Of a stretch of DNA of 64,000 bases, positions 1 to 64,000 are shown in pieces. Positions within the stretch are counted from its first letter, which is position 1, and the number at the start of each line of letters is the position of its first letter. The notes beneath the pieces are model-generated. The model was given only the letters and a program-made list of their open reading frames with translations. It was not told the DNA's origin and searched no databases. The stretch comes from Nemertoderma westbladi. Lineage: Eukaryota; Animalia; Xenacoelomorpha. The stretch covers positions 67,997 through 131,996 of the forward strand of contig JAUCBJ010002497.1 in NCBI GenBank assembly GCA_032718475.1. Reading direction: 5' to 3'. The position numbers were made by a program, and so were the translations under genes.

Positions 1-1513
1 GCTCGTCGCAGCACAACGAGCAGGCATCCTCGCGGAGAGACAACCCCCGTCCCGTCTGCTTGAGACGCAACGGTTTGGGGAGCACGAACCCGGGTCGGTC
101 GTTCGAGTCCAATAAGGGGTGGGAGTTAAAGGGGAGAGAGTCGGGAGGCGGGAATCGGAAGCGAGTTGAGCCGAAGTTAAACCGGCACTGTTGGTAAGAC
201 ATGAAGCTGGCGGCCGCGTAGAAACCAGTCTGACATCGTAGGAAGAGCTGAGATAGACCTTCTACTGGTGCGAGAGAGACGCCGTTTACAGAGAATGTAA
301 CTTGTAGCGTCGATGTGTCCAATAGGAAGCCAACCACGTCTCCTGGTTGCCAAGGAGACAGACGATGTGGTCGTGGTTTCGCTGAGTGCCACACCTTCCC
401 GCGGCATCCGTCGAAGGCGACCGAATAATCGTCGTCGCCGACCCCGTGGCCGTCGAGACGGAGGAACTTACCGGCTTCGGTAGCGAACCCGATCTGAAGG
501 ACTCCGTCGGTCACCAAGGTCACCTCGTAGTACCAGCGACCTGGTCGGGTCAGCGGTGCGGTGGAGAGCACCGACTCGAATGAGCTCGAGTCCGATCGAG
601 CTTCCAGTCCGTCCGGAGAGACTTTGAGTTTGTCGCTGGCGCTGCTCGCGTTAAGAATGACGTTGACGCCACAAGAACTGAGCGAGTCGAGTCGTTCGTA
701 AGAGAAAACGCGATCGCGCGGGACAAACAGGTTGTCGAGGAGCCACTGAGCCGTGAACCCGATTTGACGCAAGAGATTGTCTGGAGAATGGAAGAAATCC
801 TCGAGTTTAACGAGCGATTCGAAGACCGTGGATTCTTCGATTGTCGCTTTATTTTCTATTGTCAAGGAAAGTTTCTCTAAAGCGATGAGCGCAAATAGAG
901 TTGCCATGTTCAACATGTTTAACAGTCGCAGCAGATAGTCGAGCGTCTGCGGGGTCAGCAAGAGACAACATGGCGGTCCCATAACCTTCTCAGCAACGCA
1001 ACCGACAACAGAGGCCACGTTGCGATGGTAGCGCTCATCGGATGGCTCACGCTCAAAGTCCAGGTAGTTGGTGAGCATAACTATGGTGTTTTTTGACGGG
1101 ATCGCGCATTCATCGATCTGGAAGTTTATATAAGAGGTACCTATACAGCTGTGGAGAGGCACGTTTTCTAAGAGAGATAGAACAACGGCTATCCAACCAG
1201 TTTCTATCTCGGCTATTTCATGAAGCTGTACGAATGCCAATGGCGTCATTTGTGTACCACTGTCAGACATTCGCTGAGTTATCCGTAACAATTGGGTGGT
1301 AAGGTTGTCCACGTTCAATTCCTTCCGTACCTCATGCGGACTCATTTGTTCAATCAATTTGATCTGGCGTTGGGTGAGATTTATGCCGACGGAACTGATG
1401 TTGAAACGGTGTGGTGGCGTTGTATCAATGTCCCTAGGGGCGATCGCTGGAGGCATCGAACTGGGGTTAGCGTTGCGGCTACTAATCAAGCAGCAGCTAC
1501 AAACCTTACCCAT
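1..1513 (-). CDS. RSPRY1: RING finger and SPRY domain-containing protein 1 orthologue, 3'-partial (runs off the window at the start of the RING); no intron in the visible part
   Basis: Manual translation from CAT at 1511-1513 gives an open frame to the window edge: MGKVCSCC...LHEIAEIETGW...RNVASVVGCVAEK...LFALIALEKL...RQIGFTAQWLLDNLF...LKVSPDGLEARSDSSSFESV...WYYEVTLVTDGVLQIGFAT...GVGDDDYSVAFDGCR...FYAAASFMSYQQCRFNFG...REDACSLCCDE. This is colinear with vertebrate RSPRY1 as I recall it (LFALIALEKF, QVGFCAQWSLDNLF, FFAAASFMSYQQCEFNFG, CSLCCDE). Confidence 0.93.
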   Translation of the reverse strand, partial: MGKVCSCCLISSRNANPSSMPPAIAPRDIDTTPPHRFNISSVGINLTQRQIKLIEQMSPHEVRKELNVDNLTTQLLRITQRMSDSGTQMTPLAFVQLHEIAEIETGWIAVVLSLLENVPLHSCIGTSYINFQIDECAIPSKNTIVMLTNYLDFEREPSDERYHRNVASVVGCVAEKVMGPPCCLLLTPQTLDYLLRLLNMLNMATLFALIALEKLSLTIENKATIEESTVFESLVKLEDFFHSPDNLLRQIGFTAQWLLDNLFVPRDRVFSYERLDSLSSCGVNVILNASSASDKLKVSPDGLEARSDSSSFESVLSTAPLTRPGRWYYEVTLVTDGVLQIGFATEAGKFLRLDGHGVGDDDYSVAFDGCRGKVWHSAKPRPHRLSPWQPGDVVGFLLDTSTLQVTFSVNGVSLAPVEGLSQLFLRCQTGFYAAASFMSYQQCRFNFGSTRFRFPPPDSLPFNSHPLLDSNDRPGFVLPKPLRLKQTGRGLSLREDACSLCCDE

Positions 1514-1995
1514 AACGACAGAACGATAATTAATCCTGCAATCAGCCAACAGTTACTGCTGTACTGTGTACTCTGGTACTGCTGTACTGAGTTATGCTGT
1601 TCCTGTTATAGGCCTATGATGTTGACAACCACGACTTTAGAGGGATTGTAATATTAATATTAAAACAATAAAATAGGACATGGGGCCTCATTCCCTCAGA
1701 CACTACCTAGCATTTAGGGCCACTTGGGCCACTGTTAGTACTCAGGCACTAAGGCCCATCAAAAAACAAAATACCAAATCGATTTTAGTGCTACATAACC
1801 CAACCCAACTCTGCAACTACCACAAGAAAAATTACACCAAACCATACAGTAACTACAGGTTCCGGTAAGTATTGCACGAAATAGGCTATCCCATAAATTA
1901 CGAAAAATATAGGACATTTTGTCCGCCGAAAAGGTAAGTCTAGCTAATAAATAATAATAATAAATAAATAAATAATAAATTTTATAAAAATAAAA

Positions 1996-2066
1996 GGGTT
2001 TCGGAGATTTAAACACTGAACCCTGGGATTCGTGGTTCTCCTCATCAGCAGTGTGCCACGAACCCC
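1996..2066 (-). ncRNA. Candidate hammerhead ribozyme core, degenerate
   Basis: The minus strand reads CTGATGA-GGAGA...TCTCC-GAAAC. Both conserved boxes and a paired stem II are present; stems I and III are weak. Confidence 0.35.
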
Positions 2067-3409
2067 ACCTCTACCCTAACAAAACTGCACCACTAAATTA
2101 AGACAATGACCAATAAATTAGAAATCCTACCGTACCACCGAACAGAGTTGAAACCACCCACCCCCAATTATGACTGTTATGACTGACTACCGACTACAGG
2201 CTGACCGCCTCGACCGCAGTACTGCAGTATTAAGTTCTGAAGTTACAGTCAAGGACTGGTCAGCTGTCAGTCCAGCAATCGGAACTACAAAGATATAGGC
2301 CTAACAAATACGCTACCGTACATATGAGTCATATGGCATCAGAAGTACATAAGAATATAAATTACATCATCCCGGTTTATATCATTATGTAACATAGCTA
2401 CTACAGTACTACAGTAGCTACGTGCCACAATTCCGCGGCTAGTGGCCACTGAAAATAGCTCGTATCCGCAGCCTACCTGATGGCCTCGGCCCGTAGCTAC
2501 CAGTGTCACGGCTTTCGGCGTCCTTACCCCCTCAAAAAACATAAAAAATATCTTAGATATTTCATTCATTATCATTATCTTCATTAACATTCAAATTTCC
2601 CGCCAACACTAATAATTTGATACATTCTTCACTCTGTCACCTATAAATACTGGACGTACTGCTATTTCATTCATTCTGATGAATAGAATCACACGGACAT
2701 CAGACTTTCTGCTCTGTGTCCACCAGCTACTGACTGCATCCTGGCATCTGTCAGTAGCCACTTTATCCTTTATCTAATTCTAGCAGTCTCTTAGACACCC
2801 GTCTATGCGGCTGTATAAACGCCAGTATTTCTTTTGAACTGTGCGTGTGCGTTCCATTTTCATCACTACACTGCATGATTATTGTCATCCCCTTTTTGGC
2901 TCATATCGCATTTAGTGTCATGCCTGATTTAGGAAATAAATAAACTAAAGGTTTTATAATAAATAATATTTATTTTAAAGGCCATTGGCAATTAACGTTT
3001 ACATGCTCAGGTGATGAAATTACGCCAAGCGCGCCAGCACGGTAGAATACGGGCTGACGGGCGTTAGTATTACAGCCGCCAAATGAAGGTTTTACCGGCA
3101 AAGCCTCATAAAATACCCAAAAGCGACCCAAACCGCTTTCCCACTGTTTAGCCGGGACAACCAGCTATTAGAGAATCTGTCATCACGGTTTCCATAAGAT
3201 AAGATAAGGGCCGTCGAGAGGAAAAAGCGGGCACGGGGCAACATAACTGGAAAATCCGGACCCCCTTTATATTTGATGTGAAATAAGTGTAATTTACCCC
3301 CCCCCCCCCCCCCCCCCACATTCCACAAAAAACTGTTTTAGTAGCATTGGATTGGAGTGAAGGGGAAGCTACGGAGCCCCTAAAGGGACATAGGTTTCCC
3401 CTTTTTTTT

Positions 3410-3877
3410 CTAAGTACGGCCCAGAGATACTAAGTCCGGGCCAGAGATACTAAGTCCGGTCCGGAGATACTATATCAGGCCCTGAGATACTAAGTCCGGC
3501 CCGGAGATACTAAGTCCGGCCCGGAGATACTATCTCAGGCCCGGAGATAAAATACAGAACAGGTTCATAGACACTATAGCGCTGACACAGCAATTTCAAT
3601 TTGTGAGATATTTAATATGGAGACACAAGAGTATTGTTAGCACAATACAAGGTAATTTGGGCCTGGAGATAGTATCTCCGGGCCAGACTTAGTATCTCCG
3701 GGCCTGAGATGTATCTCCGGGCCTGAGATAGTATCTCCGGGCCAGACTTAGTATCTCCGGGCCTGAGATATGTAGTATTTCCGGGCCGGACTTAGTACCT
3801 CCAGGGCCTGAGATAGTATCTCCGGGCCGGACTTAGTATCTCAGGGCCGGACTTAGTATCTCCGGGCCTGAGATAAT
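3410..3877. repeat. Inverted arrays of a ~21-bp unit (foldback/MITE-like)
   Basis: (CCGGAGATACTAAGTCCGG-type)n at ~3410-3550 is mirrored by (CTTAGTATCTCCGGGCC-type)n at ~3660-3877 around a short spacer. Confidence 0.8.
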
Positions 3878-4225
3878 CTCAGTTGTTTCTCAATGAAATT
3901 CAGATATTGTTACATATTTGGAATCGTTGCAAGGCAAGCTTTTTAATGATATGAAAAAATTACGACTAATGTGAAGAATGTCCACGATATGGAGAGTGCA
4001 ATTTCGCAAAAGACACTTTTTTAAAACGCTTACATGTATAAAAAATTTTTTAAGGCAAAATCGAAAATTCCGGCTTCATGGGGTCATCGACGGTGAGTGG
4101 AACTACTGTAGTTGTGTTTCAAATTTCAAGCAATATGATATAGATTTGTAGAAAAATCTGGGGGGTGGGGGGTCCGTGTCATCAGAAAATGACACTACTG
4201 TATATTACGGGACATGGTGTACTAC
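3876..4225. mobile_element. Partial copy (one arm) of the foldback MITE family at 9950-10565
   Basis: Colinear with 10265-10565 (TCTCAATGAAATTCAGA...CCGTGTCATCAGAAAATGACACTA...CATGGTGTAC). Confidence 0.75.
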
Positions 4226-4439
4226 AGTATAGGTTGGTATTATTAGTTGGTATCACCATACCAAATTTCGTAGCCTATGATTGAAATTTGAAAATAATTA
4301 GGCCCCCTAGAAATGGTTGTTGTATTAATTAAGGGAGATCAAGATGGCGAGATATACTCTATTGCCTATACACTTATCGTTCTAGAAGTCTATAAAAAAA
4401 TATGTATTATTTCTAGAACACCTTATCTCCGCATAATAA

Positions 4440-6757
4440 CAAATTTATACGGTACTGGTGCTGTATGCGTACACCCACCGCCAAACTTTATCTATAAGCT
4501 AGTTTTTGTGAATTTCTTTTTTTGAAATGTACCATAGAACATGTTAGCTATTTATTTTGAAAAAGTTAATGTTCTAGAAAACTATTTTTTGTTCTAGAAC
4601 ATTTTTTAGACAAAAGCCAGGTTTGTATTTAAAAAGAATGGGATGGTTATAAAACGTGTATGAAATAAATTAAGTATTTTTTTTAATACAGTATTTTGAA
4701 ATTTTTCAATTAAATTATGACGATAGCTAGTAATATTTATGAGAGCTAATAAATAATAAAAGCAATTTTCACCAGAAAATTTTTTACAAAAACTAGCTAA
4801 TAAAAAGTACTAGCTAACACAAAATAAATTGCCTATGCTACTAGTACCCCTACCCCACAACGATTTCTACGCACAAAGTGGTACATAGTGTATATGAATA
4901 GATAGTTTTTATAAAAGACAATAATGTTTCCAGCGAATCACTAAAATGCTAAATACTGGTGATATAACGAACTCATAAGATTTTAATACAAACCTTCTTT
5001 TTTTCTAAAAAGATGTTCCTGAAAAGAATATTTGTTCTAGAACACTATTTTTTATAAACAAATAGCTAACATGTTCCAGAACAGTCACAAAAATAAATTT
5101 TCAAAAACTAATATGTGTGGCTGGCCACGAGAAAAGGGACCTTATGTCGCAAAACCTGATTCTGAAATAATCGCGTCTATTTTTGAACAAATTTAATTGG
5201 ATTATCAATTTAGAAATGTATAAAACGATGAGGGAAATTCAAATTGGTTCTGATATTCAATATACAGGAAATGACTAATTACAGGAAGCAATATAAGATG
5301 TTGCAGTATTGTATATCCCACTGTTTTAGGGTTTTCATGTCTGAATTTAGGGCTGTAATAAATTGTACTAATACAGTATGTAGGTACTGTAGGCCTACAG
5401 TTATTTTTTAAATGCAATATGGCTGTCATTTTCTTAATTTCTCTTCGTTAGTTCTGAAATTTTGTAAGCACCTATAGCTATAGCACTGCGATATTAAGTG
5501 ACACTGAAGAGTGAATATCAGACTGTAATTTTCAATAGTCTACCGCTAGGGGGCGATAATGTTCTAGAATGTAAATTGCTTGTCATTTTGTTAATTCCTG
5601 TCCGTTTGTTTTTAAATTTTTCTAGACACCTTCTACAATATGGGAGGGACAAGGTGGACAAACATCTACAACACTCCCAATAAAGAATTCAAAATACGAA
5701 TAATTTTAAATTTTGTAAAAAAGAAATATTTTATTTATCAAATCATATTAGTCTACAGTTACCTAGAAATAATTAAAATAAAATAATAATTGTATCTAGT
5801 TTTGTGTCTCTCCAGTTCTCCAAATACAATATCTTCTCATCATCTCAAGAGTCTATCCGTAGGCATCGTGTCGCAGTAGCTTTTCATCACCTTTCGATCG
5901 CCGCACCCCTTAAAATCATTCAAGAAAAAGAGGGGCATAGGTTGTAAGTAAGCCGCGGATCCTCTGCTGGCACGGTGGTATAGGAAAGAGGACTACGGTG
6001 ACCTCGAAGGCAAAGCCCAGTTGTACGGAGTAAGCTGAAGGAAAGTCGACATCGCAACCAATGTGCAACCGATGAATATGTGGAATCACGCTTCTCCGCC
6101 AGACGACCAGCAAGATGCGTTAAAAATCGGCCACACTCAGGTCCTGCAGCACCACTAGAGGTAAAAACGAGAGGAGTAAATGATGCACGTTCTACATTCA
6201 GTACCCTATCATTATATTTCCGTCGCTTCTCAGCCTCTTGGTTCTTTAATAAATTGTCTATGATGGATGGAATATTTTTGAAAAAATTTTATCTTTTTGA
6301 AAAAATTTAAAATTAAAAAAAAAATTATTTTGGTTACATTTTTTTTGAAAATTTTGCAAAAATTTTTTTAAAATAGTTTATTAACAATATTAATAGTTTC
6401 AAAGTGTTAAAAGTTGTATAGAAAGCCAAATAACATTGAGCTGCCTAACTATATAGTAAAAATTGCTATGATATTAATAATATTTTCCATTTTTTTTTAA
6501 TAACCGCTTATTATAACCGCTATTAATAAAAATATTTGCTACCCGATTCACCTTCACATATATCGCTATAACTTTTTTTCGGAAATAGATATTGAGACAC
6601 CGTTTTTTTTGTTAAAATCTCTGGAAAATTCTGCATCCCATAGGCCTAATAACTCAAAATCGGTCTCCGGTGACATAAGGTCCCTTTTCTCGTGGCCAGC
6701 CACATGTACAAAAAATTTGGTAGGGGGTATAGGCAATCGGCACCAGTACCAATTTAT
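4440..6757. mobile_element. Degenerate foldback element interrupted by the 5116-6704 insertion
   Basis: The arm at ~4440-4600 (GGTACTGGTG...AACATGTTAGCTATTT...TTCTAGAA) is inverted at ~5035-5110 and resumes after the insertion at ~6708-6757 (CACCAGTACC). Confidence 0.55.
5116..6704. mobile_element. Non-autonomous TIR DNA transposon, superfamily unassigned
   Basis: Perfect 33-bp TIR: TGTGGCTGGCCACGAGAAAAGGGACCTTATGTC (5116-5148) and its reverse complement (6672-6704). No recognisable transposase ORF. Confidence 0.85.
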
Positions 6758-7294
6758 ACAGCAACATCATTGATATAACTTTATAACGAAACAACGCAGG
6801 TAACTGTTCAATTATAATGGTGGTTAGTTGAATCCTATAGGACGAAGGTGACGACAGCTATCGTCGCAATAGACATGAGTTCGGGTAGCAATGATGGATA
6901 CACTACACCTCGAGAGAGTCATAACAGAGGAAAACAACATTCAAAAGGGTTATCAACAGGTTCTCAGTTGGGTTTTATACTTTGTTTGTAGGTAAAATAA
7001 TAACGGTCACCTATGGACGTACCACCTGCACTGCACAGCACACCCCAAACGCCGTAACATCTGCTTTTCATGTACCAGATAATCTTTGATAAACTCACTC
7101 ATATCTATACCGTAGTACCTAATACAATAGTATTGATTGGGGGGGAATCTTTAATTCTGGTACACAGATACACTTCACTGTGAAAGCGCAATGCTGCTCA
7201 CTAACAACTTTTTGGTTATAGAGCTGCGAGATCTCGGATACAGCAGCACGCCCCCCCCCCCCCCCCCCCCCCACACCCCCGTATTGAAGGCCGC

Positions 7295-8119
7295 ATCACC
7301 GCGAAGTGCACTGGTGTAGCGTGTAGCCCGTATCACCACGAAGTGCACTGGAGTAGCCCGTATCACCACGAAGTGCACTGGTGTAGCACGTATCACCGCG
7401 AAGTGCACTGGTGAAGCCCGTATCACCGTAAGTGCACTGGTGTAGCCCGTATCACCGGGAAGTGCACTGGTGTAGCCCGTATCACCACGAAGTGCACTGG
7501 TGTAGCCCGTATCACCACGAAGTGCACTGGTGTGTAGCCCGTATCACCACGAAGTGCACTGGTGTAGCCCGTATCACCACGAAGTGCACTGGTGTAGCCC
7601 GTATCACCACGAAGTGCACTGGTGTATCCCGTATCACCACGAAGTGCACTGGTGTAGCCCGTATCACCACGAAGTGCACTGGTGTAGCCCGTATCACCGC
7701 GAAGTGCACTGGTGTAGCCCGTATCACCACGAAGTGCACTGGTATAGCCCGTATCACCACGAAGTGCACTGGTGTAGCCCGTATCACCACGAAGTGCACT
7801 GGTGTATCCCGTATCACCACGAAGTGCACTGGTGTAGCCCGTATCACCACGAAGTGCACTGGTGTAGCCCGTATCACCGCGAAGTGCACTGGTGTAGCCC
7901 GTATCACCACGAAGTGCACTGGTGTATCCCGTATCACCACGAAGTGCACTGGTGTAGCCCGTATCACCACGAAGTGCACTGGTGTAGCCCGTATCACCAC
8001 GAAGTGCACTGGTGTAGCCCGTATCACCACGAAGTGCACTGGTGTAGCACGTATCACCGGGAAGTGCACTGGTGTAGCCCGTATAACCGGGAAGTGTACT
8101 GGTGTAGCCCGTATAACCA
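7295..8119. repeat. 30-bp minisatellite, about 27 copies
   Basis: Unit GTGCACTGGTGTAGCCCGTATCACCACGAA; it accounts for the repetitive ORFs at 7175-8136. Confidence 0.95.
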
Positions 8120-8552
8120 TTAATCTGCTTTTTTAATAGCTGTTTTTAGCTATTTATTTATATTCCGGAAAATATTATCGACTGTATACATTTTTGAGGA
8201 AGCTAGTTTTTTCGATAGTACCGGTACCTAATGTTTTTTTTTTAATTATAGATATACATTTTTTTATATATAAAACATTGGTTATCAATTTGTTGACTCC
8301 ATTTAAACACCTGCTTTTACTGTTGCATAGATTACTATCGCGCATAGCATGTCATCGCTCATTCACTGTATAACGCTGAAAAGCAGCAGTATTTATTGCG
8401 CAATGGAGCATAGCCAACAAAGTAATTAGTACATGACTCTAAACAAGTGTTCCTGAAAGTACCAAATAAAATATCATGGCACTTCCTTGTGTTGGATGAA
8501 AGTCGAAAACATTGGTTCTAAAAATAACGTTATCATGATAATGTTAATGATA

Positions 8553-9170
8553 GGGTACTTTTGCACTTTAGGTCCCCACCCCTAGATTTTTTTTGTGTGT
8601 GTTTTTTATGCAAATTACACTACTACAAGGTTAGTGTGACTATCTAGGAACATTTTTGAACATTTTTGAACATTTTTTTTTTAGAAATTATAAAAAATGT
8701 GAAAGTCAATGATATTTCAGGAAATTATTAAAAATGTGAAAGTCAATGATATTTCAGGTTAAACTGTTGAAGAATATATTAATGACCAAAATAATTTCCA
8801 AAAATTACTAGCTAGTAAAAAATACTAGCATTATACCATAAAAAATCTTTTTGCTAGCTAGTATTTTTAGAAATTATTAAAAATGTGAAAGTCAATGATA
8901 TTTCAGGTTAAACTGTTGAAGAATATATTAATGACCAAAATAATTTCCAAAAATTACTAGCTAGTAAAAAATACTAGCATTATACCATAAAAAATGTAGG
9001 TACATATGTATTTATGTTTAAATACATAAAAATGTTCTCAGATAATGCTATTCATATTCTAGAACATAATAATATTATGTTTCCTTGATATAAAAAAATC
9101 TGGGTGGTGGGGACCTAAAGTGCAAAAGTACTTTTGCACTTTAGGTCCCCACCCCTAGATTTTTTTTGTT
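8553..9170. mobile_element. MITE with ~28-bp TIR, fused to the left end of a second copy
   Basis: GGGTACTTTTGCACTTTAGGTCCCCACC at 8553 is inverted at ~9105-9131 and starts again at 9128; internal direct duplication ~8720-8845 / ~8870-8995. Confidence 0.75.
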
Positions 9171-9259
9171 AAATTAAAAATAAATAAATTCCTGTCATAA
9201 ATAAATTCCTGTCATAAATTTTTAGGAAAAAATAAGATTTTTGAAATTTTATAAAAATT

Positions 9260-9678
9260 CTAGCTACCATATTAAAACACTAGCTAGGATATTAAAACAC
9301 TAGCTACCATATTAAAACACTAGCTACCATATTAAATCATTAACTACCATATTAAAATATTAGCTACCATATTAAAACACTAGCTACCATATAAAAACAC
9401 TAGCTACCATATTAAAACACTAGCTACCATATTAAAACATTAGCTACAATATTAAAACATTAGCTACCATATTAAAATATTAGCTACCATATTAAAACAC
9501 TAGCTACCATATTAAAACATTAGCTACCATATTAAAACATTAGCTACCATATTAAAATATTAGCTACCATATTAAAACACTAGCTACCATATTAAAACAT
9601 TAGCTACCATATTAAAATATTAGCTACCATATTAAAACACTAGCTACCATATTAAAACATTAGCTACCATATTAAAAC
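9260..9678. repeat. 20-bp minisatellite (TAGCTACCATATTAAAACAY)n; resumes at ~10987-11058 after an insertion
   Basis: Direct inspection; about 21 units here plus 3-4 after the insertion. Confidence 0.9.
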
Positions 9679-9683
9679 GGTAA

Positions 9684-10986
9684 AAGTTCCGTATAGAACT
9701 GCATTTATATAACATAAATCATTGGTACCATAACAACAGTGAAGAGTTCTAGAACAAAAAATATATAATATACAATATTCTAGAACAAAAATTAAATAAA
9801 AAATTGTTGTTCTAGAAAATATAGCTAGTAATTTTTTAAATTTAAAATAGCTAGTAATAAAAAGTTTTTTTTTAATGTATGGTAGCAAAGCATACGGTAT
9901 GTAGTGATAGAAATATAAATTATCTGAAATACTTATCGAATACACATTAAAACGTAATATAGTGTCATTTTCTGATGACAGGGACACCCCCTCCCCCCAA
10001 TTTTTTCTACAAATCTTTATCATATTGCTTGGAATTTGAAACACAACTAGTTCAACTCACCGTGGTTGTTACCATGAAGCCGGAATTTTCGATTTCGCCT
10101 TTAAATTTTATTTATAAGCGTTTTAAAAAAGTGTCTTATGCGAAATCGCACCCTCTGTATCATTACCATTCTTCACTTTAGTCGTAATTTTTAAATAGAC
10201 TTAAAATTAAATAGAATAAATGGCTTGCAGCGAACAATAATTCTTGCAATCTTTGAACGCCTATTTCTCAGCTGTTTCTCAATGAAATTCAGACATTGCT
10301 ACATATTTGGAATCCTTTCAACGCAAGCTTTCTATTGATGTGAAAAAATTACGATTAAAGTGAAGAATGGCAATGATACAGAGGGTGCGATTTCGCATAA
10401 GACACTTTTTTAAAACGCTTATAAATAAAATTTAAAGGCGAAATCGAATATTCTTATTGTGTTTCAAATTTCAAGCAATATGATAAAGATTTGTAGAAAA
10501 ATTTGGGGGGGGGGGGGGGTCCGTGTCATCAGAAAATGACACTATATTACGGGTCATGGTGTACTTGTGGAGACGTCAGATACGTAAGGGAAATATGAAT
10601 GGATTCATTGAATTATTAAAGGCAATCAAATGCAAATACCCAATAGATTAACAAACTAATTAAAAACATATTTTGTATTCAAAAACATTTATATTCATAT
10701 CAATTTAAATGTATTGGAACTAATGCGAACTTTTAAATGTATAATTTTTGTCTTTATATTGTATATAATTTTAAATAACCTAGTGATTTTAAAATCTAAA
10801 AAAAAATGTTTTATTATTACTACCTATTTTAAATTAAAAAAAAACTAGCTACATGTTCTAGAACATAATATTTTTTATTATATTTATGTTCTAGAATAGT
10901 ATTACTTGTATATTGTTCTAGAACTCTTCAAAATTGCCATAGTAACAATGAAATATGTTTTAAAAATGCGGTTCTATACGGAACTC
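9684..10986. mobile_element. Foldback/MITE inserted in the 20-bp minisatellite
   Basis: AGTTCCGTATAGAAC (~9685) is inverted as GTTCTATACGGAACT (~10971-10985); imperfect arms continue inward (GAAGAGTTCTAGAACAA / TTGTTCTAGAACTCTTC). Confidence 0.7.
9950..10565. mobile_element. Palindromic foldback MITE nested in the preceding element
   Basis: Long arms: AATATAGTGTCATTTTCTGATGACA...TTTGAAACACAA versus TTGTGTTTCAAA...TGTCATCAGAAAATGACACTATATT; 10085-10190 is inverted at 10345-10447. Confidence 0.85.
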
Positions 10987-11179
10987 TAGCCATTAAAACA
11001 CTAGCTACCATACTAAAACATTAGCTACCATATTAAAACACTAGCTACCATATTAATACACATTACACATATACTACTACTAAAGTAAAACACATGTTGC
11101 AGTCTATGCTGCATTCCGCGTTGTCGATACCCGCAAGGTAACGGTACACCTGGATTATCTTTAATTAATGTCATCGGCA

Positions 11180-12265
11180 AATAAGTATAGCAGTAATTGT
11201 ATATGCGAAGGAATATCATTCACAAATCCGAAGAAGAGTATAACAGAAGCGACTGCTCCTTGGGGTACCCCACTGACCACAGATAACCAATCAGAATATT
11301 CACCATCTACAACAACTCGTTGGTATCTATCGCATAAAAAATTCTCAGTCCATTTTAAAAGATTTCCTCTTATCCCGATTGTTTTGAGTTTAAGCAGTAA
11401 GCGTTTGTGGGGGACTGCGTCGAATCCTTTGTTAAAATCCCTTTAGATTATGTCGAGGGCCAGGGACCAGTTGTAGAGAACATCCAGGAGCTGTAGTGTA
11501 CAGGAACGACCCTTCTGGAATCCGAACTGTTGTTGGGATATTAACATATTCTCTATACAGTGAGCCCACATGGTATCAACAACAATCCTTTCCATTAGTT
11601 GGCATACTACCGATGTTAAGCTAATCCTTCTGTAGTTGTCGGGATCGGTTTTTGTACCTCGTTTAAATATGGGAGATATGTTTGCTAACTTCCATGAAGG
11701 GACAGTAGCAGAATCCATAGATTGTTGATCGATATTTGCCAGTGGTTGAGCAAGAGTGCTAGACAGTTCTTTGAGCATGATAGGGTAAATACCATCGGGT
11801 CCAGATGCACTCGATGTCTTTATTTTATCAATGGCCTCTGAAGCGGGTTAAAATAGACTGTCGTTAGTTCCGTTTTGTATGTCGGTGTATACTGTACTGC
11901 ACTGTGTGGATATCTTTGTTTTCAATTGTCGACATAGAGTGGTAGTGGTTGTTGAAAACTGTAGCTTTGCCTTTGTTATCAGTGACCAGAATACCATTTG
12001 TACTGTATCGATCAAATCAAACACCGCCGGTTTTATTATTCGCTTTGTGTGGATGTATTTCCAGAATTATTAGGGATTCGTTGCCACATTTGAGGCTGTA
12101 GTTTTTTCATATTGAAATTGCGCTAGTCGGGTAGATGTGCAGCATCTGTTTCTGGAACGTGTCCCATGGCTTCCGCTTTTCTTTGATTTGTCTTTTAATC
12201 CCAGTATTTAGCCACTTTGGAAGTTTCGATTGTTTCTTTCTATGAGTTGATTGTGGTATATGTTT
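11180..12265 (-). mobile_element. CR1-type LINE, degenerate RT region; its upstream part is at 58501-58840
   Basis: PIFKRG...DPDNYRRISLTSVVCQLMERIV, QQFGFQKGRSCTLQLL, DFNKGFDAVPH, VVSGVPQG, with stops and frameshifts. Confidence 0.85.
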
Positions 12266-12803
12266 TAGGCGAGTCAATCTAGCCGAAAAAGGGGGTCAAC
12301 CCATAACAAATTCGCAATTCATCCAAACCAATTTTTTTTATTCTACATTGCCTTGTTAATCCCCCCAAATAAAGTCTATAAAAATATATTATGCGGATCA
12401 CCTTCAATTTCCTGTTTCTTTCCTTAGCAACATGGATTTTACATAGCAACAAAGGGTCTATTGGTGGGATTTTCTCCAAATTTGGTACAGACAAACTTTA
12501 CTCTAATGACTATCGATTGACAGAAGTATGCACTTCTATATAGTTACCAATTTAGTTTCCAGAGCAACGGAAATTTTTAATACCAATTTTGCTGGTACAA
12601 TACAGGGACCTTATTTACACAACTTCTCTACTAAAGGGTGGATGTAACCTCGCCTATCGGAATTATCGACCTGAAAAACCCTTATCCCCAAAAAATTTAT
12701 TTGTTATATGATAAACTATTGTGGTTTTCAAACTAAAACAAATAAATAAATTACACCTAAAATCAATAGAGCAATCACAATTTAATTATGTGAAAAATCT
12801 TCG

Positions 12804-13870
12804 AATGAATGAAATGAATGAATAATTCGTTTAATTTCCTGTACATATAGAGGAAAGTAAATAGGAAAATTACCGTTAATCACAAACACAGATTACATAA
12901 AAATAAATAAAATATCATTGCATGAAAATCGGTATCTCATTGTTTATTAGCTATCTAATAGCACTTGGAGCGAAAGAGTTTTGAAACATCTTGGTCCGTG
13001 TATCAGGCATTCTGTAATTATTGCGAGTTGCGGTGGAGTTTGATCGGCAACCAATAATGAAGGCGTGTAGAAGATGACTCGGCGTGTCCACAATCTTCTT
13101 TACCATGTTGGTGAACTGTTTGGAAAACGCATCATTTAAAATGTTCATGTAAACTTGTTTTTCAATTTTTGAGTGTTTGTCAAACAGCGACAGTGGCCTC
13201 TTTAACTTCTTTTTGAGATTCTTTGGAATGAGGGGGACCCACGCAACCGCACAGTACATATATTGTGGTACAATGTAAGTTTCAAAGAGAAATATTTTTG
13301 TATCTTTATTTGCAAACCGGATGAAAAAACTGAATTGGCGAACTATGTAATTTACCCTTTTTATAAGTTTAAATATATGAGTTTTCCATGATAGATTATT
13401 TGCAATCCATATTCCAAGATGTTTCACTTCGGACGGACGCGGAACCTCGTCACCATCTATGTAGATTATTTCTTCTGCGATATCTAGAACTTTCTGTTCT
13501 TTAAATTTCATTGGAATGAAACATAGTTCTTCAGATTTCTTTGCGTTTATCTTTAAGTTTTTTCATGTGATAGCTCAACAATTCGCTGGATGTTAGACTT
13601 ATATTTATCATTTTCTGCGGAATGCCTTATCGCCTGTAGATTTCTTGAGTCATCAGAATATTTTGCTAGGGATCCATCGTCAGCTCGAATTTCATCAGTG
13701 TCTTTGGTAAACAAAGGTCCACTAAGAGGACCCCCTTGGGGAAAACCAACTTTCAATGAAATAGAGGAAGATATGTTTTTTCCAGATTTAAGCGATTGAG
13801 AGAAACCACTCATGTATGAGTGAAGCCAGCTGGCCAACCAACGCATCTCTATTGGTAATTCGTCTAAAAG
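12804..13870 (-). mobile_element. Rex1/Babar- or L2-like LINE, 3' part (RT C-terminal half and (ATTC)n tail)
   Basis: GFPQGGPLSGPLF, KYSDD, KHLGIWIANNLSW, RTKMFQNSFAPSAIR; tail AATGAATGAAATGAATGAAT at 12804-12823; joins 57404 across the AAAAG TSD. Confidence 0.8.
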
Positions 13871-14997
13871 TGTTCGCGCTTTCAGACCTTTAGCAGTTTA
13901 ACCTGCCAAATTTAGATGTCTTCTAGGTTATAAATCGACTTTAGCCTATGACGAGTATTTGATACACTACATTAGCCGAAGCCAGCCTATGCGCGACCAT
14001 TCACCCGCTGGATATACCCGGGAGACTGGATTCGGAAGCTCTGACCTTATTGCGATGTAGGCCTACTGTATTATTCGATTGATCGTTAATATATAATCTC
14101 TGACCAATATTATTCACTTTCGGGAAATATTAACAGTTCCTTTAGGACGTGGCGCTCTAAGTATGTAAACAGAGTTATGACTTACACTAAACACAACGGG
14201 ATGGCTAATGATTCACGTATAAAGCGCATTCCATAGGAGATGCTTTGTTATCTGTCACAGTCATGCACACTACCGCACAATGCTGCACACCGATCTGCCG
14301 ACCTTCACTAATTTTAGTCACATATAAAGAGAACAGCAACTGACACATGTAGTGCCTATGAAATAGCATTAGATTCACTCCAAAACCAATATAATGTAAG
14401 TCGCAATTGCTATATGTAACCGGTCTCTTACCTTCAGTATATCAAGAAGATTGGGGTTTTATGATTATTTATCGATATTATCCAAATATAACAATATTCC
14501 ATCAACTGATATAATTAATAACCGACAGTAAATAGCAGTAAAATAATGCGTTGTTTGTATGAGATATGACCATATGACAAGTGTGATTCGTTTGATAACA
14601 GTTATACGTTTCTATGATCAAAGCCGGTCTAATGTTTGGCTAAAGTCTGAAACACAGAATAATTCCACAGCCGGTGTTCTAGGCTTAGGAAAAATACACA
14701 CTGACTGAATTGCGTGAGTTTCTGTATACAATGTCCAACACAGAGTGAAAACCGCTCTGATTGGTCGACCGAACAAAGAACAAAGAAAAAGTTACACGTG
14801 GACACAGCTGATAGATGTCGTCATCTGAGTTCCGATGTTTAGAGTATTTGAGCTTATTGCGGAGAAAAATGGCTTTTTATGTCCGCTAAAGCACACATGC
14901 AGACATAGCGGGCAAAATCGCTTGTTATGTCCGCTAAAATACCTACTCGGTATATTGCGGAGAAAAATAGCTTGTTACATCCGCAAAAGCTTTTACA
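13871..14997 (-). repeat. 3' LTR of element A (1127 bp)
   Basis: Matches 56266-57403 and is adjacent to the PPT. Confidence 0.95.
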
Positions 14998-15099
14998 CCT
15001 CTCCCAGAAAATGGGATTTGAGTCTATAAAATATACAAAATCACAGTTTCTAAAATATAAAAATACTCTAAACAGTTAGTCTTTCTTGTGCGGACGGCG

Positions 15100-16412
15100 T
15101 TTACGCAGTTTTTTTCTCTTTGGGGTGAGCCACTTTACTAGGAGGGCTATAACTCCTGGGTAAAGGGTGCAATACAATTGCATCGGAAGGTTTAGGGTTA
15201 TGGTCGATGTCTCGTCCATTTCGATATGCTTCTCCTCGAGCTGATTTTCCTCCGCTTATCGTTGGATGCATTCGTCCAAAAACTCTTGCAGAGAATAGGG
15301 TCTTCCAAGTTCGATATCTTCTTAGAGATTCTGGATTTCCTGATCGAACTGAGATAAAGCTAATTCGTTTACCGCTTTGACTTGCTGCTGCAATTTACGT
15401 TTCTCTAAACAATTATAGGTTCCTTTTCCGATCTTTTGACGAATAGTGTCCAACACGTTTCGTACAACTCTCTCCTCCGCCTTGGTGACAGGTTGTATCG
15501 GGTTAAACCGGGACGATGATACGGTTGAATGACGATATTAGATGTCCGCGTCCCAATCCGGCTAGGTAAGATGGGCGAATATTTAGGGAGCCCACAACCG
15601 GAGTGCCACCGACTAACTGTTCGGGTAACACTAGATCTTTGAATAGTGAGTACAGTTCGGGAGGATCCGTGATACTATTAGGATCAAGAGTCTGAAGTCT
15701 AACTAGGGAATGAGGAGGTCTGACCGAGTATTCCGGAACTCTGATCATAGGTTTATTTAAGGATCGTTTGAATCGAATGAGCGTAGGTGATACATCGAAC
15801 AAGTTTCGCTCGAAACTCCCATAAATATAGCGAGTAAAACCGTGTTTAAAGCAACGTCTCTACGGATGTTTATGTTTTTCCATTTGTTGGTTGGGTCTTG
15901 GGCATTCATCGCAATAATACCAAAGACGCACGTCTTGTAGGGGAAACGCGGGTGATATTTATTCGGTTTTACAATGTTTCTCTCAAGAATTCCAAATATA
16001 CGTTGGAGTTACCGCGTTTATCCGGTTCTTTAACGTCTTCTCTTTCGATTCAATTTCGAATAGAATTTTCGCATTCGATTTTCAGTTTATCGTTCCAACT
16101 CCGTTGGGTAGGATATTTAAATAGTACCATTTCCCTTTCGGTGTCGACATCGTCCGTATCGTGTAAATCGATATGACCAGTATTTAAGAAGTCCATATGC
16201 GTACCATTACGATGCGTATAGCGAGCAGTGAATTTTCGATAGTCTAATTCACGCGTAAGTTGCTCCTGGGACATCGGCGGTTCGATATAACGACCATCGT
16301 CCTCCGTAGTAGTTGGACTAGCGTCGCTGCGTATCAAGCTATCAACAAACGCTTGCAACGGTAGAGTATATTTCTCCCATATACCAAGATCATCTTCTAT
16401 CAACTCAGTCAT
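15100..16412 (-). pseudogene. Degenerate accessory ORF of element A, unknown function
   Basis: ORF pieces 16050-16412 and 15503-15802 and downstream coding-like sequence are homologous to 43698-44950 in element B. Confidence 0.6.
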
Positions 16413-18051
16413 AGCTGCTATATGAGTTTATCAATATTATAATTAGTTATAATTACGCTAGCGGGCGTCGCTGCCTACCCCTCTCGGCCCGCGGACAGCG
16501 CAAGATCCTCAGTGCTGGTGTACTTTCGCCGTTGTGCCTATCGCCAACGTAGTAGCTGCACAACGACCACAACAACCAGCGCGAGTCACTCCACCGTCCG
16601 TCCCAAAGGCTTAGATTTACTTAAGGTTCTTACTGGAGAGTTAGGGCTACTTTCACAATTGCGACTCGCTACTGTAAACACACTTTAGTAGTAACATTCA
16701 CCTATAAACACACAAATTCCACACAACTGTCACAAACCGCACACATTCGGGCCATTTGTCCGTTAGTCAAGTGCCTTCCAGAATGCCACGTTATTATTGG
16801 GTATCCTGGGATACTAGCAGTATGCTATTTATTCCTTATGCTATTCAATGGGGCAAGCCTTTATTGTTCTTTTAACTCACTTCTAATTCTAGCATGGTTG
16901 TTGCCATGGTGACATTATGGAAAGCTAGCAGTAGAATTAGGGTAACTCTCATGCATACAGATCTGGGATGCTATTTAATAGTAATTCTTTAATTGTCAAT
17001 ATTCCTCTTTATACATGATTTTATGAATTTTATCGGCTATTGACTATATATTGGAGATTCTCGCACACTAATATACTTAATAGGGTGAATCTCCGCTCCC
17101 ATGATCTATTAATTTATGGAATTTTGGGAATGTTATAAATTGTATAAAAATGACAATTTATCAAATTCATTAAAAGATGAATTTAAATTTATTCCCATAA
17201 ATTTTATTATTTAATATTAAATAGACACAATTTTATTCCAGAACATGTCTGGGGACTGGGATCCCTGATTCTAGGAAATTGGTCTTTTTAAGAATATCGG
17301 TAAGTGCTACGATATCTTAATCGACTAGAATTTTAAATGATCTGAAATTTGACAGATTTTATAAATATTAATAGTTAATATTTAGGATGGGCACCAGTTT
17401 ATTCCAGAACTTGTCTGGGGACGTTAACCACTGATTCTAGAATTTTGTCTTTCAAGTATATCGGTGGGTGCCGCGATATCTTAATCGACTAGAATTACAG
17501 ATGGTCAAAAGGTTTAACAGATTTATTTTGCGTTTTACGCTACTGTTAAAGGGACATCACGCTACTATATGTATTATTTAATATACGGTATGAGAGCAAT
17601 ATCGCAAGAAGCAATGTCAGTGAGAAGAGGCAAGTCGTTTCCAAGGTCTACCCAGAGCTTGGTTTAGCCGAGACACGAGGATCTGAATTTTGCATTCCTA
17701 ATACTCTACTTACCAATAAAACTTGAATATAGTAGGAGCTTTATTGTACTTTAATAAGTACGGATATTTCATCTTACTGTAGTCACGTATTTATAATGTA
17801 ATACGAACAGTAAGGAAAGAGAAAAAGAATTATTTCTCGCCGTCGCACTAAATATATAATATATAAGTAATTAAGTAATAAACGCGAATATATATATGGC
17901 ACTAATCTACTAAATAATCGCTAAAATAACATTCTACTAAATAAAATTAAAGAAAACGATTATAATAAAATTACATAATAATACATACATAAATATAAAA
18001 TAATAAAAACAAATATAAAATAATATAGTCACACACCCACTCCAGACGCTG

Positions 18052-19132
18052 TTACGTTGGGGAGTCCCTAGATGTTTTTTGGATTAGGGAGGTGGTCGTG
18101 GGAAGAGTATCTTGCCTTCCATAGTTTCCAGACAGTTCTCGGTCTCTTTCCAGTAAACATAAACGACCAACTGGGCGATTGAGCTGCTGTGTCTCGAAGA
18201 CAATTCCAGGTTTCCTCTTCGTCCTGGAATAGTGACGATAGAAACATCGCTTCAAATACACGATGGCCTTACAAAGCCGATTCCAGGATCTATAGTGGTC
18301 CATCGCTCCCGGCAGGAGAGGTGAGAGATCTTTCAGTGTCTTTCCCGCTGTCTTCCTCTTGAGAAGCCTGGCTTTCGCCGTCGTCTGTATAACACACTGG
18401 TATTACCTTTCTCGTAGAAACGGGTTTCTCACTTACCTTATTTTCCGGTGTCTTCTCTCTGGACTGTTTTAGGAGCTGTAATTTTACCTCTCCATCTAAG
18501 AATGACATGAGATCAGCCATGGTAGGGTCTCTTCGTTATGGTTCCATCATATATAACACTTTCTTGTCCCAGCGTGTACCTACTCCACCTTTGGGCAAAG
18601 TAGATGCTAAGGCTCCTACAACCATAGAATTCTGGTATCTTACCTAACCAATCTAGTTGTCTACAGATCTCCTGAATCTCGTCGGAAAACTCTATAATCC
18701 CGCTGCTAAGAAACTTTCGGGGCGCCATTAATTTCGCATATAAATACCTAGCTATGTTAGTCCTATTACCATACCTGATGTTTAGTGTATCCCAAACTTG
18801 TCTTAATCCATCTGGATGTCCAATAAACTTTAACGCCATTAACTTGGGAGATCCTTCCAAGCACTCGATGAGGAATCTCAGTTTCTCTCCGTTAGATAGC
18901 ACAGAGTTCTGTATGTTATTTTTGTAATATTCATTAAAAGGTAACCATTTCATCTCATCTCCATTGAACTTGACGATCTCTCCCACCTTTACCGCTTGAC
19001 GGGCTTCGGTTCTAGCCATTTGACGCGTAAAACTTTCTTGGGCCAACGTGTTATTTAATATCGAGTTATCGGTATATAAATTTCTCGGATTATTATCAAG
19101 TCTATATGGAATATCATTGTCAACAGGTTTAT
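18052..19132 (-). pseudogene. Element A gag C-terminal part fused to short pol-end remnants
   Basis: FNGDEMKWLPF...EKLRFLIECLEGSP (BEL/Pao gag capsid-like region), then DHYRSWNRL...RPVGRLCLLE; frameshifts present. Confidence 0.85.
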
Positions 19133-20969
19133 TATAGAATTATATTCTCTAAATGCCGTGGATTTTCAAAATTTTATTTTATTCGAATTTACTTTGTTAT
19201 AAAGATTACATTAAGTCCTCATTTGTATTTACTATATCTATTTATACGATGATTATTCAAGTGGTTCAGTAGCTCAGTCGGTAAAGCGTTGGAAATTATA
19301 TGTAGTAGGTATTGAGTTCGAATCCTTGTAGGTGTGAATTATTTTTTGTGCAGAATTTCAACTCATTTAAATTGACCGCTACAAATTAAATTGCATTTGC
19401 CTGTACCTAGATTAACCAATGGGACTGTAGTTATTAGATAGTAACCAATGTCGTGCAAGTTGTATATTCGCTGGACCAATAGTTATCTTTAAAAACCTAT
19501 TAGAACTCATAGAACAATCGAGAATTTTCTCGATTGATTGCAGCACAAATTTGCTATATAAGGTGCGATTTCGTTCATTAGTTATTCTAATTAGTTTATA
19601 ATCTTTTGTAATAAAAGTTAGAAATACTTGTTACATCTGCCCTTTTCTATCCTGTTTTACTACGGTGAACTTAACTGAGGGACAAGATGGCAGGCTAAAC
19701 ATCGGGCCACAGCAGTGAACGGGAACATCTGAGGAATGTAGAAAGGAGACAACCCGCAATATCATTCTTGAGTTATTCGCCCATCGCCTGAAAGGTTAGA
19801 CAGCGTTCAATGCCTTGCTACCTAAGTATAAGACCAAAGATCGAATGTAGAGGTAGTAACACGCTGTGCGCTAAAAATTACATCTAGGGACCGTACTGTC
19901 TTAATTCAGAGAAAACCCGCAGTAGACCTTCATATTCCTACGGGGGAGAGGAGAGCAGGCAGAGATACTAGTACACAGATAGGACGTAGGCACACCGGTA
20001 CAAGGCATACACATTGGTAGGGTGCAGCAAACTGTACGCCTAACTCTTGCCAAGTACAGGTGCGCCTGTGACTATTTGTAGTACAACGGTGTCCATTGCA
20101 TTAGAACTTGTAGGCCAGAAGGGTTACTGTGTTTTACCTGAATTAGGATTGTACCGTTCAGGCGGTAGGGCAGTTTACAACTAGGCGCAAAATAAATTGA
20201 GGCTATTTAGGGATACTAACATCTACCGTGTCCCCGCCAACATTCTGTTAGGAAGTTGCTGTACCCATCTAGGCAACCAAAATTCTAGATAGGAACACCA
20301 GGCTAGCTATTAGTAACTGTACGCCTACTGTAGTAAACTAACACATTTCATCTTAGTATTAGGGACCTGGTAAATTAAATTGCCGAATTCTGGGCGTAGT
20401 ATTAACCTTATGCCTGAATTTGAGTCCTGGAAATACAAAAAAGGGAAGGAGCCTTATCATTCGTGAGTATTGGACCTACAAGTTACAAAATTAGAATATT
20501 CGTAAAATGTACACCGGACCCAGTAATTATATATATGAAGGAGCAAAACTGACTTTGACTGTTTAGAATTAACACGCGCGCGTTAGAAATTATTTACACC
20601 TCAAAATACATAAAATTAACTTTTGTCCGTACTGCGCTTTGCCCGCTAGTTAGACATCTCTAGATCTCTGCACCTAGCTAGCGTCTTTTTCGCCCAACCA
20701 TATAAATCACACCGCGGCAAAGTATATGAGCGCCCTTAGTCCGTCAGTGAGTCAGCCTGATTTTAGGATTCGCTGCGCGGGATTTTGTTTTATCGAAGTT
20801 TGTCCGTTCGTAGACTGTTTTCTGCCTCACCGGTTATAAGAGACCGATACTGCAATATATATTCGCTTACTTGGAGTTTACTGTTTTGGTGAGAAGGTCG
20901 GATTATGATTTGATTCACAAACTTTACAGTAGGATATTGCAGGGTATTTTGTTACTGTCTCTTCGCATA
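19133..20969 (+). repeat. 5' LTR of element C (termini TAT...ATA)
   Basis: Identity with 50165-52001 begins and ends exactly at these positions. Three CCAAT boxes (~19416, 19445, 19476), TATATAA at ~19555 and AATAAA at 19610. Confidence 0.95.
19261..19348 (+). promoter_or_regulatory. tRNA-like Pol III cassette in LTR C (second copy ~50293-50380)
   Basis: A box TAGCTCAGTCGG, B box GAGTTCGAATCC at tRNA-like spacing, then TTTTTT; no proper acceptor stem. Confidence 0.7.
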
Positions 20970-20980
20970 GTAGGAATATG
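20970..20980 (+). promoter_or_regulatory. Non-tRNA primer-binding site of C, complementary to its own LTR at 19931-19941
   Basis: GTAGGAATATG is the exact reverse complement of CATATTCCTAC. Confidence 0.8.
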
Positions 20981-21777
20981 TTTTACTGAACTACGGTTCG
21001 GTAGGACTAAAGTTATTTGAAAATTCTGTATTTTGAGGTAAAAGTTTATATTTGATTAGCTAAGTGCTAATTTTTTGAAATAAAATTTTGATTTGAACCG
21101 CGTGTAAAATATTTTGGAATTGAATACCGGTGTTTAAAAAGGGTTTAAATACCATATTGTACCGGTACAAAATTTTCGTAAAAGTAAAACTTAACTCTTT
21201 TGTTTTTCAGGATTCAGAGCTCATTTCTAGACTGTAACGAGAGCAAGACCGTGTTTAGCAAGTTTCCGAGATAGATAACTCAACAACTTTGGTTGGGAAA
21301 ATCGCACTTCGTCCGCAACGCTGGAAACGGAAAGGTTCACGTCCGGTTTGTATCTGGGAATCTGTTTTTCTGGAGAATCATTGGAGGGGGTGAGTTCGAA
21401 AAGTTGCATAAATAAGTTAGGCATTACCGTATTAGTTAAAATTATTGTGGGTTCCACTGTCTCAAGTATTTATGCATTCCGTACGATTTCTTTGTTTATT
21501 GCTGAATTAGTCCGTATTATTGTATTTAATTTACCTTTTGATAACGTATATCGTTTCTGATTTATTTGTTATAAAATTGGCCGGTAGGCTAATTTTATTA
21601 TATACTTATTCCGTGACATTTATTTGCTGTAAAATTGGCCGCTAGGCTAATTTTATCCATCTGCTATAAAATCGGCCGGTAGGCTAATTTTATATGACTG
21701 TAATTAATACCGTTTTGATACAAATACGGTAAGTTTGATACTTTGACACTCACTTTACTTGACTTACAACTACCGAA

Positions 21778-24700
21778 ATGAGTGACAAACAAGACTATAC
21801 GAAGAATACACAAACCGACTATGACTCATGTAACGCGGATAAGTCAGAAGCGGAAGAACCACAGGGGAAGACTCGTGAGCCTACCGAACCTACACCGTGC
21901 GCGTCACCAGTACATCCAACGGGAGTACCGGATGCCGTAGTACGAGGCGACGGCAGGACCGAGGATTTTCTAACGGTCCCGCAACCTAGATATAGGGAAA
22001 CGGACATGGTAAGTTCAGTAGGAAGCCAGGAAAGCGTTGTTAGAAGCGTCGGAGGTTACATGGCGCATATTACTAGGAGTATTGGAGAAGGCCAACGCAT
22101 ATTAGACGAGTTGACCGCTCCGATGTCTCGATTCGAGTTCTACACTCTACAGGTGAGAGTACAAAGCAGAGTACATAAGTCCGTAGATAATCTAATTGGT
22201 CTACAAGATCTAGCTAGACAGAGACAGGATATGGACACACAGTTTAGAATCCTCGAGAAATTAATGATCGCTAGAGAGAAACTGATTCAGTTTAAGACGA
22301 CCGTTAGACAGATACAACAGGAACAAGCAGACCAGTTGCTAGGTGAGTCGGTTTCCGACGAGTTATTACAGCCCGAGGAAGAACAGGAACTGTACCGACT
22401 GGATGGACAATTGAAACATCTGACGGATCACTTACGTATGTGCGGCGAAGACGTCGGCGATTTGGAAACCGTGCCGGAATATACGAGGGGAACTTCACCC
22501 GTACAAATCGAATCGGCACCGGAAATACTGGACCAATCGTTAGTGAGTATTCGCAGCGAAATTGGCGAGGTAAGTATAGTGACGTCAGAAATTTCTAGAC
22601 AGCAACAACAGTACCACAGACAACAACGAGAAATGGAAGAACAAACTCAATTGTTAACTGTACAAGCAGCTGTAGAGGAAGAGAAGCTACGCGTTGCAAA
22701 TGTTGCGAGAATTTCTCATCTGCAAGAACAAGCCGAGTTGGAAGCGGCTGAGATGGAAAGGTTGGAGCTAGAAATAGCACAAAGAACAGCAGCAGCGGAG
22801 TTAGCGCAACGAGCGGCAGCAGCCGAGTTGGAACGACAAGCGGCAGCGGCTGAGTTGGAACGACAAGTGGCAGCAGCGGAGTTAGACAAACAAAGGCGAG
22901 TTTCGGAAGCCCGAGCCGAGTTGAAAAAACGACAAATAAAGGCTCAATCAGCTATACGACAAGCGGAGTTCGAGGCGCAACAACAACAGACGGAACAACG
23001 TGAGAAGGAAGTTAAACTTCATTTCGAACTCGAAAGGAAGGCGAGAGAACTAGCCGAAGCCAAGGAAAATCTGGATCTTCTAGCCCGCGATCGATCGATG
23101 AGATCTCGTGACGGACATGATTTGGACCAGATAGAGGTAAGGCACCGTCAAATTCAGGAACGAATGAAGGAAGGAAGTGTAGGGGCACCTGGGCGAGAAA
23201 GACAATTAGTTAAAGACTTATGTCAAAGATTCCCTCAAGTAACTCCTATGTTTGCACCAGTTACGACTAAGGAACCTGTTTCGATTGCGGGTAGTAGTAA
23301 TATTTCTCCTATCCATTGTGCGACGGAACACAGGTTTGTTATTCCGGACAAGTTCATACCGCCAAGAGCAACACCGTCGCCTATTCTGAAAGTCAAGGTA
23401 AGTAACCCACCGATTACCGATCGTAGTAGTTTATTGCCCGGACCTGCACTACTAACGACAAAACAGGTGAGTCCACCTTCGACACCAAAACCCGTTACGC
23501 ACTACACATACCCAATGACGTTTAGGCCTACAAGGCCTTTAGATTCAAACGCTGTCACTCGACCACCGGTTCAGTTTACATCGCAATCTACGACTTCGAG
23601 GAAGACCTGCGAGCCTACCGAACAATGGAGACCAGTGGATACGCGACCGTTTAATCAGTTTACATCGCAATCTACGACTTCGAGGAAGACCTGCGAGCCT
23701 ACCGAACAACGGAGACCAGTGGATACGCGACCGTTTAATCAGTTTACATCGCAATCTACGACTTCGTGGAAGACCTGAGAGCCTACCGAACAATGGAGAC
23801 CAGTGGATACGCGACCGTTTAATCAGTTTACATCGCAATCTACGACTTTGAGGAAGACCTGCGAGCCTACCGAACAACGGAGACCAGTGGATACGCGACC
23901 GTTTAATCAGTTTACATCGCAATCTACGACTTCGAGGAAGACCTGCGAGCCTACCGAACAACGGAGACCAGTGGATACGCGACCGTTTAATCAGTTTACA
24001 TCGCAATCTACGACTTCGAGGAAGACCTGCGAGCCTACCGAACAACGGAGACCAGTGGATGATGTTCCGAAGCGGAACGTTAGAATTCGGACGACGCAAC
24101 GGACACGAGCACGTCGACCACCGTATCCAGGTGACAGTAGTACTTCAAGCGAGTCGGATTACCCGAAACGCGAGGTATTTAGAACAGGAGCGGCCGACGA
24201 ATGTAAACGTGAGCGTTCAGATAATTTATTTATCGATAATCCTCCACAAAATACACCAATACAAAGGGCGTTACAACCAACGGATGCGATCAGTACTCAA
24301 CAATTTGCCGACATTCTGAGACCAGTTGTCAACAAGTTGGCCCAGATCGAGGAACGCTTGGAGGAAGTTCACACCGACAGTTCGAGAAACACCGAATTCG
24401 AACACTCTAGACACCCGAACATTCAGCAAAGACCGACACCTTTGAGGAACACCTCGAATCAAAGAAAAGCGCCAAGAAGAGAGAACATCAACCAGGTTGC
24501 CAACCCAGGACGCGAAACTTTGAACGTTGCCGAGGAAATAGCGAAATTCGCAGCTAGACAAGGACTACCGGTGCAACAACCACCTAAGTTTTCCAGTAAC
24601 TCTAAACATTGGCACACTTTTGTAGACTACATTGAATCTCAGATTGCTGTGTGTGCTTTTACATCGAGAGAAAAATTCAACTACCTGTTACAAACGCTGA

Positions 24701-27396
24701 CGGGAGAACTGAAACGTCTAGCGGAGACTTTTGTCGGTGTACCAGATGCCTTCGAATTAGCGTACGATCGCTTAACATCGATTTACGGAGGCACCGTAAG
24801 TATGGCTAAGTCAGTGATAGAAGAACTCTGTAAGGGGGGGGCTATTACAAAACCCGTTGACTTACTGAAATTGGCTGACGAGATTAAAAACGCCATTACT
24901 ACACTACGCTCAATTGGACAACTTGACTACGCAAACACTCCTACAGTCCTATTGAAAATAATAGGAAGATTGCACCATCGACTTCGTCGGGAGTGGCGAA
25001 AAATCGAATATCAGCGAGAAGAACGAGGTGGATTCTTGAAGTTGGAAGATGTCTACTTATTGATATCCAGAGAGGCAGTAGTGGAGACTCGTTCGAACTA
25101 CACGGACCAACACATCGTAGCAGAAGGAATCACCCTACCGTCATCAAACAGACAGAAACCACCAATGACATCCACAAAGACGGTCACCTACGCTACACCG
25201 ACCGAAACCCGACAATTTTCAGACGGTAGTAAAGTGTCTGCACCTATAGGGACCAAACAGACCAGACAACAACTAACTGCCGACTTCAGCGGTTGCCAAT
25301 ATTGCGAACGGATTGGTAAGCGACATACTAGCCACAACTTAAGGGGATGTCGACTATTCCGTGAATTAAACTCAGAGGAACGACGGCTTCAAATAAGACC
25401 GTTAGATTCTTGTTGGCGGTGTACGCAACATGGACATGTCCGTAAGGACTGCCCAAATACAGACACCTGTCCTTACTGTGGACGCAACCATGACGGTCTG
25501 CGCCACATGGACAGTCATACGCCGACCAAACGCTTCATAAGGGAACACCCGGAAGCTGCAGCAAAATGCAATAGTGCATACAAAACACGCGAATCGAGAA
25601 CAACACCAACATTCGTGACGCATATTAGGGATTGCTTCTCAGAACAATCCGGATCATCAGATGAAGAGTCGGAAGACGACGACGTTTATTTCGGTACTGG
25701 GGACGAACAACCATCGATTGCACTTCTGACGCCTGATCAACTAAAGGGGTTTAGTGTAATTCCCGTTAAGATTACAGGCACAAAGGGGAGCAAAAGGATC
25801 TACGCTATCCTAGATTCAGCCTCATCTCACAGCTACGTAGATGAGAAGGTAGCTGATGTCGTCACAGATCTCAGACAAGGTAAGCACATAAAGTACACTG
25901 TAAGTAGTATGCATGGACAACATGCAATACCAGTGACACGAGTTAAGTTAAACTTGGACACCCTTCTTCCGAAATCGCAACATAGCGAAAAGGAGAGGTC
26001 TTTGTTACCCTTTAAGGATTTGACTTTTGCGGCCACCAAGGACTTTAGTAACCTACTGGGTCCAGTGCCGGAACAATCCCTAGATGACCGTAAGTATTTC
26101 AGACACCTCGGTGTACCTGAATGTCCTGTCAACTATAGGTCGGTAGCAATGCTGATCGGGACGGACCAATTCAACCTACATCAAGTGTGGGAAACCAGAC
26201 CATCGGTAGTCGTAGCGGGAAACGTTTACGCCTGTAGAACTCCGATAGGGTGGTATACTCGAGCGCCTGTGCGCACACTGGATATAAGTGATGAGGAAGA
26301 CGATGTACAAAGTACATGTAGTTTACTAACTACAACTTCGATTCATTCCTTTTCACCTGACATAGACTATACTACACTACGTTCGACAAAACACGACAAC
26401 GTTACAGGTACGACGTGTGTAGCAAATACGATAAGTCACAAAGAGCAGCCAATCCACAAGGTTAGTATAGAGCGTGAGAAGAAGACGAGTCAGGCAGAGG
26501 TTCCATCGACGACAGATGATAACGCCGGAAGGCTTGCGAGTCTATCTACACCAATAACTTTAATGATGCCCGTCGATATCGATGTTGACACATTAAAGAA
26601 TTGTCAAGTGGAACAAGCTGAACTAGACAAAGAGTTAACAGAGAAAACTATCAGGTGGTTAGAACAAGATACAGCAGAACCCGGTAGTTACGAACCGTGT
26701 ATGTCGGAACAAGAGAAACAATCTTTGAAGATCATGGAAGATACTATCTGCCAGACGAAAGACGGACATTATGAGGTAGGGATGCTATGGCGTAACCAAC
26801 GTCCTAAACTTACAAATAACTATCCGCTAGCCTTACGACGCTTACACTCAATACGACAACGTTTATTGAAGGACGAGAAAGCCCATCTGCAGTATAATAC
26901 TCAGATGGAGACGTATTTGACTAAAGGATACGCTATCAGGATGACAAACCCAGAGATTATGACAGACCAGACATACTATTTGCCACATCACTACGTGAGA
27001 CACCCCGACAAACCTGATAAAGTACGCGTAGTTAACGACTGCGCGGCCCTGTTTGAAGGAATGTCTCTCAACAGTGAGTTGATGGATGGACCAAACATGA
27101 ATAATTATCTCATGGGGGTGATTATGCGCTTCCGTCAGCGCCAAGTAGCATTTACTTGTGACGTAGAAGTGATGTTTCACCAAGTGCGAGCGTTAGAGCG
27201 AGACAGAGACAGTTTGAGGTTCCTCTGGTACCCGGATGGAGACTTAAGTCAACCACCGGCGACTTACCAAATGCAAGTTCGCGTTTTCGGTGCCAGGGAC
27301 AGCCCAAACTGCACTATGTACGCCCTAAAACAGACTGCTAGGGATCAGAAACATATGTATGACCCAGAGGTAATCCAGATCGTTACAGAGTTGTGA
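21778..27396 (+). pseudogene. gag-pol: Element C gag-protease-RT (N-terminal part); one frame with a nonsense codon at 23776-23778
   Basis: Coiled-coil N-terminus; BEL-type Cys/His cluster (CQYC..H..C, CWRCTQHGHVRKDC, CPYCGRNH...H); protease ILDSAS; RT motifs YLPHH, KVRVVNDC, SLNSELMDGP, DVEVMFHQV, FGARDSP. Confidence 0.93.
23569..24060 (+). repeat. 84-bp in-frame tandem repeat in the gag of C, about 6 copies
   Basis: Encodes (QFTSQSTTSRKTCEPTEQRRPVDTRPFN)n. Confidence 0.95.
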
Positions 27397-30300
27397 CACA
27401 GTAGAAAGTGCTATAACAGTAACACATCAATTACGGGACTGTTTAGCAGGCGGAGGTTTTAACCTCACTAAGTTTGCCTCAAACAGCACTGAATTGGTAA
27501 ATTCATTCGAAACGACTGAACGTGGGGGTGGGGACATTGACTTAGAGTTCGAACCACTGCCGACGACCAAGGTGTTGGGACTATTTTGGGACCCGAACAC
27601 AGACAACTTTCGAGTGAAAGTAAAACTGGACGCTGAAGGAGATTCTCTGACAAAGAGGTCTTGCTTGTCGAAACTAAGCAGACTGTTCGACCCTTTAGGT
27701 TTCATCAGCCCAATAATACTGCAAGCAAGAATATATATGCGCAGTATTTGGAAAGATGGACTGACATGGGACGAACCGATCTCATCCGAACAAGTGGACT
27801 TATGGAAGACTTGGGAGGCGCAATTATCTTCGCTAGAGGATTATTCCATACCCCGGGTGTACTTTCCATTACAGACGACATTTCCTGACAACTTAGAATT
27901 ACATTGTTTTTCCGACGCCAGTGACAACGGCTTTGGTGTGACAGCGTACTTGCGCAGACAAGTAGACTCAGACGAGTTTGATATTTCGCTCATTACTTCT
28001 AAGGCTAAAACAATGCCTACTAAGTATATGACGACACCACGCGCTGAGCTACAAGCCGCAACTCTGTCAACGACCATTGTAAACCTCATACAGACGGAAC
28101 TACAGTCAAGTTTACAGATATTTTATTGGACTGACGCGACGTTAGTTTTATTTTATATAAACAACGACACACTTGAATTCAAGACATTCGTAGCTAACCG
28201 TCGTGCAGAAATTCTAGACCGTTCAATAAAGGAAGATTGGCGACATTGTCCCGGACCACAAAATCCAGCCGATATTGCGTCACGAGGAATGATGCCTGAG
28301 GAATTCTGTAAACCGGAAAACAAGAAATTTTGGCAACACGGACCACAATTCTTACAAAGAGCAACACAACATTGGCCGCCACTTTATGATAACAAGTTTA
28401 ATACTATTCCTAAGGACGCCGAAATTAAAAAACCAAAGAAAGGTAAAGCGAAGAAAAAGACAACGGCGAAACTTAAGAAGAAACCAAAGGCGAAATGGAA
28501 GAATATAACTCACAAAGTTAGGGCAGGAAGACTTGCGAGCCTTTCTCAACCAGACGTATCGCCAGACGGTCAACCAGACATGTTACCAGACGGTCAACCA
28601 GACGTATCGCCAGACGGTCAACCAGACACGTTACCAGACGGTCAACCAGATGTATCGCCAGACGGTCAACCAGACACGTTATTAGACGATCAACCAGACA
28701 TTTTGCCAGACGTGTCACTAGACGTTTTGCCGGATGTTCCGCGAAACATTTTACCAGACATTAGTAACGTAGCGACACATAGTAAAGCCGCAATTTCCCT
28801 ATTGGAGCGGCCTTCTATTGACAAACTACCAAACTTGACACCCTTGAGTAACCATAAGTACATTGAAACCTCATGTATTACAGATGTGGGTAGTACCTAC
28901 GCTAATGTAAATACAGGTGTTACTTTACGCTCAAGAGACATACCAAACTTACAACCTACGGTGAGACCTGGGATTAATATCGGCAGAAAAACAAATTTAC
29001 CGAAACCCAGTGATCCCATAGAGTTAAAACCACCATTAGGGATCGACGCACAAAGTACTGACAATCAAGGTAAGAAGACGAAGAAGGACAAATTACTTGT
29101 AGACCCGGACGGATCAACAGTCAACAAGGGAATACCTACCGGCGGACTCGTGGGCCCATCTAGTAAAACAAAACCTTCCAAATTCTCCATTGACTTACCT
29201 GATGACGTCACAAATACTTACGTCGACCGTATTGTAAACCTAACAGATTCTTGGACCAACGCGTGCCGAAAATTAGCGTGGATTGTACGTTTTGTACAGT
29301 ACGTTAAAGGCAAACGCGACTTTACACGTTGACTCACATTGACTGAGATTGACAGATGTGAAATTAAATTAATTTGCCATTATCAATTGCGATATTTCGC
29401 GCGCGAATTCACATCTATAAGTCAAGGTCAACCAATCAAGTCGTCACCAATATTGAGTTGGAGTCCGATTATTTATAATGGCTTAATTTGTCATAAATCT
29501 CGGCTTCAAAAATTGACTTTAATACTGGTTTTAGGTACCCAATAATAATACCGCAACATCACGAATTACAACGTGCAATGATACTGGACACACATTTACA
29601 TCTGAAACACGCTGGAAGACACCACTGTCTTTCCTACTTACGTACAAGATTTGTATTAATTAGACCCAGTAAAGCGTTAAGTTCAGTGACGCGTATGTGT
29701 ATTATTTGTAAAAAGGTACATTCTAGAATAAGTACCCAAGAAATGAGTGAACTTCCACAAGCACGACTACAGGCATTCAGACCACCTTTCACAGAGACTG
29801 GAATTGACTGCTTTGGTCCCATACATACGAAACGTGGACGTATACTAGTGAAACGCTGGGGACTGATTTTCACATGCATGTCCAGTAGGGCAGTTCATAT
29901 TGAACGTGTGATGGATCTTTCCACCAACGCCTTTATACTAGCATTGCGGCGATTTATCGCTAGACGCGGACTAGTAAAATGCTTGTACTCAGATCAAGGT
30001 ACAAACTTTGTTGGTGCTCGAAATGAAATTGCTAGAGCCTTTAAGAAATTAGATCATGATCAAATCTCAAACGAACTACGTCCTTACAAGATTGTTTGGA
30101 AGTTTAATCCTCCAGATAGTCCATGGAGAGGCGGAGTCTGGGAGAGATTGATTAGATCTATAAAAACAGCCATGGCAAAAGTAATTCCAGTAAACCACAT
30201 CTTGACAGACGACCAACTGACAACATTGTTTGTTGAAATCGAGGCAATACTAAATACTAGACCAATAGTATTAGTACCCGATGACAAACAATCCCAGTTT

Positions 30301-30729
30301 GCTTTAACACCGGCACACCTGCTTATGCAGGCACCGACCACATTAACGCCTATTTCTATTCCAATAGAAAGCGATAGCTACGGTAGAAAAGCGTGGAAAA
30401 TCACGCAACTACTGGCTAACAAATTCTGGGAAATATGGCAAAATCACTATTTGCCCTCTATTTCTGCCAGAACTACCTGGTACAACAAAACTCGCGCTTT
30501 AAGAGTGGGAGATCATGTGCTGTTGGCAGAAGTGAATCTAAAAAAACGCTTCTGGATAACAGGTGTAATTTTAGACACACATCCATCTATGGATGGAGTG
30601 ATAAGAACTGTGACTGTACGGACAATTGACGGTCGTACAGTAGACAGACCGACACAACGTCTCGTACTTCTTGAAGAGAAGCGAAACAAGTCTGGAGATT
30701 ACAAGTCTCCAACAAATGTTAGTAAATAG
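27390..30729 (+). pseudogene. pol: Element C RT C-terminus, RNase H and DDE integrase
   Basis: GGFNLTKFASN, KVLGLFWD, FDPLGFISP, LHCFSDAS, PRAELQAA, WTDA, NPADIASRG; integrase HLHLKHAG...CIIC, GIDCFGP, SDQGTNF, GGVWERLI. Stop at 29330-29332 and frameshift near 29520. Confidence 0.93.
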
Positions 30730-31388
30730 TAAGGAGTTTACAAATAGATTTCCACGTACCTGTACACCGTAGTAAGGACAGCGGTAGAATTCCATTGTCT
30801 TTATATGTGAACATTGATGGTAGTACCCTTATGTGTCACATAGGAGCGGGATTTGTAGGTATAAGAAATGGAATTCTACTTGGAACTCACAATATTGAGA
30901 CATTTTCGAAATTTTAGACAATCCATTTGGATTTGAAAAATTTTAAAATTTTCTCCAGTGAATAGATTTCAGGGTACAGTCGGGTGGATCTTAAAATTAG
31001 AGAAACAAGAAAGGAAGACTCGCGAGCCTTTCTTAAATTTTAATTAAATTTTACACGGTCTTGTTTCAATAAGTTACGTCGAATAATAGACTTCCCTATA
31101 TTTATTACTAACTCTTGATTGCTTATTTTCTGATAATAGTTTGGGATCAAAAAGTGAGTATTTTAGACTCACAGCCAGTTTAGCCCAAATTCGTTTTTAT
31201 TTCGGCAAAAAATTTTAGATAAGAAGCAGCGTGTCATTAAAGAAACTCTAGATCTTAGGCTATGGGTAGGAGGTTAGAGCGTTGTCGAGCCAAAAGGGCA
31301 GACGAAAACTCTCACATCTCCTCACAACTAACAATAAACTCTGTTGTATTCCCTCTAGTAGTATGATTATGTAACCATACCTCTAATA

Positions 31389-32160
31389 ATGGCGAAGGGG
31401 ATACAAGGAGAGCCGAGATGGGGATATGATATCCAAGAGGAAGCAGCAGCGCCATTCGAACGATTTGGAACTAAGGATTACACTATATTTGGAATAAAGG
31501 ATTTATCAGAAAGTATAGCGAAACTCGCAAAGACCAAATATGACTCAAATGTATTAAAGAGAAGGCAAAATGCGTTAAATGAAAAAATCGAAAGTTTACG
31601 TAAAACCTTCAATGAACTTTACCCGTACGACGCTTTATGTGATACGGGAGATATTAGCAAAGATCCCGATACCGAAATTAGTCGTTTGTATCATACTATG
31701 CAATACCTAAAGGCACATGAACCTATGCCCGCGGTACGCGATGAATTCGATGGAATGCATCTTTACAGACGAACTCGAGGGGACGATAGAGAAACAAAGG
31801 AAGCATTTTCAGTTTATAAACTTTATTATCAATGCGGTGCTTGTATGCGCGAACAACGAAATGCGATTTCGATGCGTTTAAATAAGGAAAATCCCGAACC
31901 GATATTGGTGAGGTGTTCGAACCATCAACAACTACGCTACCAGGAAGGAGGGTATCCTTTATCGAATCCATATCATTCATTCGCTATGACTGGACCAAAG
32001 GCGGGAGAAATTGTCGTTTACCCACCTAAGGTTGTTGAACCCGATGTATTCGAACTTACGCTGGACGAGGCGACTCAGTCAACCCGCGAAAAGAAAGAAG
32101 CTCTTAGCCTATACAGAGCCTACAAGGCTTTCGAGAAAGGCGAGATGGAAGAATGGGGCG
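31389..32160 (+). CDS. Element C accessory ORF3, N-terminal part (interrupted by element B)
   Basis: Removing B and one GGGCG TSD gives ...EEWGG RLASLPYHWTSHDQTSAKE MTPEVF..., in frame with the 963-aa ORF. Confidence 0.88.
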
Positions 32161-33373
32161 TGTAAAAGCCTTTGCTGAATTGCCCCGTTTTTTATATTAT
32201 CTTTTACATTAAAATACTCTGTAGTTGATTTAATAAGTGTAAGAGACCGTATTATTGCTGTATCGGTGTTTTTAGAGGATCTAAGACCTATTTCCTCCGT
32301 ATGTGTACTGTGAAAGGCATATTTTATGATTCTATGGCAATTCGTGACGCAAAGGGGTGATAGCTACTCTTGAACAGTAGTTACTATGACTACGGTTAAC
32401 AGCTGACATTCATACGTGTTGATTTCCTTTGTTCTACGGCGTCTCTCAGTTCAGTCAGCCAATGAGAGCGTTTTTGTGGCTCCTTGTACAGAAAATTTCC
32501 GAGAAATGACGCAATGCCTATGTGCAGTGTTTACATTCAGTCTTGAGCCAAAGAAAGAACGGCTTGGAAGTATTTTGTGCTGTACTGCTTTTTAGTCGTA
32601 CACTAGTAGGTTTAATTATAAAGGGCATATATCCTTTAACAAACTGACTACTTGAATATCTCATGCCTATATCTCATTGCTGACATACCGGTACTGACTT
32701 GTTGTTTTATACTGCTATTTGCTGTCAGTTCTTCATAATATGGTTGATGAATAATTATATTTGGAATAACGATAAATAACCCCGCAACCCAATATTCTTG
32801 ATATACCTAAGGTAAGAGAGAAAGGTTACCAATAACGATTGTGACTTATGTTAAAGTGGTTTGAAGTGAATCTAATGTTATTTGATAGACCCTACATGAG
32901 TCAGCCTGTGTTCCTTTTATATGTGACTAAAATCATTGAAGATTGGCAGATTAGTGTGCAGTATTGTGCAGCATAGTGTATGAGTGAGTCTGTTAAAGAA
33001 GCAATTCCTAAAGAATGCGCCATATATGTGAATTAATTAAGCCATATCGTTGTGAGTAGTTTAAGTCATAACTCTGTTTATGTAGATAAAGCGCCACGTC
33101 CTAAAGGAACTGTTAATATTACCGAAGGTGAATAATATTGTCAGAGATTATATAGTACTGTCAGTCGAATAATACATTAGGCTTACATAGCAATAAAAAT
33201 TAAACCGTCGAACCCAATCTCCCGGGAATATCCAGCGGGTGAATGGTCGCGCACGGATTGGTTTCGACTAGTGTAGTGAATCAAATACTTGTCATAGACT
33301 AAAAAGCGATTTATTATCTAGAAGACATTCTAATTTGGCGGGTTAAACTGCCAAAGGTCTGAAAGCGCGAACA
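32161..33373 (+). repeat. 5' LTR of element B (1213 bp)
   Basis: Matches 45062-46278. Confidence 0.97.
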
Positions 33374-33385
33374 TTAAAGGATATA
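33374..33385 (+). promoter_or_regulatory. Non-tRNA primer-binding site of B, complementary to its own LTR at 32628-32639
   Basis: TTAAAGGATATA is the exact reverse complement of TATATCCTTTAA. Confidence 0.85.
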
Positions 33386-36300
33386 GCTTCTTTATTGCAG
33401 TAAGCAATAAAGTCGAAAGTACCGGTCGACCGGTAACCAGTAGGCCTGACTGCCTGATCATCCGGACCGGTACCTACTTCCGTATAAGTACAGCAGTATT
33501 ATTCGATTTGATTATATATGCCGGTAGGTCTTAATAATTAATCGGGGACGCCTGGTTTTTATTGGGATTTTACTTAGGCCTATTTCTGTCAGTTTTATTT
33601 GTTTGTAGGCCAGTATTGAACAGAAGGCGTGTAAACCTGATCAGATTGTACAGACAATTTGTAGGCTGAGCTGTTGTCTGATTGCTGTTGAGTCCGAACG
33701 AATTGCAGTGTGTGTAGAGCACTTGTCCGATTAAGTACGATTAGGAAGTAGGGGCAGCCACGCTGTAAGGTAAACCCCCAACTAAAGAATAAGTCGCACT
33801 ACTGGGTTAGAGCGCATACTCCCTAATCATTTCGGAGTCTGCATGTCCTGTAGTTTATTTAGGCTTGAGAGTAGTCTGCCATCGTTTAGTCTGTACTTTG
33901 TTTGTGTAAGTCTGTACGGGTAGCGTATAATTTTATTTAGATAACTTGTAGGCTGGATAGTTGTCTGGCTGTTATTAGGTCTGAACGGATTGCCGCGTGT
34001 GTAGATCATCTGTCCGATTAAGTACGATTAGGCAGTAGGGGCAGCGAACGCTGTAAGGTAATCCCCCAACTAAAGAATAAGTCGCACTACTGGGTTAGAG
34101 CGCATACTCCCTAATCATTTCGGAGTCTGCATATACCGTAGTTTGTTTAGGCTTGATAGTAGTCGGTCAGTGTTCGGTCTGTATTTTGTTTGAGTAGTGT
34201 GTACGCGTAGCGTAATATTTATTATTCAGAGTTTATGCGATTATTCGCAACATTCAAGTCCCCAAGTTTGTTCCTACAGTAATTGTGTTTGTTATACATA
34301 CCGCTATAGTTAAATTAACCTCGGTACTACACGGGCTGCTCGGCGTAGGTAAAGACTGGTGATTTTGTGCATCGGTCACTCCAGCAGATGCCGTGGTTCT
34401 TTTAGCTGTTCAAGTATATTTAACTACTGATTATTTGTTGTACAAGTACTCGTACCTAATCTAGGGTTTAGTGTACCGTACTTTCCGAAGTAATTATTGT
34501 AGGCATTATATTTGTGTTGTAAAGTGGTTGATAGGCACATTCGATTAGCTCTATTAACTTCTAGGTAGGAACACTCCGTGATACATAACGTAGAACCTAT
34601 AGCGATACGGCTATAGGTCGTCAGGCGGTGGTATTTTCCTATCTAGACAACGCAGTGTATTTACTACTACTTATTATTTCAAATACCGTAGTACCCTGTC
34701 CGCTGTAATAATCAGATTTCTAACCCTTTGTTAGGCTGGTTTGTAGACTTCTTGTAAAATTACCCTAAAAATTCGTATTTTGCGTTTTTGTAAATTTTTG
34801 TGTTTATTTAGAGATTGTAATCTCAACCCGAATTGTACGTAATTTGTAGTATTAAGTAACTTAGGTAAATTAGTATTATTTGTTTTAGTGTCCTGTACGT
34901 AACACTTCACTGAAAGCGCACAGCTTTGTGTAGTGATTACTCCCCAGAAATAATAACATTTATTTCAAACATTGACAAAACCCATTAAAACGGGTATATA
35001 TAAATTATAAATCAAATCTAACGATTTATAAATAGTAGGCCTACCATATAACAATTAGGTCTCAATATCAGTTGGATTACTGCTCAAATAACGGTAATAA
35101 AGTAAGTAAAGTAACAAAGTAACCCTAAAGTAACAGAAATTCAATTATTTGAAATAATTGATATACCGGTATTTACGATAGGCCTATTATCTTTATTTCT
35201 ATAAATCTAGGCTGAAATTATACCGGTACTTGTAATTAATTCTATTTCAGAATTATATATCCTACAAACTGTAAGCTGTATACCGGTATTCCGATAGGCC
35301 TATTATATATTTATATATATTTGTGCTAAAATTATACCGGTATTCTGTGATAAACCTAGTCTGTAATAATACTTATATAGTTATATATACTATAAGTATA
35401 CCGGTATTCTAATATATTATATATATATCACGCTACACTGAGTAGCAGTAACGGTAATTAATTACTAGGCTATCAGTTAATACTGAGTTACTAGACTTGC
35501 TCAGACTGTAATACAGCAGTAGACATTCAACTGTACACACAAACATGTCTGACGCAAAGCAGAACCTGTCAGACAGTCTACTAGATACAACGGAGAGTGA
35601 AGCGACAGCAGAGAAACCGCATAAGAGGGATGCCATTGATATCTATCTGTCAGACTATCAGCGTTTTGTGGGAGATGAAGAGTTGAGGAGAAGGCTAGAG
35701 GGACTTAGCCCTAATAGCGAAGGAGCCAAACTTGTGTTAGATGCGATTGATGTGGATAGATTAGCGGCGAACCAAGCTAAATTCGATGAACAACTCCGCA
35801 TCGCTAGAGAAAGGGAAGAACAAGTAAAGAAAAAACGCATAGAAGACAGAAAGAAAGCAGCAGTGGTAGCTGCAGAAGCAGAAAGAAAGGCGGCAGCGGC
35901 CAAGGCAAAGGCGGCAGAGGTAGCGGCCAAGGCAAAAGCAGCAGAGGCAGCGGCAGAGGCAAAAGCGGCAGAGGCAGAGGCAGAGGCAGCGGCAGAGGCA
36001 AAAGTGGCAGAAGCAGAACGGAAAGCGGCTGAAGAAACCACCCAATTAGAATTGGAAAACATTCAGGAGAATCAAGACTGCATAAATAAACAGTTAACAG
36101 CTAGTAATATGCAGATGATGAATCGATCTACTCCTAAACGACAAGGTTATACATCATCCGAGGAAGGCGATACCACCGACACTGAAGGCGGAGTAAATCG
36201 ATCCCGCTTAAGCAGACGTAAAAGAACATTCCACCGACCGAAATTGCCTGATTTGCCTCCAGCTGTTAGAAGGCAACTAAATAACAACAACTTAGAGAGT

Positions 36301-38709
36301 ACAGAACCCACAGACCAAATAATTACAATAGAAAGACTCCCTACTATAGTAGATGAGCCTGAAATAATTAGGCCTGTTCTTGAAATCACCCCTTCGGTGA
36401 TAGACATACCTGTGCTCCCTGAAACTACCTCTAAATTCCCTCTGCATAGCACTAAGCTACCTGTGCCCCGCAGAACTGCCCAGGAGACAGTTCAGGTCCT
36501 GGACCCCGAGCGAAATATTCACAATTTGTCGCCCGTTGTCCCTCGTCCGCCCGCTACGACGTTGGCGGATCCCGTTTCGGCGGTTGATTGGGTAGACGAG
36601 AGACGGCGGGGGATGGATATCCTGCTCGGGCAGATGCAGGAGACTGTCCAGCAATTCAAGGGCACAGTAAGGGAAAGTAGGCTAGAGTTGCAAGAAGTGC
36701 AGCAAAGTATCGCGCTTGAACGCGATAAATTAGTAAACACCCAAAAGGGTATACCACCACCCTCTGTAACAATGTGTCAACCTGTTAGGTCTGAAGTATT
36801 GCATGCGCAAGGTGTGGAGCCTACACGCATATATACTGCTAGCGAAGTAGAAACTCCTATAGTGAACCCTATTAAGGGTAATTATAGACCTGTTGATAAT
36901 GACATTCCCTATAGACCTGATCATAATCCGAGAAATTTATATACCGATAACTCGATATTAAATAACACGATGGCCCAAGAAAGTTTTACGCGTCAAATGG
37001 CTAGAACCGAAGCCCGGCAAGCGGTGAAGGTGGGAGAGATAGTCAAATTCAATGGAGATGAGATGAAATGGTTACCTTTTAATTAATATTACAAAGATAA
37101 CATACAGAACTCTGTACTATCTAATGGAGAAAAACTTAGATACCTCATCGAGTGCTTGGAAGGATCTCCCAAGTTAATGGCGTTAAAGTTTATTGGACAT
37201 CCAGACGGATTAAGACAAGTTTGGGACACGCTAAACATCAGGTATGGTAATAGGAATAATATCGCTAAGTATTTATATGCAAAATTAGTAGCGCCCAGAA
37301 AGTTCATCAGCAGCGGGATAATAGAGTTTTCCGATGAGATTCAAGAGATCTGTAGACAATTAGATTGGTTAGGTAAGTCTCATGAATACCAAAGTTCTAT
37401 GGTCATTGGAGCTGTGGCTTCTACTTTACCGAAAGGTGGGGTAGGCACACGCTGGGATAAGAAAGTACTTTATATGATGGAACAACAATGACGAGACCCT
37501 ACCATGGCTGATCTCATGTCATTCTTAGATAGAGAAGTGAAATTACAGCTCCTAAGGCAGTCCAGAGAGAAGACATTGGAAAACAAGGTAAGTGAGAAAC
37601 CCGTTTCTAGGAGAAGGGTAATACCAGTATGTTATACCGACGACGGTGAAAGCCAAACTTCTCAAGGAGAGGACAGCGGGAAAGACACTGACAGAGCTTA
37701 TGTCAATAAAATGCCTAAAGATCAGGTAAGTAAATCCAAGTCTCGACCCAATGACAGAAGGGAACCGGTACAAAAAACCCCTCCTACGTCTCCTAAAAGA
37801 ATTCAGGTGAGAAAGCCCGAGGAAAGAACAAGTGTGCACCACATAGCACAGGTTAAAGTAAGTAACATCAAGCCCAAATGTGTGCTGTGCGACGGGCCCC
37901 ACCGTTTAAATGCGTGTGATAAATTCCTGAGGAAATCACTAAAGGATAGACGTGAAGTCATGTGGGATAAGCGGTTGTGTTATAATTGCCTCAGACGAGG
38001 ACACCAACGGCGAACCTGTAACTCCGACGCAAGGTGTGCAAAGTGCGGCGCAAAACATCATATCTTGTTGCACACGGAATTCGAACGAAACAGCCCGAGT
38101 CAGGTAAGTGAGTCCGAACTACATGTCCAATTCAGTGATGTGAACGACACTGATCAATCAGAGATGGAAGGATTCTATACGGACGAGTTCTCCGACCAAA
38201 ACGAATCCTGTTACCTAATAAACACCACCGCAGTGTATCGAGCACTCGTGTATGAGAAAGACACAGACAGCGACCTTACCTTAACTACTTCCGATCAACA
38301 ACCATCTTGGAAAGCGCCAACTTCCAATATAGGAATCCGAGAATTTCCTGTAGTCCAGTTACGGGTCCACGGACCTCAGAAGAGCTATATAGTGCACGCC
38401 CTCCTGGACTCCGGTAGCACAGGAACATTCATCGATAGGGAACTAGCCGAAGTCATCTTTGCTGGACAACCCAAGTTCCGAACCAAGCTAAACATGTCAG
38501 GGATCATGCAGGTTTGGAATTCTACTGTAGCTGCCGACTATTATATAGGTGAGTTGTCCACCCCCCAGGACGAACTAGGAGAACATAGCATCAGGTCAGT
38601 GAAAATGGTGGCTATAAAGAACTTCGCTACTACTCAAGCAGACCTTTATAATTGGGACGAGGATGAGAGCATCCAACATCTTAACATACCTCGATTCCAG
38701 ACTGATTAC

Positions 38710-41122
38710 TAGGGTGGAGTGAAAAAAAAATTTTTCTTTATTTTTAAGGGAAGCACTATTTTTCTGATGCCAAATCGGTCTAAACTATCTTTGCAAAAAA
38801 AAATTTTTGATTTCGAAAAATTCTAAGCGGGCCTCACGACACTTGAAAATTTCAAATTTTTGAAAAGGCAATGCCAGTTTTGAAAATCCCAGATATTTTG
38901 TATTTTTGATAAAGGTAAGGGAAGATGCAAATATTTAATGTCAAATAGGTAGGAAACAAAAACAAAATGTGAAATTGTGATTTTTATATAAATCTACCCC
39001 AGCCTCATGGCCATTAAAATTTTGCAAAATTTGCCAAATTTCACCCTTAAAATACAGCAAACCTACTTTGTAGTCTCTATAGTTGAAATCGATTTACTAC
39101 TGGGGTTTGGAGTTCTTCCTGAGTGAAAACCAAGTCCCCTGATTTGATTACTACTATATTTTAATACTAGAAACCCAGCTAGCTGGCTGTGAATTTACCT
39201 TTGGATCAAATTCCCAATAAGTATATTATAAACAACAGTACTGTAGGTATAGGAAGAAGGATAATTCTAAATTACGAAAACACTAGTAAAACAGTAAAGC
39301 AATAGAAAAACAGATGAGAAACACTGTAATGCACCAGGAAAAAGTAAAAATATTGATCAACAGGAAATTTAATACATGTATTACACTGAATTGGTATTCT
39401 TAAATGTACTCCTCGCATAGCACACCATTAAGTAATCTCCGTAAAACATAGGGACAACTATAAACTGTCCAGAAAACAGTGAAAACATGATTGGCATTAA
39501 ATAGCATTAAATTTTACCTAATATACTGCTAAAAAATAAGTTGACAGTGTCTAATACTACACAGAAACCATTGTTGCCCGGCAACCAAGGAACAGTAACC
39601 AATCAGCATGCATTTCAACAGTTTTACTGGTCAGCCGGTAGAGGCACATTAATGGTGTATTCTGGTATTAGTGTATTCCAGTATTCAAGTATTGTTAGTG
39701 TTGGATCTTGTCATCTGCTAAATGTTGAACAGTTAAAGTGCAGATGTTGCGGTATTTAATATTAAGACAGCAAAAGGGCCACAGTTAGGTCCTACCTACA
39801 GAGATACCGTAGTGAAGTGGCATACCAGTGTGGCTAGAAGCGCGGATGCAAGATCTAGAACACATCACACATGATGTTCTAGTCAGTTCGGTTTTCTGGT
39901 ATGAATGGTATCCTTAATAATAAATACCACAACTTCTGCACTTCAACTGCCAACATTTAGCAGATGAATTGATCTAACACTAACAATACTGGAATACACT
40001 ATGTAATTCCAGAATACAGCAACACAGGTACTACTGGCTGACCAGTAAAACAAGGATAGTGCTGAAATGCATGCTGATTGATTTCTTCTTTCACCTAGTA
40101 TTATTAGCAGCATATCAAGCAAACAGTTGAGGCGACCCGAAGGCTCCTCTTTCGATAGATGCTACCGAGGGTAGGGGTGGGCACTACTATTATCCCAAGA
40201 TTTGCTCCTAGTTATTTAACTGGTACTCAATTTATCGACCCCAGTGGATGAAAGGCGACTGAGTGGACCCTGGTGGGGCTGAACCTACAACCAATCGATT
40301 GCAGGCCTGGTGCTCAGCCAATTGAGCTACCCCGCTTTCTAGCGAAATATAGGTAAAATTTCACAGTTGTCCAGAGGGTTTATAGTGTTTTCCCTATGTT
40401 TTACGGAGATTACTTAACGTGTGCTATGCGAGGAGTACATTTAAGATTGCCAATTCAGTGTAATCGATGTATTAAATTTCCTGTTGATCAATAATTGTAA
40501 TGTTTTTCATATGTTTTTCTAGTGCTTTACTGTTTTACTAGTGTTTTCCTAATTTAGAATTATCCTTCTTCCTAGACCTAGGCCTACTGTTGTTTATAAT
40601 ATACTTTATTGGGAATTTGATCCAAAGGCAAATTCACAGCCAGCTAGCTGGGTTTCTAGTATTGAAATATAGTTGTGATCAAATCAGGGGACTTGGTTTT
40701 CACTCAGGAAGAACTCCAAATCACAGTAAATCGATTTCAACTATAGAGACTACGAAGTAGGTTTGCTGTATTTCTAGGGCTAAATTTGGCAAATTTTGCA
40801 AAATTCTAAACGCCATGAGGCTGGCAGGGCTGGGGTAGATTTATATGAAAATCACAATTTCACATTTTATGTTTGTTTCCAACCTATTTGACATTAAATA
40901 TTTGCATCTTCCTTAACTTTTATCAAAAATACAAAATATCTAAGAAATTCAAAACTGGCAGTGCCATCCCAAAAATTTGAAATTTTCAAGTGTCGTGAGG
41001 CCCGCTTAGAATTTTTCAAAATCAAAAATTTTTTTTTGCAATGTTAGTTTAGACCGATTTGGCATCAGAAAAATAGTGCTTCCCTTAAAAATAAAGAAAA
41101 TTTTTTTTTTCACTCCACCCTA
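38710..41122. mobile_element. Non-autonomous hAT-type (hATm-like) foldback element
   Basis: Termini TAGGGTGGAGTGAAAA and TTTTCACTCCACCCTA; 8-bp TSD CTGATTAC (38702-38709, 41123-41130); arms of about 1 kb, nearly palindromic around ~39850. Confidence 0.93.
40117..40336 (-). mobile_element. tRNA-derived SINE with Nin/Deu-like central domain
   Basis: Head GCGGGGTAGCTCAATTGG...GGTTCAGCCCC; core ACTCAG..CCTTTCATCC...GGGGTCGATAAATTGAGTACCAG; absent from the opposite arm of the foldback. Confidence 0.8.
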
Positions 41123-43697
41123 CTGATTACCCTGGAGTGCAAATACTCATCGGCCAAAACGCGCATGAGGCGCTGGAGACATTAGAGAAACGGCCTGCTC
41201 AACCGCAGCCCCTACAGACCTATGCGGTAAGAACTAGAGTAGGTTGGTACCTTACTGGACCTTCCCGTAGAACGCTCAGGGAAAGACTGCTTCAAGATCG
41301 CGTCTGCCAGGTGAGTGAATGGGAAGATGATACTAGTGAGGGAGACGACCCAACTGAGGGAACACCACACTCCTCAGATAATGACAATCTTAGCTCCAAT
41401 GTAGATCAATGGAGATATTGCCCCAAGAAGTTTAATCCAACGGACATCGCTTCCAGAGGAGCAACTCCTCAAGAACTGACAGATACTATAGACCGGTTAG
41501 GTGAACCCGACTTCCTGAGTAAGGAGAATGAATGGCCTCCCCATCTTACTCCGACTGAGATTAGACCAGCCAAGGGAGCGGAGAAAGTCGAACCTGAAAC
41601 CCGGACGGGTGGATCGGAGTTATTTGAACCCGGGATAGATCTGTCGGTATTACATGTTGCCAGGGACGACGCCGTGGATCTGGGCCTCCCCTCCGCGAGT
41701 GGATCCTTCATGAAGATCAGAGAGAGCGATTGGAGCTCTGGAACATCAGACGTCTCGCAGGGACTCTCACCTCTCCTGCAGAGAGCGACGGACCACTATA
41801 GCTCCTGGAATCGGCTTTGTGACGCCGTCATATACTTTGAGCGATGTTTCTATCGTCACTATTCCAGGACGAAGAGGAAACCTGGAATTGTATTCAGGAT
41901 GCAGCGACTCAATCACCCAGTCGGTCGTTTGTGTTTATCGGAAGGGAATGGAGGACTCTCCGGAAACTGTGGAAGGCAAGATTCTCTTCCCACGACCACC
42001 TCCCTAATCCTTCAAACATCTAGGGACTCCATAACGTAACAACATACGGAGTGGGTGTGTGACTCTATTATTTTATATTATTTTATTATTTTTATATTTA
42101 TGTATGTATTACTATGTAATTCTATTATAATCGTTTTCTTTAATTTTATTCAGTAGAATGTTATTTTAGCGATTATTTAGTAGATTAGTGCAATATATAT
42201 TCGCGTTTATTACTTAATTACGTATATATTATATTTAATGCGACGGCAAGAAATAATTCTTTTCCTTCTTCCTTACTGTCCGTATTACATTACAAATACG
42301 TAACTACAGTAAGATGAAATGTCCGTACTTATTAAAGTACGATAAAGCCACTACTATATTCAAGTATTATTGGTAGGCAGAGTATTAGGAATGCAAAGTT
42401 CAGATCCTCGTGTCTCGGCTAAACCAAGCTCTGGGTAGACCTTGGAAACGACTTGCCTCTTCACACTGACATTGCTTCGTGCGATATTGCTCTCATACCG
42501 TATATTAAATAATACATATAGTAGCGTGATGTCCCTTTAACAGTAGCGTATAACGCAAAATAAATCTGTTAAACCCTTTGACCATCTGTAATTCTAGTCG
42601 ATTAAGATATCGCGGCACCCACCGATATACTTGAAAGACAAATTCTAGAATCAGTGGTTAACGTCCCCAGACAAGTTCTGGAATAAATCGGTGCCCATCT
42701 CAAATATTAATTAATTAATATTTGCAAAATCTAATAAATCAAAATCTGTAAAATTCAGATCCTTCAATAATTCTAGTCAATTAAGATATCGTAGTATTTA
42801 CCGATATTCTTAAAAAGACAATTGTCATAGAATTAAGGATCTTGTGTCCCCAGACATGTTCTGGAATCCAAATATGTCCATTTAATTATCAAATAATAAA
42901 ATTTCAGGGAATCAATTTAAATTCATGCCTTTTAATGAATTTAATAAATTGCCATTTTTACGCAATTTATAAAGTTCCCAAAATTCCATTAATTAATAGA
43001 TCAAGGGAGCGGAGATTTATCTTAGCATGCGTATGAGTGTACGAAAGTCTCCCAAACATAGTCAATAGCCGATAAAATTCATAAAGTCATGTATAAAACA
43101 GAACATTGACTATTAAAGAATTACTATTAAATAACATCCCAGATCTGTATGCATTGGAATCACCCTAATTCTACCGCTAGCTTTGCATAATGTCACCATA
43201 GCAACAACCACGCTAGAATTAGAATTGAGTTAAAAGAACAATAGAAAGCTTGTCCCATTGAATAGCATAGGGAATAAATAGCGCACTACTAGTATCCAAG
43301 GATACATAATAATACAGTGACATTCTGGAAGGCATTGACTAACGGACAAGTGACCCGAGTGTGTGTAATTTGTGACAAGTTGTGTGTGTGGTACTTGTGA
43401 GCTTATAGGCGAATGTTACTACTAAGGTGTGTTTACAGTAGCAAGTCGCAATCGTAAAGTAACCTAACTCTCCAAGGAAAACCTGAAGTACATCTAAGCC
43501 TTTGGGACGGACAGTTGAGTGACTTGTGCCGGTTGTCGTTGTCGTTGTGCGGCTACGTCGTTGGCGAAAGTACAGCGGCGACGACACATCGGCGCTGAGG
43601 ATCTCGTACTGTCCGGGGGTTAATTGGAGTAGGCAGCGACGCCCGCTCGCCTAAATGTGGACTCATTATAATATGGACAAACTCATATATAGCAGAT

Positions 43698-44950
43698 ATG
43701 ACGGAGTTGATAGAAGATGGTCTTGGTATCGGGGAGCGATATACTCTACTTTTGCAAGCGTTTGTTGATAGCTTAATACGCGGCGACGTTAGTCCAACTG
43801 CTGCGGAGGACGATGGTCGTTATATCGAACCGCCAAGGTCCCAAGAGCAGCTCACGCGTGAGTTGGACTATAGAAAATTCGCTGCTCGATATACGCAGCG
43901 TAATGGTACGTATATGGGCTTCTTAACTACTGGTCATCCTATCGATTTACACAATACGGACTATGTCGACTATATATCCTGCCCAGCGGAGTCGGAACCA
44001 TAAACTGAAATTCGAATGCGAAAATTCTATTCGAAATCGACTCGAAAGAAAAGACACTAAAGAAACAAATGGACGCGGTAACTCCAACGTATATTTGGAA
44101 TTCTTGATAGAAGCATTGTAACAACAAATAAATATCACCCGCGTTTACCTTACCAGACGTGCGTCTTTGGTATTATTACGATAAATGCCCTAGACCCAAC
44201 TAATAAACGGAAAGACATAAACATCCACGTAAACCGAAACTTGTTGACGTATCACCTATGCTCACTCGGCTCGAACGATCCTGGAGTAAACCTACGATCA
44301 GAGTCCCGGAATACTCGGTCAAACCTCCTCATTCCTTAGTTGGACCTCAGACCTGCGATCTTGGTGGTGTCGCGGATCCTCGCGGACTGTATTCACTGTT
44401 CAAAGATCTAGTGCTACCCTAACAATTAATCGGTAACACTCCGACAGTGATTTCTAGCTAGCCGCCCATCTTACCTAGCCGGATTGTGACGCGGACACCT
44501 AATATCACTACCCAACCGTATGGTCGTCCACGTTTAACGCGATACAACCCCTCATCAAGGTGAAGGAGAGCATTGTACGAAACGAGTTAAACGCTATTTT
44601 ATAAAGATCAAAAAGGAAACCTGCGTTTGTTCAGATAAACGTAAGTTATAACAGTGAGTCCAATCGATACACGAATTGGCCTTATCTCAATTCGATTGGG
44701 AAATCCAGAATCTCTAAGAAGTTATCGAACTTGGACAATCCTATTCTCTGCGAGAGTTTTTGGATGAACGTATCCAGCTACGAGCGGAGGAAAATCAGCT
44801 CGAGGAGAAGCATATCGAAACGGCAGATACTTCGACCACAATCCTACACCTTCTGATGCAATCATATTGCACCCTTCACCCAGGAGTTATGGCCCTCCTA
44901 GTAAAGTGGCTCCCCCCAAAGAGAAAAGGACTCTTGCTAGCCTCAAAAAA
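43698..44950 (+). pseudogene. Degenerate accessory ORF of element B, homologous to 15100-16412
   Basis: MTELIEDGLGI...DDGRYIEPP.SQEQLTRELDYRKF; downstream AEENQLEEKHIE. Confidence 0.6.
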
Positions 44951-45061
44951 CTGCGTAAACGCCGTCTGCGTAAGAAAGACTAACTGTTTAGAGTATCTTT
45001 ATGTTTTAGAAACTGTGATTTTTATATTTTATAGACTGAAAATCCCATTTTCTGGGAGCGG

Positions 45062-46278
45062 TGTAAAAGCCTTTGCTGAATTGCCCCGTTTTTTATATTA
45101 TCTTTTACATTAAAATACTCTGTAGTTGATTTAATAAGTGTAAGAGACCGTATTATTGCTGTATCGGTGTTTTTAGAGGATCTAAGACCTATTTCCTCCG
45201 TATGTGTACTGTGAAAGGCATATTTTATGATTCTATGGCAATTCGTGACGCAAAGGGGTGATAGCTACTCTTGAACAGTAGTTACTATGACTACGGTTAA
45301 CAGCTGACATTCATACGTGTTGATTTCCTTTGTTCTACGGCGTCTCTCAGTTCAGTCAGCCAATGAGAGCGTTTTTGTGGCTCCTTGTACAGAAAATTTC
45401 CGAGAAATGACGCAATGCCTATGTGCAGTGTTTACATTCAGTCTTGAGCCAAAGAAAGAACGGCTTGGAAGTATTTTGTGCTGTACTGCTTTTTAGTCGT
45501 ACACTAGTAGGTTTAATTATAAAGGGCATATATCCTTTAACAAACTGACTACTTGAATATCTCATGCCTATATCTCATTGCTGACATACCGGTACTGACT
45601 TGTTGTTTTATACTGCTATTTGCTGTCAGTTCTTCATAATATGGTTGATGAATAATTATATTTGGAATAACGATAAATAACCCCGCAACCCAATATTCTT
45701 GATATACCTAAGGTAAGAGAGAAAGAAAGGTTACCAATAACGATTGTGACTTATGTTAAAGTGGTTTGAAGTGAATCTAATGTTATTTGATAGACCCTAC
45801 ATGAGTCAGCCTGTGTTCCTTTTATATGTGACTAAAATCATTGAAGATTGGCAGATTAGTGTGCAGTATTGTGCAGCATAGTGTATGCGTGAGTCTGTTA
45901 AAGAAGCAATTCCTAAAGAATGCGCCATATATGTGAATTAATTAAGCCATATCGTTGTGAGTAGTTTAAGTCATAACTCTGTTTATGTAGATAAAGCGCC
46001 ACGTCCTAAAGGAACTGTTAATATTACCGAAGGTGAATAATATTGTCAGAGATTATATAGTACTGTCAGTCGAATAATACATTAGGCTTACATAGCAATA
46101 AAAATTAAACCGTCGAACCCAATCTCCCGGGAATATCCAGCGGGTGAATGGTCGCGCACGGATTGGTTTCGACTAGTGTAGTGAATCAAATACTTGTCAT
46201 AGACTAAAAAGCGATTTATTATCTAGAAGACATTCTAATTTGGCGGGTTAAACTGCCAAAGGTCTGAAAGCGCGAACA
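45062..46278 (+). repeat. 3' LTR of element B (1217 bp)
   Basis: Matches 32161-33373. Confidence 0.97.
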
Positions 46279-46283
46279 GGGCG

Positions 46284-49234
46284 GAAGACTCGCGAGCCTA
46301 CCTTACCATTGGACGTCACACGATCAAACTTCAGCTAAGGAGATGACACCGGAAGTTTTCGAGAGTATAAACTTTGCTCAAAACGTTATTCAGAGACTAC
46401 AGATTGCATCCCTGGAAAGGACAAGAGAAATGCAACCGTATAGTACTTCAACTACGAAACCATTGAGTACGACACTCAATTTCCCTATTAGTATACCAGT
46501 TCGACAAGATACAACGTATGAAATACCTATTGTGGATCATCCGGAAATCATTTCGAACTTAGAGTTTCTTCCTGCAGTTGTTCTAAGCGATATGGTTAAG
46601 ATATATGATTTACGTAGACATATTACGCAAAAGGTCGTGCATAATGTTCCGCCTCATATTCAAGACTTTAGGGAACTGGATAGAGCTGGCGCTGATATAG
46701 CTCCGAGTAACCTGAAAGGATATTTAACCAAAACAATTCGCTTATGGATTGGAACAGGAACCTTTGAGTCGGATACAGATATCGCTGCGGACTGGCAAGG
46801 TAAAGTCATTCGTTTCGAGGACGAGAAAGACATAGAGAAGATTTGGCAACCTTCGGAAGAATTATTGGACGAATGGAATAGGACGTTTAGATCGTTTCAG
46901 GAAAACGGTTACATGTTTTATGATAACGAGGGCGGCAGCCATCAGCAGAGTCTAACCTCCAAGACTATACAAATTAGAGCGGCAGACGGAGTTTTGCACA
47001 TTTTCAGTAGACAAAGGAGCGACAAGCGAATGCCAATACCTCCAGGAACTACAAAGCGGCACCATTTCATCACAAATATAGTAAAGAAAATGGACCAGGC
47101 TTGCAATATCGATGCTAAAATGTTACCAAAGACGGTGAGAAATATGATTTTAGATAAAACTGTTGTAAAGATTGGATCAGGAGTAAGAGAGGACTTAATT
47201 AGCGACTTCGCCGGCATTTCGGACAGTGACGACCGATTACCGACACCTTACGTCGACACTCGACCTCTTATACTGTGGTCTATAGAACAAGGATACTTTC
47301 GTGAGTATGATACTCAGAAAACCGGAACTGGATATATTTCCTACTTGATGTTTAATTGGGATTACAAGGAAAGTAAAAGAACAAAGTATATCGAAACGTA
47401 TGGAGAAGGTGATACTCCAGATATAAATGAGTTTGAATCACAGCTCAAATGGAGAGGATGCGTATATTGGGCTATTACTTCACCTCCAAGAGCCATACTA
47501 CAATATTATTTAGCGATAGAGTCATCAGTGAATGTTTGCTTAGTCGCCGACATTGTGTCTCGGACTCTTAAAAGACATCCACTTTGCCTCGGAGAAGATC
47601 ATACATTCCACGCGGAAGGGAGAATTCATACCGATGTGTTTAGATGGTTTCTCGAACCCTTCTACAATTCCGACGCTCAGTGTAATGCCTTCACTCGAGC
47701 AGGATTCAGTATATTTCGAGACGTGTATCTTCGCTGTGCGGGATCTCTTATCGAAAGACCATCTATGTTTACATTGTTACCCTATGAAGGAGAACGTATC
47801 ATGGAGCTTACTGACGAATCACGGCAGACGCGTGCGCCTATCGGTCACTTAGGTGATGATTTCGAAGTAACGACGGCCATCGATGATCCTTTAGAGGAAC
47901 TTCTTGAGATTGAAAGGAACCTCCCGAAGAAATCTCAGGCGGAGATTCGACAACTAGAAGCAACAGATGCTGTAGTTTGCATACAACCTTCTGAAACATA
48001 CCAACCTATCGACCCAGACGATTATGACTATAGTGTGGGAGGAAGCGCTCGACCCATTGGCGATCTTATATATGAGCGAGTGTGGTACCCTGCTAATACG
48101 ATGTGTGGTAAATGTGGCGTCGCTGGACATCATTCAACAAAGTGCAGTGGAAAGCACATTACTACGACTCAACTGATTTGTGGGTGGTGTGGAGATCAAG
48201 GGTCCCATACATTTTATACTTGCTGGAGATTTATGGCTCAATGCACATATTGCAATATAAAGGGACATCGAGCATCTGAATGCCAACTGAGAGACATACC
48301 TTACGAACACGAATCTGTAAAACTCGTGCGAAAACTATTTGATGAGTGGGAAGATTTGGCTGACGAACATGTAGCAGCGCAAAGAAGACGGTTCCCGATG
48401 AGAGCGCATCTTGGATTTTGGGTGGTAAATCCTCAAACTATGATGTCGGAAGGATATATCTCCGCTATGCCGCAATATGACGAACTCATCGAGGTAGTTG
48501 ATATTTTGCCTCACGATAGTGGATTCCGAGTTGTGCGCGAATATTTGTTACAGATACACCCTGACAATAAGAATACATGGAATTTCCAGAAAGTCGTTAA
48601 TCGTATCACCTATGGTGAATTTGATCGGTTCCGAACGGAAAAGCGGAACAAGGGAGCTTGGTTAACCGTTGCATGGGCGTACCGAGCCGCGTTCTACCAT
48701 AAACGTATACGAGCGAGCGTATTCGAGGAAGAGGAGGTCCTAGAGGCGAACAACATACCAGCTACTCCGGTCGCGCCATCTGCACGTCACCCTCGGGAGG
48801 ACGGACAGCACAAGATCATACGGGTCCAGAAAGTGGGCCAACAGTTAAAGAAAACTATCAACGTTGAAGAACGAAGGGGATACGAACCGACTATTCGAAT
48901 TACTCGGGATACGGTTTCGCTTCCCAGAGAACCGCAAGGAGGATCGGGACATATACCAGCTGATCAAAAGGGGGCGCAAGCTTCTCTTGGGTCTGCGTCG
49001 TCCGCTTCTCGCGCGTTCCCAGACGTTTTACCAGCGGTAGATACAACAGATCGGTCACGAGGGATTGGACGAGGATTTGGGATAACTAAGAGACGAATAT
49101 GTGAGGAAATGGTCGTACCATCTCCCAACGTCCAAAGTAATCCAGTGGCTCGCCCCACAAGTCCCATATCACGAGCTAAATCGCCGATACGCAGTTTTCG
49201 AGGACGCGGCAGGGCTCGATCCGCTAAGCGTTAA
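46284..49234 (+). CDS. Element C ORF3, C-terminal part: DEDDy/RNase D-like 3'-5' exonuclease, three CCHC knuckles, basic tail
   Basis: ExoI-like FYDNEG, TIQI, LPKTVRNMILDKTVVKIGSGVREDL (ExoII-like), YVDT, ExoIII-like YLAIE; knuckles CGKCGVAGHHSTKC, CGWCGDQGSHTFYTC, CTYCNIKGHRASEC; Arg/Ser-rich end. Confidence 0.75.
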
Positions 49235-49369
49235 AGCGGGAAGGAAGGAGTGGACGGAAGACTCGTGAGCCTTTCTTATGAATTGTTTGTTTTATGTATT
49301 GTTTTATGCATTGTTTAGGTAAATCAAATTGTTTATGTAAATTGAATTATTTATGTAATTTGTATTGTT

Positions 49370-49880
49370 TAAAATTTATATTGCTCTAAATTTATACAAT
49401 TTATATTGTTCTAAATTTATGCAATTTATATTATTCTAAATTTATGCAATTTACATTGTTCTAAATTTATGTATTTGTATTGTTCCGAACTTATGAAACT
49501 TAGAAAGTTTATATTTAGAAGGAACTTATATTTGAAAGATTTATATTTCATATTTGAGATGCAAAGAGTTTATATTATTCTAAGCTTATGCAGTATTATT
49601 CTAAGCTTATGCAGTATTATTCTAAGCTTATGCAGTATTATTCTAAGCTTATGCAGTATTATTCTAAACTTATGCAATTTAGTAAAGATTTATATTTAGA
49701 AAGTGCTATATTTGTAGTCATTCCAAACTTACGCAATTTATTGTTTCGAATATTATGCAATTTATATTTTGTAAAGAAGCAGTATTTGTATTTACAGTAA
49801 ATAGAAGGCAAGAGCAGACGGAAGACTTGTGAGCCTTTCTTGTGATTTATTTTGAACTTATGCAATTTGTTTTATATTTA
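49370..49880 (+). repeat. AT-rich 22-28-bp tandem repeats in the 3' UTR of C
   Basis: (TATTATTCTAAGCTTATGCAG-type)n and (ATTGTTCTAAATTTATGCAATTT-type)n. Confidence 0.7.
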
Positions 49881-50164
49881 AGTAGTATTAGTATTTGTGA
49901 TTGTTTGAATTCATGCAATATTTGAGATGCAATAGATTTATTTTAGTGAATTTAATTTAGATTTATATTGTGCTTACTTAATAAAGCCTTAAATACGTAA
50001 AGTTTGAATTTGTAATTATTTGTATCGAATTATTATGTAAAGGTATTATTGTTGAGATCTAATTTGTAAATATGTAAGTACGTCCCAAGTATTCTATAGT
50101 TTGCTTTAGTATTGGTGAAAACCGTATATTTTATGCACAATAATATCCTGTTTTCATGGAGCGG

Positions 50165-52001
50165 TATAGAATTATATTCTCTAAATGGCGTGGATTTTCA
50201 AAATTTTATTTTATTCGAATTAACTTTGTTATAAAGATTACATTAAGTCCTCATTTGTATTTACTATATCTATTTGTACGATGATTATTCAAGTGGTTCA
50301 GTAGCTCAGTCGGTAAAGCGTTGGAAATTATATGTAGTAGGTATTGAGTTCGAATCCTTGTAGGTGCGAATTATTTTTTGTGCAGAATTTCAACTCATTT
50401 AAATTGACCACTACAAATTAAATTGCATTTGCCTGTACCTAGATTAACCAATGGGACTGTAGTTATTAGATAGTAACCAATGTCGTGCAAGTTGTATATT
50501 CGCTGGACCAATAGTTATCTTTAAAAACCTATTAGAACTCATAGAACAATCGAGAATTTTCTCGATTGATTGCAGCACAAATTTGCTATATAAGGTGCGA
50601 TTTCGTTCATTAGTTATTCTAATTAGTTTATAATCTTTTGTAATAAAAGTTAGAAATACTTGTTACATCTGCCCTTTTCTATCATGTTTTACTACGGTGA
50701 ACTTAACTGAGGGACAAGATGGCAGGCTAAACATCGGGCCACAGCAGTGAACGGGAACATCTGAGGAATGTAGACAGGAGACAACCCGCAATATCATTCT
50801 TGAGTTATTCGCCCATCGCCTGAAAGGTTAGACAGCGTTCAATGCCTTGCTACCTAAGTATAAGACCAAAGATCGAAGGTAGAGGTAGTGACACGCTGTG
50901 CGCTAAAAATTACATCTAGGGACCGTACTGTCTTAATTCAGAGAAAACCCGCGGTAGACCTTCATATTCCTACGGGGGAGAGGAGAGCAGGCAGAGATAC
51001 TAGTACACAGATAGGACGTAGGCACACCGGTACAAGGCATACACATTGGTAGGGTGCAGCAAACTGTACGCCTAACTCTTGCCAAGTACAGGTGCATCTG
51101 TGACTATTTGTAGTACAACGGTGTCCATTGCATTAGAACTTGTAGGCCAGAAGGGTTACTGTGTTTTACATGAATTAGGATTGTACCGTTCAGGCGGTAG
51201 GGCAGTTTACAACTAGGCGCAAAATAAATTGAGGCTATTTAGGGATACTAACATCTACCGTGTCCCCGCCAACATTCTGTTAGGAAGTTGCCGTACCCAT
51301 CTAGGCAACCAAAATTCTAGATAGGAACACCAGGCTAGCTATTAGTAACTGTACGTCTACTGTAGTAAACTAACACATTTCTTCTTAGTATTAGGGACCT
51401 GGTAAATTAAATTGCCGAATTCTGGGCGTAGTATTAACCTTATGCCTGAATTTGAGTCCTGGAAATACAAAAAAGGGAAGGAGCCTTATCATTCGTGAGT
51501 ATTGGACCTACAAGTTACAAAATTAGAATATTCGTAAAATGTACACCGGACCCAGTAATTATATATATGAAGGAGCAAAACTGACTTTGACTGTTTAGAA
51601 TTAACACGCGCGTGTTAGAAATTATTTACACCTCAAAATACATAAAATTAACTTTTGTCCGTACTGCGCTTTGCCCGCTAGTTAGACATCTCTAGATCTC
51701 TGCACCTAGCTAGCGTCTTTTTCGCCCAACCATATAAATCACACAGCGGCAAAGTATACGAGCGCCGTTAGTCCGTCAGTGAGTCAGCCTGATTTTAGGA
51801 TTCGCTGCGCGGGATTTTGTTTTATCGAAGTTTGTCCGTTCGTAGACTGTTTTCTGCCTCACCGGTTATAAGAGACCGATACTGCAATATATATTCGCTT
51901 ACTTGGAGTTTACTGTTTTGGTGAGAAGGTCGGATTATGATTTGATTCACAAACTTTACAGTAGGATATTGCAGGGTATTTTGTTACTGTCTCTTCGCAT
52001 A
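50165..52001 (+). repeat. 3' LTR of element C (1837 bp)
   Basis: Matches 19133-20969. Confidence 0.95.
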
Positions 52002-54144
52002 TTTATAATTACCCTTAATAGGGTTTACTATAGGAGTTTCCACTTCACTAGCAGTATAGATGCGTGTAGGCTCCACACCTTGCGCATGAAATACTTCAGA
52101 CCTAACAGGTTGACACATTGTTATAGGGGTTGGTGGTATACCCCTTTGGGTATTTACTAATTTGTCGCGTTCCAACGCGATACTCTGCTGCACCTCTTGC
52201 AACTCTAACCTACTTTCCCTTACTGTGCCCTTGAACTGCTGAACAGTTCCTTCCATCTCCCGGACCTGCTGAGAGGAGCACTTACGGTGTTCCCTCAGCT
52301 GCTCGAGCAAGAGACCCATCTCCCGTTGTCCCTCAGCTACCCACTCGACCGCCGAAGCGGGAGTCGCCAACGTAGTAGCGGGCGAGCGAGAGACGAAGGG
52401 CGATAAATTCTTGATATCTTGCTCGCCGTCCAGGATGGGTTCGGACTCGGGAACAGTCCTACTGGGCACAGGTAGTTTCGTGCTGTGCAAAGGGAATTTA
52501 GAGGTAGGTTCTGGGAGTACAGGTGTCTCTATCACCGAAGGGGTGGCTTCGAGAACAGGCCCAATTATTTCAGGTTCATCTACTATAGTAGGGAGTCTTT
52601 CTACTTTAATAATTTAATTACTCTGTCTTTTGGGAGTAGATCGACACATCATCTGCATTTGACTAGCTGTTAACTGTTTATTTATGCAGTCTTGATTCTC
52701 TTGAATATTTTCCAACTCTAGTTGGGTGGTTTCTTCAGACGCTCTCCGTTCTGCTTCTGCCACTGCCTCTGCCGCTGCCACTGCCGCTTTTCTTTCCGCT
52801 TCGGATGCTGCCACTGCTGCCTTTCTTTCCGCTTCTGCCGCTGCCACTGCCGCTTTTCTTTCCGCTTCTGCCGCTGCCACTGCCGCTGCTGCTTTTCTTT
52901 CCGCTTCGGCCGCTGCCACTGCCGCTTTTCTTTCCGCTTCTGCCGCTGCCACTGCCGCTGCTGCTGCTGCTGTCTTTCTGTCTTCTATACGTTTTTTCTT
53001 TACCTGTTCTTCTTGGACCCTAGTGATGCGGAGTCTTTCATCAAATTTAGCTTGGTTCGCAGCTAACATTTCCACATCTATTGCGTCCAACACAAGATTG
53101 GCTCCTTCACTATTAGGGCGAAGTCCAGACAGCCGTCTCCTCAACTCTTCGTCACCTAGAAATCGTTGATAGTCTGACAGATAGATGTCAATAGCATCCC
53201 TCTTATGCGGTTTCTCAGCTGTCGCTTCACTTTCCACTTGGGAAAAGGTAGCGTCTGTTGATTCTCCATGGGTTGAGCGCTCAGCCAGCTGAGATTTCCA
53301 CTGGGCCGTTCCTTGAACCTTGTGACTCACCCGCTGGAACCAAGTCTTTACAGCAACTTGCAACGACGTGTCTTGTCTTCTTTTCGAAGCTTCCTCAAAG
53401 GCCGATAGGATTAGTCTGATACTTAGAATTCTTTCTCTAACTTGATAAAGCAGCTCTCCCTGCTCTTGAGGTCCTTGGGGTTGTCGAAACAGTTGTTCCT
53501 CTAATCGCTCCAAAGAGCTGAAGAATCCCTGTACGTATCCTGCTGCCGACCTCTTCCATACAGCTGGATCACTGGTGTCTTTTGTCACTCCCATCCTGTG
53601 TATGTCTTCCCAGGCAGCTTCTGATAAGTCAAACGGGAGTCCGGGTCCGGGGAAGTTCCATTGCGACTCGACAATAGACTTCAGTTCTTCCCTTGTGTAT
53701 CCCGCATAACTATCCTTGGTCGATCGCTTACTTCTCAATCTGGTGTTCCTCCACCGCAATCAATACCCTAGTGAGTACGGCTGCAGGAAGGATGAGAAGG
53801 GGATCCGAATAAACCACATCTGCCATCTTTGCTCCACGCTCGGGTGTCAGCTCTACAGTATCCGCACTACTGGAACTGTCGGGCTGCTGAGAAATAAGTT
53901 CTCGGCTCGAGTGTTGCTGCTGTTCAACAGCTGCTTCTTGGTCCTGCTTGACCTGAGCTCAAGTGCCTATGATAGACCTACGGTGTTGGACTAGCCTAGG
54001 GTCTGATACTACTACTGGAGGGATGATCTTTCTTACAGTAGGAGGTGAGTTGAACTTCGGTCTCACACGTTCCACACTCCTGTCTGGGTCACAGATGGTT
54101 GTATCTAGGAGACTGTCTGACAGGTTTTGCTTTGTGTCAGACAT
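52002..54144 (-). pseudogene. gag: Element A gag N-terminal part
   Basis: MSDTKQNLSDSLLDTT..., ESEATAEKPHKRDAIDIYLSDYQRF and (AAAEAERK)n; homologous to the gag of B; contains stops. Confidence 0.88.
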
Positions 54145-54279
54145 GTTTGTTTGTACAGTTGAATGCCTACTGCTATATTACAGTTAAAGCAAGTCTAGTA
54201 ATTCAGTATCACTGTTAGCCTAGTAATTAATTACCGATATCGTTACTCTATGTAATGTGATATATATACAATATATTAG

Positions 54280-54770
54280 AGTACCGGTATATACTTATAG
54301 TATATATAAGTATTATTACAGACTAGGTTTGTCACAGAATACCGGTATATAATTTCAGCGCAAATATATAAATATATAATAAGCCTATCGTGAATACCGG
54401 TATACAGCTTACACTTATAGTATATATAAGTATAATTACAGACTATAATTAATTACAGAATACCGGTATATAATTTCAGCGCAAATATATAAATATATAA
54501 TAAGCCTATCGTGAATACCGGTATACAGCTTACACTTATAGTATATATAAGTATAATTACAGACTAGAATTAATTACAGAATACCGGTATATAATTTCAG
54601 CGCAAATATATAAATATATAATAAGCCTATCGTGAATACCGGTATACAGCTTACACTTATAGTATATATAAGTATAATTACAGACTAGAATTAATTACAG
54701 AATACCGGTATATAATTTCAGCTCAAATTTATAGAAATAAATATAATAAGCCTATTGTAAATACCGGTAT
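54280..54770 (-). repeat. ~120-bp tandem repeat (3-4 copies) in the 5' UTR of A
   Basis: Repeated GAATACCGGTATATAATTTCAGCGCAAATATATAAA...ATACCGGTATACAGCTTACACTTATAG. Confidence 0.85.
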
Positions 54771-56253
54771 GTCAATTATTTTAGAATAATTGAATTTCTG
54801 AATTTTAGGGGTTACTTGGTTACTTTACTTTACCTTATTACCGTTATTTAAGCAGTAGTCCAACTGATATTAAGACCTAATTGTTGTATGACAGGCCTAC
54901 TATTTTATAAATCGGTTTTTAAATGGGTTTTTGTCAATATTTGAAATAAATGTTATTATTTCTGGGAAGGAGTCACTGCACAGAAGCTGTACGCTCTCAG
55001 TGAAGTGCTACTTGTTGGACACTAAAACAAATAATTATAATTTGCCTAAATTACTTAATACTACAAATTACGTACAATTCGGGGTGAGATTACAATCTCT
55101 AAATAAACACAAAAATTACACATACGAATTTTTAGGGTAATTTTACAAAAAGTCTACAAACCAGCCTAACAAAGGGTTAGAATATCTGGTTATTACAAAC
55201 AGACAGGATACTACGGTATTTGAAAATAACAAAGCAGTAATAAATATACTGCGTTGTCCAGATAGGAAAAATACCACCGTCTGACGACTTATAGCCGTAT
55301 CGCTATAAGTACTACGTTATGTATCACGGAGTGTTCCTACCTAGAACTTAATTACCGCGGCCTACCAGAGCCAACGTGCCTATTAACCACTTTACAACAC
55401 AAATATACTGCCTACACACTAATTACCTTCGGAAAGTACTGTACACTAAACCCTAAATTAGGTACAAGTACTTATACAACAAATAATCAGCAGTTAAAAA
55501 TACTTGTACAGCTAAAAGAACCACGGTATCTGCTGGAGTGACCAAAGCATAAAATCTCCAGTCTTTACCTACGCCGAACAGCCCTGATGTAGTACCGGGG
55601 TTAATTTAACTATAACGGTATGTATAACAAGCACAATTACTGTAGGAATAAACTTGGGGTTTGTGAATGTTGCGAATAATCGCATAAACTCTGAATAATA
55701 AATATTACGCTACCCGTACAGACTACACAAACAAAATACAAACCAAATGCTGGCAGACTACTATCAAGCCTAAATAAACTACAGTATATGCAGACTCCGA
55801 AATGGTTAGTTAGTATGCGTTCTAACCGAGTAGTACGACTTATTCTTTCAGGGGGATTTACCTTACAGCACTGGATGCCACCCACTTTCCTAACTAGTAC
55901 TTTATCGGACATACACTCTACACACACTGCAATCTCTTCAGACTTAACAACAGTCAGACAACAGTCTAGCCTACAAATTATCTGTACAATCTGAGCAGGC
56001 TTACACGCCTTCTGCTCAATATCAACTTACAAATAAATAAAACTGACAGAAATAAGTAAAATCCCAATAAAAACCAGGGCTGCAGTCCCTGATTAAATAT
56101 CAAGACCTACCGGTATACAATTATCAAAAATCGAATAATACTGCTGTACCTGTACTGCTGTAAGTACCGGTCCGAGTGGTTAGGTAGTCAGGCCTACTGG
56201 TTACCGGTCGACCGGTACTTTTGCCCTTTATTGCCTACGTGCAATAAAGAAGC

Positions 56254-56265
56254 TATAACTGTTAT
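56254..56265 (-). promoter_or_regulatory. Non-tRNA primer-binding site of A, complementary to its own LTR at 56990-57001
   Basis: Minus-strand ATAACAGTTATA pairs with minus-strand TATAACTGTTAT in the LTR (also at 14595-14606). Confidence 0.85.
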
Positions 56266-57403
56266 TGTTCGCGCTTTCAGACCTTTAGCAGTTTAACCTG
56301 CCAAATTTAGGTGTCTTCTAGGTTATAAATCGACTTTAGCCTATGACGAGTATTTGATACTCTACATTAGCCGAAGCCAGCCTATGCGCGACCATTCACC
56401 CGCTGGATATACCCGGGAGACTGGATTCGGAAGCTCTGACCTTATTGCGATGTAGGCCTACTGTATTATTCGATTGATCGTTAATATATAATCTCTGACC
56501 AATATTATTCACTTTCGGGAAATATTAACAGTTCCTTTAGGACGTGGCGCTCTAAGTATGTAAACAGAGTTATGACTTACACTAAACACAACGGGATGGC
56601 TAATGATTCACGTATAAAGCGCATTCTTTAGGAGATGCTTTGTTAACTGTCACAGTCATGCACACTACCGCACAATGCTGCACACCGATCTGCCGACCTT
56701 CACTAATTTTAGTCACATATAAAGAAAACAGCAACTGACACATGTAGTGCCTATGAAATAGCATTAGATTCACTCCAAAACCAATATAATGTAAGTCGCA
56801 ATTGCTATATGTAACCGGTCTCTTACCTTCAGTATATCAAGAAGATTGGGGTTTTATGATTATTTATCGATATTATCCAAATATAACAATATTCCATCAA
56901 CTGATATAATTAATAACCGACAGTAAATAGCAGTAAAATAATGCGGTGTTTGTAAGAGATATGACCATATGACAAGTGTGATTCGTTTGATAACAGTTAT
57001 ACGTTTCTATGATCAAAGCCGGTCTAATGTTTGGCTAAAGTCTGAAACACAGAATAATTCCACAGCCGGTGTTCTAGGCTTAGGAAAAATACACACTGAC
57101 TGAATTGCGTGAGTTTCTGGATACAATGTCCAACACAGAGTGAAAACCGCTCTGATTGGTCGACCGAACAAAGAACGAACAAAGAACAAAGAAAAAGTTA
57201 CACGTGGACACAGCTGATAGATGTCGTCATCTGAGTTCCGATGTTTAGAGTATTTGAGCTTATTGCGGAGAAAAATGGCTTTTTATGTCCGCTAAAGCAC
57301 ACATGCAGACATAGCGGGCAAAATCGCTTGTTATGTCCGCTAAAATACCTACTCGGTATATTGCGGAGAAAAATAGCTTGTTACATCCGCAAAAGCTTTT
57401 ACA
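56266..57403 (-). repeat. 5' LTR of element A (1138 bp)
   Basis: Matches 13871-14997 with an 11-bp insertion near 57175. Confidence 0.95.
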
Positions 57404-58057
57404 AAAAGTCTGTTTAAAAACTTGTTTTGTAACACTGTGTTAAAAGCAGATGAGTAGTCTATGAATAAACATTTTACAATTGTGTGTCTTTCATCTAACG
57501 CTTTTGTAATCTGATGAAGGAGGTATAAGATCGCATCAGCTGTAGAATAACCTTTTTTGTATGCAAATTGAAAAATATCATCAGTGGCGATTTACTTGCA
57601 TTACGAAATATATCTAGAGCCAATCTGTCTAAACACCTAGAACTCAAAGGAGTAACACGTACTGGTCTGAAGCTGGTTTTTTCAGAAAATGATGAATCAC
57701 ATCTTTTAGGTAAGGCAGATGTCAAAGACGAATTCCAACATTGCGGGTATTTTTGTTGATGGAAACTATCTCTGAATAGTAAAGCATAAGGTATAGAAAG
57801 TTCTTTTGCAAAGGTTTTATAGCAAATTGCAGAAACAATGCTACTACTTACGTATTAATTTCTCAACCACAATCGGATCAACATGAATATCATTATCATA
57901 CGAACATCGATTCTGTAGTCCATCCACCATCCGCATGGCAGAACGTAAACACAGCAGCAACAGCAAAGGAGTTGATCCCAGCATCAAGTTCAACGAACCC
58001 AGCTACCAAGTCCTTCGAGTTCAATGAGCTAATCTGTCGTTCTTCGACAGATTCTAA
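57404..58057 (-). mobile_element. Rex1/Babar- or L2-like LINE, 5' part of RT (5'-truncated)
   Basis: QFAYKKGYSTADAILYLLH...LFIDYSSAFNTVL; continues into 13870. Confidence 0.8.
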
Positions 58058-58500
58058 CTTCACTAACATTAATCGAAATTATGAAATTTCCTTGCAGTGG
58101 AATTGTATAATTTTTTTACAACAGTTAGCTTAATATGTCGTGAAGTTTTTGATATATTTAAAAATTTGATGCGACTTCTAGTTTCCGAGATATAACAATT
58201 AATGTGTAACACGCCAGTGTAAATATTACTAATTTCCCATTAAATCACAGCTTATTGTGAAATTAATTAAATTATTCTGGAAAATCACTAATTTGCTACT
58301 TACTTTTCCCTACTGTTCCTTTTGTTTGGCTTGTGTTATGCAAATTTAAGCAGAATTTCCATGAATAAACATATGTTCCGCAAAATAAAATTTTATAGAC
58401 TTTTTTTGGTCATTAATAAGGTAATATAGAATCCAAAATGTGTGGTTCGGATTGATTGCGAAATACTTATGGGTTTTTTGCTAGATTGACTCGACTATTT

Positions 58501-58840
58501 ATTACACGAGGCAACTACTGTAGCTTACCGTAGATTGTGTTCCAGGCAAATTGAGTATCCATTTCACCCTGTATTGTTTCCAAGTTTTCAGCTGAAAGGT
58601 CAGCCGAAATGGCGGGGAAGTTAGCTTTGGAAAATATTGGATGGGGTCTCTTGGGATTCTTAGTTTCTATCGAACTCAACCTTATATCGAACTCAACCTT
58701 ATATCGAATTCCAAAACATGTGGTCGCTAGCTCCCAGGCTGGATGATAGTTTGGAGGGTCAATTGAATTATCGTCGTTTGTTAGTATTAAATCCAGAGTC
58801 TGTGGTGTTTGTGTGATTTTAGATTCTATAATTCTATATT
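58501..58840 (-). mobile_element. CR1-type LINE, endonuclease end and linker; same copy as 11180-12265
   Basis: TLDLILTND...FSKANFPAISADL...AWNTIYGKL; continues as IPQ...KLPKWLN at ~12260 across the TTT TSD. Confidence 0.75.
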
Positions 58841-58849
58841 GCCTAGTTA

Positions 58850-59731
58850 ATGACCACAAAAATTCTATAAAATGTTATTTTGCGGATCATATGTTTGTCA
58901 TGGAAATTCTGCGTAAATTTGCATAACTCAGTAATGTTCCAGAATAATTTAATTTAATTGGTAATGTTCCAGAATAATTTAATTAATTTCACAATAAGCT
59001 GTGATTCAATGAGAAATGAGTATGCCCATGGAATACTAAATATACTAATGTACTAATGTACATAAATATACTATATAATAAATGTATATTTAGTATTCCA
59101 TGGTATGCCTAATATTTTTTACACATGCGTGTTACACATTAATTGATATACCGTATCTCGGTAACTAGAAGTCGTATCCAATTTTTAAATATCAAAAATT
59201 TCACGATATACTGTATTTAGGTAACTGTTGTAAAAAATTATACAATTCCACTGCATTGAAATTTCATAATTCCCATTAATGTTAGCGAAGATATTTCACA
59301 TAATAAAATTGTGATTGCTCTATTAATTTTAGGTGTAATTTATTTATTTGTTTTAATTTAAAAATCACAATAGTTTATAATATAACAAATACATTTTTTT
59401 GGGACAAGGGTTTTTGAAGTCGAAAAATTCGATGGGCGAGGTTACATCCACCCGTTTAGTAGAGAAGTTGTGTAAATAAGCTCTCCATCTCTATTGTACT
59501 ACAGTAGCAAAATTGGTACCTCGTAATCGATCTAGAAGTACATACTTCAGTCAATCGATAGTCGTTTGAGTAAAGTTTGTCTGTACCAAATTTGGACAAA
59601 CTCCCACCAATAGACCCCTTGTTGCCATGTAAAATTCATGTTGCTAAAGAAAGAAACATGAAATTATAATATATTTTTATCGACTTTTATGGGGGTATTA
59701 ACATTTAACAAGGTAATAATTCACTCGCCTA
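58850..59731. mobile_element. Second, truncated and inverted copy of the Academ-like element
   Basis: Reverse-complement similarity to 58060-58420 and 12350-12803; ends ACTCGCCTA. Confidence 0.75.
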
Positions 59732-59754
59732 ATAGAGGCCGCAATACTGTACTA

Positions 59755-59950
59755 CGTGATCTTTCTCAGTAAACCTTTAATATTGTGTTTCCGAAGTCAC
59801 CTTTGATCCCATTTATCGATTAGTCAAGGATGAAAGCCCGGGCGTAGATAGGCTACATTTTTAAAGCATTCGGTAACCAAACAGAGCCAGAGTCCCCAAA
59901 ATTGGTCTCCTAGTCGAGGAAAGTCACCACTACAGTAGACCGAAGATCTA
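59755..59950 (-). mobile_element. Degenerate SINE with Nin/Deu-like core
   Basis: Minus strand GGGCTTTCATCCTTGACTAATCGATAAATGGG resembles the core at ~40230-40260; the head is decayed. Confidence 0.4.
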
Positions 59951-60393
59951 AGTCACTACTACTAACTGTAGGGACATTTCGCTACTATTAATACCTTAAA
60001 ATTTTGAATTGTTGATTATTATTTATATGCCTCAAATTTGCAGAATACCAACAAAGACATGGAAATGATAGACCTAGCTATGGTGATTCACGCGGGAGAG
60101 GTTGTACAGATATTATATTCGCTCTACTGTTTCTAGTCGGGGTCCTATCGTATTTCGGTGTTATATTCTTTGCTTACGCCGTTGGAAATCCAATTAGACA
60201 GTTCTATCCAACTAATTCAGAGGTTTGCCATAAATACATATAATATGCGAATGATAAAAAGATCATAACCATGTAAAGTAGGCCTACTTTGCAACTGGCT
60301 TTAATGCTACATAAGCCTATTTTGAACTGTAACATGCGCTTTTGACTCTGGTTTATTGTTTTGGTTGGAATAATATAACCTCGTCACGTTGAC

Positions 60394-62605
60394 TAGCAGA
60401 ACAACGAAATCTGCCTTGCCGCGGCATGACTGGTCCTCTCTGTTGCAACTGCCAAGTGCGAGATCCAGCTTCACACTACAGCTGAGCAACAGGTATGAGG
60501 CTCTTGCCTCTGAGGCGGCAGATCACTGTGAGGGCTATACTGCCTTTACAGAAGCAGTTAAGTTAGCAGCTGCAGAAACAGTTCCTGTATACCCTCGAAA
60601 CAGGAAAAGGGCCCCCTGGACTGACAACAAAATTCAGAAGTGCCGAAATGACCTTCATAAGGCGCAGAAAGAGTCCCGACTCAAACAGACTACAGCGGCC
60701 AAGAATGCAGTTAAGGCTGCATCTAGGTCCCTGAACAGGCAGTACTCTGCTAATCTACAGGAGCTAATAAATCAACAGGTTGATGCCATCAATGATGCTG
60801 ACGACAGCAGGCAATCATCCCAGGCATGGAAATCGATCAATCTGCTTACTGGGCGGAAAAGCCAACCAACCACCAAGGTTAAGGCTGAATCACCAGCCGA
60901 TCGCCTCAATGGTTGGAAAGCCCACTTTGAAAAGCTCCTCAATAATGACAGGGTATTGCCTGATAACTTTATAGAAGTAAAAGTGTCAGAGTCTGTACTC
61001 CCAGATATTCCCATTGGCGATATCTCCTTTGCAGAAGTGAAGGCTGCTGCAAAGAGCATTAAGATCAATCGTGCCAGTGTAGTAGATGGTGTTCCCCCTG
61101 AGGTCTTTAAAATACCTGAGTGTTTAAAGCTCATCTATCCCATCATAGTAGACATGTACCGAACAACAAGAGTCCCACAAGAAATGAAAACAAATAAGTT
61201 GGTGCCAGTTCCCAAGAAGGGCAACCTAACACTCTGGTTCTTTTCGGGGAATCTCATTGATCTCGATTGCTGCAAAGCTATACAATAGGATTCTATTAAA
61301 TCGCATCAGGGATCCCATTGAGAGACTGCTCCGTGGAAATCAGAATGGGTACCGTAAAGGTCGTGGGACCATGGAGCCCATTTTGGCACTTAGAAGGATA
61401 ATTGAAGAGTTATCAAAAAAGAAAGACCGGCATCTGGCTGTTATCTTTGTTGACTTCTTCAAGGCCTTTGATTCAGTCTCTCGCTCACGTATGTTCAGCA
61501 TACTTTCATTATATGGGATTCCTGATGAAATTATTGCAGCAATCAGATCAGTATACGATGGTTCGACAACATTTGTGTCTACTGTTGACGGTGACACAGA
61601 ACCATTTGAAGTGTTATGGGGCGTCCTCCAAGGAGACACACTTGCACCATTCTTGTTCATTATTGTGGTTGACTATGTTCTACGCATGTCCTTAGATCAT
61701 TATAATGATGATGGGGTGATGATAACTCCACCTACTGGCTCCAGAAGTCGAGGAAATCCTGCCAAGTACCTAACTGATCTAGACTTTGCTGATGACTTAG
61801 GAGTACTCTCAGAATCATTAGAGGGAGCCCAACGGCTCCTCAGCTCATTAGAACATGCTGCTTCTAGTGTTGGTCTTTTTATTAACTCCAGAAAGACCAA
61901 AATTCTGACAGTTAACTTTGAAAGTCCTCAGCAAGTCTCTGATCGGTTGAGCATAAGCTCAAAGGATGGTATGCTTGAGCATGTGGACGACTTCTGTTAC
62001 CTGGGATCATGGATCCGGAAGTCAGGTGAGGACCTTCGAATACGTAAGGGAAAGGCATGGGAAGCCTTGAATAGGCTTTCCAGGATTTGGAAGTTACCGA
62101 GAATTAATCGGAAACTTAAGGTCCGATTATTTAGAGCAGCAGTAGTTCCAGTACTCCTCTACGGGAGTCCATGCTGGGCTCTAACTGCTGAGGACACCAA
62201 ATCTCTGGATGGCACATTCACAAGAATGCTACGCCGGGTTCATTGTGTCAAGTACAATGCACACATCTCCAACCAGACACTATATAACATTGGAGGTGTC
62301 TCATTGGTTCCCCCAAGCTTGACACTAGAACAAAATCGCCTCCGCTTTGCAGGACATTGCTTTCGCCGTGAGGACCAGCCAGTGCATAATCTTGTACTTT
62401 GGCAGCCTCATGGAGTGAATAAGCATGGTGGACAGCCCATGACTTTCTTGAGACGCATCTTAAAGGACACTGGCCTTAAAGATGCGGATGATCTAGCAAA
62501 TGTCATGGGTGATAGGGAGTTGTGGCGGTGCAATTTTGTTGACAAGCCGGCACAGCATTCTTAAAAATGCAGCTGCAATGCAGCATGCCGATCCTAGTAG
62601 TAGTA
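60394..62605 (+). mobile_element. 5'-truncated RTE-type LINE (RT; one frameshift near 61240)
   Basis: LVPVPKKG, ISIAAKLYNRILLNRI, FVDFFKAFDSV, GVLQGDTLAPFLF, LDFADD, FCYLGS, RLRFAGH; (TAG)n tail; 11-bp TSD GTCACGTTGAC (60383-60393, 62606-62616). Confidence 0.93.
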
Positions 62606-63444
62606 GTCACGTTGACATCACGCTAGTCTTGAAGTATTTTAATGTTTGAATATAAGTGATTTTTATTACTTGAAGTACTGTAATTTATGTTATAAGATTA
62701 TATTATGCCTACAAAAATTGCTTTAATTCATAAATTGTCACTTTTTCGCACGAAATATCCCCCAAAATCGGGAGAAAACGTTTCACTTTTTGCCTAGGGG
62801 AAAAAAGAAACCCATAGGATAGTATTGATTTTACTTTTTTCCGGGACAAAAAAAGTAAAATAAAATATTTTTGGTGGAATTTATTTTATTATGTGTTCAA
62901 AGTTTGCACGTAATTGGAGCAAAATCCATTCACACACTCAAAAGTTATTTTTAAAATTTAGTGTTTTTTGGCAAATTTAGTGCCTGCAAGGCGAACTCCA
63001 AAACTGAACTCAATATTGGTTTATGTTGTTACCTAATAAATATTCGAGAACACTAAATTATTTAACGTTGAGTAAGGCAGCATCAGGAGTTGAAGAGTAC
63101 AATAATTGGAATCGCAGTAACTATGGAAGCAATATAGTAAAATACCTGAATACATCGCTCACTACACTACAACTACACTACATTGCTCATCTTTAAAGAA
63201 TTAAGCAACAAAAATGTACCAATTTAAGAATAAAATTACATATTCCATATTCTTTTTTTTCAGTATAAAAAAACGTTCTACTTATTTTCCCATGTACTAA
63301 ATAATTATTATTACCGAATTTTATGGGAACTTACCGGGCATAAGATTGTTCTATAGGCGCATAGACAGGCGAGGTATAAAGAACAGTACTGTATGCTATT
63401 CTTAGCGGCCGATCTACAGTTTTAATAGCAGTTTCCCATGGTTG

Positions 63445-64000
63445 TGTACAAAACACAGACCCAAGACCCCAGACCCCCCGGTACAAAACACAGACCCCCC
63501 AGGTACAAAACACAGACCCCCCCCAGGTACAAAATACAGACCACCCCAGGTACAAAACACAGACGCCCCCAGGTACAAAACACAGACCCCCCCCAGGTAC
63601 AAAACACAGACCCCCCCAGGTACAAAACACAGACCCCCCAGGTACAAAACACAGACCCCCCCAGGTACAAAACACAGACCCCCCCAGGTACAAAACACAG
63701 ACCCCCCCCAGGTACAAAACACAGACCCCCCCCCCCCCCAGGTACAAAACACAGACCCCCCCAGGTACAAAACACAGACCCCCCCAGGTACAAAACACAG
63801 ACCCCCCAGGTACAAAACACAGACCCCCCCAGGTACAAAACACAGACCCCCCCAGGTACAAAACACAGTCCCCCCAGGTACAAAACACAGAACCCCCCCC
63901 CCCCCCCCCCCCCAGGTACAAAACACAGACCCTAGACCCTCACAGAGGGGGGGGGGGGTCTGTGTTTTGTACCTGGGGGGACTGTGTTTTGTACCTGCCC
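63445..64000. repeat. Minisatellite CAGGTACAAAACACAGAC(C)n with an inversion at ~63935-63945
   Basis: About 20 direct units, then inverted units GTCTGTGTTTTGTACCTG to the window end. Confidence 0.92.

Follow-up and report, generated by a model that had tools for sequence, protein, structure and literature searches.

The window analyzed here, a 64,000-nucleotide stretch of Nemertoderma westbladi DNA, holds three BEL/Pao retrotransposons nested in one another, and it raises the question of what primes reverse transcription in elements with no tRNA site behind the 5' LTR. Element B lies inside C and C inside A (the insertion point of C is the gag region of A). The LTR ends were set by the LTR pairs together with the 5-bp target duplications, which are AAAAG for A, GGGCG for B (32156-32160 and 46279-46283) and TTTAT for C. 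Element A occupies the minus strand, with a 5' LTR of 1138 bp with TG...CA ends (56266-57403) and a 3' LTR at 13871-14997, the two differing by 9 substitutions in 1127 positions. On the plus strand, B has a 5' LTR of 1213 bp (32161-33373) and a 3' LTR at 45062-46278 (1 substitution in 1213), and C has LTRs at 19133-20969 (5', 1837 bp) and 50165-52001 (3'; 20 substitutions in 1837), with TA...TA instead of TG...CA ends. Element C measures ~18.7 kb without its insert. A purine tract adjoins each 3' LTR, so that the LTR pair, target-site duplication and polypurine tract expected of BEL/Pao elements are present in A, B and C.

The gag-pol of C (21778-30729, plus strand) is of the BEL/Pao type, with the Pfam domains DUF1759 (E 5e-10), Peptidase_A17 (E 1e-42) and DUF5641 (E 6e-22) in BEL/Pao order, and is broken by stops and frameshifts, one of them hitting the catalytic motif of RT near 27390. 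The coding remnant of B (35512-42039, plus strand) comprises the gag and protease region and a piece of RNase H, and was assigned to BEL/Pao by tblastn with BEL proteins. The matching remnant of A (51885-54177 and 18055-19130, minus strand) gives a Pfam match to DUF1759 (E 4e-12). No RT was found in the coding remnants of A and B; judged from their sequence, each of the three copies is either broken or non-autonomous. The PF05380 domain is present in all 120 homologues listed. By protein ancestry A, B and C are BEL/Pao elements, though the tRNA-site trait given for the family by ICTV fails in them, and they do not belong to the Tf1/sushi group, since their domains are those of BEL/Pao and not of a Ty3/gypsy chromovirus Pol; the proposed likeness is one of working only. 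In trees containing no named BEL/Pao clade references (Suzu, Sinbad, Sparrow, Surcouf, Dan, Flow), C forms a long branch whose weakly supported position varies: one tree sets it as sister to the whole aquatic sample (support 0.68), another groups it with relative L089 (0.75). Its identity to the closest relatives sampled is ~41%.

A sequence-only reading of the window had claimed that the bases following each 5' LTR pair perfectly with a segment of the same LTR, and the two are indeed exact reverse complements. The predicted primer-binding position of A (56254-56265, minus strand, flush with the LTR end) pairs over 12 nt with a predicted self-primer at 56990-57001 (LTR nucleotides 403-414). 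In the case of B the 12 nt are at 33374-33385 and 32628-32639 (LTR nucleotides 468-479), and in C 11 nt at 20970-20980 pair with 19931-19941 (LTR nucleotides 799-809), both on the plus strand. As the same reading held, pairing begins in all three with the first base past the 5' LTR. No TGG is present within the first 30 nt after any of the 5' LTRs. The primer segment recurs in each 3' LTR (14595-14606 in A, 45529-45540 in B, 50963-50973 in C). With 5000 dinucleotide shuffles per LTR, the probability of a chance match at offset 0 is 0.0002 for A, 0.0002 for B and 0.0008 for C; with offsets 0-5 permitted it is 0.0004, 0.0008 and 0.0036, respectively. A primer assembled by splicing was also considered for these three elements and rejected, as no canonical junction improves on the contiguous match; A and B do have a GTAAG donor motif in common (56826 and 32812, respectively).

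The pairing is not confined to the window. Out of 104 related loci, 17 were counted; the other 87 were duplicates (for instance, L071 of L073) or had no LTR 3' end fixed by a repeat (single LTR, contig edge, circular locus, or a repeat that is not an LTR). A complement of 10-15 nt in the element's own LTR (at least 10 nt, offsets 0-4) was found in 13 of the 17, while the controls gave it in 12 of 1360 leader windows and, for swapped pairs, in 4 of 380, two of these four representing one related pair. The match is contiguous in five of the positive relatives and runs across an LTR intron in eight, under a splice rule fixed only after the first ten relatives had been viewed. The remaining four do not pass in the strict form of the test; L091 and L102 among them reach 11 nt once the acceptor rule is loosened. 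Several of 14 start-only or circular loci gave candidates of 11-13 nt, which were left uncounted, their LTR end being unfixed. Related pairs keep the match with changed letters, at two positions in L080/L081 and at one in L031/L033. A search of viral contigs for relatives gave 97 pattern matches, none of them confirmed. The expectation that related families would carry a post-LTR complement in their own LTR holds for most of them; as to the proposed self-priming lineage, self-priming is strongly supported by the relatives, whereas a small lineage does not stand, the pairing being distributed over the tree of the aquatic BEL/Pao elements sampled.

These counts bear on the possibility that a tRNA half, a tRNA fragment or a small nuclear RNA is the primer, with the LTR match being a by-product or due to chance. 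The family is tRNA-primed according to ICTV (PMC8742986), and half-tRNA priming is described for Ty1/copia in the accessible text of PMC6317226. Such a primer gives no account of the own-LTR matches in 16 of 20 elements, some of them across splice junctions, and TGG occurs within the first 8 nt in only 1 of the 20; L091 has it at +2. No tRNA gene is present within the 64-kb window, and an Rfam scan of B and C, covering their LTRs and leaders, gave nothing above threshold (chance-level matches at E 3-4). A BEL/Pao element plainly primed by tRNA and with its LTR end defined, which could serve as a positive control of the tRNA type, did not occur in the sample. We regard priming by a tRNA half, a tRNA fragment or a small nuclear RNA as very improbable.

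The comparison of A with B, which are related and hence not independent cases, shows how the match is maintained. The two differ at 4 of 12 positions (primer positions 5, 7, 8 and 12) and, as claimed earlier, all four changes are mirrored at the partner site. Swapping the partners abolishes the duplex (-0.6 and +0.6 kcal/mol for the cross-pairs vs -11.4 and -11.6 for the own pairs). The binding site has diverged at 4 of 12 positions against 11 of 118 in its flanks (Fisher p 0.033; one pair only), and the surroundings of the primer itself at 44 of 105, so the binding site changes together with the fast-evolving LTR segment, the behaviour to be expected of a site copied from a primer.

The helix might instead be a structural or regulatory switch for splicing, translation or packaging, masking the LTR boundary while an unrecognised host RNA acts as the primer. 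Further LTR-leader helices of at least the same length do exist, above all in C: they start at 3 (A), 1 (B) and 10 (C) of 1200 leader positions, position 0 counted, and in C both strands of the primer helix lie inside the predicted intron described below. A switch would be expected to be conserved, yet the primer helix diverges faster than its flanks while remaining perfect. In 16 of the 20 elements it also stands 0-4 nt from the end of the LTR, and its binding site varies by family, so that each family would need another host RNA. The contrast is clear with a second, 13-bp helix between U5 and the leader, formed in B by 33163-33175 and 33496-33508 and kept in A (56463-56475 with 56129-56141) with one change in 13 pairs: this helix is conserved between A and B, the primer helix is not. 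A counterpart in C (20598-20610 with 21027-21039, plus strand) crosses the primer helix. We consider a structural or regulatory switch improbable. A point against self-priming itself is that the primer duplexes are weak (-11 to -14 kcal/mol) and have a probability of 0-0.04 in nested folding, which cannot represent the crossing U5-leader helix.

The position of the primer in the transcript can be considered best for C. A motif scan places a TATA-like box at 19555-19561, 376 nt before the primer and with CCAAT motifs upstream, as the predicted promoter, and a GT-AG intron with a pyrimidine-rich acceptor is predicted at 19795-21210 (both plus strand), spanning primer and binding site. The joint of this intron was found in run X4, whose type is uncertain, and a second X4 contig departs at 19794; it was not found in X1, X3 and X5, two of the runs lacking it being likely DNA. 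The TATA-like box and the splice donor, both upstream of the primer, argue against a 5'-terminal primer in the main transcript: the primer would lie ~350 nt past the predicted start (near 19585) and is probably internal, rather than the first 11 nt of the transcript as in Tf1, with a second start being possible. Among the relatives, L061 carries a TATA 31 nt upstream of its primer. Assembled run contigs covering C displayed no poly(A) tail or start site. The 40 of 171 variant places shown include no change in the C primer or its binding site, and the two X4 contigs covering the primer list none either, which is weak evidence.

Polyadenylation signals speak to a further idea, namely that a natural transcript 3' end at a poly(A) cleavage site is itself the primer. 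No endonucleolytic cut would then be necessary, and in B a TATAAA precedes the start of the primer by 11 nt. This variant signal is missing in A, whose LTR has neither AATAAA nor ATTAAA, and none of the 16 positive elements has either hexamer within 40 nt before the primer end. In 11 of the 16 it follows the primer end (at 0-97 nt in nine relatives), an arrangement that leaves R over for strand transfer. The first AATAAA after the primer of C is at 20191-20196, and another precedes it at 19610-19615; use of the latter, which would count against priming from within one molecule, would put R on the upstream side of the primer and call for another RNA copy. A primer made by polyadenylation cleavage is, in our view, highly unlikely.

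An extra 3' ORF in C (31389-32160 and 46284-49234, plus strand, split by element B) carries zinc knuckles and putative 3'-5' exonuclease-like motifs. Its search against 1.84 billion representatives returned three weak relatives, only one of which (P0122) covers the full domain, and P0122 as query returned itself alone. The two share acidic motif-like residues, which we take to be placed as in DEDDy nucleases. The exonuclease call is unconfirmed: there is no exonuclease Pfam match, the best match among solved structures has E 0.93 (not significant), and the structure model (pLDDT 31) is too poor for a fold search. The ORF would matter if a separate short RNA derived from the element primes in trans, that is, an LTR transcript, possibly from a solo LTR, ended or trimmed at the segment, perhaps by this protein, with no cut of the genomic RNA of the Tf1 type. 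The mirrored changes would be explained equally, and neither the seemingly internal primer of C nor an intramolecular helix that is not predicted to form would pose a difficulty. However, a relative of the ORF is encoded in none of the 79 metagenome loci, though many show the pairing, and primers supplied by copies that had diverged would make the match to the own LTR less exact. We consider priming in trans by a separate short RNA unlikely.

The best explanation, and in our judgement a probable one, is that the primer would be cut from the element's own RNA in a Tf1-like manner, instead of being a host tRNA. In the unspliced genomic RNA, the LTR segment would anneal to the post-LTR site of the same molecule or of a co-packaged copy, helped by nucleocapsid, and the element's RT/RNase H, by analogy with Tf1, would cut where the segment has its 3' terminus (19941, 32639 and 56990 in C, B and A, respectively), leaving a 3'-OH. 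Minus-strand DNA would then copy U5 and the remaining R before transfer, and plus-strand synthesis would copy the primer back into a new binding site, by which both sites would stay matched automatically. In C, splicing of 19795-21210 would give an mRNA that cannot be primed. Elements A, B and the present copy of C would be mobilized in trans by intact partners.

A wider view is offered tentatively, as possible but less than probable: a large part of the aquatic BEL/Pao elements may have abandoned tRNA priming, host splicing may control the self-primer both ways, and the internal primer of C may be released or trimmed by an element nuclease. Many families would have to remove an LTR intron to build the primer, and the intron of C would remove primer and binding site together, sorting mRNA from copyable genome. 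If self-priming is true of these elements, the ICTV statement of host-tRNA priming for the whole family does not hold for much of it, tools that demand a tRNA site would miss them, and they would presumably escape silencing control by tRNA fragments. Nothing like an internal primer, or one built by splicing, is described for Tf1, and such a mechanism predicts exact and testable RNA-end coordinates.

In respect to known systems, A, B and C resemble Belpaoviridae in the Gag-PR-RT-RH-IN order, the Pao peptidase/RNase H and DUF5641 domains, the LTRs and the purine tract. For that family ICTV states an 18-nt tRNA-Arg or tRNA-Gly site, an LTR length of 0.2-1.2 kb and a genome size of 4.2-10 kb (PMC8742986), whereas C has no 18-nt tRNA site, LTRs of 1.8 kb, a length of ~18.7 kb and an extra ORF. 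The bdelloid elements Juno and Vesta, which are not BEL/Pao, share with C an additional ORF on the 3' side that has Cys/His knuckles and motifs resembling those of exonucleases, and a role in RNA 3'-end processing is suggested for their DEDDy ORF3 in the accessible text of PMC5408684; the exonuclease assignment in C is putative.

Self-priming itself is a known mechanism; a literature search, which missed older papers, found no report of it in BEL/Pao. According to the accessible parts of the sources, Tf1 is self-primed by 11 nt, with RNase H making the cut (PMC7175516), and Tf1/Tf2 of S. pombe, Tj1 of S. japonicus and the Tf1/sushi group share with A, B and C the lack of a tRNA site, a site of ~11 nt by the 5' LTR matching the own LTR RNA, and an extra U5-leader helix (PMC7175516, PMC4600332, PMC5341516). 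Differences from the Tf1 group are the superfamily, the 0.7-1.0 kb between primer and site, and a primer formed only after splicing in 8 of the 13 positive relatives. An identical criterion (at least 10 complementary nt starting 0-5 nt past the LTR) has led to a prediction of self-priming for the Tcn1 clade of chromoviruses and the TAR lineage of Ty1/copia (Houba, Osr-1), which have plant or fungal hosts and belong to other superfamilies, with no mention of a splice-built primer in the accessible text (PMC6317226). With Tcn1 on the Ty3/gypsy side and TAR in Ty1/copia, BEL/Pao would be the third superfamily with self-priming, which, if true, would then occur in all three LTR superfamilies.

Self-comparison of the window revealed three LTR elements, one within another. 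Element A (13871-57403, minus strand) contains element C (19133-52001) in its gag region, and C contains element B (32161-46278) in its extra 3' ORF. All three are flanked by 5-bp target duplications, a purine tract abuts each 3' LTR, and the LTR pairs diverge by 0.8% (A), 1.09% (C) and 0.08% (B). C encodes BEL/Pao domains, with a frameshift at the catalytic motif that breaks its reverse transcriptase (RT). A and B form a related pair with gag-protease and RNase H remnants (gag identity to C is only 21-24%); RT was found in neither, and both would need other partners. C is a member of a multi-copy family, since contigs of four sequencing runs (4014, 1721, 121 and 10 contigs) cover its LTR and leader thickly. 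Its LTRs have TA...TA termini (19133, 20969, 50165, 52001) and not TG...CA; a TA end on the 3' side is also present in two relatives (L067 and L031). Zinc knuckles and exonuclease-like motifs mark the extra ORF of C (31389-32160 and 46284-49234, plus strand; >1200 codons), a near-orphan with 3 weak relatives in 1.84 billion proteins. The protease region of B is split by a 2.4-kb fold-back segment (38696-41136), with arms of ~790 bp (87.8% identical) and an inner inverted pair. Inverted repeats flank A (12266-12803 with 58374-59703, and further ones at 58055-59293), and A may sit within another repeat. A separate RT ORF (RVT_1; 60374-62564, plus strand) is probably a non-LTR element.

The perfect complementarity between the bases following each 5' LTR and an internal LTR segment, claimed in the sequence-only reading, holds exactly. 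The binding site (first 11-12 nt after the LTR) pairs with 19931-19941 (plus strand) in C, 32628-32639 (plus strand) in B and 56990-57001 (minus strand) in A, and the TGG said to be missing after the 5' LTRs is indeed absent within 30 nt. Pairing peaks in length at offset 0 (only 5-7 nt when begun inside the LTR), with shuffle probabilities of 0.0002, 0.0002 and 0.0008 for A, B and C; it is real and non-random. The compensation reported between A and B was also recovered: the LTR sites are homologous alignment columns, and all of the 4/12 differences are mirrored.

Within the U3 of the C LTR, a Pol III A-box and B-box of tRNA-like type precede a T run (19270-19324 and 50302-50356, plus strand), the sole matches to this pattern in the window; neither ARAGORN nor Rfam calls the stretch a tRNA. 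Its 5' part could form 12 bp (2 G-U) with leader positions +14 to +25, adjoining the binding site, a pairing that may be due to chance.

With an alignment of 26 BEL/Pao polyproteins as query, 79 metagenome loci and 25 from prokaryote genome bins were fetched. The latter (L080-L104, in GTDB bacterial and archaeal bins) are most likely animal host DNA wrongly binned. Counted were the 17 relatives in which a repeat fixed the 3' end of the LTR, a match being at least 10 nt at offset 0-4, contiguous or over a GTRAG...YAG intron. The proposed survey of related families gave an own-LTR match in 13 of these 17 (5 contiguous, 8 over a junction), with 9/10 among the first relatives, on which the rule was shaped, versus 4/7 among the later ones; controls under the same rule gave 12/1360 leader windows and 4/380 swaps. 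L091 and L102 reach 11 nt under a looser acceptor rule, and L015 and L090 show no own-LTR match. TGG lies within the first 8 nt in 1/20 elements. In the FastTree phylogeny, contiguous and spliced types are intermixed, and C is a long branch of unstable placement (41-43% identity to the nearest sampled relatives); the sample, fetched with aquatic-type queries, is uninformative on insect or nematode clades. L005 and L012/L013 are near on the tree and have similar binding sites, one contiguous and the other intron-spanning (LTR ends not repeat-fixed), which suggests intron loss preserving the primer.

Of the binding-site bases, 4/12 differ between A and B, versus 11/118 in the flanking columns (p 0.033, one comparison) and 44/105 in the surroundings of the LTR segment. 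In retroviruses, plus-strand synthesis copies the primer to regenerate the binding site, so that the site would drift with the primer yet stay perfectly matched, which is the A/B pattern; the nearby U5-leader helix, unlike the primer helix, has one change in its 13 pairs. This divergence supports a primer over a mere helix, short of proof as a single comparison. Against a primer counts the absence of the helix from nested folding (probability 0-0.04) and its weak duplex; the duplexes of relatives are comparably weak (-7.7 to -17.1 kcal/mol). Directly behind the binding site of A and B lies a conserved 9-bp hairpin, followed by a 14-nt perfect palindrome (B 33421-33434, plus strand; A 56203-56216, minus strand), a candidate dimerisation signal. 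The spacer ahead of the binding site mirrors that after the purine tract in L018 (AA/TT), L061 (AA/TT) and L067 (AGA/TCT), and exactly in no other relative; unlike these three, A, B and C have no spacer at either position.

Of 16 elements, none has a canonical poly(A) signal within the last 40 nt up to the primer end and 11 have one beyond it, which counts against priming by the natural end of the transcript. In X4, a run of unrecorded type (tool guess, DNA) that we infer to be RNA, one contig joins 19792 to 21209 of C (shorter side 23 letters, flagged unsafe), and a second departs from C at 19794. This joint looks like a GT-AG intron (19795-21210), complete with a clear pyrimidine tract, and is not listed in the runs X1, X3 or X5. 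If the intron is real, the main transcript begins well ahead of the primer, and both primer and binding site are lost on splicing. A strong donor, AAG|GTAAG, is conserved in the LTRs of B (32812, plus strand) and A (56826, minus strand), ~165-170 nt past the primer. C has a TATA-like box 376 nt ahead of its primer, and a second transcript may start at the primer itself; in Tf2, alternative starts separate copyable from coding RNA (PMC5341516). A separately made LTR RNA acting as primer is, as an explanation, unlikely. The best reading, and a fairly probable one, is an element-derived primer that would be released from the genomic RNA by a cut at the segment's 3' end; element-derived priming by either route is highly probable.

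It has reportedly been suggested that the C. elegans BEL element Cer7 specifies a primer-like RNA of its own. The ICTV profile gives BEL/Pao an 18-nt tRNA-Arg/Gly site (PMC8742986), and the main text of three BEL/Pao surveys (PMC554778, PMC3118150, PMC6238403) contains neither "PBS" nor "primer binding". In a search of the openly available literature, no listed title or abstract opening reports self-priming in BEL/Pao. Outside BEL/Pao, Tf1/sushi elements are reported to self-prime, and the same is predicted for Tcn1 and copia TAR (PMC6317226) and for Tj1 (PMC4600332). Tf1 primes with its first 11 bases: they anneal to the binding site, and RNase H cleaves directly behind base 11 (PMC7175516). 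Of the self-priming proposed for BEL/Pao in the sequence-only reading, the sequence shows only the complementarity, its statistics and the mirrored changes; annealing, cutting and extension of the primer would follow by analogy with Tf1. The feature probably marks tRNA-independent priming, which would be a variant of a known mechanism, new in a family described as tRNA-primed.

Follow-up and report, generated by a model that had tools for sequence, protein, structure and literature searches.

A 20-nt, quasi-palindromic sequence recurs through the interior of one long retrotransposon, element C, and the locus raises the question of whether this sequence acts as RNA or as DNA, on which strand, and what reads it. 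The first-pass annotation of the window (the whole 64-kb stretch of DNA analysed) described a dispersed hairpin under nucleotide-level constraint and proposed multiple packaging or protein-binding signals for Gag or for the zinc knuckles of an additional ORF, ORF3. Here we define the sites, weigh their pairing and retention against several alternatives, and assign to them a candidate function.

Element C and its coding regions

Element C is an unusually long (18.7 kb) BEL/Pao LTR retrotransposon. Its 5' LTR (19133..20969, + strand; 1837 bp) and paired 3' LTR (50165..52001, +) are 98.9% identical, with 20 substitutions, have TA...TA ends, not TG...CA, and are accompanied by a 5-bp target site duplication (TSD), TTTAT. 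Domain matches place gag-pol at 21763..30729 (+), split in this copy into four pieces (21763-23778, 23779-27396, 27374-29332 and 29497-30729) that contain DUF1759, three Gag knuckles, RT/RNase H, and integrase with DUF5641. The BEL-type order PR-RT-RH-IN is present, with DUF1759, Peptidase_A17 (E=1e-42) and DUF5641, and PF05380 occurs in all 120 listed of the 483 homologues, at 32-40% identity. No TGG-type tRNA primer-binding site was seen by eye after position 20969.

ORF3 follows gag-pol and is broken by element B (32161..46278, +; LTRs 32161-33373 and 45062-46278), an insertion with a BEL-type gag and the TSD GGGCG. The 5' piece of ORF3 (31362..32165, +) has no significant family match. The 3' piece (46283..49234, +) comprises an exonuclease-like domain (about residues 170-430), an acidic linker, three CCHC knuckles (residues 608-667) and a basic tail; C encodes, in Gag and ORF3, two three-knuckle proteins. 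DEDDy/RNase D enzymes are marked by the motifs ExoI D-x-E, ExoII D and ExoIII Y-x-x-x-D/E, and on sequence the ORF3 domain is likely a DEDD-type 3'-5' exonuclease: it matches EXD2 (E=0.008, with a profile of 3 sequences), and an alignment of ORF3, P0122 and P0123 lines up the DEDDy acidic residues and the ExoIII tyrosine. A Pfam search of ORF3 gave no exonuclease match, word searches gave no match, and two structure predictions (pLDDT 31 and 33) were unusable. Searching representative sequences with ORF3 retrieved three matches, two with ORF3-like architecture, each a single-member cluster, and one confined to the knuckles. By eye, 31328..31358 (+) reads as a likely ORF3 splice acceptor, with CTAAC, a tract of pyrimidines and AG, where a strict scripted pattern found no match; an ATG is present at 31389, and a donor-like GTAAGT at 21729.

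Number, placement and nucleotide-level constraint of the motif

All thirteen reported copies proved to be exact matches to GGAAGRCYYGHGAGYCTWYC on the + strand (21866, 23600, 23684, 23768, 23852, 23936, 24020, 26527, 28526, 31013, 46283, 49256 and 49820), and chance is ruled out as their origin, none of 100 shuffles giving any match. The total of 13-14 copies was correct in its coordinates but not as a count of independent sites, since the six from 23600 to 24020 form a single tandem array in gag, of 5.8 units of 84 bp (23571..24060, +), with one motif per unit and an in-frame stop in the unit of 23768. Tandem repetition by itself accounts for just these 6 of the 13 copies. The reported degenerate copy at 29141..29160 (+) was confirmed (PWM score 16.3, the second-best degenerate site; chance expectation 0.025 per 15 kb), and a further one, which the annotation had missed, was found at 47823..47842 (+; PWM score 20.9; chance expectation 0.005 per 15 kb). 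Weaker PWM sites at 27804, 29614 and 18101 were within chance and were dropped. There are accordingly eight independent exact sites, at which 13 of the 20 motif positions are invariant, and ten sites with both degenerate copies included.

All ten sites are confined to the internal region of C, at intervals of about 1.5 kb with a largest gap of 2.9 kb; by the variation of the gaps (CV) they are more evenly spaced than random (P=0.025 for ten sites, P=0.068 for eight). Exact and PWM scans found no copy elsewhere in the 64-kb window: none in the LTRs or in elements A and B, as had been reported, and none in the flanks. The motif is also the top dispersed 16-mer of C, with 11 loose sites; in A, in B and in the LTRs no 16-mer exceeds 3-4.

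Seven of the ten sites are coding, and the peptides originally read from them (KTREPT/KTCEPT in gag, GRLASL in pol and ORF3) were reproduced. Coding copies lie in the N-terminal low-complexity region of gag (21866..21885, +, exact, KTREPT frame), in the linker before RT (26527..26546, +, GRLASL frame), in the RNase H-integrase linker (28526..28545, +), in ORF3 ahead of its exonuclease-like domain (46283..46302, +, exact) and, as the degenerate copy at 47823, in the linker that precedes the ORF3 knuckles, in a KTREPT-type frame. The three non-coding sites, all exact and on the + strand, fall between pol and ORF3 (31013..31032), 22 nt past the ORF3 stop (49256..49275) and in the 3' untranslated region (49820..49839). 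The use of two reading frames together with non-coding DNA rules out peptide constraint as the source of the motif and upholds the claim that constraint acts on nucleotides. An old duplication may have given rise to both 49256 and 49820, judging from flank identities of 14/30 and 15/30 (background 95th percentile, 12), although these flanks are AT-rich.

The arrangement of the sites could instead reflect reverse transcription, the copies being pause or template-switch points where modules join, extra plus-strand priming sites, or near-neutral scars, spread by template jumping. Motif copies flank nearly all of the protein domains, the spacing is even, and the upstream flank is purine-rich (0.75 or more over 12 nt) at 6 of the 10 sites. 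The motif is, however, unlike C's own 3' purine tract, and its placement in linkers follows from codon tolerance; moreover, direct repeats promote deletion during reverse transcription, so that the keeping of ten copies needs selection. Such an origin would also leave unexplained the kept pairing and invariant loop G's described below, and we regard it as quite improbable.

Retention within the family and searches elsewhere

Diverged family members keep the motif while the surrounding linkers drift. In the diverged contigs X1 and X3, a 30-nt island at 28526-28555 is kept, with skips of 181 nt and 169 nt on its two sides, and a gag-end contig keeps the motif and is about 80% alike downstream. 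Within the 20-mer at 26527, family contigs have listed variants (those under 2% being left out) only at positions 11 and 19, both of which vary between sites anyway; the chance of both falling on tolerated positions is P=0.11, and variable sites are not depleted relative to the neighbourhood (2/20 versus 14/160 nearby). Contigs X4 and X5, the latter perhaps RNA-derived, gave no coverage of this 180-nt stretch. Motif invariance cannot be read from the element-wide family variants, for which 40 of 1151 rows are listed.

Beyond the family, viral contigs contained no match to the motif, nor any relative with DNA context. Fifty metagenome loci had one exact match each; tblastn and blastn showed no relationship between any of them and C, and we read these as chance matches, a second weak site being present in 1 of the 50. 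The motif peptides were absent from 123 relative proteins, which are at most 40% identical. Neither Rfam at gathering score, a test for which a 20-mer is short, nor ARAGORN gave a match across the 64 kb. Judged from search listings, the open-licence PMC and bioRxiv literature has no report of an LTR retrotransposon with a near-identical 20-mer scattered along it.

This apparent restriction to one family bears on whether the reader might be a host protein, such as an export, localisation or anti-termination factor binding the element's RNA. Host-read hairpins exist in retroelement RNAs, among them the I-factor localisation signal and constitutive transport elements, and all the RNA-level evidence given here would serve such a reader equally. 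The motif is nonetheless missing from the flanks and from A and B, two further BEL elements of this host, and a private 20-nt code suits a private reader; we consider a host reader very improbable.

Pairing, loop and the choice of strand

The motif had been described as always on the sense strand and as folding into a hairpin, and both statements hold in part. All copies share one best-fitting orientation, but 12 of the 13 exact copies can be matched on the - strand too, at a cost of 1-3 mismatches; since the motif is a quasi-palindrome, "sense strand" means only that best-fitting orientation. The pairing pattern is kept by covariation, but the sense hairpin is weak and folds no better than shuffles: none of nine sense 30-mers stood out (z -0.82 to +0.83), sense 20-mers had folding energies of 0 to -3.4 kcal/mol, and with +/-60 nt of context the hairpin reached 0.15 at only 2 of the 10 sites.

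The opposite strand folds more readily, which raises the prospect that the hairpin belongs to antisense transcripts (silencing-RNA precursors, for example) or to the minus-strand DNA made in reverse transcription, possibly steering the ORF3 nuclease to such molecules. Antisense 20-mers fold better than sense at 9 of the 10 sites, and in the same context the antisense hairpin reached 0.4 at three sites and 0.15 at eight. The A.C at pair 6-15 in 9 of the 10 sites and the C.A (not U-A) at pair 8-13 of every tandem copy become G-U on that strand, and the folding model gives A.C pairs no credit. Against this, the 26527 antisense 20-mer does not fold (0 kcal/mol), yet no listed family-contig variant falls at its positions 6 or 15; the copy at 29141 breaks pair 8-13 on the antisense strand; pair 2-19 is mismatched at 7 of the 10 sites; and the invariant loop bases would be C's, whereas knuckle pockets take G (PMC7599994). 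We think an opposite-strand signal improbable.

Several changes respect pairing on the sense strand. At 26527 both partners of pair 6-15 differ, giving G-U where the other sites have A.C, as had been noted; this swap could be a single micro-inversion, and is probably also synonymous in its frame. Pairs 4-17 and 8-13 show one double change each. The covariation score was reached by 12 of 500 shuffles, while the count of double-change pairs by itself was not significant (128/500). Both degenerate copies, including 47823, which lay outside the set first described, retain every scored base pair, two of them through double changes (G-C at pair 4-17 in 29141, which has U-G at pair 8-13, and G-C at pair 8-13 in 47823); under random decay such retention in the two copies has P of about 0.07-0.11 and 0.03-0.06.

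The loop follows the pattern N-G-N-G, its G's at loop positions 2 and 4 being invariant. At mirror positions of the loop, nine changes fall on the C side and none on the G side across ten sites (P=0.004), and 7:0 across eight (P=0.016). CpG decay as the cause is ruled out by the one-sidedness of the changes and by the lack of CpG depletion in C (o/e 1.17). Invariant loop G's and kept pairing fit a single-strand hairpin whose N-G-N-G loop is of the type that CCHC knuckles read.

These features also bear on a double-stranded reading, in which an asymmetric palindrome would be bound as DNA, all along the integrated copy, by an element-encoded (VANC-like) or host protein that keeps the 18.7-kb unit unsilenced or fully transcribed. 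A quasi-palindrome with poor RNA hairpin prediction invites such a reading, and tandem growth in a single orientation recalls VANDAL21 (PMC5735166). Element B, besides, sits directly against the 5' side of the 46283 copy, with B's TSD ending on that copy's first G; an insertion tethered to a bound site might look like this, although the coincidence, of about 2% by chance, is a post hoc observation with n=1. Yet the 9:0 asymmetry is unexpected for a symmetric dimer on DNA, the symmetric double changes of both degenerate copies suit pairing over base reading, CpG is not depleted, no DNA-binding domain was found in ORF3, and the LTR and promoter lack a copy, though this alone is not significant. 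A DNA site is in our judgement unlikely.

Candidate readers and comparison with known systems

We put at about even the prospect that the motif constitutes family-specific binding sites on C's own RNA for its own knuckle protein. The proposal of multiple protein-binding signals gains from nucleotide constraint, restriction to C within the window, orientation, pairing and family retention, but not from the predicted folding of sense RNA in context. The molecule read would be sense RNA and the reader ORF3 or the Gag nucleocapsid, with ORF3 slightly favoured because A and B, which do not carry the motif, have no ORF3-like region either. The sense 20-mer would fold into a weak hairpin stabilised by protein, the predicted contact being a grip of C's CCHC knuckles on the two loop G's, and tags every ~1.5 kb would let the knuckle protein coat the roughly 17-kb transcript end to end. 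With ORF3 as reader, the coat might mark the RNA as self for protection or routing; with Gag, it might condense the RNA into particles. Copies would survive only in linkers that tolerate seven codons or in non-coding DNA, and could multiply through tandem duplication.

A role in packaging, as first suggested, is doubtful. Of the ten sites, four are 3' of the likely ORF3 acceptor and would thus be present in a spliced ORF3 message as well, and none is in the leader, whereas a retroviral psi-type signal is found on unspliced RNA only and near the 5' end; nor are viral signals repeated 20-mers. In ssRNA viruses and HBV, multiple packaging signals are likewise dispersed as many small stem-loops over one RNA, within coding sequence and with spacing that matters, but their sequences vary around a short shared recognition motif (PMC6281560), unlike the largely fixed motif of this LTR retrotransposon. 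The SL2/SL3 hairpins of HIV-1, in which NC binds the G's found at positions 2 and 4 of the tetraloop (PMC7599994), resemble the C motif in these G's and in the cis-encoded CCHC proteins; the retroviral sites are grouped in the 5' leader and do not repeat a single 20-mer, unlike the C copies, with their YGHG loop, weak stem and A.C/G-U pair.

VANDAL21 and VANC21 offer a family-private motif (for C, within the window), present in many copies of one orientation, tandemly amplified and accompanied by an accessory ORF. VANDAL21 is a DNA transposon, and VANC motifs, arrayed in one orientation on DNA, are 9-bp, non-palindromic, double-stranded and mainly non-coding (PMC5735166), whereas the C motif is longer, self-complementary and mostly in coding linkers. 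The bdelloid LTR retrotransposons Juno/Vesta and the Terminons also have an additional ORF behind pol, an ORF3 with a DEDDy exonuclease (RNase D-like) domain; these belong to other LTR-element lineages, with no triple-knuckle ORF3 or dispersed 20-mer reported in the text consulted (PMC5408684; PMC6431247), and Terminons carry hammerhead ribozymes (PMC6431247), while the 64 kb analysed here matches no Rfam family. Trypanosoma brucei RNase D (TbRND; PDB 7C42) likewise has a DEDD exonuclease followed by CCHC fingers, which there confer RNA binding, and is a cellular enzyme for U-rich single-stranded ends (PMC7797062). Only the knuckles of ORF3 match TbRND (E=0.004), the exonuclease part scoring -1.7 bits, and so the likeness appears to be one of common architecture, with no homology implied.

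Implications

A more specific form of RNA self-recognition, to which we give limited credence, is that an RNase D-like ORF3 with three knuckles reads a private 20-nt hairpin code, and so protects or routes its own RNA or destroys antisense silencing precursors. Neither an activity nor a target has been demonstrated for the DEDD exonuclease ORF3s of retroelements (PMC5408684); if true, this would be the first cis-target for such an accessory ORF, and would parallel VANDAL/VANC anti-silencing at the level of RNA. Beyond a few models, little work has addressed how very long LTR retrotransposon RNAs are selected, compacted and protected, and the presence in one element of candidate readers (the Gag and ORF3 knuckles) and a precise 20-nt candidate target makes the matter testable with oligonucleotides and small domains.

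Distribution of the motif in element C

The window contains three nested LTR elements, C lying within A and B within C, and the dispersed 20-nt quasi-palindromic motif belongs to the internal region of C, every site falling there and none in the LTRs, A or B, as the first-pass annotation had held. A pattern scan of the window returned exact matches at all 13 coordinates claimed, each on the + strand, and none in 100 shuffles; 12 of the 13 also match the - strand in place with up to three mismatches, because the motif is a quasi-palindrome. The claim of 13-14 repeats stands for coordinates and falls for independence, since a single 84-bp tandem array in gag supplies six of the exact copies, one per unit, leaving eight exact sites (the array, 21866, 26527, 28526, 31013, 46283, 49256 and 49820), or ten with the degenerate copies at 29141 and 47823. 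The latter emerged from a scan of the window allowing three mismatches. The next-best scores under a weight matrix built from those eight sites are 20.9 at 47823 and 16.3 at 29141, for which chance expectations are 0.005 and 0.025 per 15 kb, and all remaining sites score 9.5 or less; three weaker matrix sites, expected by chance at 0.2-0.75 per 15 kb, were dropped.

When dispersed 16-mers were searched for, the motif came out as the leading family of C, at 11 loose sites; no such family in A, B or the LTRs exceeded 3-4 sites. The coding sites occupy two reading frames and three sites are non-coding, so the constraint acts on nucleotides rather than peptide, as originally proposed. Gaps between sites range from 0.3 to 2.9 kb and are somewhat evener than random (P=0.025 for ten sites, 0.068 for eight). 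The target-site duplication of B (32156-32160, 46279-46283) ends on the first base of the 46283 copy, a placement expected about 2% of the time by chance (post hoc, n=1) that hints at insertion beside a bound site. Further tandem arrays begin directly behind motif copies: a 24-bp array after 28526 (28546-28731) and AT-rich arrays after 49256 (within 49287-49676).

Properties of the host element

The LTRs of C (19133-20969 and 50165-52001; 1837 bp each) differ by 20 substitutions and are flanked by a 5-bp target-site duplication; without B, the element measures 18,746 bp. Its gag-pol is of BEL/Pao type, the closest proteins among the matches listed being at most 40% identical, and this copy is broken, with gag-pol split into four pieces and ORF3, an extra ORF after pol, interrupted by B. 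The LTR ends are TA...TA, not TG...CA, and no TGG-type primer-binding site was seen by eye after the 5' LTR of C or the LTR of B; priming may be non-standard. Inside each LTR of C, at about 19260-19335 in the 5' copy, inspection by eye shows a stretch resembling a tRNA, with words like an A-box and a B-box; ARAGORN and Rfam gave no match. Directly after pol, a GGAGCGG tract (about 30843) resembles the 3' purine tract of C and is perhaps a relic, or an internal plus-strand primer, predating acquisition of ORF3.

A (13871-57403) and B (32161-46278), both of BEL type, are related to each other at about 80-89% identity and share with C only a distant gag and pol scraps. Both carry gag and gave no reverse transcriptase, integrase or ORF3-like match, and are possibly non-autonomous; B also holds an internal 800-bp inverted repeat (38696-39484/40359-41136). 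A separate reverse transcriptase ORF at 60374-62564 (RVT_1, E=2e-27), preceded by another ORF, is probably a non-LTR element.

Pairing within the motif and its strand

Over the ten sites, pairs 1-20, 5-16 and 7-14 of the proposed hairpin are invariant, 2-19 alternates between G-C and G-U, 3-18 is mostly unpaired, 4-17 shows one change from A-U to G-C, and 8-13 occurs as U-A, G-C, U-G and one mismatch. Pair 6-15 is A.C at nine sites and G-U at one, never Watson-Crick; the swap could be a single micro-inversion. Of 500 shuffles, 12 matched the covariation score and 128 matched the number of double changes. Because it was absent from the first-pass annotation, 47823 serves as an out-of-sample test of the pairing; random decay would leave every scored pair intact in the two degenerate copies with probabilities of 0.07-0.11 and 0.03-0.06.

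Folding energies tell against the proposed hairpin. Sense 30-mers have no folding advantage over shuffles, sense 20-mers range from 0 to -3.4 kcal/mol, and in sequence context the sense hairpin gets to 0.15 at two of ten sites, under a model that takes no account of A.C pairs. The hairpin as first claimed thus keeps its support from substitutions, including those at 47823, and lacks it from energy; the strand we infer. A hairpin on antisense RNA or minus-strand DNA would fit the lower antisense 20-mer energies at nine of ten sites, and we consider it distinctly unlikely. Loop positions 9 and 11 (loop YGHG, positions 9-12) bear nine departures from C, whereas the mirror G's bear none (P=0.004; 7:0 with eight sites), in an element that shows no CpG depletion. 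Such one-sided variation is not predicted by a symmetric dimer on DNA and weighs against a double-stranded DNA site of the VANDAL/VANC kind, a reading that remains unlikely although VANDAL/VANC motifs share the single orientation and growth by tandem repeats (PMC5735166, in part). That the copies mark a reverse-transcription junction or scar is very doubtful.

Retention in the family

Part of C was present in five of the seven sequencing runs listed, from four studies. Thousands of contigs match 24070-32155 (8213 in run X1, 4061 in run X3), many with 90-95% identity, which makes this a diverse family of many copies. One diverged contig, present in both runs, matches up to 28344 and then, after a gap of 181 nt, over an island at 28526-28555 that begins on the first motif base and is followed by a gap of 169 nt; another keeps the motif where the gag array ends and, compared by eye, has changes at 7 of the 36 letters that follow. 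At 26447-26626, where variants below 2% are hidden, X1 and X3 contigs vary at 2 of 20 motif positions vs 14 of 160 flanking positions, so the 26527 copy is not depleted of variants overall; runs X4 and X5 contributed no contig to this stretch. The two variants of that copy, at positions 11 and 19, fall where the sites already differ from one another (P=0.11), and its G-U form of pair 6-15 has no variant listed. The family data thus point to retention of the motif and offer weak evidence on substitution rate. Viral contigs gave no match, and metagenomes gave 50 single matches, all unrelated to C.

Candidate readers

C encodes three zinc knuckles in Gag, within 23779-27393, and three more in the 3' piece of ORF3, within 46283-49231. 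That piece had three matches among 1.84 billion representatives, two of the same build (P0122 and P0123); it shares with these relatives acidic residues of DEDD-motif-like spacing. A profile of the three sequences matched human EXD2 in the acidic-residue region (E=0.008) and T. brucei RNase D over the knuckles only (E=0.004), and Pfam gave no exonuclease match in ORF3, which is likely, not firmly, a nuclease. ORF3 (31362-32165, 46283-49234) and its relatives form a small family of predicted DEDD exonuclease with triple CCHC, followed by a conserved helix; a search of the open-licence literature returned no BEL/Pao element with an additional ORF like this. LTR elements of bdelloids carry DEDDy ORF3s, for which the cited parts of PMC5408684 and PMC6431247 demonstrate no role. 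Knuckles supply the RNA binding of TbRND (PMC7797062, in part), and HIV-1 NC grips G's at tetraloop positions 2 and 4 of SL2 and SL3 (PMC7599994, in part), the two invariant positions of the motif loop.

By eye, a spliced ORF3 message retaining four motif sites is suggested by a GTAAGT at 21729, which resembles a donor, and by a stretch at 31328-31358, ahead of the ORF3 ATG, that resembles an acceptor; in the latter, an AATAAA (31333-31338) lies between a branch-like CTAAC and the acceptor-like AG. Because these four sites would remain in that message, the motif would discriminate poorly for packaging, which tilts the choice slightly to ORF3 as candidate reader. Of the original reading as packaging or protein-binding signals, the second part acquires candidate readers in the knuckles of Gag and ORF3 and the first becomes doubtful with the sites downstream of the likely acceptor. 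An RNA-binding factor of the host as reader is highly improbable.

Significance of the motif

The motif can be likened to dispersed packaging signals (PMC6281560, in part) or VANC targets (PMC5735166, in part), with binding here predicted; it shows no psi-like confinement and, unlike VANC targets, its sites are mostly coding. No report of a comparable motif in any LTR retrotransposon was found in the open-licence literature. The motif is genuine and under selection, a cis-element private to its family in an unusual BEL/Pao element. We give an even chance to a mechanism in which its copies would fold as weak hairpins on sense RNA, to be stabilized and read by C's own knuckle protein, which would coat an RNA of about 17 kb and thereby protect, route or condense it.

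Follow-up and report, generated by a model that had tools for sequence, protein, structure and literature searches.

A predicted DEDDy exonuclease with zinc knuckles in the third gene of a large BEL/Pao retrotransposon from Nemertoderma westbladi

Introduction

Exonuclease-like third genes have been described in bdelloid rotifers. According to the available text of two papers (PMC5408684, PMC6431247), DEDDy ORF3s are carried by the gypsy-like LTR elements Juno1/2 and Vesta2/5 and also by Athena/Terminons, and gypsy-like elements acquired this class of enzyme no fewer than two times, with Penelope-like Terminons as a further case. In the literature searched, and as far as the available text of these sources goes, the rotifer gypsy-like elements and Terminons are the only exonuclease third genes in print, their function being likewise only predicted, and no DEDDy ORF3 in BEL/Pao was found. 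An earlier note on the DNA described here had named the rotifer precedents and no BEL/Pao case, and the literature agrees with it on both points. Two further systems bear on the locus. In Trypanosoma brucei RNase D (TbRND; PDB 7C42), an Exo domain is joined to CCHC zinc knuckles, a layout termed very unusual in the available part of the TbRND paper (PMC7797062), which reports that the knuckles are required for RNA binding and cleavage and feed single-stranded RNA to the nuclease. The Tf1 self-primer, as the accessible text of PMC7175516 has it, consists of the 11 bases with which the Tf1 RNA begins, and RNase H alone makes it.

Results

The window, i.e., the whole stretch of DNA analyzed, comprises 64,000 nucleotides of a N. 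westbladi contig (JAUCBJ010002497.1, assembly GCA_032718475.1), and all features given below lie on its plus strand. It contains a BEL/Pao LTR retrotransposon of 18,746 bp (~18.7 kb), here called element A. The two LTRs (19133–20969 and 50165–52001; 1837 bp) share 98.9% identity (20 substitutions), are flanked on both sides by the target duplication TTTAT, and are accompanied by a polypurine-tract-like end (GGAGCGG; 50155–50164). Both LTRs end in TA...TA, not in the TG...CA that is usual for BEL/Pao elements, although not strictly defining. Pfam matches to the gag-pol region (21778–30729) follow the BEL/Pao order: DUF1759 (E = 5e-10), Peptidase_A17 (E = 1e-42), Integrase_H2C2, and DUF5641 (E = 6e-22). 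This region is broken by stops at 23776–23778 and 29330–29332 and by frame breaks near 27374–27396 and before 29497, and the RT YxDD motif is absent in all frames around the break at 27374–27396. A 16-base motif occurs 11 times (0 expected), every time within A, including ORF3, the ORF3 spacer, and the 3′ UTR; because this motif is private to A and runs through ORF3, it indicates that ORF3 belongs to A. None of the 6 motif copies folded showed an unusually stable hairpin, and no tRNA or Rfam matches were found.

ORF3 is interrupted by a nested element, B (32161–46278; LTRs 32161–33373 and 45062–46278), which ends in TG...CA and is flanked by a 5-bp target duplication (GGGCG; 32156–32160 and 46279–46283). 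Between the two LTRs of B, one substitution and 4 gap columns were counted in 1217; the polypurine tract of B before its 3′ LTR is identical to that of A (GGAGCGG), and its content consists of gag and protease remains, with no RT, integrase, or ORF3 matches inside it. The ORF3 5′ piece (31389–32160), at the env position of A, begins with an ATG at 31389 and is stop-free for 257 codons plus one base. The 3′ piece (46283–49234; 983 codons and a TAA at 49232–49234) continues in the frame predicted by the 5′ piece, and 983 open codons would be expected by chance at a rate of ~1e-26 at the local composition. The shared frame, the GGGCG duplication, and the sum of the pieces (257 + 983 = 1240 codons) bear out the earlier reading that excision of B restores a 1240-aa frame: ORF3 is a single third gene of A, split here by B.

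Copies without B exist among contigs from public runs. Four contigs of run X3 extend upstream past 46279 by 20 letters, of which 19 are identical to the last letters of the 5′ piece, and a 1887-base contig of run X4 aligns from 46279 with 708 more letters upstream; both sets are unbroken at the insertion site of B and thus represent copies that are uninterrupted there, as considered in the earlier note. Gap-free contigs align with ORF3 over 1179, 981, and 550 letters with 118, 165, and 84 differences (copies 83–90% alike), and judging from these alignments the frame is kept across diverged copies. None of the 12 indels listed (81 in total) falls within ORF3, and 11 of the 22 ORF3 differences listed are silent compared to 6.4 expected (509 of 20,000 simulations; listed differences represent 40 of 525 rows). 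Runs X1–X3 also contain contigs of copies that lack 46387–48598, which comprises the whole nuclease and the knuckles, and these copies weigh against the role proposed below. The previously noted difference between an intact ORF3 and a damaged pol holds for the lesions as seen, but it carries no weight: at the rate seen in gag-pol (four lesions in 9 kb), ORF3 would be expected to carry 1.66, with P(0) = 0.19. Given that zero lesions are within chance, intactness is no argument for co-option by the host, and we rejected this reading.

Outside the nuclease, the ORF3 5′ piece matches no known family and carries a CX2C-X22-CX2H motif (31833–31925) that may be a zinc finger. A hydropathy scan of both pieces found no signal peptide or membrane segment (highest 19-residue values: 0.59 in the 5′ piece, 1.39 in the 3′ piece), in line with what had been proposed for this gene at the env position; lacking both, ORF3 was rejected as an env fusion glycoprotein. 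Upstream of ORF3 is a splice-acceptor-like site with branch point, pyrimidine run, and AG (31327–31358), 30 bases before the ATG, which is the sole such site on the plus strand of A (three on the minus strand) under a rule set post hoc that 57 of 5000 shuffled spacers also satisfy. Three CCHC zinc knuckles span 48104–48283 (48104–48145, 48179–48223, and 48242–48283), exactly where the earlier note had put them, the middle one being one residue longer (CX2CX5HX4C). Behind the knuckles lies a conserved unnamed domain (F/W-E-x-x-A-D-E/Q; 48305–48563), common to two distant database proteins, P0002 and P0003, which share the whole ORF3 layout of nuclease, knuckles, and the domain behind them.

The middle of ORF3 (46802–47581) is a predicted DEDDy 3′-5′ exonuclease domain, based on motifs, profiles, and the model of a relative. 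The motifs claimed earlier as WRN/EXD/RNase D-type are in place (YDNEG at 46919, VKIGSGVREDL at 47165, and YxxxE, here YYLAIE, at 47504), and EXD/WRN-like profiles agree with the assignment. The predicted active site comprises D471, E473, D561, Y666, and E670 in whole-ORF numbering (46922, 46928, 47192, 47507, and 47519). P0002 and P0003 keep DxE, K.GS...D, D.Q/R, G.G, and YL..D/E as well as the knuckles (pairwise E = 6e-13 and 2e-11), and the four acid positions remain acids and the tyrosine is kept in 3 of 3 sequences at 23–32% identity. At ExoI, the counterpart of YDNE, VDTE, and FDVE in the 16 bacterial members is FDTE, and at ExoII the aspartate of KIGSGVRED aligns with EXD2 (KVGVGCSED) and with the bacterial profile. 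The last acid of ExoIII is E in ORF3 and P0003 and the canonical D in P0002; it is unaligned to outside members in the profile–profile comparison, and ~45 extra residues precede ExoIII in ORF3. Among the papers listed by a search on D-to-E tolerance at ExoIII, none contained the term D501E.

Profile searches point the same way. An Exo-only profile of the three sequences ranked human EXD2 first among 177,635 PDB sequences (E = 0.01), and a comparison with a hand-chosen family of 16 bacterial WRN-like proteins (16 of 20 fetched loci included) aligned 114 columns across ExoI and ExoII (64%, E = 6.5e-5). The Atlas feature search gave 0.92 with 24 of 30 matches in PF01612, scores of 0.9 being also reached by 4–10 of 100 shuffled proteins. 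For P0002, all 10 rows obtained with the Atlas model (pLDDT 0.44) were clusters that bear PF01612, including stand-alone exonucleases (TM 0.73 and 0.70), every structure row being below the family-naming bar of the tool, and its feature search placed TbRND-like proteins at the top (0.87). The expected DnaQ-like fold is therefore favored by the profiles and the model of P0002, but not by AlphaFold models of ORF3 itself, which were unusable (pLDDT 32 alone, 30 with three rows). The bacterial profile was not significant against the single ORF3 sequence (its score was reached by 40 of 2000 shuffles), Pfam and NCBIfam gave no match to the ORF3 nuclease, and single-sequence PDB searches with ORF3 gave nothing useful. 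Profile A3 reached 2% with E. coli RNase D and, over 401 bacterial genomes, gave 25 matches with E-values of up to 1, the lowest being 0.005, that we read as chance. Word-based homolog searches at near lengths recovered nothing for the 3′ piece or for alignment A1 (its own members included) and, for P0002, only P0002 itself. No related loci were found in JGI metagenomes or IMG/VR, and phage and plasmid tblastn searches gave chance matches or none. A coffee protein (P0001) that matches by knuckles alone was dropped as a relative.

From several lines of evidence that are each of moderate strength but in agreement, we conclude that the ORF3 3′ piece very probably encodes a DEDDy 3′-5′ exonuclease of EXD2/WRN type. 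The least probable of the readings considered is that the domain is not such a nuclease, or that the element gains nothing from ORF3, as a host gene carried along or a separate insert. No single test is decisive (no Pfam match, AlphaFold pLDDT of 32 and 30, a non-significant bacterial profile), but the order of the motifs points to such a nuclease, as do four partly independent searches; inverted repeats, target repeats, and introns are absent around ORF3, the private motif of A runs through it, and the frame is kept in the copies described above. Alternatively, the fold could be a dead or weak nuclease and the protein an RNA-binding scaffold of the EXD1 or Maelstrom kind, with element RNA or piRNA factors as its partners. 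We consider this unlikely: the YxxxE that replaces YxxxD in ORF3 and P0003, the additional stretch ahead of ExoIII, the presence of an EXD1-like cluster among the Atlas matches of P0002 (0.80), and the dead derivatives mentioned in the available text of the bdelloid paper are in its favor, but the four acid positions and the tyrosine are conserved, P0002 has the canonical D, and bdelloid ORF3s also vary (DEED) and are read, in the same available text, as possibly active.

The proximity to EXD2 and WRN-like proteins also raises the reading of a DNA or RNA:DNA-hybrid enzyme whose task would be cDNA 3′-end editing or the proofreading of reverse transcription. Such a task would be useful to an element that, at 18,746 bp, is about double the length usual for BEL/Pao (4.2–10 kb). 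The bdelloid paper, in the part available, names single-stranded DNA as a possible substrate of DEDDy enzymes. ORF3 is, however, a gene separate from pol, and knuckle arrays would, by analogy, point to single-stranded RNA, so that we hold this reading to be quite unlikely.

The primer-binding site of A (20970–20980) is of the self-complementary type. It is an 11-nt anchored complement of its own LTR (19931–19941; LTR position 799–809; 0 of 2000 shuffles), and the duplex extends to ~18 pairs (−21.8 kcal/mol). Similarly to Tf1/sushi, the complementarity spans 11 bases; unlike in Tf1, where the start of the RNA is used, the complementary stretch of A sits at LTR position 799. TATA-like sites lie at LTR 423 and from 1396, with none just before 799, and the only upstream TATA/initiator pair (423/446–450) is far from the paired segment, which is thus probably not the start of the RNA and would need a 3′ end made by cutting or trimming. 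Such an end is what the primer maturation proposed in the earlier note would supply, the enzyme shortening element RNA until it reaches the border of the LTR/primer-site duplex, which would leave the 3′-OH for reverse transcription. The self-complementary site is confirmed in A, but the role is unsupported: the primer sites of B and of another element, C, are each complementary to their own LTR over 12 nt, with other letters (cross pairs of 4–6), and neither has an ORF3 remnant, RT, or integrase match; Tf1 needs only RNase H, as the accessible text of its paper describes; and self-priming is common in groups for which no such gene is described. B and C do not refute the idea, because without RT and integrase they may borrow proteins, and B, which shares the polypurine tract of A, could borrow ORF3 as well. 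On balance, primer maturation appears doubtful. Equally doubtful is its widest form, in which A would represent a very large tRNA-independent BEL/Pao lineage whose own knuckle-guided exonuclease finishes a self-RNA primer, acts in trans on the short B and C families, is the first element-encoded primer-maturation enzyme, and founds an unnamed nuclease family with P0002 and P0003.

Discussion

ORF3 is a third gene in a BEL/Pao family that is present in multiple copies. We tentatively propose that its product, a predicted DEDDy exonuclease with knuckles, trims single-stranded RNA ends and may do so against host RNA surveillance. This reading is ranked first, still short of an even chance, and primer maturation second, at a clearly lower level. 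The gene lies between the LTRs of A at the env position as a single frame, unbroken at the site of B in other copies. Its message would likely be a spliced sub-genomic RNA that uses the acceptor at 31358, the way env genes are expressed. The middle of the protein is predicted to adopt the fold of EXD2/WRN-like two-metal nucleases, D-E-D-E and Y included. If the knuckles work like those of TbRND, they would hold single-stranded RNA 5–6 bases from its end and pass it on to the active site. The targets, which are the least secure step and are suggested by analogy, could be host small RNAs or untemplated decay-marking tails on element RNA. Repeated capture of the enzyme class by gypsy-like elements and Terminons suggests a general rather than a priming-specific role, and a BEL/Pao case, if true, would add such a capture in a separate LTR superfamily and suggest that this enzyme class solves a problem general to retroelements. 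Because TbRND is a solved and assayed model of the Exo and knuckle combination, and the LTR/primer-site duplex is a candidate substrate, the function of ORF3 is directly testable in vitro.

Compared to the bdelloid and Terminon genes, as portrayed in the available text on them, ORF3 of A is likewise a separate gene after pol, with a changed DEDDy acid, no membrane segment, and a function that is only predicted. The host element differs, being BEL/Pao and not gypsy-like or Penelope-like, and the likeness is one of description; Juno, Vesta, and Athena sequences were among the matches of none of the searches. ORF3 has DEDE, whereas the bdelloid proteins have DEED, and its 1240 codons include an array of three knuckles and, at the N-terminal end, a long part without a name, whereas the available text gives a Cys-His-Cys motif for Vesta ORF3. 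In Tas and Cer7, env-bearing BEL/Pao elements, the third gene also follows the integrase (available text of PMC554778 and PMC3118150; the word 'exonuclease' has 0 occurrences in the main text of either), but ORF3 lacks their signal peptide and membrane segment and is a predicted enzyme rather than a fusion protein. Alignment with the EXD2/WRN type (PF01612; PDB 6K17) extends over ExoI (F/Y-D-x-E), the next strand, ExoII (K-x-G-x-x-x-x-x-D), and a later D, whereas ORF3 has insertions after strand 3 and before ExoIII, YxxxE, and knuckles, and falls below the Pfam threshold. TbRND likewise has an Exo domain followed by CCHC knuckles, but ORF3 differs in having three knuckles instead of four, a longer acidic linker, and an extra conserved domain behind them, and in being a mobile-element gene. 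TbRND was the top PDB match of the family profile through its knuckles (E = 0.0037; Exo part, −1.5 bits) and was absent among the PDB matches of the Exo-only profile. Without kinship in the Exo domain sequence, ORF3 is best described as a protein that would work like TbRND and not as a member of the TbRND-type RNase D.

Nested LTR elements

Three LTR elements are nested within the window: element B (32161–46278) is inserted in ORF3, the third reading frame of element A (19133–52001), and A in turn interrupts element C, whose minus-strand LTRs lie at 13871–14997 and 56266–57403. We assign A to BEL/Pao because its gag-pol contains DUF1759, Peptidase_A17 and DUF5641. This gag-pol is broken at four places, and the YxDD motif is absent at the break in the reverse transcriptase (RT). 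Without B, A spans 18,746 bp (usual BEL/Pao size: 4.2–10 kb, in the accessible text of PMC3118150). Its two 1837-bp LTRs (19133–20969 and 50165–52001) carry 20 differences, are flanked by a clean 5-bp target duplication (TTTAT), and both have TA...TA ends, not TG...CA.

B and C are mutual relatives. Searches with the proteins of A matched B in gag, in protease and over one further short stretch beyond these, with no match for RT, integrase or ORF3. Neither B nor C seems to have an RT or an integrase, and both may be mobilised in trans. The polypurine tracts of B (45051–45061) and A (50155–50164) both end in GGAGCGG, and the LTRs of the two elements are unrelated. An 800-bp inverted repeat with an inner pair (38696–39484 and 40359–41136; 88% alike) interrupts the protease region of B and is probably a further insertion. 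At 60374–62564 lies a non-LTR reverse transcriptase in two frames, which we take to be RTE-like from its motifs.

The ORF3 reading frame and its copies

ORF3 lies between the integrase stop, 659 bases upstream of its start, and the 3′ LTR, 930 bases downstream of its end. Its 5′ piece (31389–32160; 257 codons plus one base) is followed by B, flanked by two GGGCG copies, and its 3′ piece (46283–49234) has 983 open codons in the matching frame. The earlier note's claim that excising B joins two ORFs in frame to 1240 aa thus holds (257 + 983 = 1240).

The family of A is present in four public DNA runs (X1–X4), which carry one organism label, come from at most three samples and three studies, and possibly include the source of the window. 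In X3, four contigs match the last stretch of the 5′ piece (19 of 20 letters) immediately upstream of 46279, and an X4 contig about 90% alike extends 708 letters upstream of 46279. Because these contigs continue across the B site, copies of ORF3 without B, unbroken at this site, exist. Long contigs 83–90% alike cross the nuclease region gap-free (1179, 981 and 550 letters), and one 649-letter contig is gapped. Among the differences listed, which favour well-supported rows, none of 12 indels (81 in all) falls in ORF3 and 11 of 22 ORF3 substitutions are silent (6.4 expected); given this weighting, the kept frame and silent excess are modest evidence of selection. A deleted class of copies, seen in contigs of X1–X3, skips about 2210 bases (46387–48598) covering nuclease and knuckles. 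The proposal that ORF3 stayed intact while pol was damaged lost its force, as the absence of lesions other than B matches chance expectation (P = 0.19).

A 16-base nearly palindromic motif, GGAAGACTYGYGAGCC, has 11 copies, exclusive to A and always on its sense strand (21866; five at 23600–24035; 28526; 31013; 46283; 49256; 49820). Being common to all, it ties ORF3, its spacer and the 3′ UTR to the gag and pol of A. The copies occupy different frames as well as non-coding sequence, in many cases at domain borders and ahead of tandem repeats, and the B insertion directly adjoins one. The motif forms no stable hairpin; it may be a site of protein binding, packaging or template switching. The sole splice-acceptor-like site on the A sense strand ends at 31358 and combines a branch point, a pyrimidine run and an AG; the pattern, under a rule set after the site was seen, occurs in 57 of 5000 shuffled spacers. 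This acceptor-like site suggests that ORF3 may be read from a spliced sub-genomic RNA.

Relatives and predicted fold of the ORF3 protein

Neither a signal peptide nor a transmembrane segment was found in the ORF3 protein, as the earlier note had stated, and Pfam, NCBIfam and PHROGs gave no significant match. Three proteins among 1.84 billion representatives matched at E ≤ 0.001, one via the knuckles only; the others, P0002 and P0003, are ENA proteins without a name, encoded on contigs 7.5 and 11.3 kb long. These two share with ORF3 the entire core at 23–28% identity (DxE, K.GS...D, D, G.G, YL..D/E), followed by an acidic linker, the three knuckles and, after these, a further conserved domain. 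The last acid is E in P0003 as in ORF3, which marks it as family variation and not decay of the window's copy. The 5′ piece, of no named family, contains a CX2C-X22-CX2H motif (31833–31925), possibly a zinc finger.

An Atlas feature search with ORF3 returned PF01612 in 24 of 30 matches (best 0.92), the top three being unnamed fungal clusters. With the Atlas model of P0002 (pLDDT 0.44), PF01612-bearing clusters filled 10 of 10 rows, all under the tool's bar, as were TM values of 0.73 and 0.70 against stand-alone members. The best PDB match of the family profile was EXD2 (E = 0.01; two matches at E ≤ 10), and profile-profile comparison with 16 bacterial WRN-like proteins aligned ExoI (DxE) through ExoII (D) (64%, E = 6.5e-5, one chosen comparison) and did not align ExoIII (YxxxD). 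The bacterial WRN-like profile failed to single out the ORF3 sequence (40 of 2000 shuffles scored as high), and AlphaFold offered no usable model of the protein. All lines for and against combined, ORF3 very probably adopts a DEDDy fold, and a wrong fold or a passenger is the least probable of the readings. The predicted nuclease is rather likely to be active; that ORF3 serves as a dead RNA-binding scaffold is unlikely.

Self-complementary primer sites and the possible role of ORF3

The primer site of A is complementary to its own LTR at position 799–809 (11 bases), that of B (33374–33385) to its own LTR at 32628–32639 (12 bases), and that of C (56254–56265) to its own LTR at position 403–414 (12 bases), with 0 of 2000 shuffles in each case. 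The pairing letters differ among the elements, and cross pairs reach just 4–6 bases. Because each element pairs with its own LTR in different letters, the signature of putative self-priming is, at the sequence level, real. Between B and C, matched letter changes on both sides of the pairing are a covariation signature of predicted tRNA-free priming in BEL/Pao-related elements. Near the LTR start of A, a stretch at 19263–19335 looks tRNA-like on visual inspection, with a D-arm-like part and GTTCGAATCC; neither ARAGORN nor Rfam gave a match there.

The self-priming signature of A favours primer maturation by ORF3, which B and C, themselves without ORF3, may borrow. However, B and C show the signature without ORF3, and RNase H alone suffices for Tf1 (accessible text of PMC7175516), and we rank this doubtful reading second. 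Ranked first, if tentatively, is that ORF3 would trim host silencing RNAs or decay tails. The accessible text of PMC5408684 and PMC6431247 confirms the earlier note that DEDDy extra ORFs are known from bdelloid LTR elements, where they were gained at least twice, and from Penelope-like Terminons; such repeated capture in unlike elements suggests a general benefit, hence the ranking.

Comparison with known exonucleases

Trypanosoma brucei RNase D (TbRND; PDB 7C42) is a solved protein with the layout of ORF3 and the top PDB match through the knuckles (E = 0.0037); a TbRND-like cluster also came first among the Atlas matches of P0002 (0.87), which serves as a lead only. The TbRND knuckles bind single-stranded RNA at positions 5–6 from the end and strongly increase cleavage (PMC7797062, in part). 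By analogy, the ORF3 knuckles would bind single-stranded RNA and the nuclease would cut, the same division of work; cDNA editing by ORF3 is quite improbable. ORF3 exonucleases of retroelements have already been described (PMC5408684, restated in PMC5718144, in the text available). None was found in BEL/Pao in searches of largely open-access main-text literature, and the word exonuclease has 0 occurrences in the main texts of the BEL/Pao papers PMC3118150 and PMC554778. Compared to the known ORF3 exonucleases, as far as their accessible descriptions go, that of A differs in host superfamily (BEL/Pao), nuclease subtype and its three-knuckle array.

Follow-up and report, generated by a model that had tools for sequence, protein, structure and literature searches.

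How does an LTR retrotransposon that apparently carries no site for a tRNA primer begin reverse transcription? The question is raised by a window of 64,000 nucleotides from Nemertoderma westbladi (contig JAUCBJ010002497.1, positions 67,997 to 131,996), in which two nested BEL/Pao LTR retrotransposons, A and B, are identified from their sequence features. Element B lies on the plus strand, with a 5' LTR at 32161..33373 that has TG...CA ends and is 99.6% identical to the 3' LTR at 45062..46278, and a target-site duplication GGGCG; the 3' LTR repeats all LTR strands discussed below and is not followed by a PBS. Element A is on the minus strand (5' LTR 56266..57403, 3' LTR 14997-13871, duplication CTTTT). 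LTRs, PPT and target-site duplication are all present, and so are BEL/Pao proteins: DUF1759 between the LTRs of A, gag, protease and RNase H-tail matches of B to a third element, C, and to homologues, and DUF1759, Peptidase_A17 and DUF5641 domains along with RT relatives in C. Since tblastn revealed no RT region in A and B, their reverse transcriptase would have to act in trans. The LTR of element C ends in TAT...ATA, not TG...CA. An additional ORF of element C shows a faint EXD2-like stretch (E 0.59); an exonuclease identity was rejected for it on this E value, lack of Pfam matches and homologues, and a pLDDT of 33. Among 88 loci none matched this ORF significantly, and neither the A/B LTRs nor the C LTR had a real match. 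No BEL/Pao loci were found in viral contigs.

Directly after the 5' LTR of B lies a non-tRNA PBS (33374..33385; 56265-56254 in A) that is complementary to a 12-nt segment of its own LTR (32628..32639; 57001-56990 in A). The 12-bp primer:PBS duplex holds four two-sided (compensatory) changes between A and B and was the top score of a blind scan (20, null maximum 12). PBS sequences vary across A, B and C, each complementing its own LTR over 12, 12 and 11 nt, respectively, as in Tf1/sushi-type elements (about 11 nt of own LTR), and the 18-nt PBS for tRNA-Arg or tRNA-Gly given by the ICTV is not seen, there being no TGG start in any of the three. PBS self-complementarity of at least 10 nt was found in 18 of 23 LTRs versus 8 of 494 crossed pairs, and ARAGORN returned no tRNA fold (0) in the primer body. 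A and B likely lack a tRNA primer site, with RNA of their own LTR as the putative primer instead. The duplex of primer and PBS alone is A/U-rich, with only -11.5 kcal/mol. In B the primer lies 734 nt before the PBS, and the approximately 30 nt just before it pair with the distal LTR.

It had been claimed earlier that four helices form a conserved, covarying fold around this self-primer, and all of their strands are indeed found in B, with equivalents in A. H1 joins 32587..32597 to 33297-33307 (57042-57033/56341-56332 in A; pair probability ~1 in B and 0.14-0.92 in A), H2 joins 32599..32606 to 33268-33275 (57030-57024/56370-56364; above 0.85 in both), and H3 joins 32609..32617 to 33198-33206 (57020-57011/56441-56432). 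The 3' domain (33198..33307) consists of the H3 3' strand, the H4 hairpin (33208-33267) and the 3' strands of H2 and H1. Pairing was said to be kept despite divergence, and 37 of the 38 pairs hold in A versus B: 24 are the same, 10 show two-sided changes, three are one-sided G-U changes and one is unpaired. H1 contributes 10 pairs with four two-sided changes, plus one additional pair in B, H2 seven pairs with one, H3 nine pairs with three two-sided and two G-U changes, and H4 twelve positions with two two-sided changes, one G-U change and a pyrimidine mismatch in A and B alike. This mismatch is absent from the earlier note. The covariation is drawn from two independent sequences, and owing to indels H1 and H3 were brought into register manually, working from the junction ends. 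When the A/B sequence alignment was scanned without gaps, nothing but primer:PBS, H2 and part of H4 came out, and RNAalifold on this alignment did not recover H1-H4. H2, H3 and H4 adjoin as a three-way junction with linkers of 0-3 nt, and the pseudoknot topology is as proposed, the primer lying within H3 and the PBS 3' of H1. As all six one-sided changes in H3, H4, H5 (see below) and a U5 hairpin are G-U on the sense strand and would be A-C on the other, they point to sense RNA as the folded strand.

When the 5' block of each element was bound to its own 3' domain, which had been picked from the claimed helices, energies of -17.7 and -19.6 kcal/mol were obtained, versus -2.6 and -1.4 kcal/mol when it was crossed with the 3' domain of the other element. 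None of 500 shuffles was as good in either element, and the own 5' block was the best of 199 and 184 LTR windows. A blind test allowing shifts of three columns yielded five covarying, co-located stems against a mean of 1.0 and a maximum of 4 in 200 shuffles; without the primer four stems were left, a number equalled in five of 200 shuffles and one of five real control regions, and their summed energy of -33.8 was better than that of all 200 shuffles (best -30.0). H1 and H2 were recovered in independent folds of both elements. In unconstrained folds the probability of H3 and H4 was 0 in B and 0.37 and 0.47 in A; with the middle kept unpaired it was about 0.57 and 0.54 in B and about 1 in A. Whole-region folding gave z values of -3.2 for B and -0.9 for A, and a uniform duplex test -1.7 and -1.9 (10 and 7 of 200 shuffles). 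One prediction set beforehand was unmet: partner changes at 32588 and 32596, predicted from the 3'-strand alleles, were absent as rows from public contigs, almost all of them near-B contigs. Loose-end single bases in contigs are compatible with the predicted partner alleles, but without linkage. Taken together, covariation and the cross-binding test support the fold.

Further parts of the LTR join it, all on the plus strand in B. An extra helix in the large loop, H5 (32712..32961; 32712-32730 with 32941-32961), is predicted in A and B with 15 common pairs at p>0.4 and one two-sided change. The interior of H4 is identical at 33 of 36 positions and the stretch 33308-33373 at 58 of 66. TCGCGC in the H4 bulge (33247..33252) can pair with GCGCGA at 33365-33370, three bases 5' of the PBS (-9.4 kcal/mol, freeing cost 0.2-0.7); both strands are invariant, as had been claimed, and hence without covariation in A/B. 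Folding also predicts H4 itself, a U5 hairpin 18 nt before the PBS (33334..33355, two G-U-compatible changes) and a post-PBS hairpin (33390..33412), for which the described invariant stem, without covariation, and differing A and B loops were confirmed. The same is true of the invariance of a 30-nt block at 33091..33120, again without covariation, which coincides with a contig depth peak in four of four runs and had no match in metagenome or viral contigs. A mere clamp leaves the near-invariant H4 loops and this block unexplained. A splice-donor-like AAG/GTAAG (32810..32818) is common to A and B. No splice joint was seen in public contig run X6, guessed to be RNA.

Where does the primer lie in the transcript? 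A CCAAT box common to A and B (32459..32463), about 165 nt before the primer, suggests a predicted start near 32520-32560 by the usual CCAAT-to-start spacing. In element C, three CCAAT boxes and a TATA are located approximately 375 nt upstream of the primer. A TATAAA at 32617-32622 in B would place the start near 32647; A lacks TATAAA. A GT-AG intron interrupts the primer in 14 of 20 related loci, leaving only 3-9 primer bases ahead of the intron, so that in these loci the primer is not a plain 5' end. Promoter-type motifs at a considerable distance upstream in A, B and C, together with the intron-split primers of relatives, make it probable that the primer of A and B lies inside the transcript. 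The earlier note had derived an internal primer from the paired strands located 5' of it; these alone do not force the conclusion because the 3' LTR copy also carries them and could pair from there.

Immediately downstream, family conservation ends abruptly, one base past the primer: loose contig ends occur at 32640 in four of four runs, and contig depth in run X1 drops from about 289,000 to 13,000 across 32637-32642. The hypervariable stretch that follows (32641..32693) likely marks the predicted cut and strand-transfer point. Tandem duplication right after the primer was rejected as a general footprint (4 of 14 families versus 2.85 expected, P 0.31). Three striking arrays at this place (L072, L040, L024) were noticed post hoc.

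Pairing of the strand before the primer extends beyond A and B, which is a new observation. In C, a clamp strand of about 45 nt runs directly into the 11-nt self-primer (19886..19941, primer 19931-19941, PBS 20970-20980) and is predicted to pair with 20119..20161 at -40.8 kcal/mol. The same layout, about 45 nt just 5' of the self-primer paired with a downstream LTR strand, is found in the relatives L081 and L084, and 0, 0 and 1 of 200 shuffles were as good for C, L081 and L084, respectively. These clamps are unrelated in sequence to that of A/B. The clamp strand ends 10 nt before the primer in B, 9 nt in A and 0 nt in C. L087 probably carries a clamp too (rank 1 of 37). A first screen, confined to the last 190 nt, had missed C (rank 103 of 322) and placed B only at rank 5 of 197. 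No clamp was detected in 12 of 18 elements tested; self-priming can therefore do without one. The clamp label takes two changes on the RT tree and clusters no more than in shuffles (151/500), and the assemblies holding the L081/L084 and L087 families contained no further copies of them.

The 12-bp match, H1-H4, the junction geometry and the end of conservation at 32640 are seen directly. We consider it an even chance that they reflect a clamp which keeps an internally cut 5' RNA of about 100 nt on the template as putative primer. A transcript starting near 32520-32560 would be held beside the PBS by the 5' strands of H1-H3, and the predicted TCGCGC/GCGCGA pairing would pull H4 within 3 nt of the primer 3' end. 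The predicted cut at 32639/32640 would probably be made by RT RNase H by analogy to Tf1, making internal duplex cleavage a putative activity of BEL/Pao RNase H. As H1-H3 would add about 28 bp to a 12-bp duplex that is weak alone, the fragment may stay bound after the cut, in the way that additional tRNA-U5 contacts act in retroviruses, and prime minus-strand synthesis, and the new 5' end of the template, 32640, may be the place of strand transfer. Of the two roles put forward earlier for the fold, nuclease positioning fits best; catalysis gains little support.

It is possible, though clearly less probable, that the same clamp receives its primer from another donor, i.e., the 3' LTR copy, the second RNA of a dimer or a short LTR-only transcript. 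In that case H1-H3 would form in trans or close the RNA into a circle, and cutting, or 3'-5' trimming back to the duplex, would create the 3'-OH. All 5' strands and the primer exist in both LTRs, the 5' block also binds the 3' domain well when modelled as a molecule of its own, and a polyadenylation-type hexamer follows the primer within 0-100 nt in most related loci. Variability starting exactly after the primer is left unexplained, however, and 550-730 nt of structured RNA would need removal in B. For trimming, one may point to the extra ORF of C with its faint EXD2-like stretch (E 0.59) and, in the sections available of PMC5408684, to DEDDy ORFs of bdelloid LTR elements; the hint in C is nevertheless unconfirmed, with the 88 loci offering no significant match.

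Unlikely is a start exactly at the primer (32628) as in Tf1, with the H1-H3 5' strands as U3 present only at the RNA 3' end, where they would pair with U5 and circularise the genome for strand transfer. Tf1 and Tj1, in the partial accounts available, prime with their first bases, and a cut at 32639/32640 is likewise predicted, in agreement with the conservation break. End-to-end pairing is known for Ty1. Against this speak the lack of any common TATA or CCAAT whose spacing to 32628 would suit, the clamp of C running straight into a primer whose promoter motifs lie about 375 nt upstream, and the 14 relatives with only 3-9 primer bases before the intron. Rather improbable, too, is a real fold serving packaging, dimerisation, export or polyadenylation suppression in the 5' LTR, with the primer close by incidentally. 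Elements that are not autonomous rely on signals in cis, most relatives manage self-priming with no clamp, A and B have four GCGC palindromes in common, and in each of them an A-rich hexamer (33190-33197) could form pairs with the leader (-8.5/-9.9 kcal/mol). In A, B, C, L081 and L084, however, the paired strand sits immediately before the primer, and no other window across the LTR does as well in A/B; incidental closeness does not account for this placement.

We regard as quite improbable a new hydrolytic ribozyme in which the three-way junction and a double pseudoknot cut after 32639, leave a 3'-OH and keep the 5' product as primer. Variable stems with near-invariant loops, a tight junction with two pseudoknots near the scissile bond and the missing RT region of A and B are in its favour; invariant loops equally fit a protein-binding site. 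Rfam 15 gave no matches at E<=1 over 44 kb, although a core split by a 570-nt insert could escape, and three matches at E 1.6-5.6 were all far under the gathering score. The hammerhead core motif CUGANGA is absent from A and B, with one isolated match in C, and look-alikes of the group I intron R/S motifs were rejected as being in the wrong order or not common to A. The sequence surrounding the cut is not the same in A, B and C, and its 3' side is hypervariable; C and L081/L084 have the same primer layout without the A/B domain, and other self-priming BEL/Pao elements have a simple helix or none. Moreover, according to the part of PMC6765202 available, the ends produced by small nucleolytic ribozymes are 2',3'-cyclic phosphates, not 3'-OH groups. 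Chance matches chosen from two similar sequences, conceivable with n=2, hand-set H1 and H3 registers and four stems reached by one of five control regions and five of 200 shuffles, are very improbable given the collapse of crossed binding, H1 and H2 in both independent folds, a summed energy beyond every shuffle (n=200) and linkers of 0-3 nt.

A covarying fold round a self-primer provides a concrete, testable initiation complex for BEL/Pao elements, with the A/B swap as a natural control. It also widens self-priming, beyond a 5'-terminal 11-mer, to a primer inside the transcript with its 5' body anchored on the template. The clamp, if true, would explain how a weak 12-bp duplex outlasts the cut and would let the elements escape dependence on host tRNA. 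Should the invariant core be catalytic, it would represent a ribozyme class with unusual 3'-OH chemistry and an RNA-only replacement for tRNA priming.

Self-priming of Tf1 was reportedly described by Lin and Levin (1997/1998) and Levin (1996). In the portions available of PMC7175516, PMC4600332 and PMC5341516, Tf1, Tf2 and Tj1, which are Ty3/gypsy chromoviruses, resemble A/B in that 11-12 nt of their own LTR RNA pair with an LTR-adjoining PBS, RNA structure supports the duplex and a cut is needed; in Tf1 the pairing is made possible by RNA structures, and base 11 is the last before the RNase H cut (PMC7175516). In contrast, the A/B primer likely lies inside the transcript, in B at a distance of 734 nt from the PBS, with about 30 nt ahead of it paired to the distal LTR, and A, B and C have BEL/Pao domains rather than the pol of Ty3/gypsy chromoviruses. 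With Belpaoviridae as defined by the ICTV they share DUF1759, Peptidase_A17, DUF5641, LTRs, PPT and 5-bp duplications, but have 11-12 nt of self-complementarity instead of an 18-nt PBS for host tRNA-Arg or tRNA-Gly, and at 1837 nt the C LTR is longer than the 0.2-1.2 kb given by the ICTV. BEL/Pao replication is described there as poorly understood and tRNA-primed. The literature listings, outside which lie subscription papers, Repbase reports and supplements, included no paper describing BEL/Pao self-priming or an A/B-type fold, and the accessible parts of PMC3118150 and PMC554778 contained no priming passage.

The fold also recalls other initiation complexes. Retroviruses and Ty1 have extended contacts between primer and template. 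As in A/B, LTR sequence upstream of the PBS is bound by the 5' body of the primer, and the PBS has hairpins on either side; a U5-IR stem is named in the available part of PMC3601003. Unlike there, the primer body of A/B is element-encoded, co-evolves with its partner strands and has no tRNA fold. Retroelement ribozymes (hammerhead in Penelope and retrozymes, HDV-like in R2 and L1Tc, twister) are similarly structured, partly pseudoknotted terminal-repeat RNAs by a processing site, but, as far as the sources available in part describe them, leave a cyclic phosphate and make no RT primers, while A/B lack an Rfam match and a hammerhead core. The BEL/Pao element Cer7 of C. elegans is said to supply its own primer RNA as a separate tRNA-like segment near its 3' end, whereas the putative primer of A and B is a segment of the LTR clamped to U5.

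The window is made up of animal-type DNA carrying three nested LTR elements, each with a 5-bp duplication. Element A (minus strand, LTRs 57403-56266 and 14997-13871) contains element C (LTRs 19133-20969 and 50165-52001), which in turn contains element B (LTRs 32161-33373 and 45062-46278), and the resulting three-level nest at 13871-57403 has self-complementary primer sites at every level. All three are assigned to BEL/Pao on the basis of Pfam and tblastn, by which matches of A are confined to gag and no match to reverse transcriptase (RT) or integrase was obtained for B. A and B share ~80% identity over the distal LTR and 46% in U3; the LTR of C is unrelated to theirs. In B, gag and protease are followed by an RNase H tail (35512-42039), and a ~2.4-kb insert with ~790-nt inverted repeats at 38696-41136 is possibly a DNA transposon. 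The B leader (33760-34196) holds two ~150-nt copies 288 nt apart, a feature common to A. The 1837-nt LTR of C ends in TAT...ATA rather than TG...CA and contains an A-box/B-box stretch near 19262-19330 that we take to be tRNA-like, where ARAGORN found no tRNA; a UACG-loop hairpin follows the primer binding site (PBS). The gag-pol region of C (21763-30729) consists of four ORF pieces. It is interrupted by a stop near 23778, changes frame within RT near 27374-27396 and has a gap near 29332-29497, and it includes tandem repeats of 84 nt and 24 nt. C also carries an extra ORF, split by B (31362-32160 and 46279-49234), in which CCHC knuckles occur along with a stretch faintly resembling EXD2; for the part that was searched, 1.84 billion representatives yielded no homologue. 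At 60374-62564 lies another element with an RT (RVT_1), probably of the non-LTR type.

A tRNA-type primer site is present in none of A, B and C. The bases after each 5' LTR complement a segment from the central part of that LTR, over 12 nt in B (32628-32639/33374-33385) and A and over 11 nt in C. Between A and B, four of the 12 pairs show two-sided changes and no pair is broken. The helix came first in a blind scan, scoring 20 where 100 shuffles reached at most 12, and the duplex alone amounts to -11.4 to -13.7 kcal/mol.

An earlier note had proposed that four long-range helices surround this primer, and every strand was found as described: in B, H1 (32587-32597/33297-33307), H2 (32599-32606/33268-33275), H3 (32609-32617/33198-33206) and H4 (33208-33219/33256-33267). 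Pairing is indeed kept despite divergence. When the junction ends are used to fix the registers, 24 of the 38 positions are the same in A and B, 10 show two-sided and three one-sided G-U changes, and the last is a pyrimidine mismatch common to both. The stems vary more than the loops (identity 2/9 in the H3 3' strand and 7/11 in the H1 3' strand, 33/36 in the H4 interior). H1 closes a three-way junction of H2, H3 and H4, in which the linkers measure 2, 1 and 0 nt (B) or 3, 1 and 0 nt (A). The 35-nt block of H1-H3 5' strands binds its own 3' domain (33198-33307 in B), which was picked from the claimed helices, with -17.7 (B) and -19.6 (A) kcal/mol as against -2.6 and -1.4 kcal/mol for the other element's domain; the own-domain energy was matched by none of 500 shuffles and was the best among 199 and 184 windows. 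All six one-sided changes in H3, H4, H5 (32712-32730/32941-32961) and the U5 hairpin (33334-33355) are G-U on the sense strand.

A blind covariation test with a 3-column tolerance returned five covarying co-located stems, namely H1, H3, the primer and two probable chance stems, where 200 shuffles averaged 1.0 and never exceeded 4. When the primer was left out, 5 of 200 shuffles and one of five real control regions attained the remaining count of four, and no shuffle attained the summed energy of -33.8. The covariation rests on two independent sequences, RNAalifold on sequence-only alignments did not recover H1-H4, and a prediction from 3'-strand alleles in public contigs failed, as matching alleles at 32588 and 32596 did not appear. 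In unconstrained folds H1 and H2 are highly probable in both elements, while the probability of H3/H4 is 0 for B and 0.37/0.47 for A, rising to ~0.55 and ~1, respectively, when the middle is kept unpaired; folding z is -3.2 (B) and -0.9 (A). We state with high confidence that H1-H4 are real, selected pairings.

The further pairing suggested between TCGCGC (33247-33252) and GCGCGA (33365-33370) can form, is unique in the region (-9.4 kcal/mol) and costs <1 kcal/mol to free from H4. Both strands are invariant, so covariation does not back it and we rate it only as somewhat probable. When the 5' block is absent, an alternative helix (33254-33258/33357-33361) lengthens this pairing; it competes with three H4 pairs, keeps all pairs through G-U at four A/B changes, and in these models hints at a switch.

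Pairing of the stretch just 5' of the primer with a downstream LTR strand, hereafter the clamp, was also found elsewhere. In C, 20119-20161 is the partner of the 45 nt directly upstream of the primer (-40.8 kcal/mol; 0/200 shuffles, 1/117 control windows). Among other BEL/Pao loci, the pre-primer stretch pairs with U5 in L081 and L084 (0/200 and 1/200 shuffles), whereas L087 ranked first of 37 in a co-folding screen but gave z -1.5 in the duplex test. These pairings run almost to the last bases of the LTR (L081:1330-1780, L084:1310-1870, L087:6260-6420). In L081 and L084, AATAAA lies directly 3' of the primer. L081-L088 sit in records filed as bacterial genome assemblies and are probably host DNA contamination. 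A and B score low in the duplex test (z -1.9 and -1.7) because it cannot form a three-way junction. Since the test gave no clamp in 12 of 18 elements, and the clamp, mapped onto the RT phylogeny of C and 20 loci, requires two changes and does not cluster beyond shuffles, it is a recurring option and not a rule. Clamp, primer, clamp partner and PBS follow one another in this order, which makes a pseudoknot in every case; the earlier note had recognized it for A and B.

A cut at 32639/32640 would leave the 5' fragment bound by ~40 bp and offering a 3'-OH at the PBS. In A and B the clamp would be built up into H1-H3 together with H4, which could pair through its bulge 3 nt from the PBS. By analogy with Tf1, the likeliest cutter would be the element RT, acting in trans for A and B. 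We put such a clamp, holding the cut fragment as primer, at an even chance. Public contigs reveal a high-copy family, in which conservation ends one base past the primer, even in copies with the same U3 as B. Depth in contig run X1 drops from ~289,000 at 32634-32637 to 13,000 at 32642-32645, loose contig ends occur at 32640 in all four runs, and bin 32640-32693 is the lowest LTR bin in X1, X3 and X6, with a depth in X1 ~15 times lower than that of the bin to its left. Strand-transfer junctions are error-prone, and the break is consistent with the template ending, and strand transfer taking place, at this site; an absence of constraint would likewise produce it. The primer is unlikely to be supplied by the 3' LTR copy or by an independent LTR transcript.

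Transcription might also start at the primer, with U3-U5 pairing circularizing the RNA, which we regard as very unlikely. A TATAAA at 32617 in B is absent from A; a CCAAT box at 32459 is common to both, B has TCAGT at 32537, and in C three CCAAT boxes and a TATA lie ~375 nt upstream of the primer. For comparison, 88 BEL/Pao loci were fetched, 29 with repeats inspected and 20 with readable LTR end and PBS tested. In 14 of these (L072, L076, L068, L086, L081, L084, L024, L027, L021, L006, L008, L019, L026, L040) a 10-15 nt PBS complement forms only across a GT-AG intron of the LTR; one other has a contiguous 11-mer, one a weak 8-mer and four no complement. Including A, B and C, 18 of 23 have a self-complement of at least 10 nt, against 8 of 494 crossed pairs. 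Most intron-split primers end in AC, then C. As only 3-9 primer bases precede the introns, these primers are, judged from sequence, very probably internal.

That the fold serves another role is also very unlikely. The earlier note had considered that the fold might position a nuclease or be catalytic itself: the covarying fold around the self-primer stands and cutting by RT is favoured, while a ribozyme is very improbable. An Rfam search returned no known ribozyme or RNA family, and small ribozymes leave a cyclic phosphate (PMC6765202). Chance, finally, is an extremely improbable origin of the helices.

Among the papers listed by our literature searches, none dealt with BEL/Pao self-priming or with the A/B fold. 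According to the ICTV, Belpaoviridae are tRNA-primed with an 18-nt PBS (PMC8742986), whereas A, B and C have self-complementary sites of 11-12 nt and no tRNA-type site. For Tf1, RNA structures are described that permit pairing, and RNase H cuts after base 11 (PMC7175516). Self-priming of Tf1, Tf2 and Tj1 is described as using a 5'-terminal primer. The system of A, B and C would work like that of Tf1, yet it lies outside the Tf1/sushi group.
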